In this document: positions 1-64,000 of the stretch, one piece after another
Layout: every line of letters starts with the position of its first letter
Position numbering within the stretch: position 1 is the first letter of the stretch
Virus record (IMG/VR): IMGVR_UViG_3300045970_000794
Location: 186,001-250,000 of that record
Length of the DNA: 64,000 nt
Reading direction: 5' to 3' (one strand)
The notes under the pieces: generated by a model
What the model was told of the DNA's origin: nothing
Database searches by the model: none
What the model saw: the letters and a program-made list of their open reading frames with translations, nothing else
Translations under genes and position numbers: made by a program

Positions 1-482
1 CTAATTGTTTTTTCACCATTAGATTCAGAACACATTGGGCATCCACGACCTTTTTTATGGTGATGTGGTATCTGTGTAAAATCACCATGTATTGGACATG
101 TGATGATTATTTTAGTCGTAGAATTAACATATATAACTTTTGAATAGTTATAAAAACCATTATGTATTTTTGATAATTCATTAATATATGATTCGGTCGT
201 TATTCTTGGTATTTTTAATTTGTATGCCTTTTCTTTAATGTCTTTAGCATCTCTTCTTAATTTTTCCCCACAATATTTACTACCAAAATTACTATAGTTT
301 TCTTTTAAAAATAAAATTTCATCAGTACCCCAAACATTTAAAATATTTAATCCTAATTTATTTGCTTTAACACGTATTGCATTTTTATTTCTATCTAAAA
401 ACGATGTACATCCAGCTACACCGTTAATCGGGTAGTTTTTGATTAATATATCAATTTCTTCATTAGTCCAATATGTGTTCAT
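1..482 (-). CDS. Putative mobile endonuclease with Zn-finger-like CPIHG..CPxC repeat and N-terminal helical repeats; 3' end beyond window
   Basis: Manual translation from ATG 482: MNTYWTNEEIDILIKNY...NYSKVIYVNSTTKIIITCPIHGDFTQIPHHHKKGRGCPMCSESNGEKT. Same repeat and SxGEK linker as 1874..2791; open to the window edge. Confidence 0.8.
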   Translation of the reverse strand, partial: MNTYWTNEEIDILIKNYPINGVAGCTSFLDRNKNAIRVKANKLGLNILNVWGTDEILFLKENYSNFGSKYCGEKLRRDAKDIKEKAYKLKIPRITTESYINELSKIHNGFYNYSKVIYVNSTTKIIITCPIHGDFTQIPHHHKKGRGCPMCSESNGEKTI

Positions 483-642
483 GTTTTATACCTATATTAA
501 TTTTTTCCCTTATTATTTCAGATAATTTAACTATTCTATTTTCTTCATTACTACGCTTAATCGTTAAATTAACCAATTGATTATAGATATTTTCATCTAT
601 TTTAATTGATATGTGTTTCAAATTCATTTTATTTCGTCCCAT
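463..642 (-). CDS. Small ribbon-helix-helix-like protein (59 aa), overlapping the nuclease start
   Basis: Manual translation MGRNKMNLKHISIKIDENIYNQLVNLTIKRSNEENRIVKLSEIIREKINIGIKHEHILD: alternating beta strand HISIKID, then two helices. ATATTTAT motif upstream at 664-671 (minus). Confidence 0.6.
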   Translation of the reverse strand: MGRNKMNLKHISIKIDENIYNQLVNLTIKRSNEENRIVKLSEIIREKINIGIKHEHILD

Positions 643-724
643 AATATATTGTATTACTTTATAATAAATATACGAATATTTAAAAAATTAGTTGCATTCA
701 GATATTTATTTAAAAAATAAAATT

Positions 725-1894
725 ATGGCTGCAAGTGAAATTGAGAAAACACGCTTATTTAGACAAGTTAGACATCAACTAGGTGCTCCAATGCGTAAAA
801 TTGAGTTACCAGACGAAAATTTAGTAACTTTATTGGAATTATCTATTGAAGATTACGCTGAATATGTACATAATTGGCTAATAGATAGTCAATGGTCATC
901 ATTTATAGGTCAACCTATTGATACTTTAGATATGGCATTCGCATTAACAACTAGAACATTAGATTTTGAGACACAATTTACTTATGCTTACTCAAAACAA
1001 GTTGGTTTACAAGCTAGAGGTCCATGGGAACTCAAAAAAGATTATGTTGAGATAGAAGCTGGTAGACAAGTTTATGAAATTCCAGCTGGTCGTGAGGTAA
1101 ATCAAGTATTATGGTTAACCCCATCGGTAACTAATCGTGCATTATTTGCTAATTTTGGTGGTTTTGATAACGGTATTGGTGGTGGTTACGCTCAAACTGG
1201 TTTTGGAGTCGGTGGTGGTGGTACTGGTGCTGGTTCTGGTGGTATGGGTGGAAGAGGTGGATATTATATCGCACCAGCATTTGATGTTTTATTGACTGCG
1301 GCCGATATGAATCTTAAACATAGATTATTAAGAAGTGATTTAGTATATAAAATAACCGCTGGGCCTAATGGTACTAAGTTATTACATTTAATTAGCACAC
1401 CAGGTTCTAAAATGACATTCGGTATGGGTGGTCAAGGTGGAAGTATGGCTGGTTCTAGTTCTTTAGGTATTGCTGGATGTCACGTATGGTATCATTATTA
1501 CGATACTAATGGTGATGTTGATGCATGTAGAGCGGCTAATTTAGATATTATTACGATGCCGAATGAAGTACCATTAACTAGATTAGATTTTGATGTGTTA
1601 AATGAACCTACAAAAATATTAATTCGTCAAATATTAACAGCTAGAGCTAAAATAACCTTAGGAAGAACTAGGGGTAAGTTTGGTGGTGTTGTTGGTCCAC
1701 CAGAAGCTGAAAGAACTATGGATTGGGAAAGTTTATTAACTGAAGGTAATGAAGAATATGGTAAAATATTTGAAAGATTAGCTGCTAGGTTAGAGCAAAT
1801 GACTAATACTAAAATGTTAGAGCGAAAAGCTAATGAAGCTGAAAACTTAAATAAAACATTAGCTTATAGACCCTTAGGATTTTACGTTATTTAG
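725..1894 (+). CDS. Neck/head-completion protein (T4 gp13-like)
   Basis: RHQLGAPMRKIELPDE N-terminus and GRTRGKFGGV C-terminal motif typical of gp13-like neck proteins. ATG 725 preferred to TTG 692 because it follows the ATATTTAT motif at 702. Confidence 0.7.
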   Translation: MAASEIEKTRLFRQVRHQLGAPMRKIELPDENLVTLLELSIEDYAEYVHNWLIDSQWSSFIGQPIDTLDMAFALTTRTLDFETQFTYAYSKQVGLQARGPWELKKDYVEIEAGRQVYEIPAGREVNQVLWLTPSVTNRALFANFGGFDNGIGGGYAQTGFGVGGGGTGAGSGGMGGRGGYYIAPAFDVLLTAADMNLKHRLLRSDLVYKITAGPNGTKLLHLISTPGSKMTFGMGGQGGSMAGSSSLGIAGCHVWYHYYDTNGDVDACRAANLDIITMPNEVPLTRLDFDVLNEPTKILIRQILTARAKITLGRTRGKFGGVVGPPEAERTMDWESLLTEGNEEYGKIFERLAARLEQMTNTKMLERKANEAENLNKTLAYRPLGFYVI

Positions 1895-2791
1895 TAATTT
1901 TTTTTCTAATTTTTTAATTATATCTTCATTATACCTAATAATAATTAAAGGGATGCTATTAATATAACAGTATCTCTTTTTTATTTTATCTCTTTTTCTA
2001 ATTGATTTTAGATTATCTAATCCACCCCAATATTTAATTGACCTATAATGTTGTTCACCATTATATTCGATACAAACATTATAATCTGGTAAATAAAAAT
2101 CAAATGGTAACATTATTTTATCTTTACAACCATTAAATCTATGCTGTGGTAAATATTTAATATTATTTATTAATAAAAATTCTCTAATAATTTTTTCACC
2201 CTTTGATGATTTACACTTAGAACACCCTTGACCTTTTAAATGATTACTAGGGGTTTGCTCAAATTCACCATGAATTGAACATATAATTTTAACTTTATTA
2301 TGTGCATTAATATAAATTACATTAGAATAATCATATTTATTTGTGTGAATTTCTAAAGATTTAGTTATGAATTTATCATTTTTAAACCTTTTACTATCAC
2401 CAACTGCTTTCCAACCACATTTTTGACAACCATAACTCTCCAAATGCCATTTAGCTTTTTGTTTAAATTCACCATGTATTGGGCATATTATATCTAAAAC
2501 ACTATGTTTATTTATATAATTAATGTTAGTATAATCGTATTTATTACCATGTTTTTGTTTTGCTTTAATTATAAATTCTTCATTAGTTAATTTTGAGTTT
2601 ATTTTACATTTTGGACATCCACTATTACTTCTTAGATGATTTCTTGGTTCCATTAAAAACTCACCATGTATTGGACATATTATGATTATGTTTTCGTATT
2701 GTGTTATATAATTAGCTTTTGAATAATCATATTTATCACCATGTTTTTGTACTGCTCGTTTAATAAAAATTTCTGTAGTTATCATATTCAT
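1874..2791 (-). CDS. Free-standing endonuclease: three Zn-finger-like repeats (YDYS..IICPIHGEF..GCxKC) plus C-terminal PD-(D/E)xK-like (Vsr/DUF559-type) domain
   Basis: Repeats visible in translation; C-terminal LPFDFYLPDYNVCIEYNGEQHY...RDKIKKRYC...IPLIIIRY. Confidence 0.8.
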   Translation of the reverse strand: MNMITTEIFIKRAVQKHGDKYDYSKANYITQYENIIIICPIHGEFLMEPRNHLRSNSGCPKCKINSKLTNEEFIIKAKQKHGNKYDYTNINYINKHSVLDIICPIHGEFKQKAKWHLESYGCQKCGWKAVGDSKRFKNDKFITKSLEIHTNKYDYSNVIYINAHNKVKIICSIHGEFEQTPSNHLKGQGCSKCKSSKGEKIIREFLLINNIKYLPQHRFNGCKDKIMLPFDFYLPDYNVCIEYNGEQHYRSIKYWGGLDNLKSIRKRDKIKKRYCYINSIPLIIIRYNEDIIKKLEKKLLNNVKS

Positions 2792-2831
2792 TTTATTATA
2801 AATATATTGAAATTAATAAAAGAAATTTTAA

Positions 2832-2870
2832 ACTATGAAATATCGTCCTATGGGATTCTATGTAATATAA
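2832..2870 (+). repeat. Orphan second copy of the neck gene 3' end
   Basis: Reads TMKYRPMGFYVI* versus TLAYRPLGFYVI* at 1856..1894; followed directly by a terminator. Confidence 0.85.
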
Positions 2871-2871
2871 A

Positions 2872-2901
2872 AAAAGCGGGCTAATACCCGCTTTATTTTT
2901 T
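2872..2901. terminator. Intrinsic terminator, probably bidirectional
   Basis: aaaaGCGGG-ctaata-CCCGCtttattttt between convergent genes. Confidence 0.75.
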
Positions 2902-2902
2902 A

Positions 2903-5900
2903 CTAGAAATTCCATTCATCATCGTCTTCGTTAAGAGTTATCTCAGCAACTTCTTGTATTGCTTCGACAATGACCTTTTCCTCTTCGTTAATGGACTGAT
3001 TTGGTTCTACTGATAGTACTGATTCATTTAATACTTTTTGTTGTTCTAAATGTTTTAACCAAAAGTCATAAGGTTTTTTAAGTTCATCATCATTAAGAGT
3101 CTCGTAAAATTCAGCTCTAGTTATGGCTTCATCCTCGTATTTAAATATATCATCTAGCTTACCGATTTCCTCATCGTATTTTTTAGATAGGAATATTAAT
3201 TCACCTTCTTCGTTAACACTTAAATACGCTATATTTACGTAGTTATTAATAACATCTATCGCAACATCATAATCAGAAGCTAATAATTCATTAATATTTT
3301 CTAATTGGTTAGCTTCAAGTCGTTTAATTAAATCATCAATTTTTTTACGTTCGAAAATAAGGTCACCTTCTTTCATTTTAGCTACTCTATCTAAATAGTC
3401 AGCTTTAATTCCTTCCCAATCTTCTAGCGAAACACCAATATCTTCTAGGTTATTTGGTGTTTTATTTACTTTAAGCCAAAATTTAATTTCTTTATCTTCG
3501 AAATTCATTAAATCTTTTTCGTAGTCATCTTGGTCGATTGGTTCATCTGGAATACCAGATACAAGTATACATTCTTCTTCGGTGAATATTTGAGGCTCCG
3601 CTAATGTCATTTTTTTAGTCTTCCTATCGGTTTTAGTTTCAACAAAAATCTTATCACGAATTTCTTTTTTGAATACAACCAATAATGGGGTTATTCGATT
3701 ATTAAATGCTGTTAAATACTTAGCCACATTATATTCTTCTGTGGTTAAATTGGAATCACTTTCAATATCCTCAGTTGGAATCAATTTACAATTTAATTTA
3801 ACGACACCTTTTTCAGTTTTAATATCACCATGTGATTTTTTTTCACCAGTATTAACATAGTAGATTACATCACCTAATTCAACTTTTAAATTATGTAAAA
3901 TTGCTAATTCCATATGTGCTTGCTTAGGCATTGGTTTACCAGCTTTATTAGTTTTTTTACATTTTTTCTTGTATTCATCAATACTAATCTTAACTTTAGA
4001 TTTTGATGCAATTTTAATTAAAGGAATTGAATAACTATAAATCATATCGACATATTTTTGATATAACTCAATAAATTCACTACCTTTATTATCCAATAAT
4101 AATACAATTGCTTCATCTAAAAATTCTTCAATGTATGTTGGCATTTTCTTAGATTTGATAGTATTACCAACCAATTTAATCTTAGTTTTACCTTTTTTGA
4201 TGATTTTATTAGCGTAATTCTTTCTAGCGAAATTAATAGTTGATTCACCGATTTCATCAATATCCAATCCCATTCTACCAATCATGTAAGTATCATTGAA
4301 TTCAGCAACTACAGCTTTTACACCGATATATTCTTTATCTTTTTCATTGAATGAATGTTTTCCATTTGAAATATACGTTATATTATCAATATCCAGTGGT
4401 ATTTCAAAGTTAAAACCATCGGTATTTTTAAGATTAATTAATCCAATTCCACCAATAAAAGTCCCATCATCAGTTGATATGTCATAAACAAAATTATTAA
4501 TATCTTTATTAGAAATTATTTCATTTTTCCAAACTTCATCAGACTTTTTTAATGTTTTTTTAGTAAAACTAGATAAATTACGATTATTATTTTTTAATGA
4601 AAATGAAATAAAATTTTGTTTATCTTTTCTGGTTTTAATTTTATACTCAATATTTAAATTTTTCATTAATAAACCAATACCAGCCATAGCAACTTGAGAC
4701 TTCATACCAATATCTGAACAAGTATCTATAGTATTTCCATAACCATCAGATGCACACACACCTTCTAAAAAATATTTTTTAATATCATTATTAGAATTTA
4801 AAATAATATTAGGTATTTTTTTCTCCCTGTAAGAAGTGTAAAAGTTTTCACAGAAAAATGTTGCGAATGTTGCATTGTGAACAACTAAATTATAGACACT
4901 ACTAGATTTTAAGTGGTTTTTTATTTCAGATTTAATTTTAAATTTAGTTTCTAAAATTAATTTTAATTTCTCCAAAAATTCTAAATTTGAATTGGATATC
5001 TTCCAGTCACTTCGTTTACCTTTATTAATATGTATTTCACCAGTTTTTTTGGACCTATATTTTTGCGTTCTTTTTGAACAATTAGCTGAACCATCACCCA
5101 AGAAAAAACCATATAACCAAGCCTCATCACTTGATATGCTATTTATTGAGTTAAAATCATTTAAATCATTACAAACATCAATCTTATCACCTCTTTTTAA
5201 TTTTGATGGTTTTATTTGAATATTATTCTGAAACAATGAATGGTCTTCAGTTACATTAACTAACCTATCTTTAGTGGTTATTCGGTGAATTGTTTTTTCA
5301 GTTTCATGTCTAAAAACATATTTAATATTTTTCCAACCATTTACAGTTAAAACTTCATATGGTTTAGCTTCAAAATCACGTAATTTATGAGAATCAATAT
5401 AGTTTGAATTTTCATTAAATAAATCACAAATTGGTAATATATCTAACATTCCATTTTTATATCTAATATAAACTGGTGTATCATATGTAACTGAATCACC
5501 CACAAGTGGTATAAAACCATATTTTTCAACAAAGAACTTAACCATAAGTCTTAAATACATTCTACCTCTACATGTTGTTTCTTCAGCCAAATCCATTTGT
5601 GACCATGGGAATACATCTGGCGCACCATAAGAACCGAAGAATGAGTTAGCAAGTATTTTAAGTGGTAATTGTTTTCTATCATAGAAACTACCAGTCTTCG
5701 TATCACCAAGACCATAAGCTTCATTCATCAAAGCTTTGTATTTATCACGATAATCAACAATATAGGTTAATAAACCTTTCATAACACCACTGATATCAAT
5801 ATCAGAGAATATATTCCAAGTTAATTGAGTTTTTGGGTAAAGAGCTGCATAATCGAGTTTTGAATATTTACCAGCTTTACCAACTCTAAGTAATCTTGAT

Positions 5901-7267
5901 AAACCACCAGTAAAATCACGTTTCTTATCAAATTCTGGAATAGCCAAATCATTTTCATATGACCAAGCTAACATTATCAACTTCCAAATGGTTGCAGTAC
6001 CCATGGTAAGGGTACGCATAAATGATGTTGGTAAAATTTTAGATAATAAGAATGATGCTTGATTAAAAATGAAACCTACTTGTTCGGTTTCCCATAAATC
6101 ATCTAAAAGATATCGTTCAGCAATATATTGCCCTGTAACAATTTCATATTCATCTTTAAGTGGTTTATTTTCAGTTATTTTATACCAATCACCATTGACA
6201 TCATTAAATGCATACTCATTTACTTTATCGGACCAAATAGTACCAATCATTCTACCATCATTAATATAAACACGATTTGGTTTATTAATTTCGGAAAATT
6301 TAGTAATATATTTTAATCCAGCTTTTTTAATATCAGAATTAATCGCTTGAGCTCTACGAACTGAATGATAAATGTCGGCAATGTTATATCCCCACATGTA
6401 TGTTTGTTCATAATATTCAGTATCACTACCTAATTTTAATGTTGATTGTTTACGTTTAATTTTAACATTAGGGTTTAATGTTTTTACCATTTTAGTAATA
6501 TCAACATTTAATAATCTACATCTTTCAAAGATATAGTACCAGTCAAATGTTTCTGAATTATAACCTTCAATAATATCTGGCTTTAATGCATCAATAATAC
6601 CAAAAAATGTTTCTAATGCTTGAACTTCTCTACTTAATCTATTTGGACCATCTTCAATTGTTAATATTGTCTCCCACCCACGATTATTTTTAATACCTAT
6701 TTGATTAATATGTGTATTATGTGGGTCTAAACCAGTTGTTTCTAAGTCGAACTGAAGTCTATGCAAATCATTATAATCATCAAATCCCTTGAATAATCGT
6801 TTACCAGATTGAATCATATATTGCTCAATTGGTGGTAATGTCATGAAATTCTTATTACCATTTATCTCACAACCAGCATCTTTAAAGAAATTTAATAATT
6901 GAAGGTAATTTTTGCTTCCAGTGATAAGGTATTTATATCCAGCGGCTAATCGTTGTGGTTCAGTACCTTCATCATTTTTAGTTTTAAGTAATTTAACTTT
7001 AATTTCAGCTTTACGCATTTCATTCTTCAACTTACCTCTATTTCCACCGTATAAATCATCCAATGCGGCTTCTTTCATCCAAAGGAATGGCTTATACTTT
7101 TCTTTTTTGACTATTTTAGTTGAAGTACCATAACCATTTGGTTGGTTAATTATTACTGAAACAGTTTCATCGTAATAATTAGCTTCAATTGCTGTAATGT
7201 ATTTTTGTGGGTCGTGACCATCGAAAAATTGTTCAATAGCCTCAGGTGTAACTTGTTTTTGCTCCAT
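2903..7267 (-). CDS. polB: Family B DNA polymerase containing an intein
   Basis: ExoI FDLETTG, ExoII GYNSETFDW, motif A DYAALYP, motif B KILANSFFG, motif C VGD|TDG split by intein, RKNYA. Likely start MEQKQ at 7267 (ORF track starts 7306). Confidence 0.95.
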   Translation of the reverse strand: MEQKQVTPEAIEQFFDGHDPQKYITAIEANYYDETVSVIINQPNGYGTSTKIVKKEKYKPFLWMKEAALDDLYGGNRGKLKNEMRKAEIKVKLLKTKNDEGTEPQRLAAGYKYLITGSKNYLQLLNFFKDAGCEINGNKNFMTLPPIEQYMIQSGKRLFKGFDDYNDLHRLQFDLETTGLDPHNTHINQIGIKNNRGWETILTIEDGPNRLSREVQALETFFGIIDALKPDIIEGYNSETFDWYYIFERCRLLNVDITKMVKTLNPNVKIKRKQSTLKLGSDTEYYEQTYMWGYNIADIYHSVRRAQAINSDIKKAGLKYITKFSEINKPNRVYINDGRMIGTIWSDKVNEYAFNDVNGDWYKITENKPLKDEYEIVTGQYIAERYLLDDLWETEQVGFIFNQASFLLSKILPTSFMRTLTMGTATIWKLIMLAWSYENDLAIPEFDKKRDFTGGLSRLLRVGKAGKYSKLDYAALYPKTQLTWNIFSDIDISGVMKGLLTYIVDYRDKYKALMNEAYGLGDTKTGSFYDRKQLPLKILANSFFGSYGAPDVFPWSQMDLAEETTCRGRMYLRLMVKFFVEKYGFIPLVGDSVTYDTPVYIRYKNGMLDILPICDLFNENSNYIDSHKLRDFEAKPYEVLTVNGWKNIKYVFRHETEKTIHRITTKDRLVNVTEDHSLFQNNIQIKPSKLKRGDKIDVCNDLNDFNSINSISSDEAWLYGFFLGDGSANCSKRTQKYRSKKTGEIHINKGKRSDWKISNSNLEFLEKLKLILETKFKIKSEIKNHLKSSSVYNLVVHNATFATFFCENFYTSYREKKIPNIILNSNNDIKKYFLEGVCASDGYGNTIDTCSDIGMKSQVAMAGIGLLMKNLNIEYKIKTRKDKQNFISFSLKNNNRNLSSFTKKTLKKSDEVWKNEIISNKDINNFVYDISTDDGTFIGGIGLINLKNTDGFNFEIPLDIDNITYISNGKHSFNEKDKEYIGVKAVVAEFNDTYMIGRMGLDIDEIGESTINFARKNYANKIIKKGKTKIKLVGNTIKSKKMPTYIEEFLDEAIVLLLDNKGSEFIELYQKYVDMIYSYSIPLIKIASKSKVKISIDEYKKKCKKTNKAGKPMPKQAHMELAILHNLKVELGDVIYYVNTGEKKSHGDIKTEKGVVKLNCKLIPTEDIESDSNLTTEEYNVAKYLTAFNNRITPLLVVFKKEIRDKIFVETKTDRKTKKMTLAEPQIFTEEECILVSGIPDEPIDQDDYEKDLMNFEDKEIKFWLKVNKTPNNLEDIGVSLEDWEGIKADYLDRVAKMKEGDLIFERKKIDDLIKRLEANQLENINELLASDYDVAIDVINNYVNIAYLSVNEEGELIFLSKKYDEEIGKLDDIFKYEDEAITRAEFYETLNDDELKKPYDFWLKHLEQQKVLNESVLSVEPNQSINEEEKVIVEAIQEVAEITLNEDDDEWNF
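4424..5494 (-). mobile_element. Intein (357 aa) with LAGLIDADG homing endonuclease in polymerase motif C
   Basis: Starts SVTYDTPVY after VGD; block B VTEDHSL; WLYGFFLGDGS and FLEGVCASDGY; ends VYDIST...INLKN before T(+1)DG. Confidence 0.92.
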
Positions 7268-7346
7268 ATGTATATAAAAAAATTCAGAAATAATGTAGAA
7301 ATACAAAATAACTTAATTTTTTCGTAAAAAGCAATAAAAAACGTAA

Positions 7347-7385
7347 TTATTTTATACTACCATCTAAAACATGTAATTTTAATGT
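7347..7385 (-). repeat. Orphan second copy of the 3' end of the BppU-like gene (8757..9152)
   Basis: Reads TLKLHVLDGSIK* versus TLTIHVLDADIKNR* at 8757..8801; 8 of 12 residues identical. Confidence 0.7.
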
Positions 7386-7422
7386 TAAAAACTTTATCTT
7401 TTTTATAAATTAGTTATATTTA

Positions 7423-7451
7423 TATTTGTGGGAACATTGTTCCCACAAATA
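7423..7451. promoter_or_regulatory. Perfect 14-bp inverted repeat, candidate operator
   Basis: TATTTGTGGGAACA-T-TGTTCCCACAAATA; overlaps ATATTTAT (7416) and TATATTTG (7421); ends 21 nt before ATG 7473. Confidence 0.65.
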
Positions 7452-7472
7452 ACATTAATTAACTTATATGCC

Positions 7473-8045
7473 ATGAGAGAAGAAGAAATTAAAATTAGAA
7501 TATCATCGGACATTAAAACGGATTTTCAAAATATATGTGAAATTGAAAATACAACGATGTCTAATAAATTAACTGGATTTATTATTGATGAAATACATCG
7601 CAAAATAATTAAAACATTGGATAATAATACAATAACTAAACGTTTAATTAAATTTGGGATTAATAAAGGGGGTAGGTTCTATCAAAAGAATGAATTACTT
7701 AAAATTATATTGGATGAAGATGGTTTTGAAATATCTCATCTAGATTTTTTAAATAAAAAGACGTTATATGGTCAATTTGGTTTCCATTCTGAGGGTGATG
7801 TAATACATAAATATAATGCAACTCACTCTATCAAAAATCTTAGAATTGATGGTGATTGGTTAATTGGTGATATTACCATTTTGAATCCATCTATACTACC
7901 AGTATTGGATAATTTAGTTTTTAGACCTCGTTCATTTGGTATTATTAGTGAAAACGGTATTGTTAAAGATTTGGAGATAATCGGTTTTGATGCTATACTT
8001 AAAACAGATGATAAATTTATTGATTATGGTGATGAAGATATGTAG
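7473..8045 (+). CDS. RHH-like N-terminus fused to a degenerate prohead-protease (gp21-like) domain
   Basis: N-terminal EIKIRISSDIKTDFQNICE..TMSNKL; INKGGRFY, LYGQFGFH, ATHSIKNLRIDGDWLIGDITI, FRPRSFG and LEIIGFDAI align by eye with the protease at 59567..60268. Confidence 0.65.
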   Translation: MREEEIKIRISSDIKTDFQNICEIENTTMSNKLTGFIIDEIHRKIIKTLDNNTITKRLIKFGINKGGRFYQKNELLKIILDEDGFEISHLDFLNKKTLYGQFGFHSEGDVIHKYNATHSIKNLRIDGDWLIGDITILNPSILPVLDNLVFRPRSFGIISENGIVKDLEIIGFDAILKTDDKFIDYGDEDM

Positions 8046-8760
8046 TAAATGTCAATTACCTAAAGAATTGACTGAATTTAATAAACGAAGTAATTCTAAG
8101 GATGGTTTACGTTATGAATGTAAGTCATGTCAAAAATTAATTTATGAACAAAAAAGAGAATATTACATTATTAAAATGAAAAATAATCGTATTAAACACA
8201 TTGATGAATATGCTAAACGAGATAGAGAATATTATGAAACTAATCGAAATGGTATATTATATCAGAAAAAAGAATATTATAAAGAAAATAGAAATGAAAT
8301 ATTAATAAAGAAAAAAGAATATGATAAAGAAAATAGTGAACATAAAAAAGAATATAATAAAAATTATCGTAAAAATAATAAACCTAAACTAATGAAGTAT
8401 GCTAGGGATTACTCAAAAGAATGGCGTAAAACACATTCACATATTGTAGCTTGGAGGCGTGTACTATCATGCTCATTAAAAAGATTAAATAAATCAAAAG
8501 AAGGTCATACCATTGATTTACTAGGATATTCACCACACCAATTAAAAGAGCATTTAGAATCACTATTTACTGATGGTATGTCATGGGATAATTATGGTGA
8601 ATGGCATATTGACCATAAAATACCAGTTTGTAGCTTTTCAGCTGATACACCACCTAGTGTTGTAAATGCATTAAGTAATTTACAACCATTATGGGCTACC
8701 ACAAGGGAAATAAATGGGATTATTTACGAAGGTAATTTAAATAAATGGAAATATGATTAA
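7987..8760 (+). CDS. HNH homing endonuclease with N-terminal CxxC..CxxC finger; true start probably near 8026-8032
   Basis: KICSKC..ECKSC; GMSWDNYGEWHIDHKIP...NLQPLW..NLNK; paralog of 55292..55975. Confidence 0.85.
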   Translation: MMLYLKQMINLLIMVMKICSKCQLPKELTEFNKRSNSKDGLRYECKSCQKLIYEQKREYYIIKMKNNRIKHIDEYAKRDREYYETNRNGILYQKKEYYKENRNEILIKKKEYDKENSEHKKEYNKNYRKNNKPKLMKYARDYSKEWRKTHSHIVAWRRVLSCSLKRLNKSKEGHTIDLLGYSPHQLKEHLESLFTDGMSWDNYGEWHIDHKIPVCSFSADTPPSVVNALSNLQPLWATTREINGIIYEGNLNKWKYD

Positions 8761-9152
8761 CGATTTTTAATATCCGCATCCAAGACATGGATTGTTAAAG
8801 TATCTCTAATTGGTACTATCAGTGTTCCGATTACTTCCATATCATTTAATCCACCTAAAAATTCAATAGTGAATTGTCCACGATATGTTCCAGCTCTATT
8901 AGTATCTTTAGTTCTAAATGTATAGGTTACATAATATTCTTCAGTCATATCCAATGGAGTATCTAGTTTTAACTCACACCCAGCTGGTCGTTTTGCAACC
9001 TTAATTAAACCAGTATCAACATCAACCATACTGAAGTAAACGTTGGAGTTTTGTATTTGCTCGTGAAATGCTTTATAGTCATTTCTACCATCTTGAATTA
9101 ATTCCATCTTCAAAATATTTAATGTAGCACCTTTATTTATGAAAAAATCCAT
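8757..9152 (-). CDS. BppU-like baseplate/Ig-like virion protein
   Basis: MDFFINKGATLNILKMEL...YTFRTKDTNRAGTYRGQFTIEF..TLIVP pattern; end of the tail-fibre operon. Confidence 0.5.
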   Translation of the reverse strand: MDFFINKGATLNILKMELIQDGRNDYKAFHEQIQNSNVYFSMVDVDTGLIKVAKRPAGCELKLDTPLDMTEEYYVTYTFRTKDTNRAGTYRGQFTIEFLGGLNDMEVIGTLIVPIRDTLTIHVLDADIKNR

Positions 9153-9861
9153 ATAATTCACTGATTTTAATTTTATTATTTATTCTTTCAGTTACATTAA
9201 TTAATAACATTTGTGGTGAAAATAATGAGCTAGAACCTTTAGAAAGATTTTCAAAACTCGGAATCGCCCTTAAATTAATAATATCAGCAACTATTTTAAC
9301 ATCTAAATTAACCATAAAACAATCTTTTATTGATACTATATGGTCTATATGGTAATCATTCAGACCTTTACCTACTTTATCTAAATTTTCAATTTGTGTA
9401 GAGCATTGTTTTATAGTTTTTTTAGTATAATATTTAACCCTACTCTTATATTTATAAAATTCTGATTTAGTTTTTAAATATTCATCATATTCAATACCAT
9501 ATTTAGTTTTAAACATTTTAACCATTGATTTATTTCTATCAATATATTTATGGTCTCGTTTAATTATTGGTAAATTTTTTAATTTTATTATTTTATTTAA
9601 AGTATCATATTTAATACCACACTCAATTGCAATTGTTTTTAATGTTTTAGTTTTATCATAATAAATAGATAATACTTTTGAAATAATTCCTTCATTTAAA
9701 TATTTTATATTAACCCCACCACGTTTTTTTCTATTACATTTCATACATAATGTATTTTTATTCGTGGTAGATTTATAACTATCTTTTCGTGTGTAAGTTA
9801 TATTTTCACCACACCCGTCAGTTGGGCATTTACGTTCGAATATTTTATTATCAGTTGTCAT
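9133..9861 (-). CDS. HNH homing endonuclease
   Basis: N-terminal CPTDGC..CMKC; C-terminal YHIDHIVS...NLRAIPSFENLSKG. Confidence 0.8.
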   Translation of the reverse strand: MTTDNKIFERKCPTDGCGENITYTRKDSYKSTTNKNTLCMKCNRKKRGGVNIKYLNEGIISKVLSIYYDKTKTLKTIAIECGIKYDTLNKIIKLKNLPIIKRDHKYIDRNKSMVKMFKTKYGIEYDEYLKTKSEFYKYKSRVKYYTKKTIKQCSTQIENLDKVGKGLNDYHIDHIVSIKDCFMVNLDVKIVADIINLRAIPSFENLSKGSSSLFSPQMLLINVTERINNKIKISELYGFFHK

Positions 9862-9881
9862 ATGATTATAAATATAACACT

Positions 9882-11768
9882 TTAAACCAATAATATGTTT
9901 AAAGTTCCACCTGTAATAAATAATTTATATCTTAGACCAGTATCAGCGGCTGCAAGTATTATTGATGTATCAGCATTTGATACTACTTCTAATGCATTAA
10001 CATAAGTTGTATTGTTAGTATTACCCGTTACTCCAATACCCAATACTACAGTTCCAATACCATTTGCTGTTGATGCTGAACCATGGACAAATGATAATAC
10101 TCCAATCGCCTCTGTTAAATAACCACCAGCATGACTTGATATACCACTTGCGGTAGTTGACCAACCTTCGCTATGACTTGTATAACCAATCGCAGTTGTA
10201 CTAATACCTTCAGAGTGACTACCACTACCACTAGCAGTAGTTCGATATCCTTCAGCATGTGAACCAAATAAACCAATTGCTGTGGTTTCTTTACCTTCAG
10301 CATGACTATTATTACCAACCGCAGTAGTTCGATATCCTTCACTATGACTGTAATCACCGATTGCAGTTGTATCATAACCTTCACCATGACTAGCAGAGCC
10401 ACTTGTTACAGTATTAACACCTTCAGCATGACTATAATCACCAAATGTTTTTGAACCTATACCTTCAGCATGACTGTATAATCCAGTTGTTATTGTATTA
10501 ACACCTTCAACGTGACTATAATCACCCAAAGCAATTGTTTGACTACCTTCTGCATGTGTATATTGACCTAATGCTTTAGAAAAGCGTCCTTCAGCATGAC
10601 TAATTTGACCATTTGCTATAGTACTATTACCTTCAGCATGACTATAATCACCCAAAGCAATTGTTTGACTACCTTCTGCATGTGAATTGATTCCAATTGC
10701 TGTCGTATTGGTACCTTCAGCATGACTAACCCATCCATTTGCTGTGGTTGAAAGACCTTCAGTATGACTAATTTGACCATTTGCTATAGTACTATTACCT
10801 TCTGCATGACTACCACCACCAATTGCCGTTGTCATTTGCCCTTCGGCATGACTATAAGTTCCGCTAGCTATTGTACTACCACCTTCAGCATGACTATTAT
10901 CACCAACCGCAGTAGTTGAACCACCTTCACTATGACTATAAACACCCCCAGCTATCGTAGCATTACCTTCAGCATGACTACTTTGACCAGTTGCTATTGT
11001 ACTATCACCTTCAGCATGACTATTTACACCTAACGCATGTACATTAGTTCCAATAGCAAATGCTGGGCGACCTAATAAAGTAATTAAATTATAAAAACTA
11101 TCACCACTTATAATATTATAAGTTAAAGCTGATATTGAAGAATCAACAATATAAGTTGAATTACTAACAGCATCATAATAATAATCAGTATAACTACAAC
11201 CAACATTAATTAATTGTGTTACTCCAACACCATCATCTAATAAAAATTCAGAGCAAAATTCACCAATATAAACACTCCATTCATTTACAACATCACCAGT
11301 CAAAACTATAGCTGGACCAGAGTATGTTGGGTCACTTGCTGTTATTGTTATAGCTGATACTATTGTTATTGGTGTTTGAATGTAAAGTATTTCACTAGCA
11401 TTTGCTATCGAACCTACACCAATTGCAAAACTAGCTGTAGTCATAGCAGTTGTACCAGACCCAGCAGCTAAAGCATAATCACCAGTAGAATAAATACCAC
11501 TATTATTAATCGCTTTAATTGAATAATTACCAGTAGAACCAGATGTCCAATAGCCCGCATCAATTAAGCCACTAAGATTGGTTGATATTATTTCACCATT
11601 TAATTTAGTATAAACCAAATTACCGCCACTATAAGTTAATCCAGATAATGACATACCTTTTAGATTAACAAAATTATAATCAACATCAGAATGTGATAAT
11701 ACTGAACCAACGGTAATATCATTATATGGACTCGTAATTGTCCTAAGTTTTAATTGTTCATTTGCCAT
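9882..11768 (-). CDS. Tail fibre/spike-like protein with about 20 14-aa SHAEG repeats (YadA-head-like beta-roll)
   Basis: Tandem SHAEGxxTxAxGxx repeats; N-terminal domain shared with 13075..15951. Confidence 0.75.
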   Translation of the reverse strand: MANEQLKLRTITSPYNDITVGSVLSHSDVDYNFVNLKGMSLSGLTYSGGNLVYTKLNGEIISTNLSGLIDAGYWTSGSTGNYSIKAINNSGIYSTGDYALAAGSGTTAMTTASFAIGVGSIANASEILYIQTPITIVSAITITASDPTYSGPAIVLTGDVVNEWSVYIGEFCSEFLLDDGVGVTQLINVGCSYTDYYYDAVSNSTYIVDSSISALTYNIISGDSFYNLITLLGRPAFAIGTNVHALGVNSHAEGDSTIATGQSSHAEGNATIAGGVYSHSEGGSTTAVGDNSHAEGGSTIASGTYSHAEGQMTTAIGGGSHAEGNSTIANGQISHTEGLSTTANGWVSHAEGTNTTAIGINSHAEGSQTIALGDYSHAEGNSTIANGQISHAEGRFSKALGQYTHAEGSQTIALGDYSHVEGVNTITTGLYSHAEGIGSKTFGDYSHAEGVNTVTSGSASHGEGYDTTAIGDYSHSEGYRTTAVGNNSHAEGKETTAIGLFGSHAEGYRTTASGSGSHSEGISTTAIGYTSHSEGWSTTASGISSHAGGYLTEAIGVLSFVHGSASTANGIGTVVLGIGVTGNTNNTTYVNALEVVSNADTSIILAAADTGLRYKLFITGGTLNILLV

Positions 11769-11840
11769 TTTTTTTGTTTTTATATAAATATTAATAAAAT
11801 TAGATTACCACTAAATAATGTTGTGATATATTAATTAATA

Positions 11841-13052
11841 TTAATATTCCTTAACATTTATAACACCATTTACAGTTACATTAGTAGTTATTGGTCTAAT
11901 ACAAAGAACTATTTGGTCCATCGTATTATTCAAACTACAACCAAGAAATGCTAAGAAATCTTTTTCAAATAAATTGGTTGGTATTTGTTGACCTGTACCA
12001 ATAATTCCACTACATAATTCCCTTCCACTTGCAGTTACTGTGGTTGATATAGCTGCGACTGCTGAACCATTTGCTTCCTCAATACATGAGCCAGAAAGTG
12101 ATGTATATGTTAGTGGTGCAGATAATGTAGGATTTAATTGTAATGTCCAGTAAACAATATCATTTGTACTAGAACAATATACACCAACACCAGTTACTTT
12201 TACAGCGCAATCCCTATGTGTTGCTAGTTTTCTTATTGCTTTAAGTGGGTATATTGTACCAATAACTGCGATAGTATTTGATGCTACGGCCGCTGTAGAT
12301 AATGACTGTACTGAATTGTTGTAACCATGTTCTTCAGTACTTCCTTCAGTAGCTACTTGAGAACAAATATATCTGAGAGAACCAGTTCCAGTTGTACTTT
12401 TTATTTCATATCGTATTGGTTGATTTGGTGATAGAATGAATACATCAGTTGCACTTCCCGCATAATTTACTGTATGACATAAAACAAATCCTTGGTCTGT
12501 TTTTAAAAACAATCTTAAAACTGCACCCCCAAGCCATAAAAAGTCAAATAATATAACTGTAAAATGACTCCAATCATATGTTGATACTGAATTATAATTC
12601 GTCCAAGCACTCATAGGTACATCAACTGTTGTTGTTCCAGACCTTGATGCTTTTATCGAAATTGTTGTTCCGTTATTTTCTAACCAAAACCCATCAGTTG
12701 TCGCTGAATATGGTACTGTTGCTGATGTACTAAAGTACCCAACCCTCTTTGTTGTACCAGTTTCCGATTGAAAATTATCAAATGTACATTCACACATTTG
12801 CGATTTACCAGCAAAATACGGTGCAAATCTTCTCGTTTGTCTTACGAGATATTGGCCAGCAGTGACACTCATATTATATTTATTTTGACCATATAACCCA
12901 GTTCCAGTACCTTGTGTGTCAAAAACATTTGTATTGTCAGTATTAAGGATTTTACCATCAACCAAAGTCGTTATTTGTGAAATTCTCACACGTGTTCCAG
13001 CATCAAGAGTTGATGTTGCTGGGTTTAAACTTGTTGTTCCAAAGTAACTCAT
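11841..13052 (-). CDS. Putative virion structural protein
   Basis: Thr/Ser/Gly-rich beta-type composition within the tail-fibre operon. Confidence 0.5.
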   Translation of the reverse strand: MSYFGTTSLNPATSTLDAGTRVRISQITTLVDGKILNTDNTNVFDTQGTGTGLYGQNKYNMSVTAGQYLVRQTRRFAPYFAGKSQMCECTFDNFQSETGTTKRVGYFSTSATVPYSATTDGFWLENNGTTISIKASRSGTTTVDVPMSAWTNYNSVSTYDWSHFTVILFDFLWLGGAVLRLFLKTDQGFVLCHTVNYAGSATDVFILSPNQPIRYEIKSTTGTGSLRYICSQVATEGSTEEHGYNNSVQSLSTAAVASNTIAVIGTIYPLKAIRKLATHRDCAVKVTGVGVYCSSTNDIVYWTLQLNPTLSAPLTYTSLSGSCIEEANGSAVAAISTTVTASGRELCSGIIGTGQQIPTNLFEKDFLAFLGCSLNNTMDQIVLCIRPITTNVTVNGVINVKEY

Positions 13053-13074
13053 ATTATTTATTTTTATATTGTTA

Positions 13075-15951
13075 TTAAATTATCCACCATGCTATTCCAT
13101 CTGTTACAATTTTCATTGCATTTGGTTTTATTATTGTTTGTGTTAGTTCTTCTTCAATTTTTTCACTTGCATTACCGTCCATAGTGCAAACTCCTGTATT
13201 TATATTTTTAATTGTATAAACCCTATTGGTACATCCAGAAGCTGGGGGTAATGTCACTGTTGTTGCTCCTGTTGAATTAACAAGAACAATATTATGTGCT
13301 GATGATAATGTTGTATTTCCAGTTATTGTTGTAACTTTCTTACCTTCTGAACCAGCATTATCTAGAGTTGAAACTGGTGCTGTTGTTCCAATACCAACAT
13401 TACCATTTCCTTTTACACTAAACCTTATTCCACTTGTTAAAGTATATGCAACTGCGGAACGAGGAGTTGTTGAAAAAGCTACAGTTGTATCTAACACTGT
13501 ATCAGAAGTAATTGTAGAAATTGTTCTAACTGTTTCACCTGCTACTGTAAGTGTGTCACCTACTTTAAATGTATTTGTAAATTGAGTTTTTACACCTATT
13601 AATGTTGTAGAGCTTCCAGTAGTAGACACTGTTCCAGGACCTGTTGTTGCTTGTGCAACGTCCAAATTTGATGTAGGTGTAGCAGTTCCAAATCCATTAT
13701 TTTGATTTAATTTAACAATAAATTTTGAATAAACAGCTGGGTTAAAAGCATCTAATAATCCACCATTATAACCATCTCTCAATGCAACATTAAAATCTCC
13801 AGTTGCATTTGATACTTGGAATAATGCCATATTTGTAACATCACTTGTAGATTTAACGAATGAATTATTTATCAACGGGTCTGATTTTACTGAAAATCCA
13901 AAGTAAGGTTGATAACCACTTCTTGTTACTCCTATATTATAATAACTAAGATTTACTGCTGTTCCCCAACTTATATTATCTCTACCTGCTCCTTGTATTC
14001 CAATAGATAATCTGTCGGTTGGAGCTGTTAAACCAATTCCAACGCTACCATTACCTAATACAGTCATTCTATTTCCACCAACTAATGTATATGCTTTAGC
14101 TGATATTGCAGCACCTACAGCATTTGTGGTTAAAGATGTATTACTAGCAATAGTAGCAATAGTTAAAGTTTGTCCTTCACTTGTAATAGTATCACCAACT
14201 TTAAATGTATTTAAAAACCAAGTGTCAACTCCTGTCCAAGTAGTTCCACTTGCTGCTACTGAAACAGTTCCAATACCTGTAGTTGGTTGCCATACATCAA
14301 GATTACCATAAGCAGTAGTTCCACCAATTGTTACTCTTGTAGCATTTGCACCTGTTCCACCAAGAACCATTAAATTAGATTCATCACCCACAGCATTAAA
14401 ACCAATACAAGTTAAATAATTTCTTTGTGTTGCTGATGCTTGACCAGTATTTACTCCAAGTAATGTTTGATATTGTCCCGATGTTGTTGCATTAGCTGTA
14501 ACATTATTAGCATTATATCCAGCTCCTGAACCTACTGCTGTATTATAACTACCAGTGGTAGTTAATAAAGTATAATAACCTACTGCTGTATTGTAAGTTG
14601 TATATATTCCATCCCTTAAAGTCCAAGCTCCTAATGCTGTGTTACCAGCACCTGTATTTGAATAACCAGCTCTATTACCAACAAGAGTATTATAACTACC
14701 AGTTATATTATTATAACCAGCATAATAACCTGAAAAATAATTATATACTCCTGTTGTGTTTTTATTACCAGCATAAGCTCCAAAAAAATCTCCTGAACCA
14801 AAAGTTAAAGCTAGCCCAGCACCTTTTCCTAATTTAGTAGTCTGCGCATCAATCATCATTGATTTTACATTATCTACTTTAATAAAATCGTTTGTTGTAT
14901 TTGGTCTTGAATAATAACCTGCTGTACTACCTAGTGAAGCATCAGTAGCAGTATCAACATAAGTAGTATCTATATTATTATTTATTGTTGCAACTAAAAA
15001 ATCATTATACCAATAAGGACTAGCTGCCTTACTTCTATAAATTCTTCTTCCTGTAACTCTAGGGTCTGATGATACTGGTAAATTAACTGTTACTGTATTA
15101 TTTCCAGCTGTTGTTGTTATTGTCGCACCTTGTCCTGATGATTCTGTTTCACCTAGTGCAGTAATATACATAACTTGATACCAATGCTGTCCAGTATCTA
15201 CTGAACCTCCTGCACTAACTGTTCCTGTTGTTTGTGGTGCTTTTATAACAAAATTAAAATTCATTCCTGTATCAGTTGTTATATTGTCTGATGAAGTTGT
15301 ACCACCAACATATAATGCGGTTGTTCCTGTTGCAGCCGCATTTCCTATTATAACTCTTTTATTTGTTGAATTAATAGTTAAAATTGGTGTTGTTCCATCT
15401 GACTTTGTAATTGTAACCGCACTAATAGAATCAATTGATGGTGATATATTTGGTGTAATTATTTTGGTTGATGCTGATAATGTTGGCACAGTAAGGTTAC
15501 CCGTCATTGTATCACCAGTAATATGAACAAATATATCAGTTAAACTTGAACCATTTATAGTTATTGTATTAGCAGAAATTGTTGTAGCACTAATGGTTGG
15601 TACATTTAATTGACCAGTCATTGTATCACCAGTGATATTTACATATAATCCATCTAATTCAGTAATTGTATGATGAATTGATGTATCACCAGTATGATTA
15701 CTAAATTGAATCAACGTGGTATAACCAGATGTTATACCAGAAGCTGACGATATGTTAGTATATAATACATCACCATTTAATTTTGTGTAAATTAATGTAT
15801 CACCACTCATTACAATCCCAGATACTGATAATCCTTTTAGATTAATGAGATTATTATCAACCTCAATTGCTGATATAGCCCCATTAACCGTTATATCATC
15901 ATACGGACTAGTTGTAAACCTTAGTTTTATTTTATCACTTGTAATACTCAT
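13075..15951 (-). CDS. Tail fibre-like protein
   Basis: N-terminal anchor domain, NTAVG repeats, GNVGIGT motifs, duplicated GTVS..FxNTFKVGDT module, C-terminal TVTLP..YTIKN domain. Confidence 0.75.
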   Translation of the reverse strand: MSITSDKIKLRFTTSPYDDITVNGAISAIEVDNNLINLKGLSVSGIVMSGDTLIYTKLNGDVLYTNISSASGITSGYTTLIQFSNHTGDTSIHHTITELDGLYVNITGDTMTGQLNVPTISATTISANTITINGSSLTDIFVHITGDTMTGNLTVPTLSASTKIITPNISPSIDSISAVTITKSDGTTPILTINSTNKRVIIGNAAATGTTALYVGGTTSSDNITTDTGMNFNFVIKAPQTTGTVSAGGSVDTGQHWYQVMYITALGETESSGQGATITTTAGNNTVTVNLPVSSDPRVTGRRIYRSKAASPYWYNDFLVATINNNIDTTYVDTATDASLGSTAGYYSRPNTTNDFIKVDNVKSMMIDAQTTKLGKGAGLALTFGSGDFFGAYAGNKNTTGVYNYFSGYYAGYNNITGSYNTLVGNRAGYSNTGAGNTALGAWTLRDGIYTTYNTAVGYYTLLTTTGSYNTAVGSGAGYNANNVTANATTSGQYQTLLGVNTGQASATQRNYLTCIGFNAVGDESNLMVLGGTGANATRVTIGGTTAYGNLDVWQPTTGIGTVSVAASGTTWTGVDTWFLNTFKVGDTITSEGQTLTIATIASNTSLTTNAVGAAISAKAYTLVGGNRMTVLGNGSVGIGLTAPTDRLSIGIQGAGRDNISWGTAVNLSYYNIGVTRSGYQPYFGFSVKSDPLINNSFVKSTSDVTNMALFQVSNATGDFNVALRDGYNGGLLDAFNPAVYSKFIVKLNQNNGFGTATPTSNLDVAQATTGPGTVSTTGSSTTLIGVKTQFTNTFKVGDTLTVAGETVRTISTITSDTVLDTTVAFSTTPRSAVAYTLTSGIRFSVKGNGNVGIGTTAPVSTLDNAGSEGKKVTTITGNTTLSSAHNIVLVNSTGATTVTLPPASGCTNRVYTIKNINTGVCTMDGNASEKIEEELTQTIIKPNAMKIVTDGIAWWII

Positions 15952-15967
15952 TTTATAATTGTTTTAA

Positions 15968-18115
15968 TTAAACTGGAATTGTTGATAAATTTCCACTATC
16001 ATCAACAACCAATCTAAATTCTGTTCCACCAGATGATTTAATTATTATACCATTCACAGTATTAACATATAATTGTGTAACATATGTAGTATAAGCACTA
16101 GTAGCAGTAATCCCACTACCAGCGATAATTGCGCTACTTTCGGCTGATACATTTGTTGTATTACCACTACCACCTAATATTTGAGAATAAGGTGCATTGG
16201 TAATATTATATTGACCACTTACATGTGAACAAATAGCTATTGCTGTTGTATATCTACCTTCACTATGTGACGCATCACCACTTGCTATAGTGCTTAAACC
16301 TTCAGCGTGACTACCATAATTACCACCAGCTATCGTAATATGACCTTCAGCATGACTACTTTCGCCAGATGCTATCGTACCAATACCTTCAGAGTGACTA
16401 CCATTATTACCACTGGCTTTAGTTCCATACCCTTCAGCATGACTACCACGTAGACCAATGCTAGTGGTTAATTCACCTTCTGCATGACTTGATGAACCAC
16501 TTGCTACTGTAGCATTACCTTCAGCATGACTATAATCACCAAATGCTTTTGTATTATTACCTTCAGTATGTGAATTGATTCCAATTGCTGATGTATATTC
16601 ACCTTCAGCATGACTAACCCACCCATTTGCTATCGTATTCATACCTTCAGCATGACTAACCTGACCAAAAGCAGTAGTATTGGTACCTTCAGCATGACTA
16701 GCACCACCATTTGCCGTTGTCATTTGCCCTTCGGCATGACTACCAAAAATACCGATAGCAATTGTTCGGTCACCTTCAGCATGACTTCGAATTCCACTTG
16801 CTATAGTAGTGTATCCTTCAGCGTGACTATTATCACCACCAGCAGTAGTACCAGCACCTTCAGCATGACTACTACTACCAGTTGCTTTAGTATTATTACC
16901 TTCAGCATGGCTTGAACTACCTAAAGCAATTGTAAAATTACCTTCAGCTACTGAATAATCACCAATTGCATCTAAATCTGTACTATTATTTGCCTTAATT
17001 GATGATATACCAGCAGAGCCACCTAACCATAATGAACTACCAGCACCACCATTAACGACATTGCCACTTACATCAATACCTAAATTATTTATTGAAGTTC
17101 CAGTATTTAAATTTAAAATATTAAGGTAAGGTACATATACTGTATCATCGGATGGTCCAGTCATTCCACTTCCACCAATAACAACACTTCTAGCACCATC
17201 AACGGTTGAATTGTATGAATGTATAAATGAAGCTAAACCATTTGCCGTTGTAGTAAAACCACCAGCATGACTATAATTACCAATAGCTTTAGCCATATAT
17301 CCTTGAGCATGTGACGTTGAACCACTAGCAGTTGAGTTATTACCCTCAGCATGTGACCTAACACCAATCGTAGTGGTTAAATAACCTTCTGCGTGACTAT
17401 TATCGCCATAAGCTTTAGTTAAATTACCTTCTGCATGTGTTGTTGAACCAGTAGCAGTTGTTGACCAACCTTCAGTGTGACTATAATTACCTAAAGCTTT
17501 AGTTAATCGACCTTCAGCATGAACAGCATCACCACTTGCAGTAGTTCCACTACCTTCAGCATGACTTGAATTACCAAATGCTTTAGTACTTTCACCTTCA
17601 GTGTGAGTATAAAATCCAGTTGCTGTGGTTAGATGTCCTTCAGTATGTGTACCAGTACCACTAGATACAGTTCTCCAACCTTCACTATGTGAATAATCAC
17701 CATATGCGACTGTTGAATTATTTTGTGAATGTGAATTAGGTCCTAATGCTGTTGTATTTTGACCTTCAGCGTGACTATTAGCACCGCTAGCAATCGTACT
17801 TATACCTTCGGAATGACTATTATTTCCACTTGCAGTAGTTGAACCACCTTCAGCGTGCGCCCCAAAACTACCAGTTGCTTTAGTTCTATAACCCTCAGCA
17901 ATAGCGTAATTACCAGTAGCATCAATAGTAGTATTACCAGTACTAGTAGCCATTCTAACTGATGTAATACCAGTAGAACCAGGTTGCCAAGGTAATGTTG
18001 TAGTAATACCACTTAATGTAATTTTTTTAGTTACACCACCAGCTACTGTTACGAATAAATCGGAACCGCTTGGTGTTAAATTCTCTGTATATTGAGATAT
18101 TTTTTTATTTGACAT
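15968..18115 (-). CDS. Tail fibre/spike-like protein with two arrays of SHAEG repeats
   Basis: N-terminal KKISQY motif; two blocks of 14-aa repeats. Confidence 0.75.
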   Translation of the reverse strand: MSNKKISQYTENLTPSGSDLFVTVAGGVTKKITLSGITTTLPWQPGSTGITSVRMATSTGNTTIDATGNYAIAEGYRTKATGSFGAHAEGGSTTASGNNSHSEGISTIASGANSHAEGQNTTALGPNSHSQNNSTVAYGDYSHSEGWRTVSSGTGTHTEGHLTTATGFYTHTEGESTKAFGNSSHAEGSGTTASGDAVHAEGRLTKALGNYSHTEGWSTTATGSTTHAEGNLTKAYGDNSHAEGYLTTTIGVRSHAEGNNSTASGSTSHAQGYMAKAIGNYSHAGGFTTTANGLASFIHSYNSTVDGARSVVIGGSGMTGPSDDTVYVPYLNILNLNTGTSINNLGIDVSGNVVNGGAGSSLWLGGSAGISSIKANNSTDLDAIGDYSVAEGNFTIALGSSSHAEGNNTKATGSSSHAEGAGTTAGGDNSHAEGYTTIASGIRSHAEGDRTIAIGIFGSHAEGQMTTANGGASHAEGTNTTAFGQVSHAEGMNTIANGWVSHAEGEYTSAIGINSHTEGNNTKAFGDYSHAEGNATVASGSSSHAEGELTTSIGLRGSHAEGYGTKASGNNGSHSEGIGTIASGESSHAEGHITIAGGNYGSHAEGLSTIASGDASHSEGRYTTAIAICSHVSGQYNITNAPYSQILGGSGNTTNVSAESSAIIAGSGITATSAYTTYVTQLYVNTVNGIIIKSSGGTEFRLVVDDSGNLSTIPV

Positions 18116-18127
18116 AGTTTATAGTTT

Positions 18128-19909
18128 TTATTCTTCAATTATATGATTTCCATTTTCATCTAAGATGATACTTCCATTTTCAGCTAATATTCCATCACCG
18201 CTTATTATTACGCTTGGACCACAAGGGCATGCACATGAATGGCCATATTGATTCATTTCACTTTCATAATTATTTTTAATTGCACACCATGATAATTCCT
18301 CATCATAGTATCTGAATTGTGAAATACCACCAATGAATGTTCCAGCAAAGTTTTCCTCAATTAATAAATTAAAATCTGATGGGTCTGGACCATCAAATGT
18401 TTGTGATTCCAATAATCCTTGTGAACCACCACCAATACTTATATTGAAAGGAACACCCTGTTGTTTTTCTTTGAATTCATCCAATTCTCTAGGTACAATC
18501 TCAATAAAATCTCGTACAATATATTTAAGATGACCATTAATGTAAAACATTAACTTTCCAACTCTTGGTGGACCGTATAATAATTGACACTCATCATAAG
18601 TTGTATCGGCAACCCATCTAACAACAACATGGGTCCATTCATCATTACTAACTAACCCACTCATTGAGTAAGATTCTTCAATAGTAGCCGCAGTTGTACC
18701 ACCACTAGTACAAGTATATATTATTCTTCGATAGCCAACACTACCATCTTCTCTAATCCTAAAGCCAGCCGCATTGTAAACAACATCACCAGACCAATTA
18801 AGTGGATTAATTTCAGTTGTTCTACCAGTATAATCACACGCAGTAAATCCAGTACCATCACCACCACAGCCACAACCTGTTGAACCACTATGTACACGAT
18901 TATAAATTAAAAATTGATTTTCGTAATCAGTATAAACTGTTGTTGATGTTACACTTATTGAACCACCAGTAAAATTACATGCAGTTACATTATGTGGTAA
19001 ACCATTATCATCACCATTGCAACTATTACAACTACCGCTAAAAGAACGATTATAAATTAAAAATTGATTATCGATATCTCTAATAAATAATTTTGGTGGG
19101 TCCAATGGATATCCACTACTACTTGTCATTTCATATTCTTTTGGAATTGTGCACCATTCTGTACATCCAGAAGTACATCCAGAAGCAATCTCATTTTGAC
19201 CACTCCAAACATTCCAAAATTTATTTTCAGCTCTAGCACCAATGTATAAAAAGAATCCCACATTATTTGGATAATCATCATTCAATGTCGTACCAGTGTA
19301 ACCACTACACATATCTTGTTTATTCAACCAAAACTCAGTAACCCAGCCTTTATGCATTCTATTAGGTAATGTTTGATAATCATAATCATGTAGTTTGTAG
19401 AATCCTTGATAGAATCCACCACAAAGTTGAACATATTGACCAACAGTATTTGCAGTGCTAGCACCAACAATATCAATCGGGTAAATATAATTATTAGTCA
19501 TACCAGTTACTTGATGCATCCAAAACATTGTATCACTTGATAATATTGTCAATGATGACATAGTAAGAGCACTCAATAAGGCATTATTTTCAGTATCGCC
19601 ACTAGCTTTAATATATGTAATTAAACCATTATCAATACCAACTAACCCGATATCAATTAATGTTAAACCAGTAGTACCAATAGCACTGGCAGTAGCACCA
19701 GTCCATGTAGATAAACTGTATATGTTTGTATTTCCAGTATTAAAAATATCTAAATTATTGAAATCGAAATATCCAACTAATGAATCACCAGTTAGAACCC
19801 CAATATAAGGTTCATAGTAGGTTTCATCAGAACTGATATACATATCCCAATAATCGCTATCACTTAAACGTAAATCGATATTTCTAAAATAATAATTTCT
19901 TAAACCCAT
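18128..19909 (-). CDS. Cys-rich virion protein with LamG/concanavalin-like domain
   Basis: WTHVVVRW..LMFYING..ISIGGG..FIGGISQFRYYDEEL; duplicated NQFLIYNR..C module. Confidence 0.6.
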   Translation of the reverse strand: MGLRNYYFRNIDLRLSDSDYWDMYISSDETYYEPYIGVLTGDSLVGYFDFNNLDIFNTGNTNIYSLSTWTGATASAIGTTGLTLIDIGLVGIDNGLITYIKASGDTENNALLSALTMSSLTILSSDTMFWMHQVTGMTNNYIYPIDIVGASTANTVGQYVQLCGGFYQGFYKLHDYDYQTLPNRMHKGWVTEFWLNKQDMCSGYTGTTLNDDYPNNVGFFLYIGARAENKFWNVWSGQNEIASGCTSGCTEWCTIPKEYEMTSSSGYPLDPPKLFIRDIDNQFLIYNRSFSGSCNSCNGDDNGLPHNVTACNFTGGSISVTSTTVYTDYENQFLIYNRVHSGSTGCGCGGDGTGFTACDYTGRTTEINPLNWSGDVVYNAAGFRIREDGSVGYRRIIYTCTSGGTTAATIEESYSMSGLVSNDEWTHVVVRWVADTTYDECQLLYGPPRVGKLMFYINGHLKYIVRDFIEIVPRELDEFKEKQQGVPFNISIGGGSQGLLESQTFDGPDPSDFNLLIEENFAGTFIGGISQFRYYDEELSWCAIKNNYESEMNQYGHSCACPCGPSVIISGDGILAENGSIILDENGNHIIEE

Positions 19910-19911
19910 GA

Positions 19912-21843
19912 TTAAAATGTTTCTAAATTAGTTCTTCTCCACCCATTATTTGTTTTGATATACATATAATTATCATCCCAACGGATTTCACCAACTTCAC
20001 CACTAGAATCATTTGAAGATTGTGGTGTATATTTTGGTAATATTAATTTTTCTGGGATAATGCTAGGTGATACAATGAAATTACCATTATTATCAATTAA
20101 TAATAATGAATTAGTATTTTCGTCAACACCTTTAAGTATTACAATACCACCGTTAATTGCTGTATTATGTGTTCCATTGTAATTTAATTCGATATTATTA
20201 TCTTCAGCAACAATTCTTTCAGTATTGAAGATTTGTGTATCACCAGATACTAATTCTTTAACTGCCTCCACTAATAATGGTACAATTTCATTATAATTAA
20301 GTGATAACATATCATCACTTTTAGCTCTATTTCTAACAATATCTGGTATAATACTTTGTACTTCTTGTGCTATGAAACCATATCGAATACCGCCACCCAT
20401 ATTAGATTCTGTTGTATATTCAAATGACACACCTCTAAGATTTTTTATTTTATCTAAAGAATTTTCTAGTTTAACAATATTTTGTTTAAGTCTAGCATCT
20501 GAAACACCAGCAACAATTTTTCCACTAGCATCAGTAGCAATTGGGTCTGTAGTTGTTAAACCATCGATGACTAAATCTGGTACATAAACCATATTACTTG
20601 TAATTGCGGTAATATTAGTACCACCAATTATTACTGAATTAGTACAACCAGTACCAATTCGATTACTATCACCACCTAATATTGATGATGAAGAAGAACC
20701 AGTATTAATATTATGATTAGTACCACCTAAAATTGTTGAATAATCAGAATATACTCCGATATTAGGTGTAGTTACATATGAATGATTAAATGATGTTTTA
20801 TTATTTGCAATTACATATGACCCAACACTAGCTAATCCCCCAACATGTGCACACCAACCACCAGCCAATGTATATTCACCTTGTGAGTGACTTGATGCGC
20901 CACTTGCTATTGTATTATTACCTTCAGCATGACTATATTGACCTATCGCAAGTGTACTTGAACCTTGAGCATGACTTAATAGTCCACTGGCTATTGTATT
21001 ATCACCTTCAGCATGTGCCCCAATACCACTGGCTGTTGTATACCTACCTTCAGCATGACTATATCTACCAATAGAAGTTGTACCACTACCTTCAGCATGA
21101 CTAAAATTTCCTTTTGCTTCAGTTAATCGACCTTCAACTAATGAATAATTACCACTAGCATTACCATCACTATAATTCATAACAACAGCATTTGTACCAC
21201 TACCCGCCGACCAAAATGATGAACCAGATGATGAACCAGATGCTGGTTGAAATTCAACCATACCTTCACTGTTTGTACAAGTTAAAACATACCCAACTAC
21301 TGGGTTATTTGATATGATAAATTTTTCAGTTCTTAAAATACCTTTAACATCAGCCCATAGTGTTCTACCTGTAAAATCTAACGTTCCAGCTGATAAGGTT
21401 TGTGTATTATTAGTATAACCAGTTCCACTAAATATTGGTCCCGCACCAGAGAATACATCAGTAATAGTTAATCCATAACTAACACCTGTATATGATAATG
21501 CAACTAAATTTCCATCAATTGTTGTTGTTGAATCAGCTGTAAATGCACTAACACTTTGCACTTCACCACTAGTAATATCGGTAATAGCACTAAAACTAGA
21601 GCTACCTAAATTCAATATTGGGTTGGTAAATGTAAATACGGTTGCACTAGGGTTACCAGAAAATGAAAAATATACGTCAGCTAATGTTAAAGTCACACCA
21701 GAAGTTGATGGGTCTGGACCAGAAGTTATTGCACTAAACGTAACTCCATGCACTGTAGTACCTGATAAATCAGTACTTGTGTTAATATATTGACGTATCT
21801 GTCTATTATCTGAATAATCAATTTTTGTTATAAATCCACTCAT
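19912..21843 (-). CDS. Tail fibre/spike with SHAEG repeats and intramolecular chaperone (peptidase S74) domain
   Basis: SDARLKQNI..LDKIKNLRGVSF..GFIAQEV..LNYNEIVPLLVEAVKEL; ATG 21843 follows the ATATTTAT motif. Confidence 0.8.
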   Translation of the reverse strand: MSGFITKIDYSDNRQIRQYINTSTDLSGTTVHGVTFSAITSGPDPSTSGVTLTLADVYFSFSGNPSATVFTFTNPILNLGSSSFSAITDITSGEVQSVSAFTADSTTTIDGNLVALSYTGVSYGLTITDVFSGAGPIFSGTGYTNNTQTLSAGTLDFTGRTLWADVKGILRTEKFIISNNPVVGYVLTCTNSEGMVEFQPASGSSSGSSFWSAGSGTNAVVMNYSDGNASGNYSLVEGRLTEAKGNFSHAEGSGTTSIGRYSHAEGRYTTASGIGAHAEGDNTIASGLLSHAQGSSTLAIGQYSHAEGNNTIASGASSHSQGEYTLAGGWCAHVGGLASVGSYVIANNKTSFNHSYVTTPNIGVYSDYSTILGGTNHNINTGSSSSSILGGDSNRIGTGCTNSVIIGGTNITAITSNMVYVPDLVIDGLTTTDPIATDASGKIVAGVSDARLKQNIVKLENSLDKIKNLRGVSFEYTTESNMGGGIRYGFIAQEVQSIIPDIVRNRAKSDDMLSLNYNEIVPLLVEAVKELVSGDTQIFNTERIVAEDNNIELNYNGTHNTAINGGIVILKGVDENTNSLLLIDNNGNFIVSPSIIPEKLILPKYTPQSSNDSSGEVGEIRWDDNYMYIKTNNGWRRTNLETF

Positions 21844-21902
21844 AATATATTTATTAATAAATATTCTCAATTCAAGGTATATTTATAGAGAAATGAATTA
21901 TT

Positions 21903-22532
21903 ATGGCAATAATTAAGAAAAAAGACTTATATGACGTTAAACTGGATGAACTAATTGATTTGGATGGTTCACCAATTGAAGGTGATGAAAGATATGATAC
22001 TACTAGTCAAATAAATGTTGGTGTTGATAAAGCTGGTTCTGGAGTACCAGAACTTACTACCGATAAATTTGCTAAATCATCAAGGCAAGGTAATAGATAT
22101 TATTATGGTCCACAAGGTATTAGTGGTTCAGCTGGTGCTGTACATAAAACCGTTGGCGATTTACCAGACCCACGTGGTATAGGTTTAGATTTTGAGGGTA
22201 GTGAAAAAGAATTAGATGAATCTATTAATAAATTAGCCGAGGAAAAGATGATAAAAATGGTTGAAGATATAATCTCAACTAGGTCAGTTGGTAATGATAT
22301 GGTTAAAAAAACTAATAGACCAGATGTTGATAGAAATAATATTCCAGATATTGACGAATTGAGAAAATCAAAACCTGTTACAACTAATTCAACTATTGAA
22401 TTTGTTAATGAGTTTAAAAATGAGCCATTACAAGGTGATGAAGCTGCTATTATATTAAATTATATTATGAGTAATTTAGATTTATCAACAGTTTCACCAG
22501 ATTATAAAAGAATTTTAAGAAGTAAATTATAA
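21903..22532 (+). CDS. Hypothetical protein, possibly head-associated
   Basis: 209-aa ORF after ATATTTAT at 21879. Confidence 0.6.
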   Translation: MAIIKKKDLYDVKLDELIDLDGSPIEGDERYDTTSQINVGVDKAGSGVPELTTDKFAKSSRQGNRYYYGPQGISGSAGAVHKTVGDLPDPRGIGLDFEGSEKELDESINKLAEEKMIKMVEDIISTRSVGNDMVKKTNRPDVDRNNIPDIDELRKSKPVTTNSTIEFVNEFKNEPLQGDEAAIILNYIMSNLDLSTVSPDYKRILRSKL

Positions 22533-22538
22533 AATCAT

Positions 22539-23027
22539 ATGAATAGTGATTTAAAAGATAAAGTTTGGCAATGTCCCGATGAATTACTAGGTAAATTAAA
22601 ATCTAATTTAGCTAATTTTGGTGGGAAAGAAGGTAGTCGTGGTGTTCAAAGGATTAAAGATATTATTGATTATCCAAAAGTATCTTATTCTCAAATGAAA
22701 CGATTGAAAAATTACTTTGATACATATGAAGGTGATGGTTCAGATAATGAATATAAGATGATTGGTGGTGATGAAATGAAAAATTGGGTTAATAATTCAT
22801 TAAAAACTTCACGTGATGCTATTTATAATGTAAAGAATACTAGAATGATGGCTGGTGAAGAAAATCAATTCATTGATACCCATGAAAAAGATAATAATTC
22901 AAACCCAACCGATGTTAGTATTCCTAAATTACATAAAATGAGTAAATCTAAATATATTATGCTCGATAGAGGATTTACTGAGCAAATAAGTCGAATCAAG
23001 CAATTGATTGAGCATATGAATAAATAA
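22539..23027 (+). CDS. Hypothetical phage protein
   Basis: 162-aa ORF in operon. Confidence 0.6.
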   Translation: MNSDLKDKVWQCPDELLGKLKSNLANFGGKEGSRGVQRIKDIIDYPKVSYSQMKRLKNYFDTYEGDGSDNEYKMIGGDEMKNWVNNSLKTSRDAIYNVKNTRMMAGEENQFIDTHEKDNNSNPTDVSIPKLHKMSKSKYIMLDRGFTEQISRIKQLIEHMNK

Positions 23028-23051
23028 CGAGTAAATTAAATACATTGTATT

Positions 23052-23390
23052 ATGTCAAATAAATTAGAACAAGCAGCAATTCAACAAAGAGCAATCTTAA
23101 TACCACAAAATGCGTATAATGATGCTGCACCAGCTAATGAGTATACTGCAACTCATACTAAAGCACTTGCTGATGCTACAACACCAGAAAAAGGTAGAGG
23201 TACAGGGTCTGTTGACCCTCAAACAGCTGCTGTTGATTATAATGGTGGTACTAATACTGATAAATTTGGTAATCCTAGTATCCCAGGTTCTGGTCGTGAA
23301 CCAGCATTTAGTATGAATCAATATAATCTAAATAATGGTTATAGTGCACCAGACACATCAGCTAACGTAGGTCAAGTAGTAATTGATTAA
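23052..23390 (+). CDS. Hypothetical protein, possibly structural
   Basis: 112-aa Ala/Gly/Asn-rich ORF in operon. Confidence 0.6.
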   Translation: MSNKLEQAAIQQRAILIPQNAYNDAAPANEYTATHTKALADATTPEKGRGTGSVDPQTAAVDYNGGTNTDKFGNPSIPGSGREPAFSMNQYNLNNGYSAPDTSANVGQVVID

Positions 23391-23398
23391 TTAGAAAA

Positions 23399-24067
23399 GT
23401 GGAACTGAAACTTTACAATATTTACGAAAGTCTTATATTAGAATCGGTAGGTAGAAATCAAATCATGGATTCAATACATCTTCCTTATAGGGTTAAGATT
23501 TATTATCAAGGTGAAGATGAAAACCATCCGAGCTGGCGTTCTATTGACCCATATGTTTTAGGTATGTCAACAGCTGGTAATGAAATATTAAGAGCATATC
23601 AAGCTTTTGGTTTCACAACTAGTAATGGTGCATCTTGGAAAACATTTAGAGTTGATAGAATATTAAGATGGGAGCCAACTAATTTTAAAATTGGTAATAA
23701 ACCAATAAATGAATATGACCCTACTATTCCAGCGTATAAAAATGATGGTAGTGACCAAAAAATGGTTAATATTAGTGCATGGAGAAAATTTGGTGACCAA
23801 GTAAAAGATATTGAAACACAAAAACAAGTTAATGCATTCAATGATACTAAAGGTAATGTCACACCAACTAAAGAACCTATAACTCCAGCTAAACCAATAG
23901 CTCAACCAACAACTGAACCTAAAATTCAGCCAAAAGTTGAACCAAAAGCTCAAATTAATAAAAAAATTGAGCCAGAAATAAATAAAGAACCGTTGCCAAT
24001 TAAAAAGCAACCAAATATAACAGCTGAACCAGATGAAGAAGCTGACATTGATAAAAAAATTGAATAA
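23399..24067 (+). CDS. WYL-domain protein with Pro/Glu/Lys-rich tail
   Basis: IYY..RSIDPYVLG..ILRAYQ..WKTFRVDRI matches the WYL pattern; no HTH domain. Confidence 0.7.
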   Translation: MELKLYNIYESLILESVGRNQIMDSIHLPYRVKIYYQGEDENHPSWRSIDPYVLGMSTAGNEILRAYQAFGFTTSNGASWKTFRVDRILRWEPTNFKIGNKPINEYDPTIPAYKNDGSDQKMVNISAWRKFGDQVKDIETQKQVNAFNDTKGNVTPTKEPITPAKPIAQPTTEPKIQPKVEPKAQINKKIEPEINKEPLPIKKQPNITAEPDEEADIDKKIE

Positions 24068-24636
24068 TGGATATGCCTCCACAAGTACCAATGGATTTCC
24101 TTAGGAAATTATCAGGTGCTAAAAAATTAATGGATAAAGTAGAATCGGGTGATTATGAAACTGGTCACGTTGACGCTAGAGCATTAACTGAAGATGGTGT
24201 TCAAGGTATGATGGCCGAAGGCGTTGCACCAAGAAGAATGCAACAAACACAAACGCCTACTGTTAATGAAATTACACCAGAAAGAATTGCGGCATCTAAA
24301 ATGCCAGACGCAATTAAAAAAGCTATGCTTGAAAACCCAATCCCACAAGTTACAATGGGACATACATTCACATTAGAAGATGTGGCTCAATTCGCTAAAG
24401 ATGAGAAACCATTACCACTTCCAAAAGCAAATGCATTTAAAAAACCTAATCAGATGGTTAGTGAACAATCAATACATAATATGGTTGGATTGACTGAAGC
24501 TGAAGTTAGAGTAATTGTTAAAGATGAAATGATTGAGTTTTTAACTAAATACTTTACAAAATCGCTTACTGAAGATGTACAAAATAAGGTAATTAAACAA
24601 TTACTAGAAGCTGGGAAAATTAGAGTTAAGAAATAG
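24067..24636 (+). CDS. Hypothetical protein
   Basis: 189-aa ORF coupled to the previous gene. Confidence 0.6.
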   Translation: MDMPPQVPMDFLRKLSGAKKLMDKVESGDYETGHVDARALTEDGVQGMMAEGVAPRRMQQTQTPTVNEITPERIAASKMPDAIKKAMLENPIPQVTMGHTFTLEDVAQFAKDEKPLPLPKANAFKKPNQMVSEQSIHNMVGLTEAEVRVIVKDEMIEFLTKYFTKSLTEDVQNKVIKQLLEAGKIRVKK

Positions 24637-24642
24637 TAAGGT

Positions 24643-24670
24643 AAGCCCACAAAAAAGTGGGTTTATTTAT
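24643..24670 (+). terminator. Intrinsic terminator
   Basis: AGCCCAC-aaaaaa-GTGGGTT followed by T-rich tract. Confidence 0.65.
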
Positions 24671-24716
24671 TTACTAAATTAATTCAATCGTTATATTTTT
24701 AAAAAATAGTTTACAT

Positions 24717-25946
24717 ATGAAAGAAAAAATTAAAGTTTTAGTACATCCTAGCGATAGGACAGGAGTTGGTTATTTCCGTTCAACAAGACCACATATTGCA
24801 TTAGAAGACATGTATCCAGATGATTTTCATGTTGATATTGATTATGACCCTAGATATGATGACGAAGAATTCTTAAAACAATATGATATAATTCATTATC
24901 ATAGAACATTTGGTCCATATGAACAAATGAGTGCTACAACCGAAACACTTAAAAGATTGGGAATTAAAGGTATTATGGATTTGGATGATTATTGGTCACC
25001 AGGTACTCACCACCCAGCTTATTTAATTATTAAACAAAATGGCTTAGATAAGAAATTAGTTGAAAATATTAAAGTAGCTGAATATGTGATGACAACAACC
25101 CCAATTTTTGCTAAAGAAATGAATAAATTTAATAAAAACACTTTAGTTATTCCTAATGCAATTGACCCATCCGAAAAACAATTTATTCATAACCCAGAAC
25201 CAAGTGAAAGAATTCGAATTGGTTGGTTAGGTGGTAGTAGTCACCTTAAAGATTTAGAAATACTTAAAGGTGTTGTTAGTCGATTGAAAAGTGAAGGTTT
25301 AATCGATAAGGTTCAATTTGTTTTATGTGGATTCGACACTAGAGGTACTATTACTTCAATTAATGAAGAAACAAAAGAACAATCAACTAGAAAAATTCTT
25401 CCTCATGAAAGTGTTTGGACTAAATATGAAGAAATATTCACAGATAACTATAGCACAATCAGCCCAGAATATAAAGCATTTTTATTGAAGTTTAGTAAAG
25501 ATGAATGGCCAGATGTTGCTAATGAAGCGTATAGACGTGTTTGGACGAAACCAATTAATACATATGCAAGTAATTACAATTTATTTGATATTAGTTTAGC
25601 TCCATTGGAAGAAAACATTTTCAATAAAGTTAAGAGTCAACTTAAAGTAATTGAAGCTGGTTTCCATAAAAAAGCTTTAATCGCTCAAAATTATGGACCA
25701 TATCAAGTTGATTGTATCGAAGCTTACGAACGTGGTGGTACTATTAACCCAAAAGGTAATGCATTTTTAATTGATTCAGTAAAAAACCATAAAGATTGGT
25801 TTGAACAATTAAAACGATTAATAAAAAACCCACAGCTAATTAATCAATTAGCAAATAATTTATATGATACAGTTAAAGATACATACTCATTAGAGTCTGT
25901 TACAAAACTAAGAGCTGAAACGTATAAAAAATTATTAGATAGATAA
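24717..25946 (+). CDS. GT-B glycosyltransferase
   Basis: GVGYFRS..P, MDLDD, RIGWLGGSSH..DL, DISLAPLEEN.FNKVKSQLKVIEAG. Confidence 0.8.
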   Translation: MKEKIKVLVHPSDRTGVGYFRSTRPHIALEDMYPDDFHVDIDYDPRYDDEEFLKQYDIIHYHRTFGPYEQMSATTETLKRLGIKGIMDLDDYWSPGTHHPAYLIIKQNGLDKKLVENIKVAEYVMTTTPIFAKEMNKFNKNTLVIPNAIDPSEKQFIHNPEPSERIRIGWLGGSSHLKDLEILKGVVSRLKSEGLIDKVQFVLCGFDTRGTITSINEETKEQSTRKILPHESVWTKYEEIFTDNYSTISPEYKAFLLKFSKDEWPDVANEAYRRVWTKPINTYASNYNLFDISLAPLEENIFNKVKSQLKVIEAGFHKKALIAQNYGPYQVDCIEAYERGGTINPKGNAFLIDSVKNHKDWFEQLKRLIKNPQLINQLANNLYDTVKDTYSLESVTKLRAETYKKLLDR

Positions 25947-25947
25947 T

Positions 25948-26519
25948 ATGAAATTATTTAAAAAAAGTAAAAAAGAAACAATTAAAATTAATGTTAATAA
26001 AATTAAGTTAATTAATAAAAAAATTGAGCAAATGGGAAAACCAAAGTAGTCGCTCAAGTTAAGCCAAATATTTTTAAAAGAATTTATGGTGAAATTAAAA
26101 ACATTTTTAAACGTAAATTTGTAAAAGTTCCAGTAACTAAATTTAAAATTGATACTAAGTTAGTTAAACCTTTTGGACATGAAGCACTAGCTAGTGAAAG
26201 GATTAATGAATTAATCCAATGGGCACCACCACAAACAATGACTTATGATGAGGATTTGTATAATGAAGAATTGATGAAATCAGCTTATGAGAATTCTTGT
26301 GGTAAAGGGTCACCAAGATTTGTTGATTTTGTTGATATTGATGAACATAATTGGTTGAATAAGAATAATACTGATGAAAGTAAATCAATACAAAATTTAA
26401 TTAGTCAAGATATTAAAGAAACTAATATGGAACTCGCTTTACAAAATAAAAAATTGAATCGTAAACCACCATTATTAATTCATAAAAAAACACAGGTTAA
26501 AAATCAAATATTTGAATAA
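25948..26519 (+). other. Two-frame ORF joined by a -1 shift at G GGA AAA (programmed frameshift, pseudogene or indel error)
   Basis: Frame 0 runs ATG 25948 to TAG 26049; the -1 frame is open from 26040 into ORF 26238..26519. Confidence 0.45.
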
Positions 26520-26533
26520 AAGATTAAAATATC

Positions 26534-26564
26534 TTGACACTTGGTAATTTTTTGAGTATCTTTG
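26534..26564 (+). promoter_or_regulatory. Bacteroidota-type promoter
   Basis: TTG at 26534 and TATCTTTG at 26557-26564, upstream of 26593. Confidence 0.65.
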
Positions 26565-26592
26565 GTTAAAATATTAATTAACTCAAAAAAAT

Positions 26593-27159
26593 ATGAATCT
26601 ATCACAAGAAAAAATAACCAAAAACGCCAAAAAGTTCTTCCAAACTGGTCAAGAATATGGCTTTATGCCTGAAAGTCTAGTGACTTTCTTAGGTACTGAA
26701 ATAATAGCAGCACCAGCTTCTACTAGAAAAGATATGCATAATGCATTCGAAGGTGGTTTAATTGACCACACTCTTAAAGTTACTAGTTATGCTGTTAAAT
26801 TAAATGATATTTTACCAGAAGCTAAAAAAATTGATAAAGCATCATTAGTTAAAGTTTGTTGCCTTCACCAAATAGGTAAAGCTAAATTATACAAAATATG
26901 CGAGTCTCAATGGCATAGAGATAACCAAGGTAAAATGTATGATTTTAATGATGACATGATATCAATGAAAGTTGGTGAAAGGTCTGCATTATATGCATTA
27001 CAACATGGTGTTGAATTAACCGAGGAAGAATTTTCCGCTATTGTGTTTCATGATAGAGATGAAAGTGACGCTCAAGTTAAATGGCATAATTCAATGTTAG
27101 GTGAAATATTGAAAATGGCTAATATATTGGCAATTAGAGAAGAAAAAATAATGCAGTAG
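26593..27159 (+). CDS. HD-superfamily protein (YhaM-like) with HQ in place of HD
   Basis: APAS..HNAFEGGLIDHTL..LHQIGK..AIVFHD. Confidence 0.7.
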   Translation: MNLSQEKITKNAKKFFQTGQEYGFMPESLVTFLGTEIIAAPASTRKDMHNAFEGGLIDHTLKVTSYAVKLNDILPEAKKIDKASLVKVCCLHQIGKAKLYKICESQWHRDNQGKMYDFNDDMISMKVGERSALYALQHGVELTEEEFSAIVFHDRDESDAQVKWHNSMLGEILKMANILAIREEKIMQ

Positions 27160-27197
27160 ACTTTAGTTTTTTCCAAAAAATCATATATTTATAATAT

Positions 27198-28130
27198 ATG
27201 GGTCGAAAGAAAAAATACGATGAAATTGAAAAAATAGACCAACAACGAAAATGGTCTAATAAATATTATAATAAAAAAAATAAATTTTATGTATATGTTT
27301 ATTTAGACCCACGAAAAGTTGGTCCATTTTATTATGGTGAATATATGTTTAATTATGAACCAATATATATTGGTAAAGGTAAGGGATATAGATATAAGAT
27401 TCACTTAAAAATGGCTGAAAATAATATAGATGATAAAACTTTTAAATTTTATAAAATTAAATCAATATTAAATGATGGGCTCACCCCTATTGTTTTTAAA
27501 TTAATTGAAAATATTACTGAAAATAGAGCTCTAGAATATGAGAAACAACTAATTAAACTTATAGGTCGTTATGATAATAATAGTGGACCATTGACAAACT
27601 TAACTGATGGTGGTGACGGTATTTCTGGTTATAAACAAAAAGAAAATTATTTAATAACTAGACGTAGAAAAATTAATCAATTTGATTTAGATGGTAAATT
27701 AGTGAAAACTTGGAATTCAATAATAGATGCTAAAACTAGTTTAAATATTAAGGCACCAATATCAGATTCATGTAAAGGTAAACGATTAATTATTGGTGGT
27801 TATATTTGGAAATATTTTGATGAAAATTATAATTCTCAAGATATTTTAAACTTAATTCAAAATCAAATTGAAAAAGAATTCACCATTAGGCAAATTAATG
27901 GTAAAAAAAATAGTCAGTTAATATTTGAAATTAATTTAAATGGTGAAATTATTAAAGAATGGGATTCAGCTAGTAGTGCTGCTAGATTTTATGGGGTTAA
28001 TAAAACTGCAATATGTAATGCTATAACAAAAAAAAGGTTATGTAATAATAAAATTTGGTGTAAAAAAGAAAAATATAGTATAAGTGAAATTTCAACAATT
28101 GTTGAAAAATATAAATTAAAAAAAAAATAA
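27198..28130 (+). CDS. GIY-YIG homing endonuclease with NUMOD1-like repeats
   Basis: YVYVYLDPR..PIYIGKG..RY..H..E..LTNLTDGGDG; INQFDLDGKLVKTWNS and FEINLNGEIIKEWDS. Confidence 0.8.
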   Translation: MGRKKKYDEIEKIDQQRKWSNKYYNKKNKFYVYVYLDPRKVGPFYYGEYMFNYEPIYIGKGKGYRYKIHLKMAENNIDDKTFKFYKIKSILNDGLTPIVFKLIENITENRALEYEKQLIKLIGRYDNNSGPLTNLTDGGDGISGYKQKENYLITRRRKINQFDLDGKLVKTWNSIIDAKTSLNIKAPISDSCKGKRLIIGGYIWKYFDENYNSQDILNLIQNQIEKEFTIRQINGKKNSQLIFEINLNGEIIKEWDSASSAARFYGVNKTAICNAITKKRLCNNKIWCKKEKYSISEISTIVEKYKLKKK

Positions 28131-28133
28131 AAA

Positions 28134-28736
28134 ATGAGTAATGAAGCTGATGAATTAAGAAAGTTATTTCTTTCTAAAGTAATTGAAGACCCATCTATTT
28201 TGACTGATGATGAAAAATTTAATGAAGTCTTAAATACATTAGATTCTGAAAGTGAACCTTCGATTAAATTTAATAACAATTTTTGTAAACTAGTTCTCAA
28301 ATGTGAGAATAAATCTACTAATGATAATCCAGAGTACCAAAAAGAAGGTGATTCTGGATTTGATTTGCGAGCTAATTTAACTGAACCCGTATGGATAAAC
28401 CCATTAGAACGTAAGCTAATACCAACTGGTTTATTTTTCGAAATACCATTAGGTTTCGAAATCCAAGTTAGACCTCGTTCTGGTTTAGCACTTAAAAATG
28501 GTATCACAGTATTAAACACACCTGGTACCATAGATTCTGGATATCGTGGTGAAGTCTGCATTATTCTTGTTAATTTAAGCGATACACCATTCTGCGTTAA
28601 TCATGGTGAAAGAATTGCTCAAGGAGTATTTGCCGCTGTAATTGGTAAACAATTGGTTAACATCGAAATGATTGATAAAGTTTCACCAGATACTGACAGA
28701 GGTGCTGGTGGATTCGGACATACTGGTTTGAGTTAA
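28134..28736 (+). CDS. dut: Trimeric dUTPase
   Basis: SGFDL, RPRSGLA, GTIDSGYRGE, RIAQ, RGAGGFGHTG. Confidence 0.95.
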   Translation: MSNEADELRKLFLSKVIEDPSILTDDEKFNEVLNTLDSESEPSIKFNNNFCKLVLKCENKSTNDNPEYQKEGDSGFDLRANLTEPVWINPLERKLIPTGLFFEIPLGFEIQVRPRSGLALKNGITVLNTPGTIDSGYRGEVCIILVNLSDTPFCVNHGERIAQGVFAAVIGKQLVNIEMIDKVSPDTDRGAGGFGHTGLS

Positions 28737-28737
28737 T

Positions 28738-28971
28738 ATGAGTAAAGAATCAATAGAGTCAACCAAGATTGAAATATCGAATATAGAGGCTGAAATAGAG
28801 CGTCTGGCGAACTTAAATGAGAAAGTGGATGCTATGCTTGTTTTGAAGTTAAATCATCTTAAAACGAAGCTAAAATGGGATGAGAGTGGTTTGCTTGAAG
28901 GACTTAAAGGTAAACCTAATAAAAATTTAGCATCACTATTAGAATGCTTTAAATCATCAAAAATTAAATAA
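28738..28971 (+). CDS. Hypothetical protein
   Basis: 77-aa ORF followed by terminator. Confidence 0.5.
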   Translation: MSKESIESTKIEISNIEAEIERLANLNEKVDAMLVLKLNHLKTKLKWDESGLLEGLKGKPNKNLASLLECFKSSKIK

Positions 28972-28996
28972 AAGCGGTTAAATTCCGCTTTTTTTG
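28971..28996 (+). terminator. Intrinsic terminator
   Basis: aaaGCGG-ttaaatt-CCGCtttttttg. Confidence 0.7.
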
Positions 28997-29043
28997 TTTA
29001 CTTTGAAAAATATTTTTAATATATTTAACTAAAAATTAAATAT

Positions 29044-30690
29044 ATGATAAGTGTTTTTTACTGTACCCGAGCTTCAAATCCGAAGCATCTAGAACATCTA
29101 AAGAAAACCTGTGGGTTAAAAGATGTTGAAATAATTGAATACATTAACAATGGTGAAGGTTTGACCAAACCATATAATGACGCATTGAAATCTGCAAAAT
29201 ATGATATTGTAGTATTTCTGCATGACGATATTGAAATTCGTACCGATAATTGGGGGAATAAAATATTAAAACATTATAAACGTAATCCAGAGTACGGCAT
29301 ATTAGGTGTTGCTGGTACTAAATACCTTTCTACTACTGGTAAATGGTGGGATGATAAAAAGAAAATGTATGGTCAAGTTTTCCATACACATGAAGGTAAA
29401 ACTTGGTTATCAGCTTATAGTAAAGACCAAGGTAATCAACTAGAAGAAGTATGTTTAGTTGATGGACTATTTTTCTCTGTTTGTAAATCTAGACTTAAAC
29501 ATAATTTTGATGAATCCGTTACTGGTTTCCACTTTTATGATGTAACCTTCTGCGTTCCAAATTACTTATCTGGCGTTAAAATTGGTGTTCATACCGATAT
29601 TAAAGTTAATCACATGTCAATTGGTGTGACCAATGATGAATGGGAGCAAAATAGGGTTTTATTTGCCGCTGAAAATAAAGAGCATTTACCAATCAATATT
29701 AAAAAAATATATGGTAAGAATGATAAGATTAAAGTACTTATCGGGTGCCTTAATTTTAATAGTTATACTGGCTCTGAACTACATTTCTATGAATTAGCCA
29801 AAGAATTAATTAAACAAGGTTGTGAAGTTAGTATTTGTTCTAATTTAGCTGGTGGTGATTTGGCTAATAGAGCTAAAACATTGGGGATTAAATTATACAA
29901 TCTTAATGAGCCACCAGGATATAAACTTGGTGATGGTAAATGGATGCTTAAAACAGCACAAGGTGATGTAGCATCTAAAGAAAATACGTTATATTCTGTA
30001 ACACCAACCGATTTCGATATTCTTCATTTGAGCCATAAACCAATTGTTGAACATTTAATGAAGTTATACCCAGATGTTCCAGTAATATCAACAATTCATT
30101 CTGAGGTTATTGAATTGGAATATCCAGTAATTAATGATAGAATTAAAAAATACATTGCAATTCGCCCAGAAATTAAACAATTTTTGATTGACCGTTTTAA
30201 TATTGATGAATCCAAAATTGGTGTGATTTATAATCCAATTAATAATACTCGATTTAAACCAATTGTAACAAAGAAAAGAGATAAAAAACGTATTTTATTT
30301 GTTGGTACGATGGACTATTTAAGAGAAAACACCATTAATGACTTAATTAATGAAACAAGAATAAATGGCTCTGAATTATATTTGGTTGGTAAAAAGAATG
30401 GTTTAAATGTTGATTCATTGTTAATAGGTAATGACCATGTTAAATATTTCCCACCAGTATGGAATATTGAAAAATATATTCAAGATTGTGATGAAACTGC
30501 TGGTATATTGCTTGGTAGAACTACAATTGAATCATGGATGTGTGAAAAGCCAGCGTGGATATACGAAATTGACGAACAAGGGAATATTAAATCAAAAAGA
30601 TTAAACGAAGTACCAAGTGATATTGATAAATTCATTAGTAGAAATGTAGTTAATCAAACTATTGAAGAATATAAAAATATTATCTCTTAA
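29044..30690 (+). CDS. Two-domain glycosyltransferase (GT-A plus GT-B)
   Basis: VFLHDD..GVAG..VDGLF..FHFYD in first domain; YTGSELHFYELAKEL..GRTTIE in second. Confidence 0.8.
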   Translation: MISVFYCTRASNPKHLEHLKKTCGLKDVEIIEYINNGEGLTKPYNDALKSAKYDIVVFLHDDIEIRTDNWGNKILKHYKRNPEYGILGVAGTKYLSTTGKWWDDKKKMYGQVFHTHEGKTWLSAYSKDQGNQLEEVCLVDGLFFSVCKSRLKHNFDESVTGFHFYDVTFCVPNYLSGVKIGVHTDIKVNHMSIGVTNDEWEQNRVLFAAENKEHLPINIKKIYGKNDKIKVLIGCLNFNSYTGSELHFYELAKELIKQGCEVSICSNLAGGDLANRAKTLGIKLYNLNEPPGYKLGDGKWMLKTAQGDVASKENTLYSVTPTDFDILHLSHKPIVEHLMKLYPDVPVISTIHSEVIELEYPVINDRIKKYIAIRPEIKQFLIDRFNIDESKIGVIYNPINNTRFKPIVTKKRDKKRILFVGTMDYLRENTINDLINETRINGSELYLVGKKNGLNVDSLLIGNDHVKYFPPVWNIEKYIQDCDETAGILLGRTTIESWMCEKPAWIYEIDEQGNIKSKRLNEVPSDIDKFISRNVVNQTIEEYKNIIS

Positions 30691-30691
30691 T

Positions 30692-31573
30692 ATGGACTGG
30701 AAATATCCCGAAATACCTAAAACTATGCATTTTTACTGGGGATTAAATACCCCAGTATCATATTTACAAATGCTTACAATTAAAAGTTTTAGATTACTAA
30801 ACCCAGATTGGGTAATAAACCTATGGGTACCAATATCTCCATTTAAAGAAACTCATTCGTGGTCCACTAATGAACAGAAAGTAGAATATACTGGTCTTGA
30901 TTATTATGATGAAATGATTAAGTATGTTAACCATGTTTTTGTAACTGATTTTGAAAAAATTGGCTTTAGAAATGATGTGTCGGAAGTATATAAATCTGAT
31001 TTTATTAGATTATATATACTATACCATGAAGGTGGCTTTTGGAGTGATATTGATATTTTATACATCAAACCAATGTCTGAATTAAATTTAGACTCTGGTA
31101 TTATACAAGGGGGTTCTTATAGTTTGAATATGGGTGTTGTTTATAATGACCCAGTTGGATATATTGGTATTGGTTTTATGTTCTCAAAAGCTAAGAATAA
31201 ATATTTTGAAGCTTTATTAAATTCAGCACTAGAGAATCTAAATACGGCCCAATATGAATCTATTGGCGTTGGGTTATACCGTAAATTATTCCATTCAATA
31301 TATGCTATTCAACATAAATTTAAAGGAATTACTTTTGCAAACATACCAATGGATGTAGTATATCCATTCGAATGGCACCAAGTTGATAAAATTTTCAATA
31401 GTACTGAAGATTTAACAACCAACCGAACTATTGGTATTCACTGGTTTAATGGTGCTACTGATGCAAAGAATTTCCAAAATTTATTAACACCAAATAATTT
31501 AGATGAAATAATTCAATCAACCATTGTTAGATATGTTAAACAAATCAATAAAGAATGGAGTGAAATTAATTAA
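30692..31573 (+). CDS. DXD glycosyltransferase (GT32-like)
   Basis: IPKTMHFYW; SDFIRLYILYHEGGFWSDID. Confidence 0.85.
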   Translation: MDWKYPEIPKTMHFYWGLNTPVSYLQMLTIKSFRLLNPDWVINLWVPISPFKETHSWSTNEQKVEYTGLDYYDEMIKYVNHVFVTDFEKIGFRNDVSEVYKSDFIRLYILYHEGGFWSDIDILYIKPMSELNLDSGIIQGGSYSLNMGVVYNDPVGYIGIGFMFSKAKNKYFEALLNSALENLNTAQYESIGVGLYRKLFHSIYAIQHKFKGITFANIPMDVVYPFEWHQVDKIFNSTEDLTTNRTIGIHWFNGATDAKNFQNLLTPNNLDEIIQSTIVRYVKQINKEWSEIN

Positions 31574-31576
31574 AAT

Positions 31577-32659
31577 ATGAAAACAGTAGTAACTATAACT
31601 GGTATTAGACCAGATTTTATTAGAATGTCAGAGATATTCAAAAAATTAGACGATAATTTTAATCATATTTTAATACATACTGGTCAGCATTATGATGCGC
31701 TATTGTCTGATGTATTTTTTAATGAATTAGAAATTAGGAAACCAGATTATAACTTAGAAATCGGTGGCCGTGGTAAAGAACATTTCCACCAATCAGCTGA
31801 TTTGTCGGTTAAAATTATTGAATTATTACGTAAAGAGGATATCAAACCAGATATTATTTTATTTCTTGGTGATTCTAATTCAGCAATGGCTGCTACCCCA
31901 TTAAAAAAAGAAGGTTATAAAATAGGTCATATTGAAGCTGGTATGCGGTCATATGATAAACGAATGTTAGAAGAAATAAATAGAGTGTGTTGTGACCATT
32001 GTAGTGATTTATTATTTGTTTATCATGATGACTATAAAAATAATTTATTAAAAGAAAATTTTGATTCAAAATCAATACATGTTGTTGGTAATACAATAGT
32101 CGAGGTTGCTATGAAATTCAATGATTTACTTAATACTAAATCAAAGACTAAAGATTTTATATTATTAGATATTCATCGGCCAGAAAACTTTAAACATCGT
32201 AGTAGGTTAGAAAATATTATAAAATATGCACAATATTTTTCAAATTTAACTGGATTACCAATTAAGTTATTAGGTTTTAAGCGTACTATGGATTATATTA
32301 CTGAGTTTAAAATTGATTTAACATCAATAGATTGTATTGAACTTATGTCATACAAAGATTTTATGCTAACGCAATATAATGCGGCATTTATGATTAGTGA
32401 TAGTGGAACTGCACAAGAAGAACCAGCATTGTTGAGGACTCCAGTATTAGTTCCTAGAGATTATACTGAAAGACCACAATCATATGCTAATAATTGTTCA
32501 CATTATTTAGATGTAAATGAATTCAAAATTGAAACATTAAAATTAGCTAATGATTGGCTAAAATCAATTTCAGATGGAAACTTAATTATGAAATCAGATT
32601 GGCTCGGTGATGGTAAAACATCGACCGACATAATTACAATTTTAAAACATTCAATATGA
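31577..32659 (+). CDS. wecB: UDP-N-acetylglucosamine 2-epimerase family
   Basis: GIRPDFIRM, HTGQHYD, GD, HIEAGMRS, EEINR, HRPEN, SDSGTAQEE, TERP. Confidence 0.9.
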   Translation: MKTVVTITGIRPDFIRMSEIFKKLDDNFNHILIHTGQHYDALLSDVFFNELEIRKPDYNLEIGGRGKEHFHQSADLSVKIIELLRKEDIKPDIILFLGDSNSAMAATPLKKEGYKIGHIEAGMRSYDKRMLEEINRVCCDHCSDLLFVYHDDYKNNLLKENFDSKSIHVVGNTIVEVAMKFNDLLNTKSKTKDFILLDIHRPENFKHRSRLENIIKYAQYFSNLTGLPIKLLGFKRTMDYITEFKIDLTSIDCIELMSYKDFMLTQYNAAFMISDSGTAQEEPALLRTPVLVPRDYTERPQSYANNCSHYLDVNEFKIETLKLANDWLKSISDGNLIMKSDWLGDGKTSTDIITILKHSI

Positions 32660-33468
32660 TTAGATTTTCAGTCGTAATGGCATATTATAATAGAAAGCCA
32701 CAATTGATTAGAACATTAAAATCAATCGAAAAATCCATTAAAGTGGATGAAGTTGAAGTGATTATAACTAACGATTGTAGCGCACCAGAACATTCAATTG
32801 ATGATTTAAATGGTCAGTTTAAGTTTCCAATTAACGTGATTAATGTGGACCCAAAAGACCGTTGGTATATTAACCCATGTGTACCATTTAATATGGCAAT
32901 CAAAGAAGCTAAAGGTGAATTCATAATACTTCAAAATCCAGAATGTATGCACGTTGGTGATATATTATTAGATGTAAGTTATTGTTTAAATCCAAAATTA
33001 TATATAACATATGGTTGTTATTCGATTAATCAAGATACTACAAATAGTTTAGGTACATTAAACCTAGAATCTGAAACATTATATGATGATACAATGAAAT
33101 TAATAAGTCCACTTACAACCGCTAGTGTTATTGTTGGTGAAAATTCTTGGTATAATCATTCACTTTATAGACCAAATGCATATCATTTTATATCAGCAAT
33201 TAATAAAGTTAATATTACTGATTTAGGTGGGTTTGATGAGCGATACGCAATGGGTATTGGCTTTGATGATGATGAATTATTATGGCGAATAAAACTAAAA
33301 GGATTATCGGTTTTAATACAAGATTCACCAATGGGTATACATCAATGGCACTATAGTGAGAATAATTTTTTCGCAAAAGCGGTTAACCCATCAGATGCAT
33401 TATATAAAAATCAGGTATTATTCAATAATATAACAAAAAAAGAAACAACATGGATAGTAAACAAATAA
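32656..33468 (+). CDS. GT2-family glycosyltransferase
   Basis: SVVMAYYNR; GGFDERY..GFDDDE. Confidence 0.85.
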   Translation: MIRFSVVMAYYNRKPQLIRTLKSIEKSIKVDEVEVIITNDCSAPEHSIDDLNGQFKFPINVINVDPKDRWYINPCVPFNMAIKEAKGEFIILQNPECMHVGDILLDVSYCLNPKLYITYGCYSINQDTTNSLGTLNLESETLYDDTMKLISPLTTASVIVGENSWYNHSLYRPNAYHFISAINKVNITDLGGFDERYAMGIGFDDDELLWRIKLKGLSVLIQDSPMGIHQWHYSENNFFAKAVNPSDALYKNQVLFNNITKKETTWIVNK

Positions 33469-34262
33469 AAATAATTGCATTCTGTCAATTAAGAAACGAA
33501 TTACAAAAAGGTAACCTAGAAAATTGGTTCAAACAATTAGAGTTTTGCGATTATATTTACGTATACGACCAGAATTCAATAGATGGTAGTTTAGAATATT
33601 ACAAAACAATCCCTAATGCGGTCGTTATTGAATCAAGTGTTAATCGATTCAGTGAAGAATTAATTTGCAAGGGTGAATTATTAAATAAATTATTAACAGA
33701 ACACCCAGATGTTGATTGGATATTATGGGTTGATGGTGATACATTACTAGATGGTAGATTATTAAGAGATAATGCTAAACAGTTCAAAGAATTATGCCAA
33801 TATGGAAATGATAATTCAATTGATTGCTTTATGTTCGAACATTATAATTTATGGCGTAGTGACATTTATTATAGAGTTGATAGTCAATATCATGATTTAT
33901 CTGGTAATGTTAGAGCATTATGGAGGAATACTGGTAATTTAAGTTTCAATGCTAGTGCTGGTCTACATGGCCAACAATACCCTAATGGTTTAAAAAAATT
34001 CAGTAAAATTGAATATGGTTTAATACACCGTGGATTTGCAACCGATTATCAAATTATCACAAAATATGATGTTTACAATGACAGAGGGCAACTAGGATTA
34101 GAGCGATTATTAAGTGAAACAAATCTAAATGTAGTTCAATTACCCGATGGTTTATTACCAGACTGGTTCGTTCTTACTGATATTGAACATCCAGCTAATA
34201 AAAGGAAAATTAAAGAGATTTACGATGAACAAAAACTTAGAGATAATAGCACTAATATTTAA
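33450..34262 (+). CDS. GT2-like glycosyltransferase
   Basis: RNE..YDQNSIDGS..WILWVDGD. Confidence 0.75.
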   Translation: MDSKQIKIIAFCQLRNELQKGNLENWFKQLEFCDYIYVYDQNSIDGSLEYYKTIPNAVVIESSVNRFSEELICKGELLNKLLTEHPDVDWILWVDGDTLLDGRLLRDNAKQFKELCQYGNDNSIDCFMFEHYNLWRSDIYYRVDSQYHDLSGNVRALWRNTGNLSFNASAGLHGQQYPNGLKKFSKIEYGLIHRGFATDYQIITKYDVYNDRGQLGLERLLSETNLNVVQLPDGLLPDWFVLTDIEHPANKRKIKEIYDEQKLRDNSTNI

Positions 34263-34956
34263 ATCGGTTGATTATTTAGAATTAATCTATAAGGAATTAA
34301 TTTCAGATAAATGTAAAGTTGATGGTTGGGATATTGGTGTTAGAATAGTTGCAAATGATGCGACACCAGAAGTTCTAGAACGATTAAAAGAGTTAAATAT
34401 TAAATGTTCAATTTATAATGACCCAAAGCCAAATGACTATTATTTGAATAGAGTTTATAGGTGTTGGAATTATGGTGGAAAAACCAGTGAATATGATAAT
34501 ATTTGTTTCGTTAATTCAGATATGGTATTTACTGAAAATTGGTTACCAAATTTATTAAAACACCATGATGGTATTAATATTCCATGCTCTAGGTTAGTGG
34601 AGAGTGGTAAAATGCTAAGCGGTTTGCATGCAGTATCAAAAAACTTCGGGAAAACAGCTAAAGATATTAATTTTGTTGATTGGGAAGCATTTGCGAAAAA
34701 CATAGCAATACCAACCACAATGCCGAATGGTTTATATATGCCATGCATTTTCACTAAAGAACGATTTGTTGAAAGCGGTATGTATCCAGAAGGTAATATC
34801 TATCATGATGGTGTTGGAACATTAGGTGCTTTTGTTAAAAGCGGTGATGTGTATTTTTTTAATGATGTTTTAAAACAAAAATATAATATGAATCATATAA
34901 CAGTGTTTGATTCATTAGTTTATCATATACAAGAAGGGGAAAAAGATGAATCATAG
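34225..34956 (+). CDS. GT2-like glycosyltransferase
   Basis: WNYG..ICFVNSDM..WL..VYH. Confidence 0.7.
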   Translation: MNKNLEIIALIFKSVDYLELIYKELISDKCKVDGWDIGVRIVANDATPEVLERLKELNIKCSIYNDPKPNDYYLNRVYRCWNYGGKTSEYDNICFVNSDMVFTENWLPNLLKHHDGINIPCSRLVESGKMLSGLHAVSKNFGKTAKDINFVDWEAFAKNIAIPTTMPNGLYMPCIFTKERFVESGMYPEGNIYHDGVGTLGAFVKSGDVYFFNDVLKQKYNMNHITVFDSLVYHIQEGEKDES

Positions 34957-35455
34957 TGAAGTAATATATCAAATTTGCGCTGGGCTAGCTATTAAACCAA
35001 ACAGCTATTTAGAACTCGGGCTTTATGAAGGTGAAACCTTTAAAATGTTAAGTAAATTAATTCCAAATTGTATTGGGGTTGATTTTTCACCAAAAAATTT
35101 AGATGGTTACGGTGGAATATTAGTAATGTCAACCGATGAATTCTTTAATCAAAATAAAGAAACTTTTGATATTATTTTTATTGATGCTGACCATAAATTT
35201 GAATCAGTTAAAACCGATTTATTGAATGCTATCAAAATATTAAATTATAATGGGATGATATTTTTACATGATACTGACCCAGAATCCGAATATCTATTAC
35301 AAGATGGGTATTGTAGTAATTCATATAAAATATTAGAATATATTAATAATGAATTACCAGAATTAACTCAAATTACTTTACCTGTAACACAGGCTGGGTT
35401 AACGATTGTAAAGAGAAAACATGATTCGAGAGTTAAAACTTATTTAAATGTCTAA
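34946..35455 (+). CDS. Class I SAM methyltransferase (Methyltransf_24-like)
   Basis: YLELG..G; FDIIFIDADH; GMIFLHD. Confidence 0.85.
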   Translation: MNHSEVIYQICAGLAIKPNSYLELGLYEGETFKMLSKLIPNCIGVDFSPKNLDGYGGILVMSTDEFFNQNKETFDIIFIDADHKFESVKTDLLNAIKILNYNGMIFLHDTDPESEYLLQDGYCSNSYKILEYINNELPELTQITLPVTQAGLTIVKRKHDSRVKTYLNV

Positions 35456-36080
35456 ATTATCAATAACAACATCTGATTTTATCAGTCATATTAAAAATAA
35501 TCTACCAATCGATAAAATTAAAACTATTATTGAAATTGGGAGTCTAGATGGTGCTGATTCATTAGCATTAAAAAAAGCTTTTCCAGCTGCAACCGTATAT
35601 ACAATTGAAGGATTGCCAGATAATTTTGAGCAATATTTAAAAAATCAAACTGAAATCAGAGCATTTAATATTGTAATTTGTAATTATATTGGTATGGTTG
35701 ATTATCATGTTAAAGATATTAATGGTTTACATGGTATTTTTAACCGTGGGAATGAATATGGGAATAAAATAATTAAGCTACCTTGCACCACTGCTGAGAA
35801 ATTTTGCGAGGTGAATGATATAACCTCAATTGATGTTTTGAAGATTGATGTTGAAGGTGCAACTTATGAAGTATTAGAGAGTTTAGGTAACATGCTTACT
35901 AAAACTAAATTAATTCATTTAGAAACTGAAACATTTCCATTTTTTGATGGTCAGAAATTACATAATGAAGTTTGTAATTTTTTATTAAATAATAATTTTG
36001 AATTACTTGAAATGACATTTGCAAATATTACTTCAGATGGTAAACAAAGTGATTCAGTTTGGATAAATAAGAATATATGA
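35448..36080 (+). CDS. FkbM-family methyltransferase
   Basis: IEIGSLDG; IDVLKIDVEGA. Confidence 0.85.
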   Translation: MSKLSITTSDFISHIKNNLPIDKIKTIIEIGSLDGADSLALKKAFPAATVYTIEGLPDNFEQYLKNQTEIRAFNIVICNYIGMVDYHVKDINGLHGIFNRGNEYGNKIIKLPCTTAEKFCEVNDITSIDVLKIDVEGATYEVLESLGNMLTKTKLIHLETETFPFFDGQKLHNEVCNFLLNNNFELLEMTFANITSDGKQSDSVWINKNI

Positions 36081-36994
36081 AAACGGGTTGGTTAATTAAT
36101 GATACTCTAACATGTATACCAAATACTAAAACATTCTGGCATGATTTATTAGATTGGTTACCAAATTTAATTGATAAAACCAATGGTTATACCGCTTATT
36201 CATCATTACCAAATAAAATCGAGTTAGATTATTCAACAATAAATAATAAGCCAGAGTATCTAATACGAAATGCATCGTTTTTTAGACGAATGAATATCCC
36301 AATAAAAACAATTTCATTATTACAAGACGTTTGGGATGAACCTACCCAGCTAGATGTGTGTAATAATTCTAGTTATACTGTGTTTAATTCACCGTTTACA
36401 TATGAATTATATAAAGATAAAATAACATCTAGATTTGAGGTAATACCATTAGGTACTGATTTTAATCTGTTTCAACCATTAAATAACAATTTTTCAGATG
36501 AATTCGGGATTCTACCTAATTCAATATGCTTTATTGGTGCTAATAATGACTACCCAAAAGGGTTCAATACAATATTAGATTTAATTAATTCAACTAATTA
36601 TAATTTTTGTTTAATCATGAAAGATAGTTTCGAGATGAATCACCCTAGAGTTAAAGTTTTTAATCGAATGTCACAGGAAAATGTTGTAAAAATATTAAAT
36701 TCTTGTGAGATGCTATGTACTTCTAGAATTGAAACATTACATTTATCTGGTGTTGAAGCTGCTGCTTGTAATTTACCACTAATAACAACCAATGTTGGTG
36801 TTTATTATAATAAAGAAAATGGTGATTGGGGTAGAAAAGCATCAACAGTCAATGAATTTAAAGAAAATATTGAATTCGTATTTAATAATTATAATAGTTT
36901 TAACCCTAGAGAACATTTTTTAAAACTAGGATATGATAAATCAACTTGTAAGAATAAGTGGGTTGAATTAGTTAATAAAATTGAAAATGAGTAA
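36077..36994 (+). CDS. GT4-like glycosyltransferase
   Basis: IPLGTD..F; KG; ETLHLSGVEAAACNLPLITTNVG. Confidence 0.8.
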   Translation: MKTGWLINDTLTCIPNTKTFWHDLLDWLPNLIDKTNGYTAYSSLPNKIELDYSTINNKPEYLIRNASFFRRMNIPIKTISLLQDVWDEPTQLDVCNNSSYTVFNSPFTYELYKDKITSRFEVIPLGTDFNLFQPLNNNFSDEFGILPNSICFIGANNDYPKGFNTILDLINSTNYNFCLIMKDSFEMNHPRVKVFNRMSQENVVKILNSCEMLCTSRIETLHLSGVEAAACNLPLITTNVGVYYNKENGDWGRKASTVNEFKENIEFVFNNYNSFNPREHFLKLGYDKSTCKNKWVELVNKIENE

Positions 36995-37940
36995 AGTTTT
37001 AGTTGTTGGTGGTGCTGGTTATATAGGCGGTTTAACTTCCGACTTATTATCATCTAAAGGTCACGATGTTACAGTATATGATAATTTATTGTATGAATCT
37101 AGATACCTTAAAAATGTTAAATTTGTTTATGGCGATATTCGTGAAACTGATAGAATAATTGAATTATCAAAATCTTTTGATGTAATTGTTTTAATGGCGG
37201 CATTAGTTGGTGACCCAGCGTGTAGTGTTGACCCACAACTTACTGAGGATATTAATTTTAAACCAATAAAAAAATTAGCTAATGGTATTCCATTGGGTAA
37301 ACATATAATATTCATGTCTACTTGCTCAGTGTATGGTGCCCAAGATACCCTATTAGATGAGTCTAGTTCAACGAACCCATTATCATCATATGCAAGTACC
37401 AAATTAAAGGCTGAAGAGTTTATAACGAAGCGTAATGGTACGATTTTTAGATTAGGTACTGTATTTGGTTTAGGTGATACATATAGTCGCATTAGAATGG
37501 ATTTAGTGGTTAATGTATTAGTAATGAAAGCACTAAAATATGGTGAGATAACAATTAATGGTGGTGAACAATGGAGACCAATTATTGCGGTGAAAGATAT
37601 TGCAAATTATATTTGTGAAGCTGTTGATTATCAATATAATGGTACATATATTTTAGCGTATGAAAACGTTATAATCAAAGAATTGGGTGTGAAAGTTGCA
37701 AGTTTAATTCCAAACACAAAAATTAATTACACTGATATTTCTTTCCAAGATGCTAGAAATTATCGAGTTAATAATAGTAAATCATTGGCAACGTTCAAAT
37801 ATAAACCTATTGTATCAGTTGAAGAAGAAGTTGGTAGGATGGTAAAAATGTTCAACGAACAACGAATTAAAAACCCAGAAGACATGATTTATAATAATGG
37901 TTCTTATTTAAGAGAATTAAAAAAAACAAACGAATTATAA
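36987..37940 (+). CDS. NAD-dependent nucleotide-sugar epimerase/dehydratase
   Basis: GGAGYIG, STCSVYG, YASTK. Confidence 0.9.
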   Translation: MSKVLVVGGAGYIGGLTSDLLSSKGHDVTVYDNLLYESRYLKNVKFVYGDIRETDRIIELSKSFDVIVLMAALVGDPACSVDPQLTEDINFKPIKKLANGIPLGKHIIFMSTCSVYGAQDTLLDESSSTNPLSSYASTKLKAEEFITKRNGTIFRLGTVFGLGDTYSRIRMDLVVNVLVMKALKYGEITINGGEQWRPIIAVKDIANYICEAVDYQYNGTYILAYENVIIKELGVKVASLIPNTKINYTDISFQDARNYRVNNSKSLATFKYKPIVSVEEEVGRMVKMFNEQRIKNPEDMIYNNGSYLRELKKTNEL

Positions 37941-37941
37941 T

Positions 37942-38544
37942 ATGAATATTGATAAAAGTTTCTGGGAGAGTAAACACTCTGATAGTGATAGATATTGGTT
38001 AACTGGTTCAAGTTTAAGAGATATTATGCATTTACATAATCTAACTATTGATGATATTAAAAATAAAAAAATGTTAGAAATTGGGGTTGGATTTGGTAAC
38101 CTATCGATAGATGCTGTGAATCACGTAAAAGAATTAATTTGTTGTGATATATCTGAAGTAGCATTAACGAAAGTTCATCCTTTAGTAACTAAAAAATATT
38201 TAACAACTGAACTTTCAAAAATTGAACCAGTTGATTTAGCTGTTTGTCATTTAGTGTTTCAACATTGTATTGATTCTGAGATTGAGAGGATAATCAATGA
38301 TGTTGTATTGAGTGATGATGGAATATTTTCATTTCAATTCGCATTTTTACGTGAAAATGAAGAACCAAATGAAAATGTTAAAAATTTAATTAATGGTGGT
38401 TCACATCATTTCAGAAGTATTGAAACTATTACTGATATGGTTAATAAAGCAAATAAAGAGATTATATCAATTTCGGAACCAATGAATTATTATAATCCAG
38501 AAAATTTTAGCTGGTTAATGATTAAAATTAAAAACAAAAAATAA
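37942..38544 (+). CDS. Class I SAM methyltransferase
   Basis: MLEIGVGFG; CDIS; VFQH. Confidence 0.8.
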   Translation: MNIDKSFWESKHSDSDRYWLTGSSLRDIMHLHNLTIDDIKNKKMLEIGVGFGNLSIDAVNHVKELICCDISEVALTKVHPLVTKKYLTTELSKIEPVDLAVCHLVFQHCIDSEIERIINDVVLSDDGIFSFQFAFLRENEEPNENVKNLINGGSHHFRSIETITDMVNKANKEIISISEPMNYYNPENFSWLMIKIKNKK

Positions 38545-38999
38545 TGGAAAAAGATATTAAATTATACAAAGGTGACATTGCGGTTGATGACCGAGGTTCA
38601 CTATCATTCGTAAATGACTTCAATTTTGAAGGTGTTAAACGATTCTATCAAGTAGAAAATCATAGAGCTGGTTTCATTCGTGCATGGCATGGTCATATAA
38701 AAGAGGGTAAATACGTATATGTTACTGAAGGTAGTATATTAATTGCGGTATTACCAATTACAATTGAGGGTGATAAAGCAGTTTGTGATGAAACAAAGAT
38801 TAAATCTTTCACATTATCAGCTAAGAAACCAAGTATTTTATGGATTCCAGCTGGTTATGCAAATGGATTTAAAACATTAACACCTAACACTAAAGTTATA
38901 TTCTTCTCAACATCAACACTAGAAGAAAGTAATGGTGATGATTATAGATTTGAAAGTAATAAATTTGGTAATAACATTTGGGAAGAAAATTTTAGATAA
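38544..38999 (+). CDS. rmlC: dTDP-4-dehydrorhamnose 3,5-epimerase-like cupin
   Basis: DDRG, IRAWHGH, WIPAGYANGF. Confidence 0.75.
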   Translation: MEKDIKLYKGDIAVDDRGSLSFVNDFNFEGVKRFYQVENHRAGFIRAWHGHIKEGKYVYVTEGSILIAVLPITIEGDKAVCDETKIKSFTLSAKKPSILWIPAGYANGFKTLTPNTKVIFFSTSTLEESNGDDYRFESNKFGNNIWEENFR

Positions 39000-39000
39000 T

Positions 39001-39837
39001 ATGAAAATATATGTTTTTGGTGCAACAGGTATGCTAGGTGAATATGTAACAACATATTTATCTGAATTTTATGATGTAATTATTATTAATAGGGATATGA
39101 TTGATGCTAGCTCAATAACTGAACGTCAATTGAGTGCTAAATTATTTCATTTAGGTGTTAAAAAAAATGATGTAATAATTAATTGTATGGGAACGATTAA
39201 ACCTAGAGTTGATGAGCTTGGCCCATTAAATGCTATTCTGGTTAACTCAGTATTCCCAAGAATTTTGGCGAATGCTTGCCAATCATTAGAAGCTAAAATG
39301 ATTCACCCAACTACTGATTGTGTTTTCACTGGTAATGATGGTGATTATACTGAAGATTCAATTCATGATGTAACAGATACTTATGGACGTACTAAATCAT
39401 TAGGTGAACCAGAAAATTGCACAGTTATTCGAACATCTATAATTGGTGAGGAAGTCAGTCAAGGTCGTTCATTAGTTGAATGGATTAAATCTTGTAAAGA
39501 TAAGGAAGCTAATGGTTATAATAATCATTATTGGAATGGAATGACATGTTTGCAATTTGCAAAAGTATGTCACATAATAATAGACGAGAATTTATTTTGG
39601 AATGGTGTTAAACATATTCATTCTAATTATGTTGATAAATGTAATTTATTAAAAATGGTTAGTGATGTGTATAAATTAAATATTAAAGTTAATGAAATAT
39701 CAGGTCCTACTAGTTGTGACCGAACATTGAAAAGTATTAGTATTGAACCTCAATTTAATATTCCAGAGTTGTACACACAAATTGTTGATATGAAAAATTT
39801 CTCAAAAAAACTATATGAAAATTATGAGTTGGATTAA
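39001..39837 (+). CDS. rmlD: dTDP-4-dehydrorhamnose reductase-like SDR
   Basis: GATGMLG, TTDCVF, YGRTK..GE, RTS. Confidence 0.8.
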   Translation: MKIYVFGATGMLGEYVTTYLSEFYDVIIINRDMIDASSITERQLSAKLFHLGVKKNDVIINCMGTIKPRVDELGPLNAILVNSVFPRILANACQSLEAKMIHPTTDCVFTGNDGDYTEDSIHDVTDTYGRTKSLGEPENCTVIRTSIIGEEVSQGRSLVEWIKSCKDKEANGYNNHYWNGMTCLQFAKVCHIIIDENLFWNGVKHIHSNYVDKCNLLKMVSDVYKLNIKVNEISGPTSCDRTLKSISIEPQFNIPELYTQIVDMKNFSKKLYENYELD

Positions 39838-40669
39838 AAATAAAATAGCAATACTATCATTAGCAATGTCTAATGTTGAAAAAAACGCATTAACGCAAGA
39901 AGGTACTACACTTTCTGATGATACACAACACATACAACGCCATAGGCAAGGTATGTTATCAGATGACCTTATGCAAGGTAGAGTTACTGAAGAAGTTAAA
40001 CTACTTAGGCACCGTATGTATAAAATATTGGATGAATCATCAAAATTAAAAGTTCATTTTAAAAAAGATTCTAATGGTAATTTAACATACGATTTGGTTG
40101 ATAAAACAATCATCCCATCGAAATTAGTAATTGACCCTTTTGATGATTATAAAGTTGAATTAGTTATTGATAATTCACCAATAACTGGTGGTATGGACTT
40201 AACATCGGAACATCCAGATGAAACTATTGTTGAAAGACAAGTGTATTGCAGTCGTGGTATCACACCTAAATTTGAGATTGAGAAATATTGTACTAAATTA
40301 TTTGTTAGGTACATTAAAAATGATGAGCGATTGTTAGAATTCCACATACCAAAATATGTTGATAATTACGACCGAAAAACAGTTTTCTTAATTAGTGAAA
40401 TTAAAAAATTAATTGAAAAAACTAGATATTCAGATATATTAGATATAAAAACTGTTGGCTTCGTAACATTCAACGCTATCGGGGCTCAAGATTTCCGTGA
40501 ATTTACGTATGATGTTGATAAATTTGATAAAATAGTTGAATTTGATGGTGTTTATATTATTAAATTCAAAGCCACAGTAATCGCCAATGGTGATAATATC
40601 ATCGACAAATACAAACATGAATTGCAAGATGAGCGATATGCAAATAAAGAAGCTAGAATAGTTAAATAA
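39815..40669 (+). CDS. Hypothetical protein
   Basis: 284-aa ORF. Confidence 0.6.
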   Translation: MKIMSWIKNKIAILSLAMSNVEKNALTQEGTTLSDDTQHIQRHRQGMLSDDLMQGRVTEEVKLLRHRMYKILDESSKLKVHFKKDSNGNLTYDLVDKTIIPSKLVIDPFDDYKVELVIDNSPITGGMDLTSEHPDETIVERQVYCSRGITPKFEIEKYCTKLFVRYIKNDERLLEFHIPKYVDNYDRKTVFLISEIKKLIEKTRYSDILDIKTVGFVTFNAIGAQDFREFTYDVDKFDKIVEFDGVYIIKFKATVIANGDNIIDKYKHELQDERYANKEARIVK

Positions 40670-40671
40670 TA

Positions 40672-40896
40672 TTATCGTTTCTTACGCACACTACCCGATT
40701 TTTTACTTTTTTTAATATTAACCTCTTTATTAGCTACTTTAACGATAACTTTTGGTTTATCATCAACTTCTATTGGTGCTAATCCATTTAATTTACGATA
40801 AGTTATAATTAGTGATTTAATTTCAGATTCAGTCAAACCAGTAATCTCAACTGGATATATATCGTGAAAAACTTTACTCCCAAGACCATTACTCAT
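40672..40896 (-). CDS. Small protein with basic C-terminus
   Basis: MSNGLG...KKSKKSGSVRKKR; ATATTTAT upstream at 40916-40923. Confidence 0.5.
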   Translation of the reverse strand: MSNGLGSKVFHDIYPVEITGLTESEIKSLIITYRKLNGLAPIEVDDKPKVIVKVANKEVNIKKSKKSGSVRKKR

Positions 40897-40982
40897 ATGT
40901 TTAAGTTTATTTATTATAAATATCTTCAAATTTATCAATAATTAATATTTACTTTAACTATAATTATGATTATTTTAATATT

Positions 40983-41582
40983 ATGAAAATAGGTATTGAA
41001 TTAAATGAAGTGTTACGTGATTTCATCGGCCAATTCGAATATGTGTATAATAAGTATTTAAACGCAGAGTTAGATACTCAACAAAATCCAGTCAAATCAT
41101 TTGACTTAGTGGATTATTTTACATTTTCTGGTGGTACTGATGAAATGAATATGTTTCTTTATGAAGAAGCGGCACTCGAGGTTTTTGGTCATGCAGATGA
41201 ACTGTATACTAATTTAATTAATCGTTTAAATATTTTTTTAATGGATATTAAAGACGATGAAGAACATGAAATTTGGTTAGTTAGTAGAGAGGCTGTGAAT
41301 AGTATTCCAGCAACTTTCTTTTTCTTATCCAAAACAGGTGCCAGATTTGATAGAATCAAATTTGTGCAAAAATACTCTGACGAGTGGGATGATATTGATG
41401 TATTAGTAACCGCAAACCCTAGAGTATTAGATTGTAAACCAGATGGTAAAATTGCTGTTAAAGTGAAAGCTAGTTACAACGATGATTCAATCTCCGATTA
41501 CCAAATAAAATCCTTATTTGAATTCATTGATAATGATGAATTAAGGGATAAAATTTTTAAAAAACTAAAAGAAAATGAATAG
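40983..41582 (+). CDS. HAD/5'(3')-deoxyribonucleotidase-like protein with non-canonical motif I
   Basis: KIGIELNEVLRD (canonical IxIDxDGVL); C-terminal YN..I. Confidence 0.6.
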   Translation: MKIGIELNEVLRDFIGQFEYVYNKYLNAELDTQQNPVKSFDLVDYFTFSGGTDEMNMFLYEEAALEVFGHADELYTNLINRLNIFLMDIKDDEEHEIWLVSREAVNSIPATFFFLSKTGARFDRIKFVQKYSDEWDDIDVLVTANPRVLDCKPDGKIAVKVKASYNDDSISDYQIKSLFEFIDNDELRDKIFKKLKENE

Positions 41583-41946
41583 TGTTGATTATTTGGAAAT
41601 TGGTGGAGTAGCGTATTCACTAGATTTCGATTCATTCGAATCATTGTTAAGCCTTGATATAACAAAAGAAAATGAAGAACCAGTTGAAATTGAAACAACA
41701 ACTGAGTTCGATGGTACTGGAAACCCAGTCGGGTCATCAATTATGACAAGGCAAATTAGACGTGGTAAAGAAATTGATATGTCTAAATATGAAGTCATCA
41801 AACATATGTTAGAAATTGTATTAGGTTACAATGAAGAACTTGATGATAGTTTAGGAATACAACGAGCATTTGATAAGCTCCCAATAAGTTTTAAAATTGC
41901 CTTCAATACTTTAGTAAAGTATGGTGTTTTAAATGAAATAAAATAA
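41575..41946 (+). CDS. Hypothetical protein
   Basis: 123-aa ORF in operon. Confidence 0.6.
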   Translation: MNSVDYLEIGGVAYSLDFDSFESLLSLDITKENEEPVEIETTTEFDGTGNPVGSSIMTRQIRRGKEIDMSKYEVIKHMLEIVLGYNEELDDSLGIQRAFDKLPISFKIAFNTLVKYGVLNEIK

Positions 41947-41968
41947 AAATGTTTTAATAAAAATTAGA

Positions 41969-43045
41969 ATGGAAAACAATGAATTAAGTAGCCACATAAA
42001 AGCGGTAATTGAAAAACTAGATGCAAAAGATTTTGGGTTTTATTTTTTCACATTAGATACTAAAGGTAACCCAACGGCTGGTGTTGCTAATATCTACGAA
42101 CATGTGAAAATTCTCACAGAATTAGGGTATAAAGCATACATTATGCATGAAAAAAATGAATACATCGGTGTTGGTGGTTGGTTAGGTGAAGAGTATATGA
42201 AATTACCACACGTATCAATTGAAAATCAAACATTGAATGTTGGTCCACAAGACTTCATCATAATACCAGAAGTATTTGCAAATGTTATGGACCAAACTAA
42301 AAACTTTCCTTCAAAAAGAATCGTTTTATGTCAATCATATGACTATATTTTTGAATTAATGAATTTTGGTTTAACATGGGGTGTATTCGGAATTAATGAT
42401 GTTATTACTACTAGTCAAAAACAGGCTAGCTACATCAAAACATTATTCCCAAATATTAACACACATATTATTCCAGTATCAATACCAGAATATTTTAAAC
42501 CACAAGAAAAGCCAGTGAAACCAGTGATTTCAATCATGGCCAGAGACCAAAAAGATGCGTTGAAAATTATCAAATCATTCTATATTCAATATCCAACATA
42601 TAAGTGGATTACATTTAAAGAATTAAGAGGTGTACCAAAAGAAGAGTTCGCTAGTTCTTTAGCTGATTCATGTTTAGCTGTTTGGGTTGATGGTATTTCT
42701 GGTTTCGGAACATTCCCATTGGAAGCAATTGAATGTAATGTACCTGTGATTGGTAAAATCCCAGAATTGGTTCCAGAGTGGATGGAAGATAATGTAACAC
42801 CAGAAGGTATTACTAATCTAAAAGCTAATGGTGTTTGGAGTACTAGTATATTAGAAATACCACATTTGATTGCACAATACCTTAAAGTTTGGTTAGAAGA
42901 TTCAGTACCTGAGAATATTTTAGATGCAATGAAAGAAAGCAAAGGTCAATACACGTATGAAAAACAAAAATTAGCTGTTGAACAAATTTACACTGATTTT
43001 GTTAATAAACGTAAAGAAGAGATAATGTTATTACAAAATAAATAA
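41969..43045 (+). CDS. GT-B glycosyltransferase-like protein
   Basis: AGVANIYEH..L; IIIPE; GFGTFPLEAIECNVPVIG. Confidence 0.7.
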   Translation: MENNELSSHIKAVIEKLDAKDFGFYFFTLDTKGNPTAGVANIYEHVKILTELGYKAYIMHEKNEYIGVGGWLGEEYMKLPHVSIENQTLNVGPQDFIIIPEVFANVMDQTKNFPSKRIVLCQSYDYIFELMNFGLTWGVFGINDVITTSQKQASYIKTLFPNINTHIIPVSIPEYFKPQEKPVKPVISIMARDQKDALKIIKSFYIQYPTYKWITFKELRGVPKEEFASSLADSCLAVWVDGISGFGTFPLEAIECNVPVIGKIPELVPEWMEDNVTPEGITNLKANGVWSTSILEIPHLIAQYLKVWLEDSVPENILDAMKESKGQYTYEKQKLAVEQIYTDFVNKRKEEIMLLQNK

Positions 43046-43049
43046 AAAT

Positions 43050-43862
43050 ATGAAAGAAATGAATGGAATTACGGTTATTCTTCCAGTATACGAAGTTAAC
43101 CAAGAAATTGAACAATATTTTGCTTTGGCGATTGCTAGTATTAATAATCAAGCAATATTACCAGATGAATTATTAATTGTTACTTCTTCAAATGAAGAAC
43201 TTAAAACATTTGTTAATGGTTTTGATTATGGTACAATTAAAGAAAATGTTAGAATTATCGAAAATACTGGTAATACTGACTTCCCTAGTCAATTCAATTT
43301 TGGTGTTGAAAATGCTAAAACTGAATGGGTATCATTCCTTGAGGTAGATGATGAATTCTCTAGAATTTGGATTAAAAATGTTATCACCTATCGTGAAGCT
43401 TATCCAGAAATCAACACATTCTTACCTATAATCGTAGATGTTGATGCTGAAGGTCAATTCATCGGTTTAACTAACGAACCTGTATGGGCTGCTGAGTTTT
43501 GTGATGAATTAGGTATATTAGACCATCAAGCATTGATTGGTTACCAAAACTTCAATTTTGCTGGTATGGTTATTCGCAAAAGTGTTATTGAGGAATTTTA
43601 CGGTATGAAATCAAACTTGAAATTAACGTTTATGTACGAATTTTTATTAAGGTTGACACATTTTGATACAAAAATCATGGTAATACCTAAAATCGGATAT
43701 AAACACACAAATCAAAGAGTTAATAGTTTGTTTTATAACTATAAACAAGAAATGAAACCTAATGAAGGAAAATGGTGGTTAGCTCAAGCTAAAAAAGAGT
43801 TCTATTTCACACACGATAACAGAGGCTTAACCTATACTGAGCCAGCTGAAAAAGAAGTATAA
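43050..43862 (+). CDS. GT2-like glycosyltransferase
   Basis: ITVILPVY; NFGV..EWVSFLEVDD. Confidence 0.7.
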   Translation: MKEMNGITVILPVYEVNQEIEQYFALAIASINNQAILPDELLIVTSSNEELKTFVNGFDYGTIKENVRIIENTGNTDFPSQFNFGVENAKTEWVSFLEVDDEFSRIWIKNVITYREAYPEINTFLPIIVDVDAEGQFIGLTNEPVWAAEFCDELGILDHQALIGYQNFNFAGMVIRKSVIEEFYGMKSNLKLTFMYEFLLRLTHFDTKIMVIPKIGYKHTNQRVNSLFYNYKQEMKPNEGKWWLAQAKKEFYFTHDNRGLTYTEPAEKEV

Positions 43863-43872
43863 ATCAACAATA

Positions 43873-44667
43873 ATGGCAAAAAGAGGACGAAAAACTCAAG
43901 TAGGTATTTATTTTGGTCCTATAGAAGAAGAAGCTGTTAGTAGATATATGTCACTTGGTACTATGATTTATCATCCAGATTTTCCAGAGGATGAGAATAA
44001 AAAGATTTGGATTGGTACTGATGAAGAAGAAAAAGAACGGAATTCAATTTATAGTGAATTTTTAAAAAACCCACTAGATAAAATGATTGAATCAATCATT
44101 AGGCGATACAAATTATATCGAAAATCGATATCATTTGAAGAACTTCATTCCGATACTTTATCATTTTTAATGACAAAAGCTCACAAATTCGAAGATGCAC
44201 GAGGTAAAAAAGCATATTCTTACTATGGAACTATTTGTAAAAACTACATACTTGGATTATTAATTAAAGATGAAAAAACTATCAAACAAGTTACTTCGTA
44301 TGACGATATCTATGAAACTATCGAAGAACGAGAAGATTTATCATATGAAATTGACACACATGTAATAGATGCTAATTCTTTGATTAATGATATAACAACT
44401 GAAATTCGAAACGAACTTAGAGTTAATGAAACCAGTGAAAAGGTATATCTTAATGAAAACGAACGAAAAGTTGGTGAAGAATTAATTAATATTTTAGAGA
44501 ATTGGCAAACTGTTATTAATATTAGTGGTGGGAATAAATATAATAAAAATTCCATATTATCCTGTTTACGTGAGGGTACTCATTTAAATACTAAAGATAT
44601 TAGAAATGCAATGCGTAAGTATAAAAAAATGTATAGCCTAATTCTAGAGGAAAAATTAAACAATTGA
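43873..44667 (+). CDS. Phage sigma factor, gp55-like (region 2 recognisable)
   Basis: KMIESIIRRY..FEEL..KFEDARGKKAYSYYGTICKNYIL resembles sigma region 2 of T4 late-sigma homologues. Confidence 0.6.
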   Translation: MAKRGRKTQVGIYFGPIEEEAVSRYMSLGTMIYHPDFPEDENKKIWIGTDEEEKERNSIYSEFLKNPLDKMIESIIRRYKLYRKSISFEELHSDTLSFLMTKAHKFEDARGKKAYSYYGTICKNYILGLLIKDEKTIKQVTSYDDIYETIEEREDLSYEIDTHVIDANSLINDITTEIRNELRVNETSEKVYLNENERKVGEELINILENWQTVINISGGNKYNKNSILSCLREGTHLNTKDIRNAMRKYKKMYSLILEEKLNN

Positions 44668-44715
44668 TAGCTACTAGTTTTTTTTTCTGAGATATTTATA
44701 ATAAAAGAAAATACT

Positions 44716-45108
44716 ATGTCTAAAAGAAAAAGAAATAAAATACAACTGAATAGCGTTGAGAATTTGGAAAACATTATGCAAGAAGTGTATAACGATGCTA
44801 ATGTCCAAATTAATGACGCTAATCGTGCTATTAACGAGCTTGTTAATAGTACTGCACCCGAAGATGTTAGTGATTATGCAATGATAGCTAAAGAAAAGGG
44901 TAATCTTATTAAACTTAAAGATTCTGCAACTAAAATTAAATTAGAATTAGCTAAGTTAGAAGCCGATATTATGAAAAGCAAAGGTAATACTGAAGAAGCC
45001 GTTCAAGCATTTGCTGGTCCAACCAAAGCCGATTTTAAATCAGTTAGAGAATTAATAACTAGAAATAAGGAAAATAACGATACCGAATCATACGAAATAC
45101 CAGAATAA
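44716..45108 (+). CDS. Hypothetical helical protein
   Basis: 130-aa ORF after ATATTTAT at 44692. Confidence 0.6.
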   Translation: MSKRKRNKIQLNSVENLENIMQEVYNDANVQINDANRAINELVNSTAPEDVSDYAMIAKEKGNLIKLKDSATKIKLELAKLEADIMKSKGNTEEAVQAFAGPTKADFKSVRELITRNKENNDTESYEIPE

Positions 45109-46658
45109 TGCCTGTTTTTGATACAAAGAGTGGTTTATATAGAGAAATTTCAGCGATGAAAACTCTTTCTGATGGATATCCAAGTCTAATCAAAAATAAA
45201 GCATTCGATGAAGTTACCGATAAAAAATCTAGTTTACTATCTAAAGCTGGTGAAAAGAAAGCTGGTGTTATTGCTAAATCTAAAGATAAAACAACTGGTG
45301 CAATGAGTTTCGTTAAAAATGTTTTATTGATAATTTCTGGTCTTAATGCAATACAATCATTAGTGGTTGCAACACTTTCTCGTGAATTACCTAAGATTGA
45401 AGATTTCATAAAGAAAGCTTTGAAGGACCAATTAAAAGAAATGGTTAATTGCGGGTCTGACCCACAGTTGCCAGATTATTTAAAACAAGGTGGTGCTGGA
45501 ATTAATGTTAATCTTAATAATGTTGATTTCTTTAAATTATTTAATCTTGACCCAACAGCTGATAATGGTAAATTACTATATTCAGATGCGCAAGCTGGTT
45601 TAAGTAGTACTGATATGCATACTTTTCTATATGATGTAATTCAAGATGATGCATTAGTTGGTGGTACTTCACATGACTGGGGTGCTCAAACAATGAGTGA
45701 CCCGATTATGAGTATCACATATAGCTCACAAACACCAACAGCTGCTAGAGTTTTAAACATTAAAGCTAGTCAATACTATAGTGATAATAAGTCATTAACT
45801 GATTTTAATAACGATTATATTGATAGTTTAACGATATTACCAACTGCACAAGTATTCAATCAATTAATTGATGCAATATTTGGCTCTGTGTCGGTTGATT
45901 TAGAAATACCAAAAGATTGGCTCAAAAAGCAAGAAGAAGTTAATAAAATCATTGAAAGAATGATAAGTGCTGAAGAAGAAATTGTGATAGATGATTCATT
46001 TTTCGAATTTACAGGTCAAGATTTATGGGATATTGAAGAAGCTGCAAGGCAAAGAAGTAAAGGAATTAGATATTTTATCACCTGTGATAATGTTGCAACA
46101 TCAGTGAGTATTGATACATTATTAAGTTCAACAACTCAAATGGAAACTGCATCGACTAAACAAGAATTAGAAGATATAGTTAAATTAACGATAAATACTA
46201 TTAGTACTGAAGTATCTAAAGATGTAGCGGAAAAAGATAAACCTAAATTTAGTTTCGAATTTTTTGATTCAATATTCGAATCAATTAGTATGACTGTTTG
46301 TAATTCAATATTAAGCCCTAAATTAGCTACATTACTTCAAGTTAACAATAAAATAGTTTACGGTGACCAAGCTGAAGAATTCAATAATCCAACTGATTAT
46401 ATATTTAAAAATAGAACATTATACGATGCAGTAATAAAAGCAATAAAATCAATGTTATTAGCTATATTAATGGCGTATGCTCTTAAAAAATTAAATGAAT
46501 TAATATCAAACACTAAAGCTAAAAACAATGCCGAACAAACAAAATTAGCTAAAGCTCAAATATTAAGTTTAATTGGTATGCCAGCCGCATTAACTAAATT
46601 AATGAATATGATTTCTAGTTTCTCATCAACTGCTGATGATAAAATAAATAAAATTTAA
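45108..46658 (+). CDS. Hypothetical protein, baseplate/tail region
   Basis: 516-aa ORF. Confidence 0.6.
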   Translation: MPVFDTKSGLYREISAMKTLSDGYPSLIKNKAFDEVTDKKSSLLSKAGEKKAGVIAKSKDKTTGAMSFVKNVLLIISGLNAIQSLVVATLSRELPKIEDFIKKALKDQLKEMVNCGSDPQLPDYLKQGGAGINVNLNNVDFFKLFNLDPTADNGKLLYSDAQAGLSSTDMHTFLYDVIQDDALVGGTSHDWGAQTMSDPIMSITYSSQTPTAARVLNIKASQYYSDNKSLTDFNNDYIDSLTILPTAQVFNQLIDAIFGSVSVDLEIPKDWLKKQEEVNKIIERMISAEEEIVIDDSFFEFTGQDLWDIEEAARQRSKGIRYFITCDNVATSVSIDTLLSSTTQMETASTKQELEDIVKLTINTISTEVSKDVAEKDKPKFSFEFFDSIFESISMTVCNSILSPKLATLLQVNNKIVYGDQAEEFNNPTDYIFKNRTLYDAVIKAIKSMLLAILMAYALKKLNELISNTKAKNNAEQTKLAKAQILSLIGMPAALTKLMNMISSFSSTADDKINKI

Positions 46659-46669
46659 TTTATATAAAC

Positions 46670-47098
46670 ATGGCTAATACTGAATTTAACCCAAATAATA
46701 CTAGTTCAATTAGTTTACCAATTGGTGATATCATTAAAATGTTTTCATCATTACTGGTACCAACTACTAAATTGCCTAGTATACCACCAGCATTAATATT
46801 AAGCGGGGCTCAATTTAGAACTGGATTAAGCCCTAGGAAAATTGCTTCTAGAATTATATCAAGACAACATGAAGCTGGTGCACCACAAGGCCCACTTAAT
46901 GATGGTAGTGATAATATTGAAGAAAAAATGGAAGTAATTCGTGTTGAAGAAATGATATACGCATTACAAAATGAAGCAAAAGTAGAGGTTACAGTTAAAC
47001 CAGGTCAACAAGTCGATGGTACATTTGCTGGAATTGGTTCTGGTTATATAAAAGGTCAAACAATTACCAATGGTAAGGGTCAAGCCGTTATACGTTAA
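46670..47098 (+). CDS. Hypothetical protein, baseplate region
   Basis: 142-aa ORF. Confidence 0.6.
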   Translation: MANTEFNPNNTSSISLPIGDIIKMFSSLLVPTTKLPSIPPALILSGAQFRTGLSPRKIASRIISRQHEAGAPQGPLNDGSDNIEEKMEVIRVEEMIYALQNEAKVEVTVKPGQQVDGTFAGIGSGYIKGQTITNGKGQAVIR

Positions 47099-47109
47099 AA
47101 TTTTTTGAA

Positions 47110-47289
47110 ATGGAAAAATTAAAAGACATGACAAATAATGAAATCTTAATGGAAATTAAGAAAATGCAAGCCGACCATGATGTTATCAAATTAAGGATGC
47201 TTAGGGATAACGATTTGTTGGATGCAATTGAGAAAAGTTTCGCTTTGGCGAATGAAGAACTAATTAAAAGACTTAAAGGGGAAAAATAA
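47110..47289 (+). CDS. Small coiled-coil protein (59 aa), absent from ORF track
   Basis: MEKLKDMTNNEILMEIKKMQADHDVIKLRM...KRLKGEK*; stop overlaps next ATG. Confidence 0.6.
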   Translation: MEKLKDMTNNEILMEIKKMQADHDVIKLRMLRDNDLLDAIEKSFALANEELIKRLKGEK

Positions 47290-48302
47290 TGTACTTTTTT
47301 AATGATTTACCAAGATTTGGTGGTGGCGGTGGTTTACCTAGCATTAATGATATTAAAGCAAGTCAATTTAATGTTCATATTGCAACTGTTATTGATATCG
47401 ATGATACCAATGATAGTGGTAGGATATGTGCAATAATTAAAGGTAAAGATGATAGTGCTAAACATAGACTAGATAATGCTAGAACAAAAGAAGAAATTGC
47501 ATCAATAAAAAATGAAATTTATGCATTACCATTATTACCAAAATATCTTAACGTTTTCCCTAAAAAAAATGAAATAGTTTTTATCTTCATACAGGATGAT
47601 AATAAACCATATGGTGAACGATTCTGGGTTGGACCAATTATATCACAACCACAATATTTAAGAATTGATGATACTGTTAAAAATAAATCAAATTTAAAAT
47701 ATGGTGGCGTGGCCGCACCATCGCCAGCACCTAGTACCATACCAGAAGCTAATGGTGTTTATCCTAGAAAGAATGAAATCGCTTTTCAAGGTAGAGATAA
47801 TGCTGATTTAATATTTAGAAGTGGCGAGGCAATTCTTAGAGCTGGAAAATATAAAAATGAAATCCCTAAAGAAACTAATATCCCTGTTTTTAATCCTAAG
47901 CAAGCATATTTCAAATTAGCTAATAATGTTTCAGTTAAAAAGAATTCGGATAATTCAACTACTAAAGGTAGCGTTGCTACTATGGTTGCTGATAAATTGT
48001 TATTATTAACATATGATGGTAGGCAAAATCATTTTGATGAATACAAATTAACCGATGGTAGTAACAAAGACCCAAATATTGGTTACGAAATTACTGAAAA
48101 AACACTATTAGAAGTGTTGGAAAAGGCTGAACCAGCAGTATATGGTAATGTTCTTGTTAGTTTTATGAAATTAATCAAAGAGTTTGCTAGTAATCATACC
48201 CACCCATATTCTGGTTTACCACCAGTTAGAGATAAATTTGTTTTGAATGTACTGGAATATGATTTAAATAGTTTATTAGCTAAAAATATCCGTCTTGTTT
48301 AA
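47289..48302 (+). CDS. Baseplate hub/spike protein (gp5/GpV-like OB fold)
   Basis: ATVIDIDDTNDSGRI..PKKNEIVFIF..RFWVG; C-terminal HTH(P) metal-binding tip motif. Confidence 0.65.
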   Translation: MYFFNDLPRFGGGGGLPSINDIKASQFNVHIATVIDIDDTNDSGRICAIIKGKDDSAKHRLDNARTKEEIASIKNEIYALPLLPKYLNVFPKKNEIVFIFIQDDNKPYGERFWVGPIISQPQYLRIDDTVKNKSNLKYGGVAAPSPAPSTIPEANGVYPRKNEIAFQGRDNADLIFRSGEAILRAGKYKNEIPKETNIPVFNPKQAYFKLANNVSVKKNSDNSTTKGSVATMVADKLLLLTYDGRQNHFDEYKLTDGSNKDPNIGYEITEKTLLEVLEKAEPAVYGNVLVSFMKLIKEFASNHTHPYSGLPPVRDKFVLNVLEYDLNSLLAKNIRLV

Positions 48303-48336
48303 TATTATTAGGATATTTATTAATAAATGATTTATT

Positions 48337-49737
48337 ATGGTAATTAGGACATATTTTGATAAGAATAATACACTTATTCGCAATACTTTAACCAATACAG
48401 CTAGAAATCCAATAGTTGAATTATACTATGGTGGTGATTCATCTAGTTTAGAATTCAGTAGATATATTTTTCATTTCGATGAAACCACATTAAGAGATTT
48501 ATACTCTGGTGGTACTTTTCCAGATATCACTAAAATGACACATACACTTAAAATGACTAATACTGGGTTATTTGATACTGATTTACTTAATACAACAGCA
48601 TCAAATGGTATGAGTAGAACATGTTCATTTGATTTAATAGCATTTACCATTAATCAAGTATGGGATGAAGGAACTGGTTATGATTATCGACTACCAGTAC
48701 TTATTACGGGTACTACTGATTTCGCTACTGTGCCTTCTAACTGGAGCTATTCACAAACTTTAATTCCTTGGACTAACAGTGGTGTTTATTCTGGGTCTCC
48801 AACTGGTATTACAATAGCAACACAACATTTTGATTTAGGTAATGAAAATTTAGAAATGGATATTACTAATGCGGTTAATGCTATCATTACTGGCGATACT
48901 AATTATGGATTTGGAATAGCATTCCCACATGATTATGAACTCACATCAAGTGATGGGTTAAATTATGTTGGGTTCTTCAGTAAATTCACTCAAACATTTT
49001 ATGAACCATATATTGAAACAACTTACAGTGAAAAAATTAAGGATGACCGAGGAAAATTCTATTTAGATAAACCAAATAAATTATATTTATACGTTAATTT
49101 AGGTAATATGCCGACTAATTTGGATACTATACCAAGTGTTATTGTATATGACCAAAATGGAGTTCAATTTAGTTCATACACAACATCAGACGTAACACAC
49201 GTTACCAAAGGGGTTTATTCAATTGATATTATGGTTCCAACAACAACTGATTATACTGATTGTGTTGGTTTTACTGATTTATGGTGTAATATTATGATTA
49301 ATGGGGTTTCCAGACCAGATGTTGAATTAGATTTCGTATTAGCTGATGCTGGTAGTTATTATAACATTGGAAACAGTGATACGATGCCTCAAGAATATGG
49401 ATTTTCAATACATGGGATTAAAATGGAAGAAAAAATTATTCGTGGTGATATTAGAAAAGTATTAGTGTCGGCCCGCATACCGTATACTGTAAATCAAAAA
49501 TCAATTATTGATAATTTACAATATCGTTTATATGTTAAAGAAGGTAGAAATGAATTAACTGTTATTGATTATGAGGATGTTGAGCGTGCATTTACTAATA
49601 ATTACTTTTTATTGGATACCGCTAGTTTAATTCCGAATACGTATTATTTGGATTTAAAAGTTGAATCAAACTATCAAGTAACAACAATAAAAGATGCGGT
49701 TAATTTCGATATCGTAGGTCAAGTAGAATTAAGATAA
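48337..49737 (+). CDS. Putative virion structural protein
   Basis: 466-aa beta-rich ORF (SRYIFHFD, WDEGTG) after ATATTTAT at 48313. Confidence 0.55.
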   Translation: MVIRTYFDKNNTLIRNTLTNTARNPIVELYYGGDSSSLEFSRYIFHFDETTLRDLYSGGTFPDITKMTHTLKMTNTGLFDTDLLNTTASNGMSRTCSFDLIAFTINQVWDEGTGYDYRLPVLITGTTDFATVPSNWSYSQTLIPWTNSGVYSGSPTGITIATQHFDLGNENLEMDITNAVNAIITGDTNYGFGIAFPHDYELTSSDGLNYVGFFSKFTQTFYEPYIETTYSEKIKDDRGKFYLDKPNKLYLYVNLGNMPTNLDTIPSVIVYDQNGVQFSSYTTSDVTHVTKGVYSIDIMVPTTTDYTDCVGFTDLWCNIMINGVSRPDVELDFVLADAGSYYNIGNSDTMPQEYGFSIHGIKMEEKIIRGDIRKVLVSARIPYTVNQKSIIDNLQYRLYVKEGRNELTVIDYEDVERAFTNNYFLLDTASLIPNTYYLDLKVESNYQVTTIKDAVNFDIVGQVELR

Positions 49738-49738
49738 T

Positions 49739-50119
49739 ATGAGAATATATGAAACATATCGGGATTTATTATCAGAGGTTAAGCCTAGTGATGTAAACAA
49801 TAATTATGATTCAGTTGAAACCATCGTTAATCGTTTAAGAAATATTGGATTCATTGTTGACCCTAATCATTTAGTTAGTGAATTAATAAGTCGAAATGGT
49901 TTAAGATTATTAAGAGTCCCATCAAACCCATATAAAGCATATGTGGTTTATAGGGCTGGTAGTGAAAAACATGCTAATGAATTAGTTGCTATCGCTGAAA
50001 AATATGGTGGATATTTAAGTCCAGACGCATCAGATGAAGATTCAATTAAAATAGGTCAATTATTAAATTACGACCAATCAGAGATTGAAGCATTTATTAA
50101 TAGAAGAAAACAAATTTAA
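49739..50119 (+). CDS. Hypothetical protein, candidate internal head protein
   Basis: N-terminus MRIYETYRDLLSE. Confidence 0.55.
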   Translation: MRIYETYRDLLSEVKPSDVNNNYDSVETIVNRLRNIGFIVDPNHLVSELISRNGLRLLRVPSNPYKAYVVYRAGSEKHANELVAIAEKYGGYLSPDASDEDSIKIGQLLNYDQSEIEAFINRRKQI

Positions 50120-50122
50120 ATT

Positions 50123-50425
50123 ATGGAAATACATCAACGATTAAGAGAGGCAATAAATAGAGCACACTGCTTAGCAGCTGTATGTGATACTATGAGTGTT
50201 GCTACCTATCAAGAAGGTATGAAATTATTGGTAGATGCTTTAGGTACACCAGAAGAAAATCCAAAAGTTTGGCAAAGTATTGCTAAACCAGTTAGTAATT
50301 GGAAAAGTGAAAATAAATTAATTAACGGTGAAGTTAAGCAAAAACAAATGTCTGGCGATTCTATGGTAGATGAATCGAATACATGGTGGGCCGCAATACA
50401 ATCAACAATTTGTAGAAACTCATAA
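50123..50425 (+). CDS. Hypothetical protein
   Basis: 100-aa ORF. Confidence 0.55.
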   Translation: MEIHQRLREAINRAHCLAAVCDTMSVATYQEGMKLLVDALGTPEENPKVWQSIAKPVSNWKSENKLINGEVKQKQMSGDSMVDESNTWWAAIQSTICRNS

Positions 50426-50428
50426 ATT

Positions 50429-50950
50429 ATGGATATTCGAAATAAGTTTATTAAAGTAATCCGAGAATACGAGGATGTTAACCAACAGCAATATTTGGAT
50501 TGGGTTAATAAAGTATCTAGAAAAGTTGATATGGCTGATTTAGATGGTAATCTACGTTCTGATTCAACCGAACCTTACACATTAAAAAAAATGGTTAGGC
50601 AGTTATTAGCCAATTATATTAAACAAAATGAATGCTTCACAAACGCATCATTAGTTTTTAAAGCTATGAGTGGTATTGAAGGTGTTAAAGTCGCATATGT
50701 TTTAGGATTTATGGTTGAAAATGGTAAAAAATTTGGCCATGCATGGAATATTATAAACGGTAAACATTATGATTTTACCGCTAGAATATCAGAAGAAATG
50801 GATAATGAATATTATCAAATTGCAATTATCGATGATTTAAATAAGATTAAAAGCTTACCAGTGTTCAATCCAAGTGGTGAGTGTGAAAATGAAGAATATG
50901 ATGTTGATGGTATGTGTTCTATTTACCCATATTATAAAAATAATCTTTAA
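50429..50950 (+). CDS. Transglutaminase/papain-like fold protein
   Basis: NECFTNA...GHAWN..HYDFT gives a Cys-His-Asp triad. Confidence 0.6.
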   Translation: MDIRNKFIKVIREYEDVNQQQYLDWVNKVSRKVDMADLDGNLRSDSTEPYTLKKMVRQLLANYIKQNECFTNASLVFKAMSGIEGVKVAYVLGFMVENGKKFGHAWNIINGKHYDFTARISEEMDNEYYQIAIIDDLNKIKSLPVFNPSGECENEEYDVDGMCSIYPYYKNNL

Positions 50951-51001
50951 AACATTTACAATTTACAAACTACCCTTATATTTATATTTGATGATTAACC
51001 C

Positions 51002-51065
51002 AATGTGTTGGTCTTGAGTCGAAAGTCGGCTTTAAAGGTATTAATACCGAAAAGATTTGCACGTT
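51002..51065 (+). ncRNA. Candidate structured 5' leader RNA (three-way junction)
   Basis: Stems 51002-15/51052-65, 51016-22/51026-32 and 51037-40/51045-48, downstream of promoter-like motifs at 50978-50990. Confidence 0.4.
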
Positions 51066-51097
51066 AACATTATAACATTGTTAAAAAAGTTAAAATT

Positions 51098-51967
51098 ATG
51101 AAAACAAATTATGCTTCCGTTGCGGAGCCAACTGTTGGTATAGCTATCAACAAAAGTAAATTAAAGCTGTATAATAAGAACAGCAATGTTCCTGTATATT
51201 ATCTACAAAAAGGACAGGAATTTCAGATTGAAATATTCAATCCAACAAGCGACACAATTCTCGCCAAAATCAATTTAAACAGTAAGATGATATCACAAGG
51301 TGGCTTAGTATTAAGACCTAGTGAAAGAGTATTCTTAGACCGTTATTTCGATGTATCTAAAAAATTTAAATTTGATACGTATGAAGTTGGTAATTCTGAA
51401 GCTGTAAAACAAGCCATTCAAGATAATGGTGATGTTAAAGTTGAATTTTATCGTGAACAACAAGTAAATTCATATTATTACAACCCAGTTATTAATTTAT
51501 GTAGTAATAATCATACTGGAACATTTACTCGTACACCATTAATTGGTGGTACATGTAATGCTACTTATAATTCAACATCATTCGGTTATAATAGTAATAA
51601 CACTAGTAGTATTGCTAATACTGTTACCACTACAGTAGCAAGTTTTGGTACTATGGATATGTTATCTGATTGCGCTGGAACTCATGTTGATATTGGTAAA
51701 AAGAAAACATTAAAACGTTCATTAAGTGCATCAAAATCAATTGAAACTGGTAGAGTTGAACAAGGTAGTGAATCAAATCAAAAATTCCAATCGGTAAATA
51801 AAAAATTTGAATACCTTCCATTCCACATAGTAGAATATAAATTACTTCCAATATCTCAGAAAATTAATACTTCTAGTGATATGAAAGTTAAAATATATTG
51901 CGGTAATTGTGGCGCAAAAGCCAATGCTGGCGATAAGTTTTGTCGTGAGTGTGGTAATAAACACTAA
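51098..51967 (+). CDS. Uncharacterised protein with C-terminal zinc ribbon
   Basis: YCGNCG..FCRECG at C-terminus. Confidence 0.65.
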   Translation: MKTNYASVAEPTVGIAINKSKLKLYNKNSNVPVYYLQKGQEFQIEIFNPTSDTILAKINLNSKMISQGGLVLRPSERVFLDRYFDVSKKFKFDTYEVGNSEAVKQAIQDNGDVKVEFYREQQVNSYYYNPVINLCSNNHTGTFTRTPLIGGTCNATYNSTSFGYNSNNTSSIANTVTTTVASFGTMDMLSDCAGTHVDIGKKKTLKRSLSASKSIETGRVEQGSESNQKFQSVNKKFEYLPFHIVEYKLLPISQKINTSSDMKVKIYCGNCGAKANAGDKFCRECGNKH

Positions 51968-51994
51968 ATAAAAATAAGGGTTAATCATAAAAAT

Positions 51995-52027
51995 GTGGGG
52001 AAAATTTTGTTTTCCCCATTTTTTTTT
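51995..52027 (+). terminator. Intrinsic terminator overlapping next promoter
   Basis: TGGGGAAAA-ttttg-TTTTCCCCA plus T tract. Confidence 0.7.
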
Positions 52028-52036
52028 ATATCTTTG
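52006..52036 (+). promoter_or_regulatory. Bacteroidota-type promoter
   Basis: TTTG-N19-TATCTTTG, 4 nt before ATG 52041. Confidence 0.7.
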
Positions 52037-52040
52037 CAAA

Positions 52041-52376
52041 ATGAAAAGAAAAAAATTATATTTAGACGATGATAGAGTGTATAGGATTCCACCAAATGAT
52101 TCTTGGGTACGAATCTATTCATTTGATGAGTTCGTTGCTTATATCGAAGCTAATGGCCTCCCAGATGAAATTTCGTTTGACCATGATTTAGGTGAGTTAA
52201 ATGGAGTGATTCAAAAAGATGGAAAAGACTGTGCTAATTATTTGGTTAATTATTGCATTGACCATAATTTAGATTTACCTAAATATGATTGTCATTCAGC
52301 TAATCCATGTGGTTGGGATAATATAAAAGGATTACTCGATTCTTATAGTAAATTTAGGTTAAAGAATGGCATTTAA
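52041..52376 (+). CDS. Cyclic-phosphate-processing receiver-domain protein
   Basis: LYLDDDR..ISFDHDLG..GKDCANYL..HSANP.G. Confidence 0.75.
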   Translation: MKRKKLYLDDDRVYRIPPNDSWVRIYSFDEFVAYIEANGLPDEISFDHDLGELNGVIQKDGKDCANYLVNYCIDHNLDLPKYDCHSANPCGWDNIKGLLDSYSKFRLKNGI

Positions 52377-52383
52377 CCTTTAA

Positions 52384-52959
52384 TTGGTATATTTATATAG
52401 AAATGTATTAATTGTGAATTTATCAGATAAACTACATAATAAATTGACTCAATATCTATTCGAAAATAGTCAGTTTACCAATTGGGTTATGCCTTCCGAT
52501 GAAGATTTAGCTTTAGAGTATAATCTTGAATATGAAATGAAGCATTTAGGTTCATATATTCAAGATGTTATGGATGAATACGGTTACGATACTGGTGATA
52601 GTATTTTCCCTAATGCAATGTCTTTTGTTAAAGCAGCTAAAGCTGGACGAGTTATAATGGTTGATAAATCGTTAGATAATCTAATTGATTATCGTTCAAA
52701 TTGTAATTCTATTGAATGTTTAATTTCATTGATTAAAGGGTATCGTTCATATCCAAAATATAGGAATGAAGATACTATTAATGCAATGGCCCAAGGATTC
52801 GACCAAAATAAACCAATGAAATTACCAATCGTACTGAAATTTTCAGATGATGAATATAGGGTAATGGGTGGAAATACTAGAATGGACATGGCTTTTATTA
52901 AAGGCATTAACCCAAAAGTATTGGTGGTTGATTTAAGAAGATTTGCTAAGAAATTATAA
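52384..52959 (+). CDS. ParB/sulfiredoxin-like domain protein; start probably near 52414
   Basis: PIVLK..YRVMGGNTRMDMA. Confidence 0.55.
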   Translation: MVYLYRNVLIVNLSDKLHNKLTQYLFENSQFTNWVMPSDEDLALEYNLEYEMKHLGSYIQDVMDEYGYDTGDSIFPNAMSFVKAAKAGRVIMVDKSLDNLIDYRSNCNSIECLISLIKGYRSYPKYRNEDTINAMAQGFDQNKPMKLPIVLKFSDDEYRVMGGNTRMDMAFIKGINPKVLVVDLRRFAKKL

Positions 52960-53280
52960 TTTATTTAATATATCTTTCATAGCCTCATCAATTGTTTTAC
53001 CAATATATTTTTGACTCCTACAGAAATTAACTTGGCATTTACCTAATTCATTACTTTCTTTACCAGTTGGCTTAAATTCAAGACTTCTAGTGTTATTTCC
53101 CCATATTTTATAATCCCGTAACATTTCAGTGCCACAGCATTCTGAGTTACAACCAAGAGACATACAGTGATTATCAGCGACAAAAAATTTAAGATTATAT
53201 TTTTCACATAATTCTTTAGCTAAATTAATGTACTCTTCTTTTTTTACTTTATCCATTTCCCAATCAGAACCAGTTTTCAT
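52954..53280 (-). pseudogene. Cys-rich ORF resembling an isolated C-terminal part of a radical-SAM-like protein
   Basis: AKELCEKYNLKFFVADN..ECCG; no CxxxCxxC motif; in-frame stop about 8 codons upstream of the ATG. Confidence 0.3.
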
Positions 53281-53336
53281 ACCATAATTTCTTTTCCATG
53301 ATTAAAATATAACCAGTGGAAAATATAAGTAAATAA

Positions 53337-53364
53337 AAAAGCCACACGTTAATGTGGCTTTCTT
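53337..53364 (-). terminator. Intrinsic terminator
   Basis: aaaaGCCACAcgttaaTGTGGCttt. Confidence 0.7.
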
Positions 53365-53790
53365 TTATTTATCTCCCCCGACTAAAAGTACGAAGGTATA
53401 CGTACCATTACAATCACCATCGGCAAACCATTCTTTAGTTTTACCAGTTGTTATTGCATAAATAGTTTTATAACCTTTTTTAGCTTTCAACGTGGTATTT
53501 GACCAACCATCTAACACACCTTTAGAAACACCATCAACATAAACTTCAACCATATATCCTGTGTTGTTAGCAATTTCAATTGAGCATTCTTTAGAACCAC
53601 GTGTTCTTTGTTGGTCCAAAGCTGGGTCTTCTAATGGATTGTCATCATTAGTTGTTATCGCTGTTTTAATCATTGGATTATTCCAAGCTTCACGAACAAC
53701 ATTTTTTGATTTAACTTCCACTTTCAATTCTTGTGCGAATGAACTTCCAACGAAGGTCATAATTGCAATTAATAATAATAATTTTTTCAT
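53365..53790 (-). CDS. Secreted protein with Sec signal peptide
   Basis: MKKLLLLIAIMTFVGSSFA|Q; C-terminal beta domain (NNTGYMVEVYVDG). Confidence 0.7.
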   Translation of the reverse strand: MKKLLLLIAIMTFVGSSFAQELKVEVKSKNVVREAWNNPMIKTAITTNDDNPLEDPALDQQRTRGSKECSIEIANNTGYMVEVYVDGVSKGVLDGWSNTTLKAKKGYKTIYAITTGKTKEWFADGDCNGTYTFVLLVGGDK

Positions 53791-53845
53791 TTTTAATTTG
53801 TTTTTATATTAATAAAATAACTAATGAAAAGGTAACCACAAAAAA

Positions 53846-53877
53846 AAAGCCCTACATTACTGTAAGGCTTTTCTTTA
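53846..53877 (-). terminator. Intrinsic terminator after the orphan capsid 3' end
   Basis: aaaGCC(C)TACA-ttac-TGTAAGGCttt flanked by A and T tracts. Confidence 0.65.
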
Positions 53878-53892
53878 TTTATCTAGAAGAGA

Positions 53893-53961
53893 TTATCTCA
53901 ATTCATTGATGTTGAATGTAGGAACACCATCTACTCTTACATGCCCGTAAAACCTGTTGTT
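53893..53961 (-). repeat. Orphan, synonymously recoded copy of the major capsid gene 3' end
   Basis: Encodes NNRFYGHVRVDGVPTFNINELR*, identical to 56072..56140; 11 of 69 nt differ, all silent. Confidence 0.95.
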
Positions 53962-53964
53962 AAA

Positions 53965-53996
53965 TTTGCATTTTTAAAATAATTTTAGTATCTTTG
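53965..53996 (+). promoter_or_regulatory. Bacteroidota-type promoter of the Zn-finger nuclease gene
   Basis: TTTG-N20-TATCTTTG, 5 nt before ATG 54002. Confidence 0.75.
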
Positions 53997-54001
53997 TATT
54001 T

Positions 54002-55318
54002 ATGAAAAAATTAACAAATGAAGCGTTTTTTAAAGGAATAGAAAAAGAACATGGGGATAAATATGATTATTCTAAACTTGAGTATATAAATATGAGTACT
54101 AAAGTAACTATCATATGTCCAATACATGGCGAATTTAAGCAAAGACCACATAATCATGTAGAAGGTAAAGGGTGTCCTAAATGTGGATTTGATAGAACAA
54201 GAAATAGTAAAGTTAAAACAACTAATAAATTTATTGCACAAGCCAATGAAATTCACAATAATAAATATGATTATTCTAAAACCAATTATACAACTGGTAT
54301 TATAAAAGTAATTATTATATGTCCAATACACGGTGAATTTAAACAAGACCCATATAACCACCTACAAGGTAAGGGGTGCCCTAAATGTGGTAAAGTTTAT
54401 AAACCAACAACAGAAGAGTTCATTCAAAAAGTTAGGGGAGTTCATGGAGATAAATATGATTATTCTTTATTTAAATATGTTACCAGTTCAACAGCAAGTG
54501 AAATAATATGTCCAATACATGGAAAATTTAAACAAACACCACAAAACCACCTTAAAGGGAAAGGCTGTTTTAAATGTGGTAAAGCTTATGCTAGTAGGTA
54601 AAGAAGATATAAATTAGATGATGTTATTATTAAATTAAAAAATAAAGGGTTTTATGATGAATCATATAAATATGAAGAAATTTTATTTATAGATGGTGGG
54701 TCGAAAATGTTAATTACTAATAAATATACTAATACAAAACATATTACACCAGTACACAATATATTAAGACGAAAAACTAATTGTTGTTTTGATAATGCTA
54801 TTAATAAACAAGAATACCTTATTAGTATGAGTAATATTGTTCATGATAATAAATATAATTATTCTAAAGTTAATTATAAATCAGCTATATTTAAAATTAT
54901 AATTACATGTCCTACGCATGGTGATTTTAAACAAACTTTTAATTCACATTTAAGAGGTTCTGGGTGTCCTAGATGTTCTGATAGTAAAGGTGAGAAAAAA
55001 ATAAGAAAATTACTAAAGAGTAATGATATTATATTTATCCATCAATATAAATTTAATAATTGTAAGAATGTAAGACCTTTACCTTTTGATTTTTATTTAC
55101 CAGATTATAACGTGTGTATTGAATATAATGGAAAACAACATTATGAACCGATTAAACATTTTGGTGGTAAAAAACAATTAATTTATATACAAAAAAATGA
55201 TAAAATTAAACAAGAATTTTGTGAAAAAGAAGGTATTAAATTAATCACTGTAAAATATAATGAAGATATTGAAGAACGATTAACCGAAGAGTTAAAGAAT
55301 TTGAGTTCCTTTACTTAA
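54002..55318 (+). pseudogene. Zn-finger-repeat PD-(D/E)xK-like endonuclease interrupted by one in-frame TAA
   Basis: ORFs 54002..54601 and 54707..55318 are in one frame; only TAA 54599-54601 interrupts. C-terminus PFDFYLPDYNVCIEYNG matches 1874..2791. Confidence 0.8.
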
Positions 55319-55975
55319 ATTGTCCTCACCCCATAATGGTTGAAGATTATCCAAACGCCAACACTCCTTAAACTCTAGGTCATCAGTACTTTCAAACATA
55401 AAACTATTCATCGGTTTTTTATGGTCTACATGCCACTCACCATAATTATCCCACGTCATTCCATCGGTAAATAAGTTCTCTAAATGAATCATCAATTCTT
55501 CGATACTATAACCTAATAATGCAAATGTTTTATTCGTCTTATTAACATTACGTTCTTTAAGCATTTGCCATACCGCTGTGCGTGTTCTAACACCTAAACG
55601 ATACTTTGGGTCCTCAGCACGTCTTTTACGCTCATAATCACGCTTATATTTGTTTACATGTTCTTTATTTTCATCTCTCCAACTTGAGTGATACTTTCGC
55701 AATTCTTTTCTATTTTCGTTAGACCATTCTTTATGGTATTCGCTAAGGTCTTCTTTATTTTTTTCATAATAACGTTTAGCGGCAGCTGGTTTCCCACCTA
55801 TAAATCGTTTACCAGAAGGTCCAAACACAACACCGTTTTCTTTAAGTGTTCTAATTATTATCGTTTTATGTATACCCATTCGTTCACTAATAGTCGTAGA
55901 CCCAAGTAATTTATCATTATACATTTTCAAACACTCTTGTGTTTGCTCTGGTGTTAATTCTATTTTTTTACTCAT
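55292..55975 (-). CDS. HNH homing endonuclease with N-terminal HTH
   Basis: GMTWDNYGEWHVDHKKP..NLQPLWGEDNLSKG; own TATCTTTG promoter at 55979-55986 (minus). Confidence 0.85.
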   Translation of the reverse strand: MSKKIELTPEQTQECLKMYNDKLLGSTTISERMGIHKTIIIRTLKENGVVFGPSGKRFIGGKPAAAKRYYEKNKEDLSEYHKEWSNENRKELRKYHSSWRDENKEHVNKYKRDYERKRRAEDPKYRLGVRTRTAVWQMLKERNVNKTNKTFALLGYSIEELMIHLENLFTDGMTWDNYGEWHVDHKKPMNSFMFESTDDLEFKECWRLDNLQPLWGEDNLSKGTQIL

Positions 55976-56022
55976 ATACAAAGATACTAATAATAGTTTA
56001 TAAAGTCAAGTAATATTAACAA

Positions 56023-56048
56023 AAAAGGTGGAGATAAATCCACCTTTT
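56023..56048 (-). terminator. Terminator of the major capsid gene
   Basis: aaaaGGTGGA-gataaa-TCCACCtttt. Confidence 0.75.
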
Positions 56049-56071
56049 AAGTTTTATATTATCAAGAGTGA

Positions 56072-57859
56072 TTATCTCAACTCATTAATATTGAATGTAG
56101 GTACACCATCAACTCTTACGTGACCATAGAAACGGTTGTTCACAACTTTCTTAGCGTAACGTGTCATTATACCCTTAACAGGGGCAAAGTTGAATGGGTT
56201 GTACATTGTTGGAGTAAGTTGCAAAGGCACGTATGGTGCGTAGATGTAACCAGTATCCAATAATGATTTACCTTTATGACCGATAATCATTGAGTAGTAA
56301 GGAGCATAAGGGTCACGATACACTTGGTAACGTCCACTTAATGAACCAATTCTTTCAATACCCATGTTGTATTGGTCTTGTTCTGGACTTGCGTCAGAAA
56401 CGTGGAAATATTCTAAATCGTCAAATATAGCACTGATTTCAGAAGATACAACGATGAAGTTAGCACCACCTCTAAGTGTAGATTTATGGATTTGTGCTGA
56501 AATTTGGTTAACTTTAGTTAATAAAGTTTGATTCCAGTCTTTTTGAGTGTAAGGACTTGCAGCTGTAGAAGCTTTTCTCCAACCTTGGTAATCCCATCTC
56601 ATTTGCCATGCAGCAGCTTTACGTAAATCACGAAGGATTTCACGGTCAATTTCAGCAGCTACTTGTTCAGACAACATAGCAGTCAATTCAGCTTCAGCAT
56701 CGATGTTGTGGAATGCACTAACGTCTTGAGCCAATTCTGGTGACCATGTTGCACGTAATTTTCTTTCTTCAACAGATACAACAACTTCGTCAAGTTTGAA
56801 AGAAATTTCAGCAAGTTCAGTTTCTAATTCAAGAGTTGCATAAGTTGCATATGATACTGTAAATGCAGTTGCACCAGTTGCAGCATAAGTACTAGAACTT
56901 ACAGCTCCAACATAACCATCATATGTAGATGTACCGTTAGATGATACTGGGTGACTTAAATCAAGGTCTAAATACATAATACCTTCAGCGTCACAAATAT
57001 CAGTATATTCAACAATACCTTTACCGTATTTTTGAGTTACAATTCTAAATGGAACTTCAGCATTTTGTGCAATGATTACTTTACCATCTGGGTCAGTAAT
57101 TGCAGCGTTTGCACTAACAATTTTAAGACCAGCTAAGAAGCTTTCAGTATCCATTGGATGTCCATCAGGTCCGTTTAATCTACCAGCACCACTACCAGTG
57201 AAACCAGTTACTTTAAGGATTACGTTTCTGATTGAACCATCAACTGCGTAAGTTGGGGTTGTTGCATTAGCCCAAACACCATTAGCATTTAATGTAACAG
57301 GTTGAGTCAATGTCATTGCATTGATAGTTATTGTACCTTTTGAGTTGTCAAATAAACCATCATTGTAATATAAATCGTAAAGTGATTTACTTCTGAAAGT
57401 TGTTTCTAAACAACCATCAATAACACAACTTGGAAGTTGTCCAACAGCCATACCAGTGTGAGCTGAATATGTTGCACCGTCAATCCATGGGTCACCATAA
57501 GTTCCAGTTGAATTATTTGTTCTGTAAGAAGTTTGTGGTACGAAGAAGAACAATTTACCAATTGGCATGTTCAACGCTTGTACAGACACGATATCGTTAG
57601 CTAAAAGCTTAGAGAATACTCTTCTTACGATAGGGAATACTACTGTTTCGAAAGAACCAGAAGAATCCGCTGTAGTGTTTTCGGTTAATAAAGTACTAGC
57701 TTGGTTTTCATAAAGCTGAGCAATATTTTCCTTAACGTGGCCTTTAAGACCTTCTAAGAATCCAAGAGATTCCCATTTTTCTTGAGTCATTTTACGGATA
57801 ACTTTCATGTGGTTTAATCCAATGTTACCTACTTGACCTGATGTTAATAAATGTCCCAT
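56072..57859 (-). CDS. Major capsid protein (T4 gp23-like)
   Basis: PIVRRVF..VSVQ..P.GKLF; RKLRATWSPELAQD..DAEAEL..EIDREI; YAPYVPL..GIMTRY. Confidence 0.97.
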   Translation of the reverse strand: MGHLLTSGQVGNIGLNHMKVIRKMTQEKWESLGFLEGLKGHVKENIAQLYENQASTLLTENTTADSSGSFETVVFPIVRRVFSKLLANDIVSVQALNMPIGKLFFFVPQTSYRTNNSTGTYGDPWIDGATYSAHTGMAVGQLPSCVIDGCLETTFRSKSLYDLYYNDGLFDNSKGTITINAMTLTQPVTLNANGVWANATTPTYAVDGSIRNVILKVTGFTGSGAGRLNGPDGHPMDTESFLAGLKIVSANAAITDPDGKVIIAQNAEVPFRIVTQKYGKGIVEYTDICDAEGIMYLDLDLSHPVSSNGTSTYDGYVGAVSSSTYAATGATAFTVSYATYATLELETELAEISFKLDEVVVSVEERKLRATWSPELAQDVSAFHNIDAEAELTAMLSEQVAAEIDREILRDLRKAAAWQMRWDYQGWRKASTAASPYTQKDWNQTLLTKVNQISAQIHKSTLRGGANFIVVSSEISAIFDDLEYFHVSDASPEQDQYNMGIERIGSLSGRYQVYRDPYAPYYSMIIGHKGKSLLDTGYIYAPYVPLQLTPTMYNPFNFAPVKGIMTRYAKKVVNNRFYGHVRVDGVPTFNINELR

Positions 57860-57894
57860 AATTTAATATGTTTAATTTTTAATTTTTATTATTA

Positions 57895-59409
57895 TTATCT
57901 TGTTTCAACTCTATTGATTAAGTCAATTATTCTTTTTGTTGATTGGTCAACATATGCTGTTGATTCACTCAATTGACTTGCTCCAGAGCCTTGAACCTTA
58001 GTTGTTTTATCAACGATAGATTCGGTTATTGTTTTCTTGCTACCTAATTCGTTAGCAATTGTTTTGTAAAGCCTTTTAGATTCTTTCAATGAAGTTACTT
58101 CGCTATCGAATCTCTTCATGATGTCTTCTTTTTCCACCTTAGTAGTACTGTGTTCAGTAACCAATTTAACTACGTATGTTAAATTAGAGTTGTATACTAC
58201 GGCTTCAGCTAACATATCTCTAAATTTGCCTAAGTTAGCTTTGAATTCTTCTCTCTCTTGGCGAAGTGCTTTAACTTCAGTCAATAGAGCATTATATCTT
58301 TTTGTAACTTCTTCAGTAACTAATTTTTTAGCTGATGCTACTTTGGATTCAGCAGTTGTTCCAGCAGCTTTTCTTGCTGGTTCGTGACGTTGTGGTTGAT
58401 TTTGGCCACCAGCTTTTCTGCCTTGTGCGTATGTCAATCTTTCGCCTTCTTCCATAGTTTCTGGTTCAACTTCTTCAGTTTCCATTACATGTTCTGCGTG
58501 TCCTGTTTTAGAACCGTTAGGGTCTTTTTCAGTAAATCCACCAGTTAAATTGTCGCCTTTAATAGTGTCTGATTTTTCACCTTTTTGACCTTCAATGTTT
58601 CCGCTTGGTAATTTTCCACCACCAACTTCATCACTCTTGTCATGACCATCTTTTCTTGGCTTTCCAGTAGATGCAATATCTCTACCAATGTTTTCCATTT
58701 CATGAAGTTCTATTTCGTAAACTACACTTTCACCTTTTAATTCATCGTCATCGTCACCTTCAGCTTTTTCCTCAGCTTCTTCACCTGGAGTTTCGCCAGC
58801 TTCATGTTCTGGGGTTTCGTCTTTAGCTTCGTCACCTAGGCTAAATTCGTATTCTGGTTCGTTTGACTCTTCATCACCAATGCCTAATTCTGGAGTTTCA
58901 ATTGATTCTTCAGAACCGATACCAGCTTCAGTAGGTTCACCACCGCCAAGTTTAACAACATATTCGTTGCCACTTTGAGGGTCTTTAATTTTAACTTCAT
59001 TGTTTGACACAATTTCGATTTCGTCTTCACCACTAAGTTTTTTGAATACTGAAATAACTTCATCATCAGATGCAGTAGTTAAATCTAATGTATCCATGCC
59101 TCCCATTTCTGGTTCCATTTCTGGTTCCATTTCTGGTTCCATTTCTGGTGTTTCGGCTGACTCTGGATTTTCATCATCCATTGGAAGAGCTGGAAGGTTT
59201 TCGCCGCCCATTTCGTCATCGGTGTCTAATTTTGGAGTGTTGACATCTTCTTCATCATAATCTGCTTCACTAAGCGATTCTTTCACAACAGCATTAATTT
59301 CTTCATGCATAGTAGCACGTAGTATTTCTTTCGTGTTTGCTTTCAAGACAGCTTGAATTGATTCAATATCAATTAATGCTTCGTCTATTAATTTTTTCTT
59401 TTCAGCCAT
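57895..59409 (-). CDS. Prohead scaffolding/core protein
   Basis: Very acidic, coiled-coil C-terminus, located between protease and capsid genes. Confidence 0.75.
   Translation of the reverse strand: MAEKKKLIDEALIDIESIQAVLKANTKEILRATMHEEINAVVKESLSEADYDEEDVNTPKLDTDDEMGGENLPALPMDDENPESAETPEMEPEMEPEMEPEMGGMDTLDLTTASDDEVISVFKKLSGEDEIEIVSNNEVKIKDPQSGNEYVVKLGGGEPTEAGIGSEESIETPELGIGDEESNEPEYEFSLGDEAKDETPEHEAGETPGEEAEEKAEGDDDDELKGESVVYEIELHEMENIGRDIASTGKPRKDGHDKSDEVGGGKLPSGNIEGQKGEKSDTIKGDNLTGGFTEKDPNGSKTGHAEHVMETEEVEPETMEEGERLTYAQGRKAGGQNQPQRHEPARKAAGTTAESKVASAKKLVTEEVTKRYNALLTEVKALRQEREEFKANLGKFRDMLAEAVVYNSNLTYVVKLVTEHSTTKVEKEDIMKRFDSEVTSLKESKRLYKTIANELGSKKTITESIVDKTTKVQGSGASQLSESTAYVDQSTKRIIDLINRVETR
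59104..59149. repeat. 12-bp tandem repeat encoding PEME
   Basis: (catttctggttc)x3 plus partial copy. Confidence 0.8.
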
Positions 59410-59566
59410 TTCAAACTAATTTAATTATAAGTTTATTTCTGTAATTAATAAATATGTGTTATTTTTAGAAAGTATAAATTGATTATCAATAAATGCACAC
59501 ATTTTTTAATCTTATTGTTTGGTTTTATTTAAAAACCTTTTAATTTTAGGTAAAAATCATTGTTTA

Positions 59567-60268
59567 TTACAATAAAAATTTATCTAAAAAATCATTTAAA
59601 TTTTCATTTATTATTTTACTACCATTAATTTTTGATTCCATGAATGGTGATGCTTTTTCTCTATTTCTGAATATCCAAGAACCTGGTGTACTAGGACTAG
59701 TAACAATATCCCAACAAATTATTTCAAAATCATCTTGTACGATAAATCTACCATTAACTTCTTCCAATGAACCAACACCTCTTGATGAAACACCAATCAT
59801 AATACCTTTTCTTAGTAAATTAGCAACCATATCACCTTGACATGAAATAATACCAAAATTGATAAATCCTGGTGACATAATAATTTCCATTTCACCTACC
59901 AAGGTATTACCTTCCCACCACATTTTGGTTATATTGTGTGCGATGCGTTCAACTGAAATAATAGAAGATTCTGGATGGTCTGATTCACCAATAGCTCTAA
60001 CGTCTCTGATTAGCTCTTGATAATTATTTGCTTCACGTTTTAATATTTGTTCGGAATAAATTCGTCCATTACGGTTTTCAATACCATATTTTTGTAATAC
60101 AACGAATACTTTTAATGGTTCTTCAATTACGAATTGTCTGGATTCTAGTTTCTGAATTTCAGTTATGAATTTTTTGTTTCGAGAATCCCTAGGGTCAATA
60201 TACCCATCATTCTCGATTAAATATCCATAACCAGATTCACCAGCTTTTAATATTTTAATATCTGACAT
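59567..60268 (-). CDS. Prohead core protease (T4 gp21-like)
   Basis: NRNGRIY, GESDHP, GVSSRGVGS, DIVTSPS. Confidence 0.93.
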   Translation of the reverse strand: MSDIKILKAGESGYGYLIENDGYIDPRDSRNKKFITEIQKLESRQFVIEEPLKVFVVLQKYGIENRNGRIYSEQILKREANNYQELIRDVRAIGESDHPESSIISVERIAHNITKMWWEGNTLVGEMEIIMSPGFINFGIISCQGDMVANLLRKGIMIGVSSRGVGSLEEVNGRFIVQDDFEIICWDIVTSPSTPGSWIFRNREKASPFMESKINGSKIINENLNDFLDKFLL

Positions 60269-60306
60269 ATTCTAACATTTTATTATAAATATGTCCAATA
60301 AATCAA

Positions 60307-60335
60307 AAAGCCCTAGATGTATATCTAGGGCCTTT
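60307..60335 (-). terminator. Intrinsic terminator
   Basis: GCCCTAGAT-gtat-ATCTAGGGC. Confidence 0.7.
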
Positions 60336-60353
60336 AGTTATAGTTAAGTTTAA

Positions 60354-60788
60354 TTATTTTTTACTTTTATAAAAGCTAAAAAACTCATTAGAATCCAATA
60401 TTTCATCAACAATTAATTTCGTAATATTAGTTAATTCAGTATTCAATTCATCCGAATCAATACTCAATTCATTTTTCTGGTATAATGTTATTTCACAATT
60501 CATAAAACTACGCTTACCGTATTGAATCCCAGATTCTCGCATATCCAAATCAACTAATATTCGGTCATGGATGAATTGCTGTTTATTTATTTTAGAATAT
60601 AATTTTTGCTTTATTTGCTTATTGATTTGACTTATTACCCTATCATATGAAACATCACCTTCAAGCTTTGGTTCACCCCACGCTGACATGTTAATATAGA
60701 TTGATTTTGGGTTTTTAGTATCAACAGTACCAGAAACGATACAGTAATTGTTGGAAACATTAATTTTATTTTCTTTACCTCTTTTCAT
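60354..60788 (-). CDS. Hypothetical protein
   Basis: 144-aa ORF. Confidence 0.6.
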   Translation of the reverse strand: MKRGKENKINVSNNYCIVSGTVDTKNPKSIYINMSAWGEPKLEGDVSYDRVISQINKQIKQKLYSKINKQQFIHDRILVDLDMRESGIQYGKRSFMNCEITLYQKNELSIDSDELNTELTNITKLIVDEILDSNEFFSFYKSKK

Positions 60789-60859
60789 AATAAAAAATCC
60801 TCACTCTTTTCACCAATTATAGTGAAAAAAATGAGGATTGTCAAGTATTATTTAATATA

Positions 60860-61234
60860 TTATTTAAATATGTTCTGTGCGAATATTGCGATTGCCATAA
60901 GTGCTTGGATAACAATCCAAATCATTAGTGCCTGAGTTCTAAAAGTTTTTAATCTATCAATATCACTTATTTTTTCTTTTAATTGTGTAGGGGAAACGAT
61001 TTCTTCCATTCTTCGTTTCCAATTAGTCAATTCTTTGAGTTCACTAGGTGATGTTACTGCATCAAAATTTGATTTCCACTCATTAATAGTTTTAATCTCA
61101 AATTCGTGAGTTCCAATAACATTAAGTCTTTCCTCAATATGCCCTAGTCGCTCACTAAAGCTCACTTGATTTTCAGCGATTGTATTTAATCTATGAAGTA
61201 TTAATTCTAAATTAATTTTTTGTTCATCTGCCAT
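60860..61234 (-). CDS. Coiled-coil protein with C-terminal transmembrane helix
   Basis: Ends ALMIWIVIQALMAIAIFAQNIFK. Confidence 0.55.
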   Translation of the reverse strand: MADEQKINLELILHRLNTIAENQVSFSERLGHIEERLNVIGTHEFEIKTINEWKSNFDAVTSPSELKELTNWKRRMEEIVSPTQLKEKISDIDRLKTFRTQALMIWIVIQALMAIAIFAQNIFK

Positions 61235-61249
61235 AACATACTTTTGTTT

Positions 61250-62032
61250 TTAATTATTCGTTAAATCTGTTTTTAAAACAATAAGTTTATTCATATTTTC
61301 GTTGTAATTCGATGAATTATAAGTCATAGTTAGTAATTTATCTTTAACTTGTGATAATTTTTCTTTTACATTAGAATCATTGTTAATTAATTTTGCGTCA
61401 ATTAAATCAACGCATTCAGTTACAATATCTTTTTGTGATTGTTCTTTAACCACTTCATCAGTTTCAATTAAAGTTTTAAGTAATATTCGTTCATTTTCAT
61501 TTAAATCACTATATTTCTCATTAAATTTCTTAATGGCAATAGTAGCGATAGCGTTCGTTGGGATTAAATTTTCTTTAATCGTTTCTTTTGGTTTATTACT
61601 TTTAATGTAATTAGTTATGTTGTTATAAGACTCTGTAATAGTTTCAACGTATAAAGGATTGTTACTCATGAAAATTATTTTAGTAATATCTTCATGTAAT
61701 TTAGTCATTTTATCGTCATAAGGTTTATCTAACCTTGTTTTATATTTACCTAATTTTTCAGCTAAATTTTCATTAGCTTTTTGAATGTCAGTTTTTTTGA
61801 AATCTCTTAAATATTGAACGTTAAGTTTTGTAAAATTAATAGCATTATTTTCATTGATATCAGATTTATCTTCTAAATTGGTATAAACCAAGAATTCAGT
61901 TCTTAAAATTTTATCTTTTTTAATAGCCTTAACATATTCACTAAATATCGCTTTCTTAGTCTCATCTTTTTTAATGATGGACTCAATTAATAGGTCATAA
62001 AAAGCATTTTTTATTTTACCAAAATTCTGCAT
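61250..62032 (-). CDS. Hypothetical head-module protein
   Basis: 260-aa helical ORF downstream of portal. Confidence 0.6.
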   Translation of the reverse strand: MQNFGKIKNAFYDLLIESIIKKDETKKAIFSEYVKAIKKDKILRTEFLVYTNLEDKSDINENNAINFTKLNVQYLRDFKKTDIQKANENLAEKLGKYKTRLDKPYDDKMTKLHEDITKIIFMSNNPLYVETITESYNNITNYIKSNKPKETIKENLIPTNAIATIAIKKFNEKYSDLNENERILLKTLIETDEVVKEQSQKDIVTECVDLIDAKLINNDSNVKEKLSQVKDKLLTMTYNSSNYNENMNKLIVLKTDLTNN

Positions 62033-62074
62033 AACATTTATTTATTAATAAATATTGTAATTACTCGAAAGAGC

Positions 62075-64000
62075 CTATATTTCTCTTAACTTTTTATTAA
62101 TATCCTCAATCATATTGTTGATATTATCATTAATCTTTAGGTTTTTATCCGAAATCTTAGTAGTATGTTCACGAATTAATTTATCTTCTGGCACTTGTGA
62201 ATTGATTAATCGGTCCATATACATCGATTGATACTTTGATGTTTTAGCATCTAATTTTTCACTAAGCAATTTTTTTTGCTCAGCTAATAATTTTTCAGCA
62301 TTCTTTAATAATATTCTGTTAGATTCACCAAATGCTGGGACTTCAGTATCTTCAGCACCAGCTTCACCGCCAGCTTCTGTATCAGCACCAAATTCAGTTT
62401 CTGCACCAGCTTCACCACCAGTATCTTCACCACCTTCAACAGGGGTTTCATCACCGAATCCACCACCCCCGAAGCCGCCTCCACCGCCGCCTCCACTAGC
62501 ACCAGCATCACCACCAGCTTCTTCACCACCACCAACATCTTCACCAGCAGCAATTTTTTCTAAAGCTTTAGGGTCACCATAAATGTTGTCAACTTTATCA
62601 AAGAAACCAGTTTGTTTAATAATAGAAGCTGTTTTAGCAAGTTCAGCAGCCGCAGCTTTTTCAATCCTTTGCTCAAGTAAATCTTGTTTAATTTCTTCAT
62701 CACTAAATCCTAGGATTTCTTTTTTAGCTTTTGTCATTGACATTGCTTGGAAACCATTACCAGAATCACCAACTGCATCTCTATATAACGTGATTTTTTG
62801 TTGTAAATGTTCAATTTTCAACATCTCAGCTTGAGTTGATGGGTTATTAAGTGTTAGAATGAAATTATCCAATTCATCATCAAAACCTAAAATGTATAAA
62901 TGTATGATGGCAATTTTATTTAATTCCATCAATATAGCTTGTTGTATACGGTTAATTGTTCTAGAGAAACGAATATCCATCAATGCTAAATTTTTACCTT
63001 CACCAATAGCAGCATCAAAACCTAAAAATGGTTTTGGAATACGTAAAGCGGTAAATAATTTATTCTGTAAATATTCAATATCAGCAATTTCAGATAAGTT
63101 TGATGCACCTGGTAACGTATCAATTGGGCTTGGTGCGTTTTCATCACGAACTGGAACGAAAATATCTTGGTCTTGCCCTAGTTGATTATACCTTAAATCG
63201 ATTTGCCCTGTTGCTGAATCAACAACTGGTAAACGTTTGAATCTACTTGCAATCTCATTAACATAAGCTGCAACATCATTATCATCAATGTTACCAACAT
63301 ATATCTTATAAATTCTACGTTCTGGAGCTCTAGTAACACGATAAATTAACATCGCATCTTCCGATAACAATAATTGTTTCCAGATTCTACGAGCTTTTTC
63401 AAGTACTGATGTACCATATGGTAATTTTCTATCATCACCTAATAATCTGAAATGCGCTATTTGCCATGAATTGAATTCAACATCTTTGGTTTTCCAATAA
63501 AACTTAATCTTATTATCATACTCAGTTTTAGTACTATCAGAACCCATTACACGACTTCTAGCCAATAACATGTTATATAAATCACCTTCTCTACGTTCCA
63601 TTTCGAAATTAGGCATTTGTCTAGCACCAATAACGCCACCTTTTTCATCAACATTTAAAAACACAAAGTTATCACCATATTTACAAAGATTTCTAGCCCA
63701 TGCTGGTAAATTAGTATGACAATCTAAACGATTGAAGAATAAATCTTCCAATATTGTTTTAACTCTACTACTTTCAGAATAAATGTTTAGAATTTTACCT
63801 TTATCATTAGGTGTTGTTGATTCTTCCATCATAATATCCAATGCGGCCGCAATTTCTGGAAAAAATTCCATAGATTCAAAGTCACTATAAGAACCAATTC
63901 TAGTTACTTCATAATGAATTGATTGTTGATACATTTCTCCATCAACTTTTTGCCATAATTGGCTAAGATAACGATTTTGTTGTGCTTGTGTCTTAGCTAC
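62075..64000 (-). CDS. Portal protein (T4 gp20-like); 5' end beyond window
   Basis: PEIAAALD, EDAMLIYRVTRAPERRIY, IDTLPGASNL, DIEYL..LF.AL; frame open to 64000. Confidence 0.95.
   Translation of the reverse strand, partial: VAKTQAQQNRYLSQLWQKVDGEMYQQSIHYEVTRIGSYSDFESMEFFPEIAAALDIMMEESTTPNDKGKILNIYSESSRVKTILEDLFFNRLDCHTNLPAWARNLCKYGDNFVFLNVDEKGGVIGARQMPNFEMERREGDLYNMLLARSRVMGSDSTKTEYDNKIKFYWKTKDVEFNSWQIAHFRLLGDDRKLPYGTSVLEKARRIWKQLLLSEDAMLIYRVTRAPERRIYKIYVGNIDDNDVAAYVNEIASRFKRLPVVDSATGQIDLRYNQLGQDQDIFVPVRDENAPSPIDTLPGASNLSEIADIEYLQNKLFTALRIPKPFLGFDAAIGEGKNLALMDIRFSRTINRIQQAILMELNKIAIIHLYILGFDDELDNFILTLNNPSTQAEMLKIEHLQQKITLYRDAVGDSGNGFQAMSMTKAKKEILGFSDEEIKQDLLEQRIEKAAAAELAKTASIIKQTGFFDKVDNIYGDPKALEKIAAGEDVGGGEEAGGDAGASGGGGGGGFGGGGFGDETPVEGGEDTGGEAGAETEFGADTEAGGEAGAEDTEVPAFGESNRILLKNAEKLLAEQKKLLSEKLDAKTSKYQSMYMDRLINSQVPEDKLIREHTTKISDKNLKINDNINNMIEDINKKLREI

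What the first reader, a model, noticed from the sequence alone, without database searches (positions are those of the whole stretch)
664..62055. Recurrent ATATTTAT motif upstream of genes, overlapping the reverse complement of the T4 late promoter
ATATTTAT lies about 5-40 nt before likely starts in gene orientation: plus strand 702, 21879, 27185, 44692, 48313, 52389; minus strand 664, 2798, 9868, 11784, 21857, 40916, 59448, 60285, 62048. Two more sit further from starts (7416, 50978). It mostly precedes structural and nuclease genes and resembles the host TAnnTTTG element with an altered end. A gp55-like sigma factor (43873) is a candidate reader. T4 uses TATAAATA, the opposite orientation.
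Basis: partly seen in the sequence, partly recalled or inferred. Interest (0 to 1): 0.6.

Follow-up and report, generated by a model that had tools for sequence, protein, structure and literature searches.

The report
Conserved TATTTAT promoter box in phage
A short DNA word, (A/C/G)TATTTAT, sits at a fixed distance in front of about a hundred genes of this 362-kb T4-like jumbo phage of Bacteroidota and its many relatives, and is most likely a phage-specific promoter read by a diverged, so far unannotated sigma-like protein.

Summary
All 17 sites exist. In the 60 nt before genes, ATATTTAT occurs 15 times in gene orientation in the window (dinucleotide shuffles 1.5±1.2) and 69 times in the genome (11.3±3.3; antisense 15). 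Motif-to-ATG spacing peaks at 12-18 nt and 4-6 nt.

It is the top upstream 8-mer in 160 related metagenomic loci, and the TATTTAT core tops upstream words in the structural-gene region of cultured Flavobacterium phage immuto. Orthologous intergenic regions keep it while their flanks diverge.

A second class, TTG-N19-TAnnTTTG (the host Bacteroidota type), precedes auxiliary-metabolism genes. TATTTAT precedes capsid, protease, sheath and fibre genes, and also a helicase/RNR unit and homing-endonuclease-like genes.

Best reading: a -10-like box of a phage-specific, post-early promoter class, with transcription starting about 5-7 nt downstream. This gives leaderless or roughly 10-nt-leader mRNAs.

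The candidate reader (43873-44667) is sigma-like and weakly gp55-related. It co-occurs with the motif everywhere examined, including in immuto, where no canonical sigma domain was detected.

"Opposite orientation to T4" is not required: in the same orientation TATTTATA matches TATAAATA at 6 of 8 positions. This is a new variant of a known kind.

The parts
664..671 (-). TATTTAT box (M1) before a 59-aa ORF (463-642, ribbon-helix-helix-like by eye)
   Evidence: spacing 21 nt
702..709 (+). M1 box before gene 725-1894 (389 aa, no Pfam match); divergent partner of site 664
   Evidence: spacing 15
2798..2805 (-). M1 box before gene 1874-2791 (DUF723/zinc-finger, homing-endonuclease-like); near-leaderless
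   Evidence: spacing 6
7416..7423 (+). M1 box followed at once by a perfect 12-bp hairpin (7424-7450), then gene 7473-8045
   Evidence: hairpin -16.2 kcal/mol; spacing 49; function uncertain
9868..9875 (-). M1 box before gene 9133-9861 (242 aa); near-leaderless
   Evidence: spacing 6
11784..11791 (-). M1 box before fibre-like gene 9882-11768 (YadA-head repeats)
   Evidence: spacing 15
21857..21864 (-). M1 box heading the operon of five large fibre-like genes, 21843 down to 11841 (includes YadA-head repeats and a Peptidase_S74 chaperone domain). It forms a perfect palindrome with the copy at 21847.
   Evidence: spacing 13
21879..21886 (+). M1 box before gene 21903-22532, which heads a plus-strand gene block; divergent from 21857
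   Evidence: spacing 16
27185..27192 (+). M1 box before GIY-YIG/NUMOD1 homing-endonuclease-like gene 27198-28130; near-leaderless
   Evidence: spacing 5
40916..40923 (-). M1 box before 74-aa gene 40672-40896
   Evidence: spacing 19
43873..44667 (+). Sigma-like protein (264 aa), the candidate reader: sigma region-2-like N-terminal half plus an extra C-terminal helical domain
   Evidence: Pfam Sigma70_r2 E 6e-4, below cut-off. Only hit of T4 gp55 in the genome, E 0.006. Family profile against gp55 family profile: E 2.5e-5, probability 75%. AlphaFold2 model pLDDT 75; the top 13 VIA second-look matches are all sigma factors, Z 6-7.
44692..44699 (+). M1 box directly after the sigma-like gene, before gene 44716-45108 (130 aa). 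This arrangement is kept in 76 of 77 relatives and in phage immuto.
   Evidence: spacing 16
48313..48320 (+). M1 box before gene 48337-49737 (466 aa), which heads a four-gene unit
   Evidence: spacing 16
50978..50985 (+). M1 box 112 nt before gene 51098-51967; a structured leader is predicted; function uncertain
52389..52396 (+). M1 box before ORF ending at 52959, probably starting at GTG 52414
   Evidence: spacing 17; the leader is nearly identical to that of genome site 73441
59448..59455 (-). M1 box before gene 57895-59409 (504 aa) and the major capsid gene 56072-57859, which has no box of its own
   Evidence: spacing 38; kept in 15 of 21 orthologous regions
60285..60292 (-). M1 box before prohead core protease gene 59567-60268, just after a terminator-like hairpin
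   Evidence: (41 of 57 orthologous regions); spacing 16
62048..62055 (-). M1 box before head-module gene 61250-62032
   Evidence: 32 of 35 orthologous regions keep it while flanks diverge; spacing 15
26534..26564 (+). Host-type promoter (TTGAC-N18-TATCTTTG) before gene 26593-27159; an example of the second class (M2)
53966..53996 (+). Host-type promoter (M2) before gene 54002-54601
55979..56009 (-). Host-type promoter (M2) before gene 55292-55975. In several relatives the orthologous position carries ATATTTAT instead.
60816..60844 (-). Classical sigma-70-type TTGACA-N17-TATAAT before gene 60354-60788; relatives keep TTGAC-N17-TATACT (a third class)

Best explanation
(A/C/G)TATTTAT(A/T) is the -10-like core box of a phage-specific promoter class. 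This class is used by a large clade of T4-like (gp23/gp20-type) phages of Bacteroidota, the 362-kb phage here among them.

Inferred mechanism: host core RNA polymerase carries a phage-encoded sigma-like protein (window 43873-44667, distantly related to T4 gp55). It opens DNA at this box and starts about 5-7 nt downstream, at a conserved AAA. The result is either leaderless mRNAs (ATG 4-6 nt after the box) or mRNAs with leaders of roughly 10 nt (ATG 12-18 nt after the box).

Genes for auxiliary metabolism and host takeover instead carry host-type TTG-N19-TAnnTTTG promoters. The two motifs therefore most likely mark an early (host sigma) programme and a post-early (phage sigma) programme.

Shown: the motif, its orientation, spacing and conservation; the split of gene functions between the two classes; the sigma-like fold of the protein and its co-occurrence with the motif.

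Inferred: promoter function, the start site, the timing, and which protein reads the box.
For: Enrichment, strand bias and spacing.

Conservation:
- It is the top 8-mer upstream of genes in 80 loci anchored on the capsid gene (320 forward, 14.7 expected, 43 antisense).
- It is also the top 8-mer in 80 loci anchored on the sigma-like gene (97 forward, 5.9 expected, 4 antisense).
- Orthologous footprints are kept while flanks diverge: 32/35, 41/57 and 76/77 regions.
- The same flank pattern recurs in 313 independent sites: a T-tract 13-17 nt upstream and AAA 4-6 nt downstream.

Promoter-like behaviour:
- In the leaderless class the A of ATG falls exactly on the conserved AAA positions.
- The box sits at the heads of gene units, not before tightly packed internal genes: 1 of 168 genes with a gap under 20 nt, against 63 of 234 with a gap of 40 nt or more.
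- It often follows terminator-like hairpins.
- Inside genes, the antisense-oriented motif is depleted: 42 against 62±4.4 in synonymous-codon shuffles.

Gene content:
- M1 units hold the capsid operon, prohead protease, tail sheath, fibres and portal.
- M2 units hold NAMPT, a NUDIX protein, DNA and RNA ligases, an RNase R-like protein and DnaJ.

Reader:
- The protein has a sigma-like fold and a profile link to gp55.
- A homologue is found in every complete relative tested.
- In Flavobacterium phage immuto, [AC]TATTTAT precedes the terminase, portal, sheath and virion genes. A homologue is present there (gp118), and no Sigma70_r2 match appears even at E<=1.

T4 register: gp55 flips out A-12, A-9 and A-8 (PMC7892883). 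TATTTATA keeps A-12 and A-8, and Y97, the residue that stacks on A-12, aligns with the near-invariant Y117.
Against: - No transcript data exist. No RNA run holds this phage, so the promoter function, the start site and the timing are all inferred.
- The phage encodes three canonical sigma-70-family proteins, and relatives carry one to three. Any of these, or a host sigma, could read the box.
- Homology to gp55 is modest. Pairwise comparison and a shallow profile were not significant. The PDB gp55 chain scores only E 1.2.
- No gp45-type clamp, gp33, gp44 or gp62 homologue was detected, so the T4 activation mechanism cannot be assumed.
- The box also precedes replication genes, which does not fit a strictly 'late' class.
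- A T-tract at about -30 is not a feature of T4 late promoters.
- The terminase gene of this phage has no exact box.
Confidence: 0.6

Rival explanations
1. The box is a promoter element, but it is read by something other than the gp55-like protein. Candidates are one of the three canonical phage sigma-70-type factors (genome 103388-104227, 339943-340818, 342813-343409), or host sigma A or an alternative host sigma, possibly redirected by a phage factor as in T4 middle promoters.
For: Three bona fide sigma genes with regions 2 and 4 are present. Relatives keep at least one sigma of about 275 aa. The T-tract 13 nt upstream of the box sits where the MotA box sits in T4 middle promoters (own knowledge), which suggests a second contact. 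The box shares AT.TTT with the host TAnnTTTG. At one orthologous position, ATATTTAT and TATCTTTG replace each other.
Against: In phage immuto no Sigma70_r2 match was found even at E<=1, yet it uses the same box before virion genes. Host-type promoters form a clearly separate class with different spacing and a different last base. A third motif, TTGAC-N17-TATAnT, better fits canonical region 2/region 4 sigmas. The position that would be A-11 in the host register varies among A, C and G.
Confidence: 0.27
2. The motif is not a core promoter. It would instead be an operator for a DNA-binding regulator, or an RNA-level signal in the 5' leader (a translation enhancer or processing site in SD-less Bacteroidota mRNAs).
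For: The spacing to the ATG is tight. The surroundings are A/U-rich, which favours translation in Flavobacterium (PMC6847099). The motif is partly palindromic with the following ATAAA, and is a perfect palindrome at 21847-21864.
Against: The spacing is bimodal, with a class only 4-6 nt from the ATG. The exact 7-mer is conserved, rather than general AU-richness. The motif is absent before internal genes of operons. It sits directly after terminator-like hairpins. Antisense copies are depleted inside genes. The spacer to the downstream ATAAA varies (1 or 2 nt), which does not fit a dimeric operator.
Confidence: 0.1
3. Chance or compositional artefact of an AT-rich genome.
For: The raw window count is only mildly above shuffles, and some hits are coding repeats.
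Against: Dinucleotide-matched shuffles, strand asymmetry, the spacing peak and conservation in 160 related loci and a cultured phage all argue against chance.
Confidence: 0.01

Closest known systems
Bacteriophage T4 late promoters (TATAAATA) read by gp55, with gp33 and the gp45 sliding clamp
   Same: An 8-bp box made only of A and T, about one helical turn upstream of the inferred start, tightly adhered to, with no -35 hexamer. It occurs on both strands, some 50-100 copies per genome, before virion genes of a phage with gp23-type capsid and gp20-type portal. A small, diverged sigma region-2 protein is the candidate reader. The box matches T4's at 6 of 8 positions in the same orientation and keeps the adenines at -12 and -8.
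   Different: The central two bases are TT instead of AA; equivalently, the box is the exact reverse complement. A T-tract lies at about -30. Leaders are very short or absent. The box also precedes some replication genes. The candidate reader is 264 aa with an extra C-terminal domain. No gp45, gp33, gp44 or gp62 homologues were detectable.
Bacteroidota primary-sigma promoters (-33 TTTG / -7 TAnnTTTG; PMC6847099)
   Same: The same host phylum is inferred. The core AT.TTT is shared. Distance to the start codon is similar in the near-leaderless cases. This class exists in the same phage genome.
   Different: The final G is replaced by A-T. The first T is not conserved and the key A is variable in relatives. 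The upstream element is 13 nt away, not about 19. The gene sets are different.
T4 middle promoters (MotA box at -30 plus a -10 element; sigma appropriation by AsiA/MotA)
   Same: The geometry is bipartite: an upstream element 12-13 bp before the -10-like box, T-rich like the GCTT core of the MotA box. Replication genes are among the targets.
   Different: No MotA or AsiA homologues were sought or found. The upstream element is only a weak T-tract (0.3-0.4 bits per position). The -10-like box differs from the host's own. This comparison rests on my own knowledge of T4, not on a test made here.

Membership tests
T4-type late promoter | Box sequence TATAAATA in the direction of transcription | tested here: not met
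   TATAAATA in forward orientation occurs 10 times with no spacing peak. TATTTATA occurs 55 times with a peak at 12-19 nt. The two match at 6 of 8 positions.
T4-type late promoter | No conserved -35 element | tested here: met
   No hexamer appears at -35. There is only a weak T-tract 13-17 nt upstream of the box.
T4-type late promoter | Precedes late (virion) genes, on either strand | tested here: met
   The box precedes the capsid operon, prohead protease, sheath, fibres and the portal unit, and in phage immuto the terminase, portal and sheath genes. It also precedes helicase/RNR and SNF2 genes.
T4-type late promoter | Transcription starts about 6-7 nt downstream of the box, late in infection | not testable with these tools
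   No RNA run holds the phage. Indirect support: the conserved AAA and the A of leaderless ATGs lie 4-6 nt after the box.
T4-type late promoter | Dependence on gp55, gp33 and the gp45 clamp | tested here: inconclusive
   A gp55-related sigma-like gene is present. No gp45 Pfam match and no phmmer hit for gp33, gp44, gp45 or gp62. Divergence could hide them.
Bacteroidota sigma-A promoter (-33/-7) | TAnnTTTG box with TTG about 19 nt upstream | tested here: not met
   The box ends in AT, not G. The first T is not conserved. The upstream T-tract is at 13 nt. A separate class in the same genome does meet this feature.
gp55 protein family (for ORF 43873-44667) | Sequence homology to gp55 | tested here: inconclusive
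   T4 gp55 finds only this ORF in the genome, E 0.006. A shallow profile gives E 0.057. A deeper profile gives E 2.5e-5, probability 75%, over 118 columns. The PDB gp55 chain scores E 1.2, against SigA chains at 0.05.
gp55 protein family (for ORF 43873-44667) | Sigma region-2 fold | tested here: met
   AlphaFold2 model with pLDDT 75. Nine of the top eleven wide-search matches and all of the top thirteen second-look matches are sigma factors, Z 6-7 over residues about 15-140. By the tool's own caution, these Z values are modest.
gp55 protein family (for ORF 43873-44667) | About 185 aa, no region 4, C-terminal clamp-binding motif | tested here: not met
   The protein is 264 aa with an extra helical C-terminal domain (residues 165-264) that weakly resembles sigma region 4 (Z about 5). 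No LDFL-type C-terminus is present.

The most novel reading that the evidence does not exclude
A very large, unannotated family of gp55-derived sigma-like proteins directs transcription in T4-like phages of Bacteroidota. The family has over 1300 clusters at 50% identity and is labelled 'hypothetical' even in a cultured Flavobacterium phage. In this reading the protein has re-tuned the -10/-9 reading from AA to TT, giving a box that mirrors T4's. It has also gained a C-terminal DNA-contacting domain that reads the -30 T-tract, so that late transcription no longer needs the sliding clamp and gp33. Many of its mRNAs are leaderless.
Probability: 0.3. Interest if true: 0.7.

Novelty: new variant of a known kind. 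Interest (0 to 1): 0.55.

Why it matters
It gives a concrete promoter rule for a large group of freshwater and marine T4-like phages of Bacteroidota, jumbo phages included. Nothing about their transcription has been described in the literature I could search.

With the rule, transcription units and early versus post-early gene sets can be predicted directly from sequence. This matters because most of these genes have no annotation: PHROGs returned nothing for ten proteins.

It also assigns a testable function to a widespread 'hypothetical' protein family.

Finally, it offers a natural experiment on how gp55-type sigma factors change specificity. A cultured system, phage immuto on Flavobacterium sp. 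LMO8, is available for the test.

Tried and rejected
- PHROGs on ten window proteins: no hits.
- phmmer of the sigma-like protein, and of its shallow profile, against PDB: no hits.
- Foldseek against PDB: nothing below E 0.2.
- Megablast of 12 kb against cultured phages: no relative.
- Search for RNA sequencing runs: only three DNA metagenomes, so no start-site mapping was possible and read laying was not used.
- tRNA and Rfam scans of the window, to see whether the distant sites 7416 and 50978 precede RNA genes: nothing.
- Iterative PWM refinement seeded on exact sites stayed locked on the exact core and was abandoned in favour of single-mismatch counting.
- T4 gp33, gp32, gp44, gp45, gp46, gp47, gp59, gp62, regA, rpbA, dsbA and RNase H by phmmer against all 432 predicted proteins: no hits.
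- gp45 Pfam families in the genome: none.
- Terminator-like hairpins are not more frequent before M1 than before other promoters, so that argument is only anecdotal.
- The 484-kb uncultured phage LR756508 (capsid 43% identical) has a distant homologue of the sigma-like protein but no TATTTAT enrichment near its capsid gene. The motif is therefore clade-specific, not universal.
- The host-register alignment (box = TAnnTTTG variant) was considered and set aside, for the reasons given above.
- Gene calls are from my own crude ORF/codon-usage caller, so some starts are uncertain.
- No complex prediction was run.

Full report
**Context**

The window is bases 186001-250000 of a single 362,102-bp contig. 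The contig is 30% G+C and has a 127-bp terminal overlap. IMG/VR classes it as complete, with direct terminal repeats.

Pfam identifies the following in the window:
- a gp23-type major capsid protein (56072-57859, E 1e-70);
- a T4-type portal (62075 onward, E 7e-75);
- a prohead core protease (59567-60268);
- a family-B DNA polymerase with a LAGLIDADG insert (2903-7306);
- several fibre-like proteins with YadA-head repeats.

A tail sheath and a T4-type terminase lie elsewhere in the genome. This is therefore a T4-like jumbo phage. Its nearest cultured relative by capsid protein (40% identity) is Flavobacterium phage vB_FspM_immuto. The genome carries canonical Bacteroidota promoters (see below), so a Bacteroidota host is inferred.

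All 17 coordinates are correct. The bare count in the window (37 against 25.6±4.8) is not impressive. Seven of the hits are codons of a repeated DKYDYSK-type peptide in two DUF723-like genes at 54002-55318.

The picture changes once gene orientation is taken into account. I called 432 genes with a simple ORF/codon-usage procedure.
- In the 60 nt before starts, ATATTTAT occurs 69 times in gene orientation. Dinucleotide-preserving shuffles of those same segments give 11.3±3.3, and the antisense count is 15 (binomial p=2e-9).
- In the window alone the figures are 15 against 1.5±1.2.
- The distance from motif end to ATG peaks sharply at 13-19 nt, with a second small class at 4-6 nt.
- An unbiased scan of all 8-mers puts TATTTATA and ATATTTAT first.
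- Counting single-base variants shows that TATTTAT is almost invariant and only the leading A is free.

**A second, independent motif**

The same scan recovers TATCTTTG(CA) (36 against 2.2 expected; 3 antisense). Aligned, these sites read TTG-N19-TAnnTTTG with an A-rich stretch further upstream. This is the published primary-sigma promoter of Bacteroidota (PMC6847099). The phage therefore has host-type promoters as a separate class (M2). It follows that the TATTTAT box (M1) is not simply the host consensus.

**Conservation**

- Eighty IMG/VR loci around capsid genes 56-77% identical to this one (1.17 Mb) again give ATATTTAT as the top upstream 8-mer: 320 forward, 14.7 expected, 43 antisense.
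- Eighty further loci around homologues of the sigma-like gene (43-56% identical, 0.8 Mb) give the same result: 97 forward, 5.9 expected, 4 antisense.
- Orthologous intergenic regions keep the box while the flanks have diverged. It is present before 32 of 35 orthologues of gene 61250-62032, whose proteins are 26-46% identical. It is present before 41 of 57 prohead protease genes, often right after a terminator-like hairpin. It lies directly after 76 of 77 sigma-like genes.
- Across 313 non-identical sites the flanks show a T-tract 13-17 nt upstream of the box and AAA 4-6 nt downstream. The same pattern holds in this genome.
- In cultured phage immuto, [AC]TATTTAT precedes the terminase, portal, tail sheath, a virion structural protein and other genes of the structural region.

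**What it most likely is**

Several features fit a core promoter element rather than an operator or an RNA signal.
- The box occurs at the heads of gene units. It precedes 63 of 234 genes whose upstream gap is 40 nt or more, but only 1 of 168 with a gap under 20 nt.
- Divergent gene pairs carry two boxes facing outward (664/702 and 21857/21879).
- In the short-spacing class the A of the ATG falls exactly on the conserved AAA positions. The same orthologous gene switches between the 4-nt and the roughly 15-nt arrangement in different lineages. This is what a fixed start site 5-7 nt after the box would produce: leaderless mRNAs in the first case and leaders of roughly 10 nt in the second.
- Inside genes, antisense-oriented copies are depleted relative to synonymous-codon shuffles (42 against 62±4.4), while sense copies are not clearly depleted (40 against 48±4.9).

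**Gene sets**

Units headed by M1 include:
- the capsid operon, prohead protease, the portal unit, tail sheath and fibre operons, and a giant SprB-repeat protein;
- a DnaB-like helicase with a class II RNR, and an SNF2 helicase;
- GIY-YIG and DUF723 homing-endonuclease-like genes.

Units headed by M2 include NAMPT, a NUDIX/cytidylyltransferase-like protein, an HD/AAA kinase-like protein, DNA ligase, RNA ligase, an RNase R-like protein, DnaJ and an OmpA-family protein. One M2 unit also contains an ECF-like sigma gene.

No recognised head or tail gene sits in an M2 unit (one M2 gene has an ice-binding-like domain of unknown role). The split looks like early (host sigma) against post-early (phage-specific). 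'Late' in the strict T4 sense is not shown.

**Relation to T4**

The T4 late box TATAAATA occupies -13 to -6. gp55 flips out A-12, A-9 and A-8 of the non-template strand (PMC7892883; PMC2988020). However, because the T4 box is nearly palindromic, the two also agree at 6 of 8 positions in the same orientation. They differ only at -10 and -9.

In that register the invariant A's of the box are A-12 and A-8, and the start falls on the conserved AAA. The alternative register, box = TAnnTTTG with a changed end, puts the key A-11 on the one position that varies (A/C/G) in relatives. The T4 consensus itself is not used here: 10 forward copies with no spacing peak.

**The candidate reader**

ORF 43873-44667 (264 aa) has only a sub-threshold Sigma70_r2 match and no PHROG.
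- T4 gp55 searched against all predicted proteins of the phage finds only this ORF (E 0.006).
- The family is large: 3698 word-search hits, and 1317 clusters at 50% identity by full profile search.
- A shallow profile is not significantly similar to gp55. A deeper one is moderately so (E 2.5e-5, probability 75%, 118 columns). Against PDB sequences it touches SigA region 2 (E 0.05) and gp55 (E 1.2).
- The AlphaFold2 model (pLDDT 75) matches sigma factors almost exclusively among its best structural neighbours. The Z scores are only 6-7.
- In the alignment, gp55 R57, F86 and Y97 correspond to R78, F106 and Y117. H95 corresponds to Y115 and T99 to G119. This is a hint, from a weak alignment, that the -12 pocket is kept and the -9 pocket is changed.

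The genome encodes three canonical sigma-70-family proteins outside the window: 279 and 291 aa with regions 1.2, 2 and 4 (the 291-aa one also region 3), and a 198-aa ECF-like one. Five related records each carry one to three.

A third motif, TTGAC-N17-TATA(A/C)T, precedes gene 60354-60788 and its orthologues. It would suit such sigmas.

The best discriminating evidence comes from phage immuto. It uses the same box, encodes a homologue of the gp55-like protein (gp118, annotated as hypothetical), keeps the box directly after that gene, and shows no Sigma70_r2 match even at E<=1.

No gp45-type clamp, gp33 or clamp loader could be found. The clamp-dependent activation of T4 therefore cannot be carried over.

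**Limits**

No transcript data exist for this phage. Gene starts come from my own caller. Function, start site, timing and reader are all inferences.

Noticed in passing
genome 103388-104227, 339943-340818, 342813-343409 (outside the window): The phage encodes three canonical sigma-70-family proteins. Two have regions 1.2, 2 and 4 (one of them also region 3) and one is ECF-like. These are in addition to the gp55-like protein. Five related records carry one to three.
   Followed up: partly
window 26534-26564 (+), 53966-53996 (+), 55979-56009 (-), and about 60 sites genome-wide: Canonical Bacteroidota TTG-N19-TAnnTTTG promoters form a separate class. They lie before auxiliary-metabolism genes and clusters of small genes (for example genome 293-301 kb).
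   Followed up: yes
window 60816-60844 (-): A classical TTGACA-N17-TATAAT promoter-like site lies before gene 60354-60788. Orthologues in relatives keep TTGAC-N17-TATACT. It is possibly the target of the phage's canonical sigmas.
   Followed up: partly
window 44716-45108 (+): A 130-aa basic/acidic coiled-coil-like protein gene always follows the sigma-like gene and always has its own TATTTAT box (76 of 77 relatives, and phage immuto gp117). It could be a partner of the sigma-like protein. It shows no similarity to T4 gp33.
   Followed up: partly
window 54002-55318 (+): Two adjacent genes encode repeated DKYDYSK-type (DUF723-like) units of about 200 bp. Their codons create seven reverse-complement copies of the motif that have nothing to do with promoters.
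   Followed up: yes
window 7424-7450 (+): A perfect 12-bp hairpin (-16.2 kcal/mol) starts immediately after the box at 7416, in the divergent region between the DNA polymerase gene and gene 7473-8045.
   Followed up: no
window 2903-7306 (-): The family-B DNA polymerase gene carries a LAGLIDADG domain (residues about 729-818), suggesting an intein or inserted homing endonuclease. Neither the M1 nor the M2 motif is seen upstream of it.
   Followed up: no
window 463-642 (-): A 59-aa ORF with a ribbon-helix-helix-like N-terminus lies behind the box at 664. ORF lists with an 80-aa cut-off miss it.
   Followed up: no
window 29044-40669 (+): A long plus-strand block of tightly packed genes begins with a large multi-domain glycosyltransferase. 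It has almost no M1 or M2 boxes inside.
   Followed up: no
whole genome: No gp45-type sliding clamp, clamp loader, gp32, gp33 or gp59 homologue was detectable with T4 proteins or with the two gp45 Pfam families, despite T4-type head genes. A DnaB-like helicase and a class II RNR are present.
   Followed up: partly

What the first reader, a model, noticed from the sequence alone, without database searches (positions are those of the whole stretch)
1856..56140. Recurrent nuclease cassettes that appear to replace the 3' ends of structural genes
Seen: three loci share one layout - structural gene with intact 3' end, then a convergent nuclease cassette with its own promoter motif, then an orphan copy of the last 12-22 codons plus stop. 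The loci are neck (1856-1894 vs 2832-2870), BppU-like (8757-8801 vs 7347-7385) and major capsid (56072-56140 vs 53893-53961). The copies are conserved as protein but differ at silent positions. Two unrelated nuclease folds are involved (Zn-finger PD-(D/E)xK-like and HNH). Inference: the nuclease cuts near the end of an essential gene, and the cassette supplies a recoded, cleavage-resistant new end while displacing the old one. That would be homing into essential genes without splicing. 3'-end replacement is known for some fungal mitochondrial homing endonucleases; I do not know of it as a repeated antisense strategy in phage head and neck genes.
Basis: partly seen in the sequence, partly recalled or inferred. 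Interest (0 to 1): 0.9.

Follow-up and report, generated by a model that had tools for sequence, protein, structure and literature searches.

The report
Phage nuclease cassettes replacing gene ends
In this uncultured T4-like phage and its relatives, selfish nuclease genes sit inside the last 12-70 codons of conserved genes, bring a substitute gene end with them and leave the old end stranded downstream, so they can invade coding sequence without an intron or intein.

Summary
Three window genes are each followed by a nuclease cassette and then an untranslatable copy of their last 12-22 codons: the 400-aa "neck" protein, a 134-aa protein and the Gp23-type major capsid protein (MCP).

Two pairs stand far above background. 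The third is confirmed by a profile of relatives' tails.

- At the neck locus, 68 relatives have the empty state and no duplicate. All 4 alleles carrying the nuclease gene have the orphan.
- Empty alleles match the orphan and its flank, not the working copy.
- The HNH cassette type does the same at an SNF2-like helicase in two other phages. There the new tail is a distinctive variant that travels with the cassette.
- One phage keeps new tail plus orphan with no nuclease, which looks like a scar.

The best reading is homing by 3'-end replacement. Cleavage and resistance of the recoded end are inferred, not shown.

- Targets are not only head and neck genes.
- The capsid-locus HNH is co-directional, not convergent.
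- That locus is composite and its polarity is unresolved.
- Two duplicates lack a nuclease.

The known precedent is fungal mitochondria. I found no phage precedent. I rate it a new variant of a known kind.

The parts
692..1894 (+). Its function is not established.
   Evidence: ORF. The only family hit is a weak one to phrog_211, head-tail adaptor (E=1.8e-5). 80 homologues of 60-66% identity in IMG/VR always lie convergent with PolB.
1856..1894 (+). Working (proximal) tail of gene 1, TLAYRPLGFYVI*. Its last 21 nt overlap the nuclease gene's 3' end in antisense.
   Evidence: The nuclease gene's stop codon is the reverse complement of the Leu TTA codon of PLGF. The same holds in L122 and L135.
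1874..2791 (-). Homing-endonuclease-like gene of 305 aa: three DUF723 zinc-finger modules plus a Vsr-like nuclease domain.
   Evidence: Pfam DUF723; phrog_559 and phrog_9084. Invariant residues D..E..G.QH..D..K (A3). AF2 pLDDT 88. Foldseek top matches are Vsr 1cw0 and I-Bth0305I 3r3p.
2796..2805 (-). ATATTTATAA, a promoter-like motif 5 nt upstream of the nuclease gene's ATG.
   Evidence: The motif is found 17 times against 5.6 expected, with 0 of 100 shuffles reaching 17. Most copies lie 5-35 nt before gene starts.
2832..2870 (+). Orphan copy of the gene-1 tail (TMKYRPMGFYVI*). Stops precede it, so it is not translated as part of a gene.
   Evidence: It starts about 40 nt from the nuclease gene's ATG, as in L122, L135 and L172.
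2873..2894 (.). Bidirectional terminator hairpin shared by the old gene-1 end and PolB.
2903..7306 (-). Family-B DNA polymerase carrying a LAGLIDADG intein. It is the conserved downstream flank of loci 1 and 2.
   Evidence: Pfam DNA_pol_B_exo1 and LAGLIDADG_3. Residues about 606-960 are absent from most relatives.
7347..7385 (-). Orphan copy of the gene-2 tail (TLKLHVLDGSIK*), about 40 nt upstream of the PolB start.
   Evidence: Best PSSM hit in the whole window, 22.2 bits. 44 relatives end this gene 1-154 nt before PolB with ...VLDGSIKK*.
7428..8045 (+). Accessory ORF of cassette 2. The likely start is the ATG at 7474, and by eye the N-terminus looks like a ribbon-helix-helix.
   Evidence: No family hit. 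Its N-terminal ~50 aa recur next to HNH257-like genes in L117 and L145.
7987..8760 (+). HNH/EndoVII-like nuclease gene of 257 aa. Its stop overlaps the stop of gene 2 by 4 nt.
   Evidence: phrog_1035 at E=7e-22. An HNH motif (GEWHIDHK...N...LQPLW) is visible in the sequence. No Pfam hit.
8757..8801 (-). Working tail of gene 2 (TLTIHVLDADIKNR*), which is atypical for the clade.
8757..9161 (-). Target gene 2: a 134-aa conserved protein of unknown function. 'BppU-like' is not supported.
   Evidence: No Pfam or PHROG hit. Homologues of 47-61% identity lie directly upstream of PolB in 44 relatives.
53838..53880 (-). Hairpin plus T-run after the capsid orphan, terminator-like by eye.
   Evidence: Read from the sequence. 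The scan did not flag it.
53893..53961 (-). Orphan copy of the last 22 codons of the capsid gene. A stop lies 4 codons upstream and there is no start codon.
54002..55318 (+). DUF723/Vsr-like nuclease gene in a single frame, interrupted by one TAA at 54599-54601. This yields ORFs of 199 aa and 203 aa. Its ATG lies 40 nt from the orphan.
55292..55981 (-). HNH/EndoVII-like gene of 229 aa, on the same strand as the capsid gene.
   Evidence: phrog_1035. Homologues of 45-77% identity lie directly after the capsid gene in about 22 of 80 relatives, with no orphan.
56023..56048 (.). Terminator hairpin directly after the working capsid gene end.
56072..56140 (-). Working tail of the capsid gene (NNRFYGHVRVDGVPTFNINELR*).
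56072..57859 (-). Target gene 3: Gp23-type major capsid protein of 595 aa.
   Evidence: Pfam Gp23 at E=1.4e-70.

Best explanation
These are free-standing homing-endonuclease cassettes that live inside the 3' end of conserved phage genes.

Anatomy
- The mobile unit is a substitute gene end, the nuclease gene and its upstream region. The substitute end has the same or nearly the same protein sequence with different codons.
- The nuclease gene usually lies antisense, with its own 3' end abutting or overlapping the substitute end.
- The unit sits at a fixed point 12-70 codons before the stop of the target gene.
- The target therefore stays intact, reading into the imported end.
- The original end is pushed downstream. 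It remains there as an untranslated orphan, still attached to its original terminator and neighbouring gene.

Inferred mechanism
- The nuclease cuts cassette-free alleles of co-infecting relatives at or near that point.
- The break is repaired from the occupied genome. The gene body serves as the left homology arm and the orphan as the right arm, so the cassette is copied in.
- Occupied alleles are immune, because the site is split and the imported half is recoded.
- The codon differences also reduce recombination between the two copies, which would otherwise delete the cassette.

Two unrelated nuclease types use this layout: DUF723 zinc-finger arrays with a Vsr-like domain, and HNH genes with a small accessory ORF.

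Shown: the anatomy, the presence/absence polymorphism, the orphan being ancestral, and the new end travelling with the cassette.
Inferred: cleavage, the cut position, and resistance of the recoded end.
For: (1) Duplicates are real and beyond chance.

(2) Neck locus
- 68 relatives with PolB visible show the gene convergent with PolB, with no nuclease gene and no duplicate.
- All 4 occupied alleles have an orphan about 40 nt beyond the nuclease ATG: the window, L122, L135 (=L171) and L172.
- Fisher test, as run with all 76 non-occupied relatives as the empty class: p=6e-7. With only the 68 where PolB is visible my hand count gives about 1e-6.

(3) Empty alleles match the orphan
- The L122 orphan matches L111, L107 and L129 at 56-57 of 60 nt. 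The working copy matches at 42-44 of 60.
- The L135 orphan matches L127 and L130 at 54 of 60 nt. The working copy matches at 47-49 of 60.
- Alignments A1 and A2 continue from the orphan into the terminator and the PolB end.

(4) Identity to the nearest empty relative drops over the last ~100-150 nt of the working gene.

(5) The nuclease stop codon overlaps the target's recoded tail by 4-48 nt in every duplicate-bearing locus measured (L122, L135, L172, L191, L205, L228 and window loci 1 and 2). It also does so in three loci without an orphan (L173, L207, L246). It does not in L186.

(6) Codon differences between the copies are mostly synonymous: 0 nonsynonymous of 10 at the window capsid gene and 0 of 12 in L015. 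This means both copies evolved as coding sequence in different genomes. It argues against drift after a local duplication.

(7) Generality
- The same layout occurs at other targets with the same nuclease family: L191, L205 (phrog_1745), L228 (DruA-like) and L186 (NAMPT, more distant copy).
- The HNH cassette shows it at an SNF2-like helicase in L145 and L117. The orphan there spans about 70 aa and scores 242 and 226, against a background of 36 or less.

(8) About 74 single-copy relatives have orphan-type helicase tails. The three working copies in L117, L135 and L145 share one distinctive variant.

(9) L135 keeps the new tail plus the orphan with no cassette, as expected after loss of the nuclease gene.

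(10) Nuclease assignments.
Against: - No cleavage data exist, and the cut site is only guessed from the junction.
- For the window's capsid locus, no relative is close enough to say which copy is ancestral.
- That locus is composite. An HNH gene that in about 22 relatives sits after the capsid gene without any duplicate lies between the working tail and the DUF723 gene.
- L015 has the same capsid-tail duplicate around a GNAT-type gene with no nuclease.
- L068 shows a tail duplicate made by ordinary tandem duplication.
- Many members of the nuclease family abut a gene end with no detectable orphan: 28 of 34 convergent cases.
- A fourth DUF723 gene at the window's left edge has no orphan.
- The window's neck orphan is 12 codons long, against 26 in L122 and L135.
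- The capsid-locus DUF723 gene has a premature stop, so it may be inactive.
Confidence: 0.75

Rival explanations
1. The association is a coincidence. Gene-end duplicates arise by ordinary tandem duplication, or by recombination at repeated tail-plus-terminator sequences as when morons are inserted. Nuclease genes then settle in the resulting non-essential spacer.
For: L068 carries a tandem duplication that includes an upstream gene tail. In L015 a GNAT-type cargo is flanked by tail plus near-identical terminators. The HNH229 family sits after the capsid gene without duplicates in about 22 relatives.
Against: - The association at the neck locus is perfect: 4 of 4 occupied against 0 of 68 empty.
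- The nuclease ORF physically overlaps the recoded tail.
- The copies differ mostly at synonymous sites, so they come from different alleles.
- Three phages share the same unusual helicase tail linked to the cassette.
- The non-nuclease insertion in L157 has no duplicate.
Confidence: 0.1
2. The anatomy is the same, but the main role is interference competition rather than spread of the cassette. The nuclease destroys or excludes co-infecting relatives that carry the sensitive gene end, and the recoded end is the self-immunity allele kept by the phage.
For: Targets are conserved and probably essential genes. Recoded working tails are present. Marker exclusion by phage homing endonucleases is documented for T4 (PMC2988022).
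Against: The presence of the orphan as a right-hand homology arm, and its ancestral type, are expected for homing but are not needed for pure exclusion. The two roles do not exclude each other.
Confidence: 0.1
3. The orphan is functional: a spliced or otherwise used alternative gene end, or a conserved RNA element.
For: Orphans keep an intact reading frame and protein-level conservation.
Against: - Rfam finds no intron or other RNA family in the window.
- The working gene reads through to a normal conserved end and has its own terminator.
- Stops precede the orphans and no start codon is present.
- Conservation is at the protein level, not the base level.
Confidence: 0.03
4. The layout is a metagenome assembly artefact, with two strain variants of a gene end joined in tandem.
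For: The window is a metagenome-assembled contig seen in one sample only.
Against: The same layout, with the same junction positions, appears in independent assemblies from other samples: L122, L135/L171, L172, L191, L205, L228, L117 and L145. The nuclease ORFs are intact and overlap the working tail in frame.
Confidence: 0.02

Closest known systems
Partial C-terminal duplications of fungal mitochondrial genes (for example atp6 and cob) flanking free-standing LAGLIDADG or GIY-YIG endonuclease ORFs
   Same: The host gene stays intact. A partial copy of its C-terminal segment lies downstream, with homing-endonuclease ORFs between the two (PMC6279837, read). From my own knowledge, the classic Allomyces atp6 case is read as an element that brings a new C-terminus and displaces the old one.
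   Different: - These are phage genomes, not organelles.
- The nuclease families differ: DUF723 with a Vsr-like domain, and HNH/EndoVII-like.
- The nuclease gene is usually antisense and overlaps the new end 3'-to-3', rather than being fused in frame to it.
- The orphans are short, 12-70 codons.
T4 seg/mob free-standing homing endonucleases ('intronless homing')
   Same: Free-standing nuclease genes occur sporadically among related T4-like phages. They spread by break repair with co-conversion of flanks. Immunity comes from sequence differences at the target (PMC2988022).
   Different: - T4 elements sit between genes and cut hundreds to thousands of bp away, or split a gene into two polypeptides.
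- The T4 review does not mention duplication of the target's end: 'duplicat' occurs 0 times.
- Here the cassette sits inside the ORF and carries a replacement end.
I-Bth0305I / EDxHD homing endonucleases (Vsr-like fold)
   Same: The nuclease domain model matches Vsr (1cw0, probability 1.0) and the I-Bth0305I catalytic domain (3r3p, probability 0.98). Both occur in phages.
   Different: - I-Bth0305I is encoded in a group I intron. No intron is detected here.
- The Foldseek E-values are weak (about 0.02) and no Pfam model passes its threshold.
- The DNA-binding part here is a DUF723 zinc-finger array.
T5orf172 homing endonucleases with CapR/DUF723 zinc-finger arrays in ICP1-like phages
   Same: They have repeated DUF723-type zinc-finger DNA-binding modules, and they cluster next to essential genes at the boundaries of genetic exchange (PMC10448857).
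   Different: The catalytic domain there is T5orf172 (GIY-YIG-like), not Vsr-like. That paper, as searched, does not describe replacement or duplication of target-gene ends.

Membership tests
Free-standing homing endonuclease gene | Encodes a nuclease domain of a type used by homing endonucleases | tested here: met
   DUF723 genes: phrog_559 and phrog_9084, and a Vsr/I-Bth0305I-like fold. HNH genes: phrog_1035 and a visible HNH motif. Pfam hits to the catalytic domains are all below threshold.
Free-standing homing endonuclease gene | Sporadic presence or absence at one conserved site among related genomes | tested here: met
   Neck locus: 4 occupied, 68 empty. p134 locus: 1 occupied, 44 empty. 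Helicase locus: 2 occupied, 1 scar, 75 single-copy.
Free-standing homing endonuclease gene | Site-specific cleavage of the cassette-free allele, with the occupied allele immune | not testable with these tools
   This needs purified protein and reconstructed substrates.
Free-standing homing endonuclease gene | Co-conversion of flanking target sequence with the nuclease gene | tested here: inconclusive
   Identity to the nearest empty relative falls over the last ~100-150 nt of the working gene. Three phages share the cassette-linked helicase tail. No donor-recipient pair is close enough to map a conversion tract.
Organelle-type 3'-end replacement element | A partial C-terminal copy of the host gene lies downstream of the endonuclease ORF | tested here: met
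Organelle-type 3'-end replacement element | The downstream copy is the ancestral end and the working copy is the imported one | tested here: met
   Met at the neck locus in L122 and L135, at p134 in the window, and at the helicase in L117 and L145. Unresolved for the window's capsid locus.
Organelle-type 3'-end replacement element | The endonuclease ORF is fused in frame to, or co-directional with, the host gene | tested here: not met
   The DUF723 and HNH257 genes are antisense, with 3'-to-3' overlap or abutment. This defining feature comes from my own knowledge of the fungal cases.
Group I intron- or intein-borne endonuclease | The endonuclease sits within a self-splicing intron or an in-frame intein | tested here: not met
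   No Rfam family matches in the window. The target ORFs read through to a normal end. The nuclease genes are on the opposite strand or lie after a terminator.
EDxHD (I-Bth0305I) endonuclease family | Vsr-like catalytic fold with the family's conserved acidic and histidine residues | tested here: inconclusive
   The fold match has probability 0.98-1.0 but E about 0.02. The invariant residues are D, E, Q-H, D and K. The canonical EDxHD spacing was not verified.
T4 seg/mob type | GIY-YIG or HNH_3 catalytic domain, with intergenic insertion | tested here: not met
   No such Pfam domains were found. The insertion point lies inside the target ORF.

The most novel reading that the evidence does not exclude
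Tail replacement is a widespread, so far undescribed third route by which homing endonucleases invade protein-coding sequence in phages, alongside introns and inteins.
- The nuclease gene and the substitute gene end are welded together by an antisense 3'-to-3' overlap.
- The displaced end serves as the built-in right homology arm.
- Loss of the nuclease leaves recognisable scars of new tail plus orphan, which mark past invasions.

If this is right, target sites and the immunising substitutions of hundreds of uncharacterised nucleases could be read directly from genome sequence.
Probability: 0.45. Interest if true: 0.75.

Novelty: new variant of a known kind. Interest (0 to 1): 0.62.

Why it matters
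- It explains how free-standing nuclease genes can target the inside of essential, conserved phage genes without a splicing element.
- It gives a sequence-only way to locate their insertion points. The target sites are probably at those points.
- It identifies a source of mosaic gene ends and short orphan gene fragments in phage genomes, which annotation pipelines would miscall.
- It adds the antisense overlap as a plausible retention device, because deleting the nuclease gene would truncate the host gene's end.
- It gives a comparison point for the organellar cases.

Tried and rejected
- Group I intron or other RNA family: Rfam finds nothing in the window.
- Near-identical phage genomes: no megablast match. 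The best capsid relatives among deposited phages are about 40-43% identical.
- Exact-protein look-up of the capsid protein returns only the window's own 362-kb contig.
- The downstream 141-aa gene used as a handle for empty capsid alleles returned only the window's own contig in IMG/VR and nothing in the metagenomes.
- The variable capsid region against metagenomes gave 80 loci, none above about 62% identity and none with a tail duplicate.
- DNA comparison of the capsid tails with 26 relatives does not tell the working copy from the orphan.
- The Bacteroidetes-type promoter TTTG-N17-21-TAnnTTTG is not enriched: 4 found, 5 expected. Sigma-70-like sites are below the shuffled expectation.
- Single-sequence AF2 of the 203-aa ORF failed, with pLDDT 30. 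The PDB sequence searches gave nothing useful.
- False positives of the tail scan were set aside:
  - L043, L010 and L021 are paralogous full-length genes with similar ends.
  - L134 is a set of antisense ORFs of a repetitive gene.
  - L039 is a tandem repeat.
- The 242-aa neighbour was too divergent for the locus search.
- Five literature searches and three papers searched for the relevant terms found organellar precedents only. This is not proof that no phage report exists.

Full report
**Source and setting.** The window has 30% G+C. It is part of a 362-kb metagenome contig, JGI 3300045970 / IMGVR_UViG_3300045970_000794. The phage is T4-like, with a Gp23-type major capsid protein. No deposited phage is close: megablast finds nothing, and the best capsid matches are about 40-43% identical, from Flavobacterium and Microcystis myophages.

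**Checking the observation.** All three loci are as described.

- Locus 1. Gene 692..1894(+) ends TLAYRPLGFYVI*. A 305-aa gene lies antisense at 1874..2791 and overlaps the last 21 nt of that gene. At 2832-2870 lies TMKYRPMGFYVI*, preceded by stops and followed by a bidirectional terminator at 2873-2894.
- Locus 3. The capsid gene 56072..57859(-) and the fragment at 53893-53961(-) encode the same 22 residues. They differ at 11 bases in 10 codons, all synonymous.
- In a stop-anchored comparison of all 68 ORF tails with the six-frame window, these two pairs score 54 and 64. No other tail exceeds 30.
- Locus 2. Gene 8757..9161(-) ends TLTIHVLDADIKNR*, and the orphan at 7347-7385(-) reads TLKLHVLDGSIK*. 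This pair is not significant by self-similarity, scoring 32 against a control maximum of 35.
- A profile built from the tails of 24 distinct homologues in relatives ranks the locus-2 orphan first in the whole window. It scores 22.2 bits, above the gene's own tail at 17.9 bits and the next hit at 8.5 bits.

**The nucleases.**

- The genes at 1874..2791 and 54002..55318 have three or four DUF723 zinc-finger modules and a C-terminal domain.
- That domain has invariant residues D..E..G.QH..D..K (A3). An AF2 model with pLDDT 88 best matches Vsr and the I-Bth0305I catalytic domain, with high probability but weak E-values. Sub-threshold Pfam hits are all to PD-(D/E)xK-type families.
- The capsid-locus copy has one in-frame TAA.
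- The genes at 7987..8760 and 55292..55981 are HNH/EndoVII-like (phrog_1035).

**The comparative test at the neck locus.**

- Eighty IMG/VR relatives of the 400-aa gene all place it convergent with PolB.
- In 68 of them PolB is visible directly downstream, with no nuclease gene and no tail duplicate.
- Apart from the window, only L122 and L135 of the 80 carry a homologue of the 305-aa gene (51-53% identical). A separate search with the nuclease-domain alignment added L172.
- In each it is antisense and abuts the gene end, and each has an orphan tail about 40 nt beyond the nuclease ATG.
- The Fisher test, run with all 76 non-occupied relatives as the empty class, gives p=6e-7.
- The L122 orphan matches the tails of its nearest empty relatives at 56-57 of 60 nt. 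The working copy matches at 42-44 of 60.
- For L135 the figures are 54 of 60 against 47-49 of 60.
- Alignments A1 and A2 show that empty alleles run from the gene body straight into orphan-like sequence, the terminator and the PolB 3' end. The orphan's left edge is at the same codon (-26) in both phages.
- Identity of the working gene to the nearest empty relative falls over its last 100-150 nt.
- The nuclease stop codon is the reverse complement of the Leu TTA codon in PLGF in the window, L122 and L135. The substitute end and the nuclease gene are therefore physically one piece.

**The p134 locus.**

- In 44 relatives the gene ends 1-154 nt before PolB, with ...VLDGSIKK*.
- The window's orphan has this common form. 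Its working tail (..LDADIKNR*) does not.
- L157 has an anti-restriction-like gene inserted at the same place, without any duplicate.

**Generality.**

- A search with the nuclease-domain alignment gave 79 loci.
- In 34 of 77, a convergent ORF abuts or overlaps the nuclease stop.
- Orphans above the null (maximum 34) occur at the neck gene and in L191 (34 codons). L205 (phrog_1745 protein) and L228 (DruA-like) score 34 and 33, at the null maximum and above its 99th percentile of 28.
- L186 (NAMPT) has a more distant copy.
- The HNH cassette also recurs. In L145 and L117 an accessory ORF plus an HNH257-like gene lies antisense after an SNF2-like helicase. It is followed by an orphan of about 70 aa of the helicase C-terminus, scoring 242 and 226 against a background of 36 or less.
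- Seventy-five relatives have a single copy. About 74 of them are orphan-type.
- The working copies in L117, L135 and L145 share one distinctive tail variant. The new end therefore travels with the cassette.
- L135 has that new tail directly followed by the orphan, with no cassette. This is what loss of the nuclease gene should leave behind.

**What remains unsettled.**

- The capsid locus is composite, in this order: working tail, its own terminator, HNH gene, DUF723 gene (convergent, with its ATG 40 nt from the orphan), orphan, hairpin.
- About 22 relatives have the HNH gene after the capsid gene with no orphan.
- Capsid-tail duplicates are rare, at 2 of about 140 loci. The other is L015. 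It has the same boundary, 12 synonymous and 0 nonsynonymous differences, near-identical terminators, and a GNAT-type cargo rather than a nuclease.
- L015 may be a cassette whose cargo was replaced. The short similarity of the two orphan junctions in A4 is only suggestive.
- No relative is close enough to say which capsid copy is ancestral.
- L068 shows that tail duplicates can also arise by plain tandem duplication.
- A fourth DUF723 gene upstream of the neck gene has no orphan.

**Mechanism.**

- The all-synonymous differences at the capsid gene (0 of 10, and 0 of 12 in L015) argue that the two copies diverged as coding sequence in different genomes. If a local duplicate had drifted, the untranslated copy should have collected replacement changes.
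- Combined with the evidence that the orphan is ancestral, the most economical model is homing by 3'-end replacement.
- In that model the nuclease cuts empty alleles near the junction. Repair uses the gene body and the orphan as the two homology arms.
- The occupied allele is immune because the site is split and half of it is recoded.
- The cutting step, and resistance of the recoded end, are inferred.

**Comparison with what is known.**

- Partial C-terminal duplications of fungal mitochondrial atp6 and cob, with endonuclease ORFs between the copies, are documented (PMC6279837).
- The T4 paradigm has intergenic insertion with distant cleavage, or genes split into pieces. The T4 review never mentions duplication (PMC2988022).
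- The ICP1 study describes DUF723/CapR arrays on T5orf172 nucleases next to essential genes, but no replacement of gene ends (PMC10448857).
- Five literature searches found no phage report.
- I therefore rate this a new variant of a known kind: the organellar strategy in phages, with different nucleases and an antisense 3'-to-3' overlap.

**Promoter claim.** ATATTTATWA is enriched three-fold and lies 5-35 nt before many starts, including the locus-1 nuclease gene. A one-mismatch copy precedes cassette 2. There is none before 54002. Generic sigma-70 and Bacteroidetes patterns are not enriched.

Noticed in passing
window 2903-7306 (-), about residues 606-960: The family-B DNA polymerase carries a LAGLIDADG-type insertion (Pfam LAGLIDADG_3) that most relatives lack and about 10 of 80 have. 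It is probably an intein.
   Followed up: partly
window 3-305 (-), which is L082 5024..5791: A fourth DUF723/Vsr-like nuclease gene lies antisense just upstream of the 400-aa gene. Homologues sit at the same place in L129, L130, L145, L147 and L149. I found no orphan tail.
   Followed up: partly
window, 17 sites, for example 662-671, 9866-9875, 27185-27194, 59446-59455, 60283-60292 and 62046-62055: The motif ATATTTATWA is three-fold enriched and sits 5-35 nt before many gene starts, especially head genes. It is a candidate phage promoter or translation-start signal.
   Followed up: partly
L135 3656..5503 and 5490..5717: An SNF2-like helicase ends in the cassette-type tail and is followed directly by an orphan of the common tail type, with no nuclease gene between them. 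This looks like a scar left by a lost cassette.
   Followed up: partly
L089 4498..5952, L101 and L112 4293..5942, L115 4196..5806, L043 9798..11276: DUF723 zinc-finger arrays are fused to a different C-terminal domain (..ADRRWS..LYEKLGF..), with or without the Vsr-like domain. They match phrog_3339 and phrog_559. L043 8093..9805 gives a weak, sub-threshold GNAT hit in Pfam.
   Followed up: no
L102 and L103, 6001-7617: The homologue of the 400-aa gene is about 450 nt longer than in all other relatives, so it may carry an insertion.
   Followed up: no
L068 4436..6235: A small signal-peptide protein gene has been tandemly duplicated, and the duplication carried along the last 13 codons of the upstream HNH gene.
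   Followed up: partly
L039 1037-1600 (-): A gene end (VVRFVQPWNIPL*) is repeated three more times at a spacing of about 80-160 nt downstream.
   Followed up: no
window 7427-7446: A perfect 8-bp hairpin (GTGGGAAC att GTTCCCAC) lies between the promoter-like motif and the likely ATG (7474) of the cassette-2 accessory ORF.
   Followed up: no
L157 11024..12262: A 412-aa anti-restriction-like gene (phrog_7245, HExxH motif) is inserted between the 134-aa gene and PolB in one relative, without duplication.
   Followed up: partly

What the first reader, a model, noticed from the sequence alone, without database searches (positions are those of the whole stretch)
1856..2901. Neck-gene locus: nuclease overlaps the new end and the old end keeps the terminator
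TLAYRPLGFYVI* versus TMKYRPMGFYVI*: 9 of 12 residues are identical and 7 of those 9 use different codons. The nuclease ORF ends inside the proximal copy (21-nt antisense overlap). Only the distal copy is followed by a hairpin, which suggests it is ancestral and places the breakpoint about 12 codons before the stop.
Basis: partly seen in the sequence, partly recalled or inferred. Interest (0 to 1): 0.7.

Follow-up and report, generated by a model that had tools for sequence, protein, structure and literature searches.

The report
Homing nuclease carrying a spare gene end
A selfish nuclease gene sits inside the last dozen codons of a jumbo phage's neck-protein gene and keeps that gene whole by bringing its own recoded copy of the gene's end; this arrangement is known from organelle genomes but, as far as I could find, has not been described in phages.

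Summary
The T4 gp13-like neck gene (725-1894, +) ends TLAYRPLGFYVI*. A second copy, TMKYRPMGFYVI*, lies at 2832-2870 behind an in-frame stop. It is followed by the only terminator hairpin of the region (2873-2894) and then by the stop of a convergent DNA polymerase gene. Between the copies lies a 305-aa homing endonuclease gene (1874-2791, minus strand). It has three zinc-finger repeats and a Vsr-like (EDxHD-type) nuclease domain. Its last six codons and stop are the antisense of the neck gene's new end.

The closest cassette-free relative (87% aa identity) ends AMKYRPMGFYVI*, then hairpin, then polymerase stop. That is colinear with the distal copy, so the distal copy is ancestral and the break lies 11 (at most 12) codons before the stop.

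The same architecture recurs with a monophyletic nuclease lineage in five other distinct metagenomic phage sequences. A 26-codon variant occurs in two more. It also occurs at a DUF3228 gene in this same genome, and possibly at an AAA-ATPase gene elsewhere.

Best reading: a free-standing homing endonuclease cassette inserted inside a coding sequence, carrying a surrogate C-terminus in place of a self-splicing intron or intein. Cleavage and homing are inferred, not shown. This is a new variant of a known kind.

The parts
725..1894 (+). Neck-protein gene (T4 gp13-like, 389 aa), intact, ending in the surrogate C-terminus
   Evidence: ORF listing. More than 2,600 homologues of 378-395 aa carry the precomputed family PF26809 Phage_T4_gp13. 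There is also a weak PHROG hit to head-tail adaptor.
1859..1894 (+). Surrogate (new) end of the neck gene: the last 11 codons LAYRPLGFYVI plus stop TAG. It is part of the mobile cassette.
   Evidence: It is 59% identical in nt to the orthologous end of relative L001, against 81% gene-wide. The 'LAYRP' spelling is found in none of the 120 best homologues. It overlaps the nuclease ORF's end.
1874..2791 (-). Homing endonuclease gene, 305 aa: three DUF723/CapR-type zinc-finger repeats plus a C-terminal Vsr-like (EDxHD-type) nuclease domain
   Evidence: Pfam DUF723 and PHROG endonuclease families, E = 6e-71. The AlphaFold model's best PDB matches are Vsr 1cw0 and the I-Bth0305I catalytic domain 3r3p, TM 0.75. 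D231 and H248 are invariant in 7 homologues.
1874..1894 (.). 21-nt tail-to-tail antisense overlap: the nuclease's LNNVKS* is read on the opposite strand of the neck gene's LGFYVI*
   Evidence: The equivalent overlap is 21 nt in L094, L061 and L070, 8 nt in L091/L093 and 36 nt in L090.
2792..2834 (.). Right end of the cassette (nuclease upstream region), with a TATAAATAT-type motif at 2797-2805 and an A-rich ..AAAAGAAAT..TTTAAAC end shared with the other cassettes
   Evidence: Comparison of the regions beyond the nuclease start codon in six loci. Promoter function was not tested.
2835..2870 (+). Displaced remnant of the ancestral neck-gene end (MKYRPMGFYVI plus TAA). It is cut off from the gene by an in-frame stop at 2829-2831.
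   Evidence: It is colinear with, and 82% identical to, the natural end of cassette-free relative L001, and 11 of 12 residues are the same. Its start codon is not conserved in other loci (CTT, TTA, CTC), so it is not a conserved small ORF.
2873..2894 (.). Bidirectional intrinsic-terminator hairpin shared by the neck gene and the convergent polymerase gene
   Evidence: The same GCGGG/CCCGC stem, with a different loop, is present in L001. Equivalent hairpins follow the remnant in L091, L093, L094, L095, L061 and L070.
2903..7306 (-). Convergent family-B DNA polymerase gene (context and right-hand homology arm). It carries a LAGLIDADG intein.
   Evidence: Relatives have polymerase genes of 1088-1136 aa at the same place.

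Best explanation
A roughly 976-bp homing-endonuclease cassette (about 1859-2834) is inserted inside the neck-protein gene, between codons -12 and -11. The cassette has three parts: a surrogate copy of the gene's last 11 codons plus stop, an antisense-oriented nuclease gene whose own last six codons are written on the opposite strand of that surrogate end, and the nuclease's upstream region.

The surrogate end is fused in frame to the truncated gene, so a full-length neck protein is still made. The original last 11 codons, the terminator hairpin and the polymerase gene are pushed 0.98 kb downstream.

Inferred mechanism: in a mixed infection the nuclease cuts cassette-free neck alleles at or near the -12/-11 junction. 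The break is then repaired from the cassette-bearing genome. The left homology arm is the body of the neck gene, and the right arm is the remnant plus hairpin plus polymerase end. This copies the cassette in.

The carrier allele would be protected in two ways. The site is split by 0.98 kb, and the surrogate end is recoded right at the junction (ATG AAA became TTA GCT).

Functionally, the surrogate end does what self-splicing does for intron- or intein-borne nucleases: it lets the element live in a conserved coding target without killing the host gene.

Shown here: the architecture, which copy is ancestral, recurrence at a fixed junction, the sporadic distribution, and the nuclease family. Inferred: cleavage site, immunity, active homing, and antisense or terminator effects on expression.
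For: (1) Anatomy and statistics of the two copies.

(2) The cassette-free relatives L001 and P0003 have the distal-type end, hairpin and polymerase stop with a 31-32-nt gap.

(3) The distal copy is 82% identical to L001's end and the proximal copy 59%, against 81% gene-wide. Identity over the last 60 nt is the lowest of the whole gene, and it is 92% just upstream.

(4) Between the two copies, 7 of 9 conserved residues use different codons. The baseline between orthologues is 36%, P = 0.013.

(5) The four closest nucleases (61-65% identical) and L095 (60%) all sit at the same place in other phages. All are antisense, all overlap the neck end, and all have an 11-codon remnant that starts at the same codon. 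A hairpin follows the remnant in L091/L092, L093, L094 and L095 but not in L090. These nucleases form a clade with SH-aLRT 99.

(6) A 26-codon variant with related nucleases is found in L061 and L070.

(7) Distribution is sporadic: 2 of 71 IMG/VR relatives with enough downstream DNA carry a nuclease there.

(8) The same architecture occurs at a DUF3228 gene in the same genome. There the cassette-free relatives again end like the remnant (..TVK*), not like the new end (..TVL*).

(9) The nuclease has a Vsr/I-Bth0305I-like fold. Its invariant D231 and H248 are spaced 17 residues apart, like the catalytic D196 and H213 of I-Bth0305I, an enzyme that cuts immediately next to its insertion site.

(10) Both junctions are spanned by contigs from two samples.
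Against: No cleavage, homing or expression data exist.

No nearly identical pair of cassette-bearing and cassette-free genomes was found; the best is about 83% nt. The exact left boundary and any co-conversion tract are therefore undefined.

In every one of 8 loci the surrogate and remnant share the same or nearly the same lineage-specific last two residues (VI/VI, LY/LY, IK/IK, VY/VY and so on). That is also what a local duplication would give. It needs donors to be close relatives or protein-level selection.

There is no consistent 'immune' versus 'sensitive' spelling across loci. LRYR is the surrogate in L091/L093 but the remnant in L094.

At the DUF3228 site the two copies are 23 of 24 nt identical. 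Recoding is therefore not obligatory, and immunity there must rest on the split site or on the last codons alone.

How the first such cassette arose is unexplained; it needs an illegitimate joining event.
Confidence: 0.75

Rival explanations
1. Local duplication first: the last 11-12 codons of the resident gene were duplicated in place, for example during imprecise break repair at the original insertion. The functional proximal copy then diverged. The new end is therefore not brought in by the cassette.
For: Surrogate and remnant share lineage-specific terminal residues in 8 of 8 loci. At the DUF3228 site the two copies are 23 of 24 nt identical. In L061 the last 16 codons of the copies are nearly identical.
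Against: This would require the selected, functional copy to have changed far more (4 of 12 residues and most synonymous sites relative to L001) than the unselected remnant, which has 1 of 12 residues changed and 82% nt identity, equal to the gene average. The nuclease's own C-terminal codons are embedded in the proximal copy. The junction is fixed across a nuclease clade that lives in neck genes only 72-83% identical in DNA to their nearest cassette-free relatives. That fits inheritance with the cassette. The two models are not exclusive: the founding event may have been a duplication.
Confidence: 0.17
2. Dead relic: the nuclease is no longer mobile. The structure is a frozen scar, or the protein has been domesticated, for example as a regulator or for competition between phages.
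For: There is no direct evidence of activity. The phage carries about 10 diverged paralogues at 42-54% identity, some visibly truncated, such as the 256-aa copy upstream of the neck gene. The deep divergence between the copies suggests an old insertion.
Against: The ORF is intact at full length. All residues invariant in 7 homologues are kept, including the putative catalytic D231 and H248. The distribution among relatives is sporadic (2 of 71), and the closest relatives lack the cassette. That is the pattern of an element still cycling.
Confidence: 0.06
3. Chance resemblance or metagenome mis-assembly.
For: The genome is a metagenome assembly, and AT-rich DNA yields many short ORFs.
Against: The genome-wide scan shows no other comparable match. 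The copy is colinear with relatives, including the hairpin. The same architecture appears in at least 8 independent assemblies. Both junctions are spanned without differences in two runs.
Confidence: 0.02

Closest known systems
EDxHD / Vsr-like homing endonucleases: I-Bth0305I of Bacillus phage 0305phi8-36 (PMC3239194), Hef of T-even phage U5 (PMC2988022), and the marine 'fractured gene' nucleases (PMC2677866)
   Same: A C-terminal Vsr-like nuclease fold. Conserved Asp and His with the I-Bth0305I spacing. Modular N-terminal DNA-binding repeats. A phage host. Targeting of conserved, essential genes. I-Bth0305I cuts right next to its insertion site, as proposed here.
   Different: I-Bth0305I lives in a self-splicing group I intron, and the fractured-gene nucleases sit between split-intein halves. 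Here there is no intron or intein; a surrogate gene end takes that role. The DNA-binding modules are three DUF723/CapR-type zinc fingers, not NUMOD motifs. PDB sequence searches found no significant similarity; the link is by fold only.
Free-standing seg/mob endonucleases of T4 ('intronless homing', PMC2988022)
   Same: A free-standing nuclease gene without an intron. It spreads, or is presumed to spread, by break repair using flanking homology. It is sporadic among relatives and sits next to essential genes.
   Different: According to the review, T4 seg/mob genes lie between genes and cut at a distance inside a neighbouring gene. Here the cassette lies inside the coding sequence, 11 codons before the stop. 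It replaces the gene's end and leaves the old end as a remnant.
Organellar endonuclease insertions that displace and replace a gene's 3' end. From my own knowledge, not read here: Allomyces macrogynus atp6, Paquin et al. 1994, and Ophiostoma rps3, Sethuraman et al. 2009. Read here: partial duplications of downstream exon sequence at atp6-173 and nad3-282, and rps3-LAGLIDADG fusions, in PMC12308204.
   Same: An endonuclease element is inserted in the 3' coding region. The host reading frame is kept complete by a duplicated or foreign C-terminal segment, and the displaced original end is left downstream.
   Different: Those are LAGLIDADG or GIY-YIG enzymes in mitochondria, usually co-oriented and often fused in frame with the host gene. 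Here it is a Vsr-like enzyme in a phage, oriented antisense, with its own C-terminus overlapping the surrogate end and the terminator staying with the remnant.
Genes-in-pieces ribonucleotide reductase of phage Aeh1 (mobE insertion; cited in PMC2988022)
   Same: A free-standing nuclease gene inserted inside a phage coding sequence, with host function retained.
   Different: There the host gene is split into two polypeptides that reassemble. Here the gene stays in one piece because the cassette supplies the missing end.

Membership tests
EDxHD / Vsr-like homing endonuclease family | C-terminal catalytic domain with the Vsr-type nuclease fold | tested here: met
   The best PDB matches of the AlphaFold model (mean pLDDT 76) are Vsr 1cw0_A and the I-Bth0305I catalytic domain 3r3p_A (prob 1.00, target TM 0.75, rmsd 3.1 A). 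E-values are weak (0.02-0.03) because the whole three-domain model was the query.
EDxHD / Vsr-like homing endonuclease family | Conserved catalytic Asp, His and Asp residues | tested here: inconclusive
   D231, E242, H248 and D268 are invariant in 7 homologues. The D231-H248 spacing of 17 equals that of D196-H213 in I-Bth0305I (text of PMC3239194). No residue-level alignment to the solved structure could be made, because sequence searches of the PDB were empty.
EDxHD / Vsr-like homing endonuclease family | Site-specific cleavage of the element-free allele near the insertion site | not testable with these tools
   Needs an in vitro cleavage assay.
Homing endonuclease gene (any family) | Presence/absence polymorphism at one fixed genomic site among related genomes | tested here: met
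   The cassette is absent from the two closest relatives and from 69 of 71 IMG/VR relatives. It is present at the same codon in five other distinct sequences (L090, L091/L092, L093, L094, L095) with a monophyletic nuclease.
T4-type free-standing (seg/mob) endonuclease cassette | Inserted in an intergenic region, leaving neighbouring coding sequences uninterrupted | tested here: not met
   The ancestral coding sequence is interrupted 11 codons before its stop, and the remnant lies 0.98 kb downstream.
Intron- or intein-borne homing endonuclease | The nuclease is embedded in a self-splicing RNA or protein element | tested here: not met
   The nuclease is on the opposite strand to the host gene, so it cannot be part of an intein or a host-gene intron ORF. 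The host ORF is closed by its own stop at 1892-1894. No Rfam scan for group I introns was run.
Phage T4 gp13 neck protein family (PF26809) | Sequence match to the family profile | tested here: inconclusive
   The database's precomputed hits list PF26809 for the window's protein and all homologues, marked faint or weak in the contig tables. My own Pfam scan gave no hit. PHROGs gave only a weak head-tail adaptor match, E = 3e-5. The gene's position and size fit.
Intrinsic (rho-independent) terminator | G+C-rich hairpin followed by a T-run, placed after a stop codon | tested here: met
   The stem is AAAGCGGG/CCCGCTTT with A- and T-runs on both sides. The fold has z = -4.0. The stem is conserved in L001 while the loop differs. 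Termination in vivo was not tested.

The most novel reading that the evidence does not exclude
A lineage of Vsr-like homing endonucleases in jumbo phages has evolved a general 'bring your own C-terminus' way of life. The cassette carries a surrogate, often recoded, copy of the target gene's last 6-26 codons, interlocked antisense with the nuclease's own end. This lets a free-standing nuclease colonise conserved coding sequence without any splicing element. It has been used on at least two, perhaps three, different host genes (neck protein, DUF3228 protein, AAA ATPase). It would be a third solution to the homing-endonuclease 'do no harm' problem, beside introns and inteins, in viruses.
Probability: 0.5. 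Interest if true: 0.65.

Novelty: new variant of a known kind. Interest (0 to 1): 0.58.

Why it matters
Homing endonucleases prefer conserved targets inside essential genes. An insertion there is lethal unless the element splices out (intron, intein) or sits beside the gene and cuts from a distance (T4 seg/mob).

This locus shows a further option in a phage: insert inside the gene and supply a replacement end. Three consequences follow.

- It explains short orphan 'pseudo-ends' and odd antisense overlaps that annotation pipelines will miss or mis-call.
- It gives a precise, testable prediction of the cleavage site, the -12/-11 codon junction of the neck gene.
- It provides natural examples of recoded immunity sequences that could inform how target specificity and self-protection co-evolve.

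It also marks the neck-polymerase junction of these jumbo phages as a hot spot of selfish elements, with three endonuclease-type insertions within 7.5 kb.

Tried and rejected
- GenBank phage records hold no relative of the neck protein (tblastn). DNA search found only distant nuclease paralogues.
- Sequence searches of the PDB with the whole nuclease, with a 7-sequence profile and with the C-terminal 110 aa gave nothing usable. The family link rests on the fold search.
- A sliding-window comparison with L001 showed no co-conversion tract upstream of the last 45 nt or so. At 81% background identity the test is weak.
- No cassette-free partner closer than about 83% nt was found for any cassette-bearing locus.
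- Laying contigs of two runs showed no form that skips the cassette. The joints seen lie inside the repeat-rich nuclease gene and come from paralogues. Contigs drop rare variants, so this says nothing about polymorphism.
- Apparent 'end duplications' at L154, L097/L098, L119 and L106 were rejected. The 'host ORFs' are 12-72 aa antisense frames of tandemly repeated nuclease genes.
- The idea that the remnant is a conserved mini-ORF (it starts with ATG in the window) was rejected, because the start is CTT, TTA or CTC in other loci.
- A consistent immune-versus-sensitive codon spelling across loci was looked for and not found.
- The TATAAATAT motif at the cassette's right end is only mildly enriched in the window: 30 matches against 18 +/- 4 expected. 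No promoter claim is made.
- The careful version of the nuclease tree did not finish in time, so the quick tree was used.
Full report
**Setting.** The window is bases 186001-250000 of a single 362,102-bp contig with 30% G+C. Its DNA is held almost word for word by contigs of two pond-metagenome runs. The neck-protein family has thousands of relatives in aquatic metagenomes, many on contigs of 300-380 kb, so this is an uncultured jumbo phage. No GenBank phage encodes a detectable relative of the neck protein.

**The observation.** The + strand ORF 725-1894 encodes a 389-aa protein. The protein database files it and all its homologues under PF26809, Phage_T4_gp13. It ends TLAYRPLGFYVI*.

At 2832-2870 the same frame type reads TMKYRPMGFYVI*, preceded by an in-frame stop. 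Codon by codon, 9 of 12 residues agree, 7 of those 9 use different codons, and 23 of 39 nt are identical.

A six-frame scan of the whole genome finds no other 12-mer with more than 7 matches.

The minus-strand ORF 1874-2791 (305 aa) overlaps the neck ORF by 21 nt. Its last codons, LNNVKS*, are the reverse complement of the neck gene's LGFYVI*, and its stop TAA is the antisense of the Leu codon TTA.

The only terminator-like hairpin between 400 and 3200 is at 2873-2894, on both strands. It lies between the distal stop and the stop of a convergent family-B DNA polymerase gene (2903-7306).

Contigs of two runs from different studies cross both junctions without a single difference. One of the runs may be the window's own source.

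**What the nuclease is.** The protein has three repeats of a zinc-finger module (DUF723 / 'treble clef'). PMC10448857 describes this class as repeated DNA-binding domains of phage homing endonucleases. PHROG matches to endonuclease families reach E = 6e-71.

An AlphaFold model built on seven homologues has mean pLDDT 76. Its best solved-structure matches are the Vsr endonuclease and the catalytic domain of the homing endonuclease I-Bth0305I (3r3p, target TM-score 0.75).

Asp231 and His248, invariant in all seven homologues, are 17 residues apart, like the catalytic Asp196 and His213 of I-Bth0305I. Sequence-only searches of the PDB were empty.

The genome holds about ten diverged paralogues, 42-54% identical.

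**Which copy is ancestral.** The closest relative with DNA available is L001, with a neck protein 87% identical. It has no cassette. Its gene ends AMKYRPMGFYVI*, followed by a GCGGG-loop-CCCGC hairpin and, 32 nt after the stop, the end of the polymerase gene.

The next relative (88%) has the same end and a 31-nt gap.

The window's distal copy, hairpin and polymerase end align base for base with this arrangement. Over the last 39 nt the distal copy is 82% identical to L001, the same as the 81% for the whole gene. The proximal copy is 59% identical. The last 60 nt are the least similar stretch of the entire gene, while the 60 nt before them are 92% identical.

Between the window and L001, 36% of conserved residues use different codons. 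Between the two copies the figure is 7 of 9 (binomial P = 0.013). The spelling LAYRP occurs in none of the 120 best homologues.

The distal copy is therefore the displaced original end, and the proximal copy is a newer, more foreign one.

**The junction.** The right end of the cassette (..AAAAGAAAT..TTTAAAC) is shared with other cassettes and abuts the remnant directly at its first codon. The remnant is thus 11 codons, and the shared Thr at -12 is probably coincidental. The insertion is about 976 bp (1859-2834).

**Recurrence.** The four nucleases most similar to the window's (61-65% identical) were looked up on their contigs. All lie between the polymerase gene and a gp13-like gene. All are antisense to the neck gene and overlap its end, by 8, 21 or 36 nt. 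All have an 11-codon remnant that begins at the same codon. A hairpin follows the remnant in L091/L092, L093 and L094; L090 has no hairpin. A fifth distinct sequence (L095, 60%) came from IMG/VR.

In a quick maximum-likelihood tree of 87 nucleases these six, including the window's, form a clade with SH-aLRT 99.

Two further loci (L061 and L070, nucleases 51-54% identical) have the same layout but a 26-codon remnant. They are the clade's nearest neighbours, together with L099.

Among 71 IMG/VR relatives with at least 1.1 kb downstream of the neck gene, only these two carry a nuclease there. Fixed site, monophyletic nuclease and sporadic occupancy are the signature of a homing element.

**Other host genes.** A screen of about 100 nuclease copies for stop-terminated peptides repeated on both sides gave background scores of 2-5 of 10.

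Apart from the neck sites, one clear hit lies in the same genome. A DUF3228 gene (genome 336528-337334, minus strand) ends ..DFWSKNATVL*. An antisense nuclease (335438-336541) overlaps it. Beyond the nuclease lies ..SFWSKNATVK* plus a hairpin. Three cassette-free relatives end ..TVK*, again like the remnant. Here the copies are 23 of 24 nt identical.

L099 shows a possible third case at an AAA-ATPase gene (LGFKVS* against MGFKVN* plus hairpin).

Four other apparent hits were artefacts of tandem nuclease copies.

**Mechanism proposed.** The cassette is a free-standing homing endonuclease gene that lives inside a coding sequence. It supplies an in-frame replacement for the part of the gene it cuts off.

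By analogy with I-Bth0305I, which cuts immediately beside its insertion site, I infer that the enzyme cuts cassette-free neck alleles at about the -12/-11 junction. The break would then be repaired from a carrier genome, using the neck-gene body as the left arm and the remnant, hairpin and polymerase end as the right arm.

This explains three observations:
- The remnant keeps looking like the resident lineage.
- The remnant's length is constant within a nuclease clade.
- The surrogate end is the more divergent copy.

Carrier immunity would come from the split site and from recoding at the junction (ATG AAA became TTA GCT).

Because no terminator follows the new stop, neck transcripts should run antisense through the nuclease gene to the old hairpin. 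This may restrain nuclease expression. That, like cleavage and homing, is inference.

**What does not fit neatly.** In all eight loci the surrogate and remnant share the lineage-specific last two residues or nearly so. This needs donors to be close relatives, or selection on the protein end, or a local-duplication origin.

No common 'immune' spelling exists: LRYR is the surrogate in two loci and the remnant in another. At the DUF3228 site the copies are hardly recoded.

The founding event that first joined a spare end to a nuclease gene is unexplained. I give the local-duplication rival 0.17.

**Comparison with what is known.** The enzyme belongs by fold to the Vsr-like (EDxHD) homing endonucleases. 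These are known from a phage recA intron (PMC3239194), from T-even phage U5 (Hef; PMC2988022) and from marine 'fractured genes' with split inteins (PMC2677866).

According to the review PMC2988022, free-standing T4 endonucleases sit between genes and cut at a distance. This one sits inside the gene.

Replacement of a displaced gene end by an endonuclease element is known from fungal mitochondria. Allomyces atp6 and Ophiostoma rps3 come from my own knowledge. Related duplications are noted in PMC12308204.

Full-text searches found no description of this arrangement in a phage, though most subscription journals are not covered. I therefore rate it a new variant of a known kind.

**Verdict.** Observation confirmed; interpretation supported and extended. 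Interest 0.58.

Noticed in passing
window 3-642 (genome 185712-186642): A second nuclease of the same family (256 aa, minus strand, running off the window start) and a 59-aa ORF are inserted between the conserved 96-aa ORF and the start of the neck gene. Relatives L001, L002 and P0003 have only about 70 nt there. The neck gene is thus flanked on both sides by endonuclease insertions. No duplicated gene end was detected at this one.
   Followed up: partly
window 2903-7306 (minus strand): The family-B DNA polymerase is 1467 aa, against 1088-1136 aa in relatives. It carries an insertion with a LAGLIDADG domain that splits the ..LVGD / TDGFNF.. polymerase motif, so it is most likely an intein with its own homing endonuclease. 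That makes three endonuclease-type elements within 7.5 kb.
   Followed up: partly
own genome G000:C1:335377-337334 (outside the window): A DUF3228 gene shows the same 'spare end' architecture. Its new end is ..DFWSKNATVL*. The nuclease (367 aa) is antisense and overlapping. The remnant is ..SFWSKNATVK* plus a hairpin. Cassette-free relatives end ..TVK*. The two copies are 23 of 24 nt identical, so this may be a younger insertion.
   Followed up: yes
L099 (IMG/VR 3300042541_002216), reverse strand around 1950-3260: An AAA-ATPase gene ends ..GGLGFKVS*. Beyond an antisense nuclease, which is the nearest neighbour of the neck-site clade, lies ..STMGFKVN* plus a hairpin. This is a possible third host gene with a 6-codon remnant, too short to be sure.
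   Followed up: partly
whole genome; in the window also 54002-55300: About ten diverged paralogues of this zinc-finger/Vsr-like nuclease (42-54% identical) are scattered over the 362-kb genome. Some have extra DNA-binding repeats. Tandem arrays of three copies occur in a relative (L154).
   Followed up: partly
window 2797-2805, 663-671; cassette right ends in L061, L070, L090-L094: A TATAAATAT / AATAAATAT motif, which resembles the T4 late-promoter core, is conserved at the right end of the cassettes on the + strand. There it points at the remnant, not at the nuclease. It also lies upstream of the neck gene. In the window it is only mildly over-represented (30 against 18 +/- 4 expected). Its role is unknown.
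   Followed up: partly
L030 and L033, 4001-4450: In two relatives a short extra ORF resembling the N-terminal roughly 130 residues of the neck protein lies immediately upstream of the full-length neck gene.
   Followed up: no
window 700-730, 2780-2795: Neither the neck gene nor the nuclease gene has a recognisable Shine-Dalgarno sequence; the start codons sit in A/T-only context. This may hint at a host with weak Shine-Dalgarno usage. It was not analysed.
   Followed up: no
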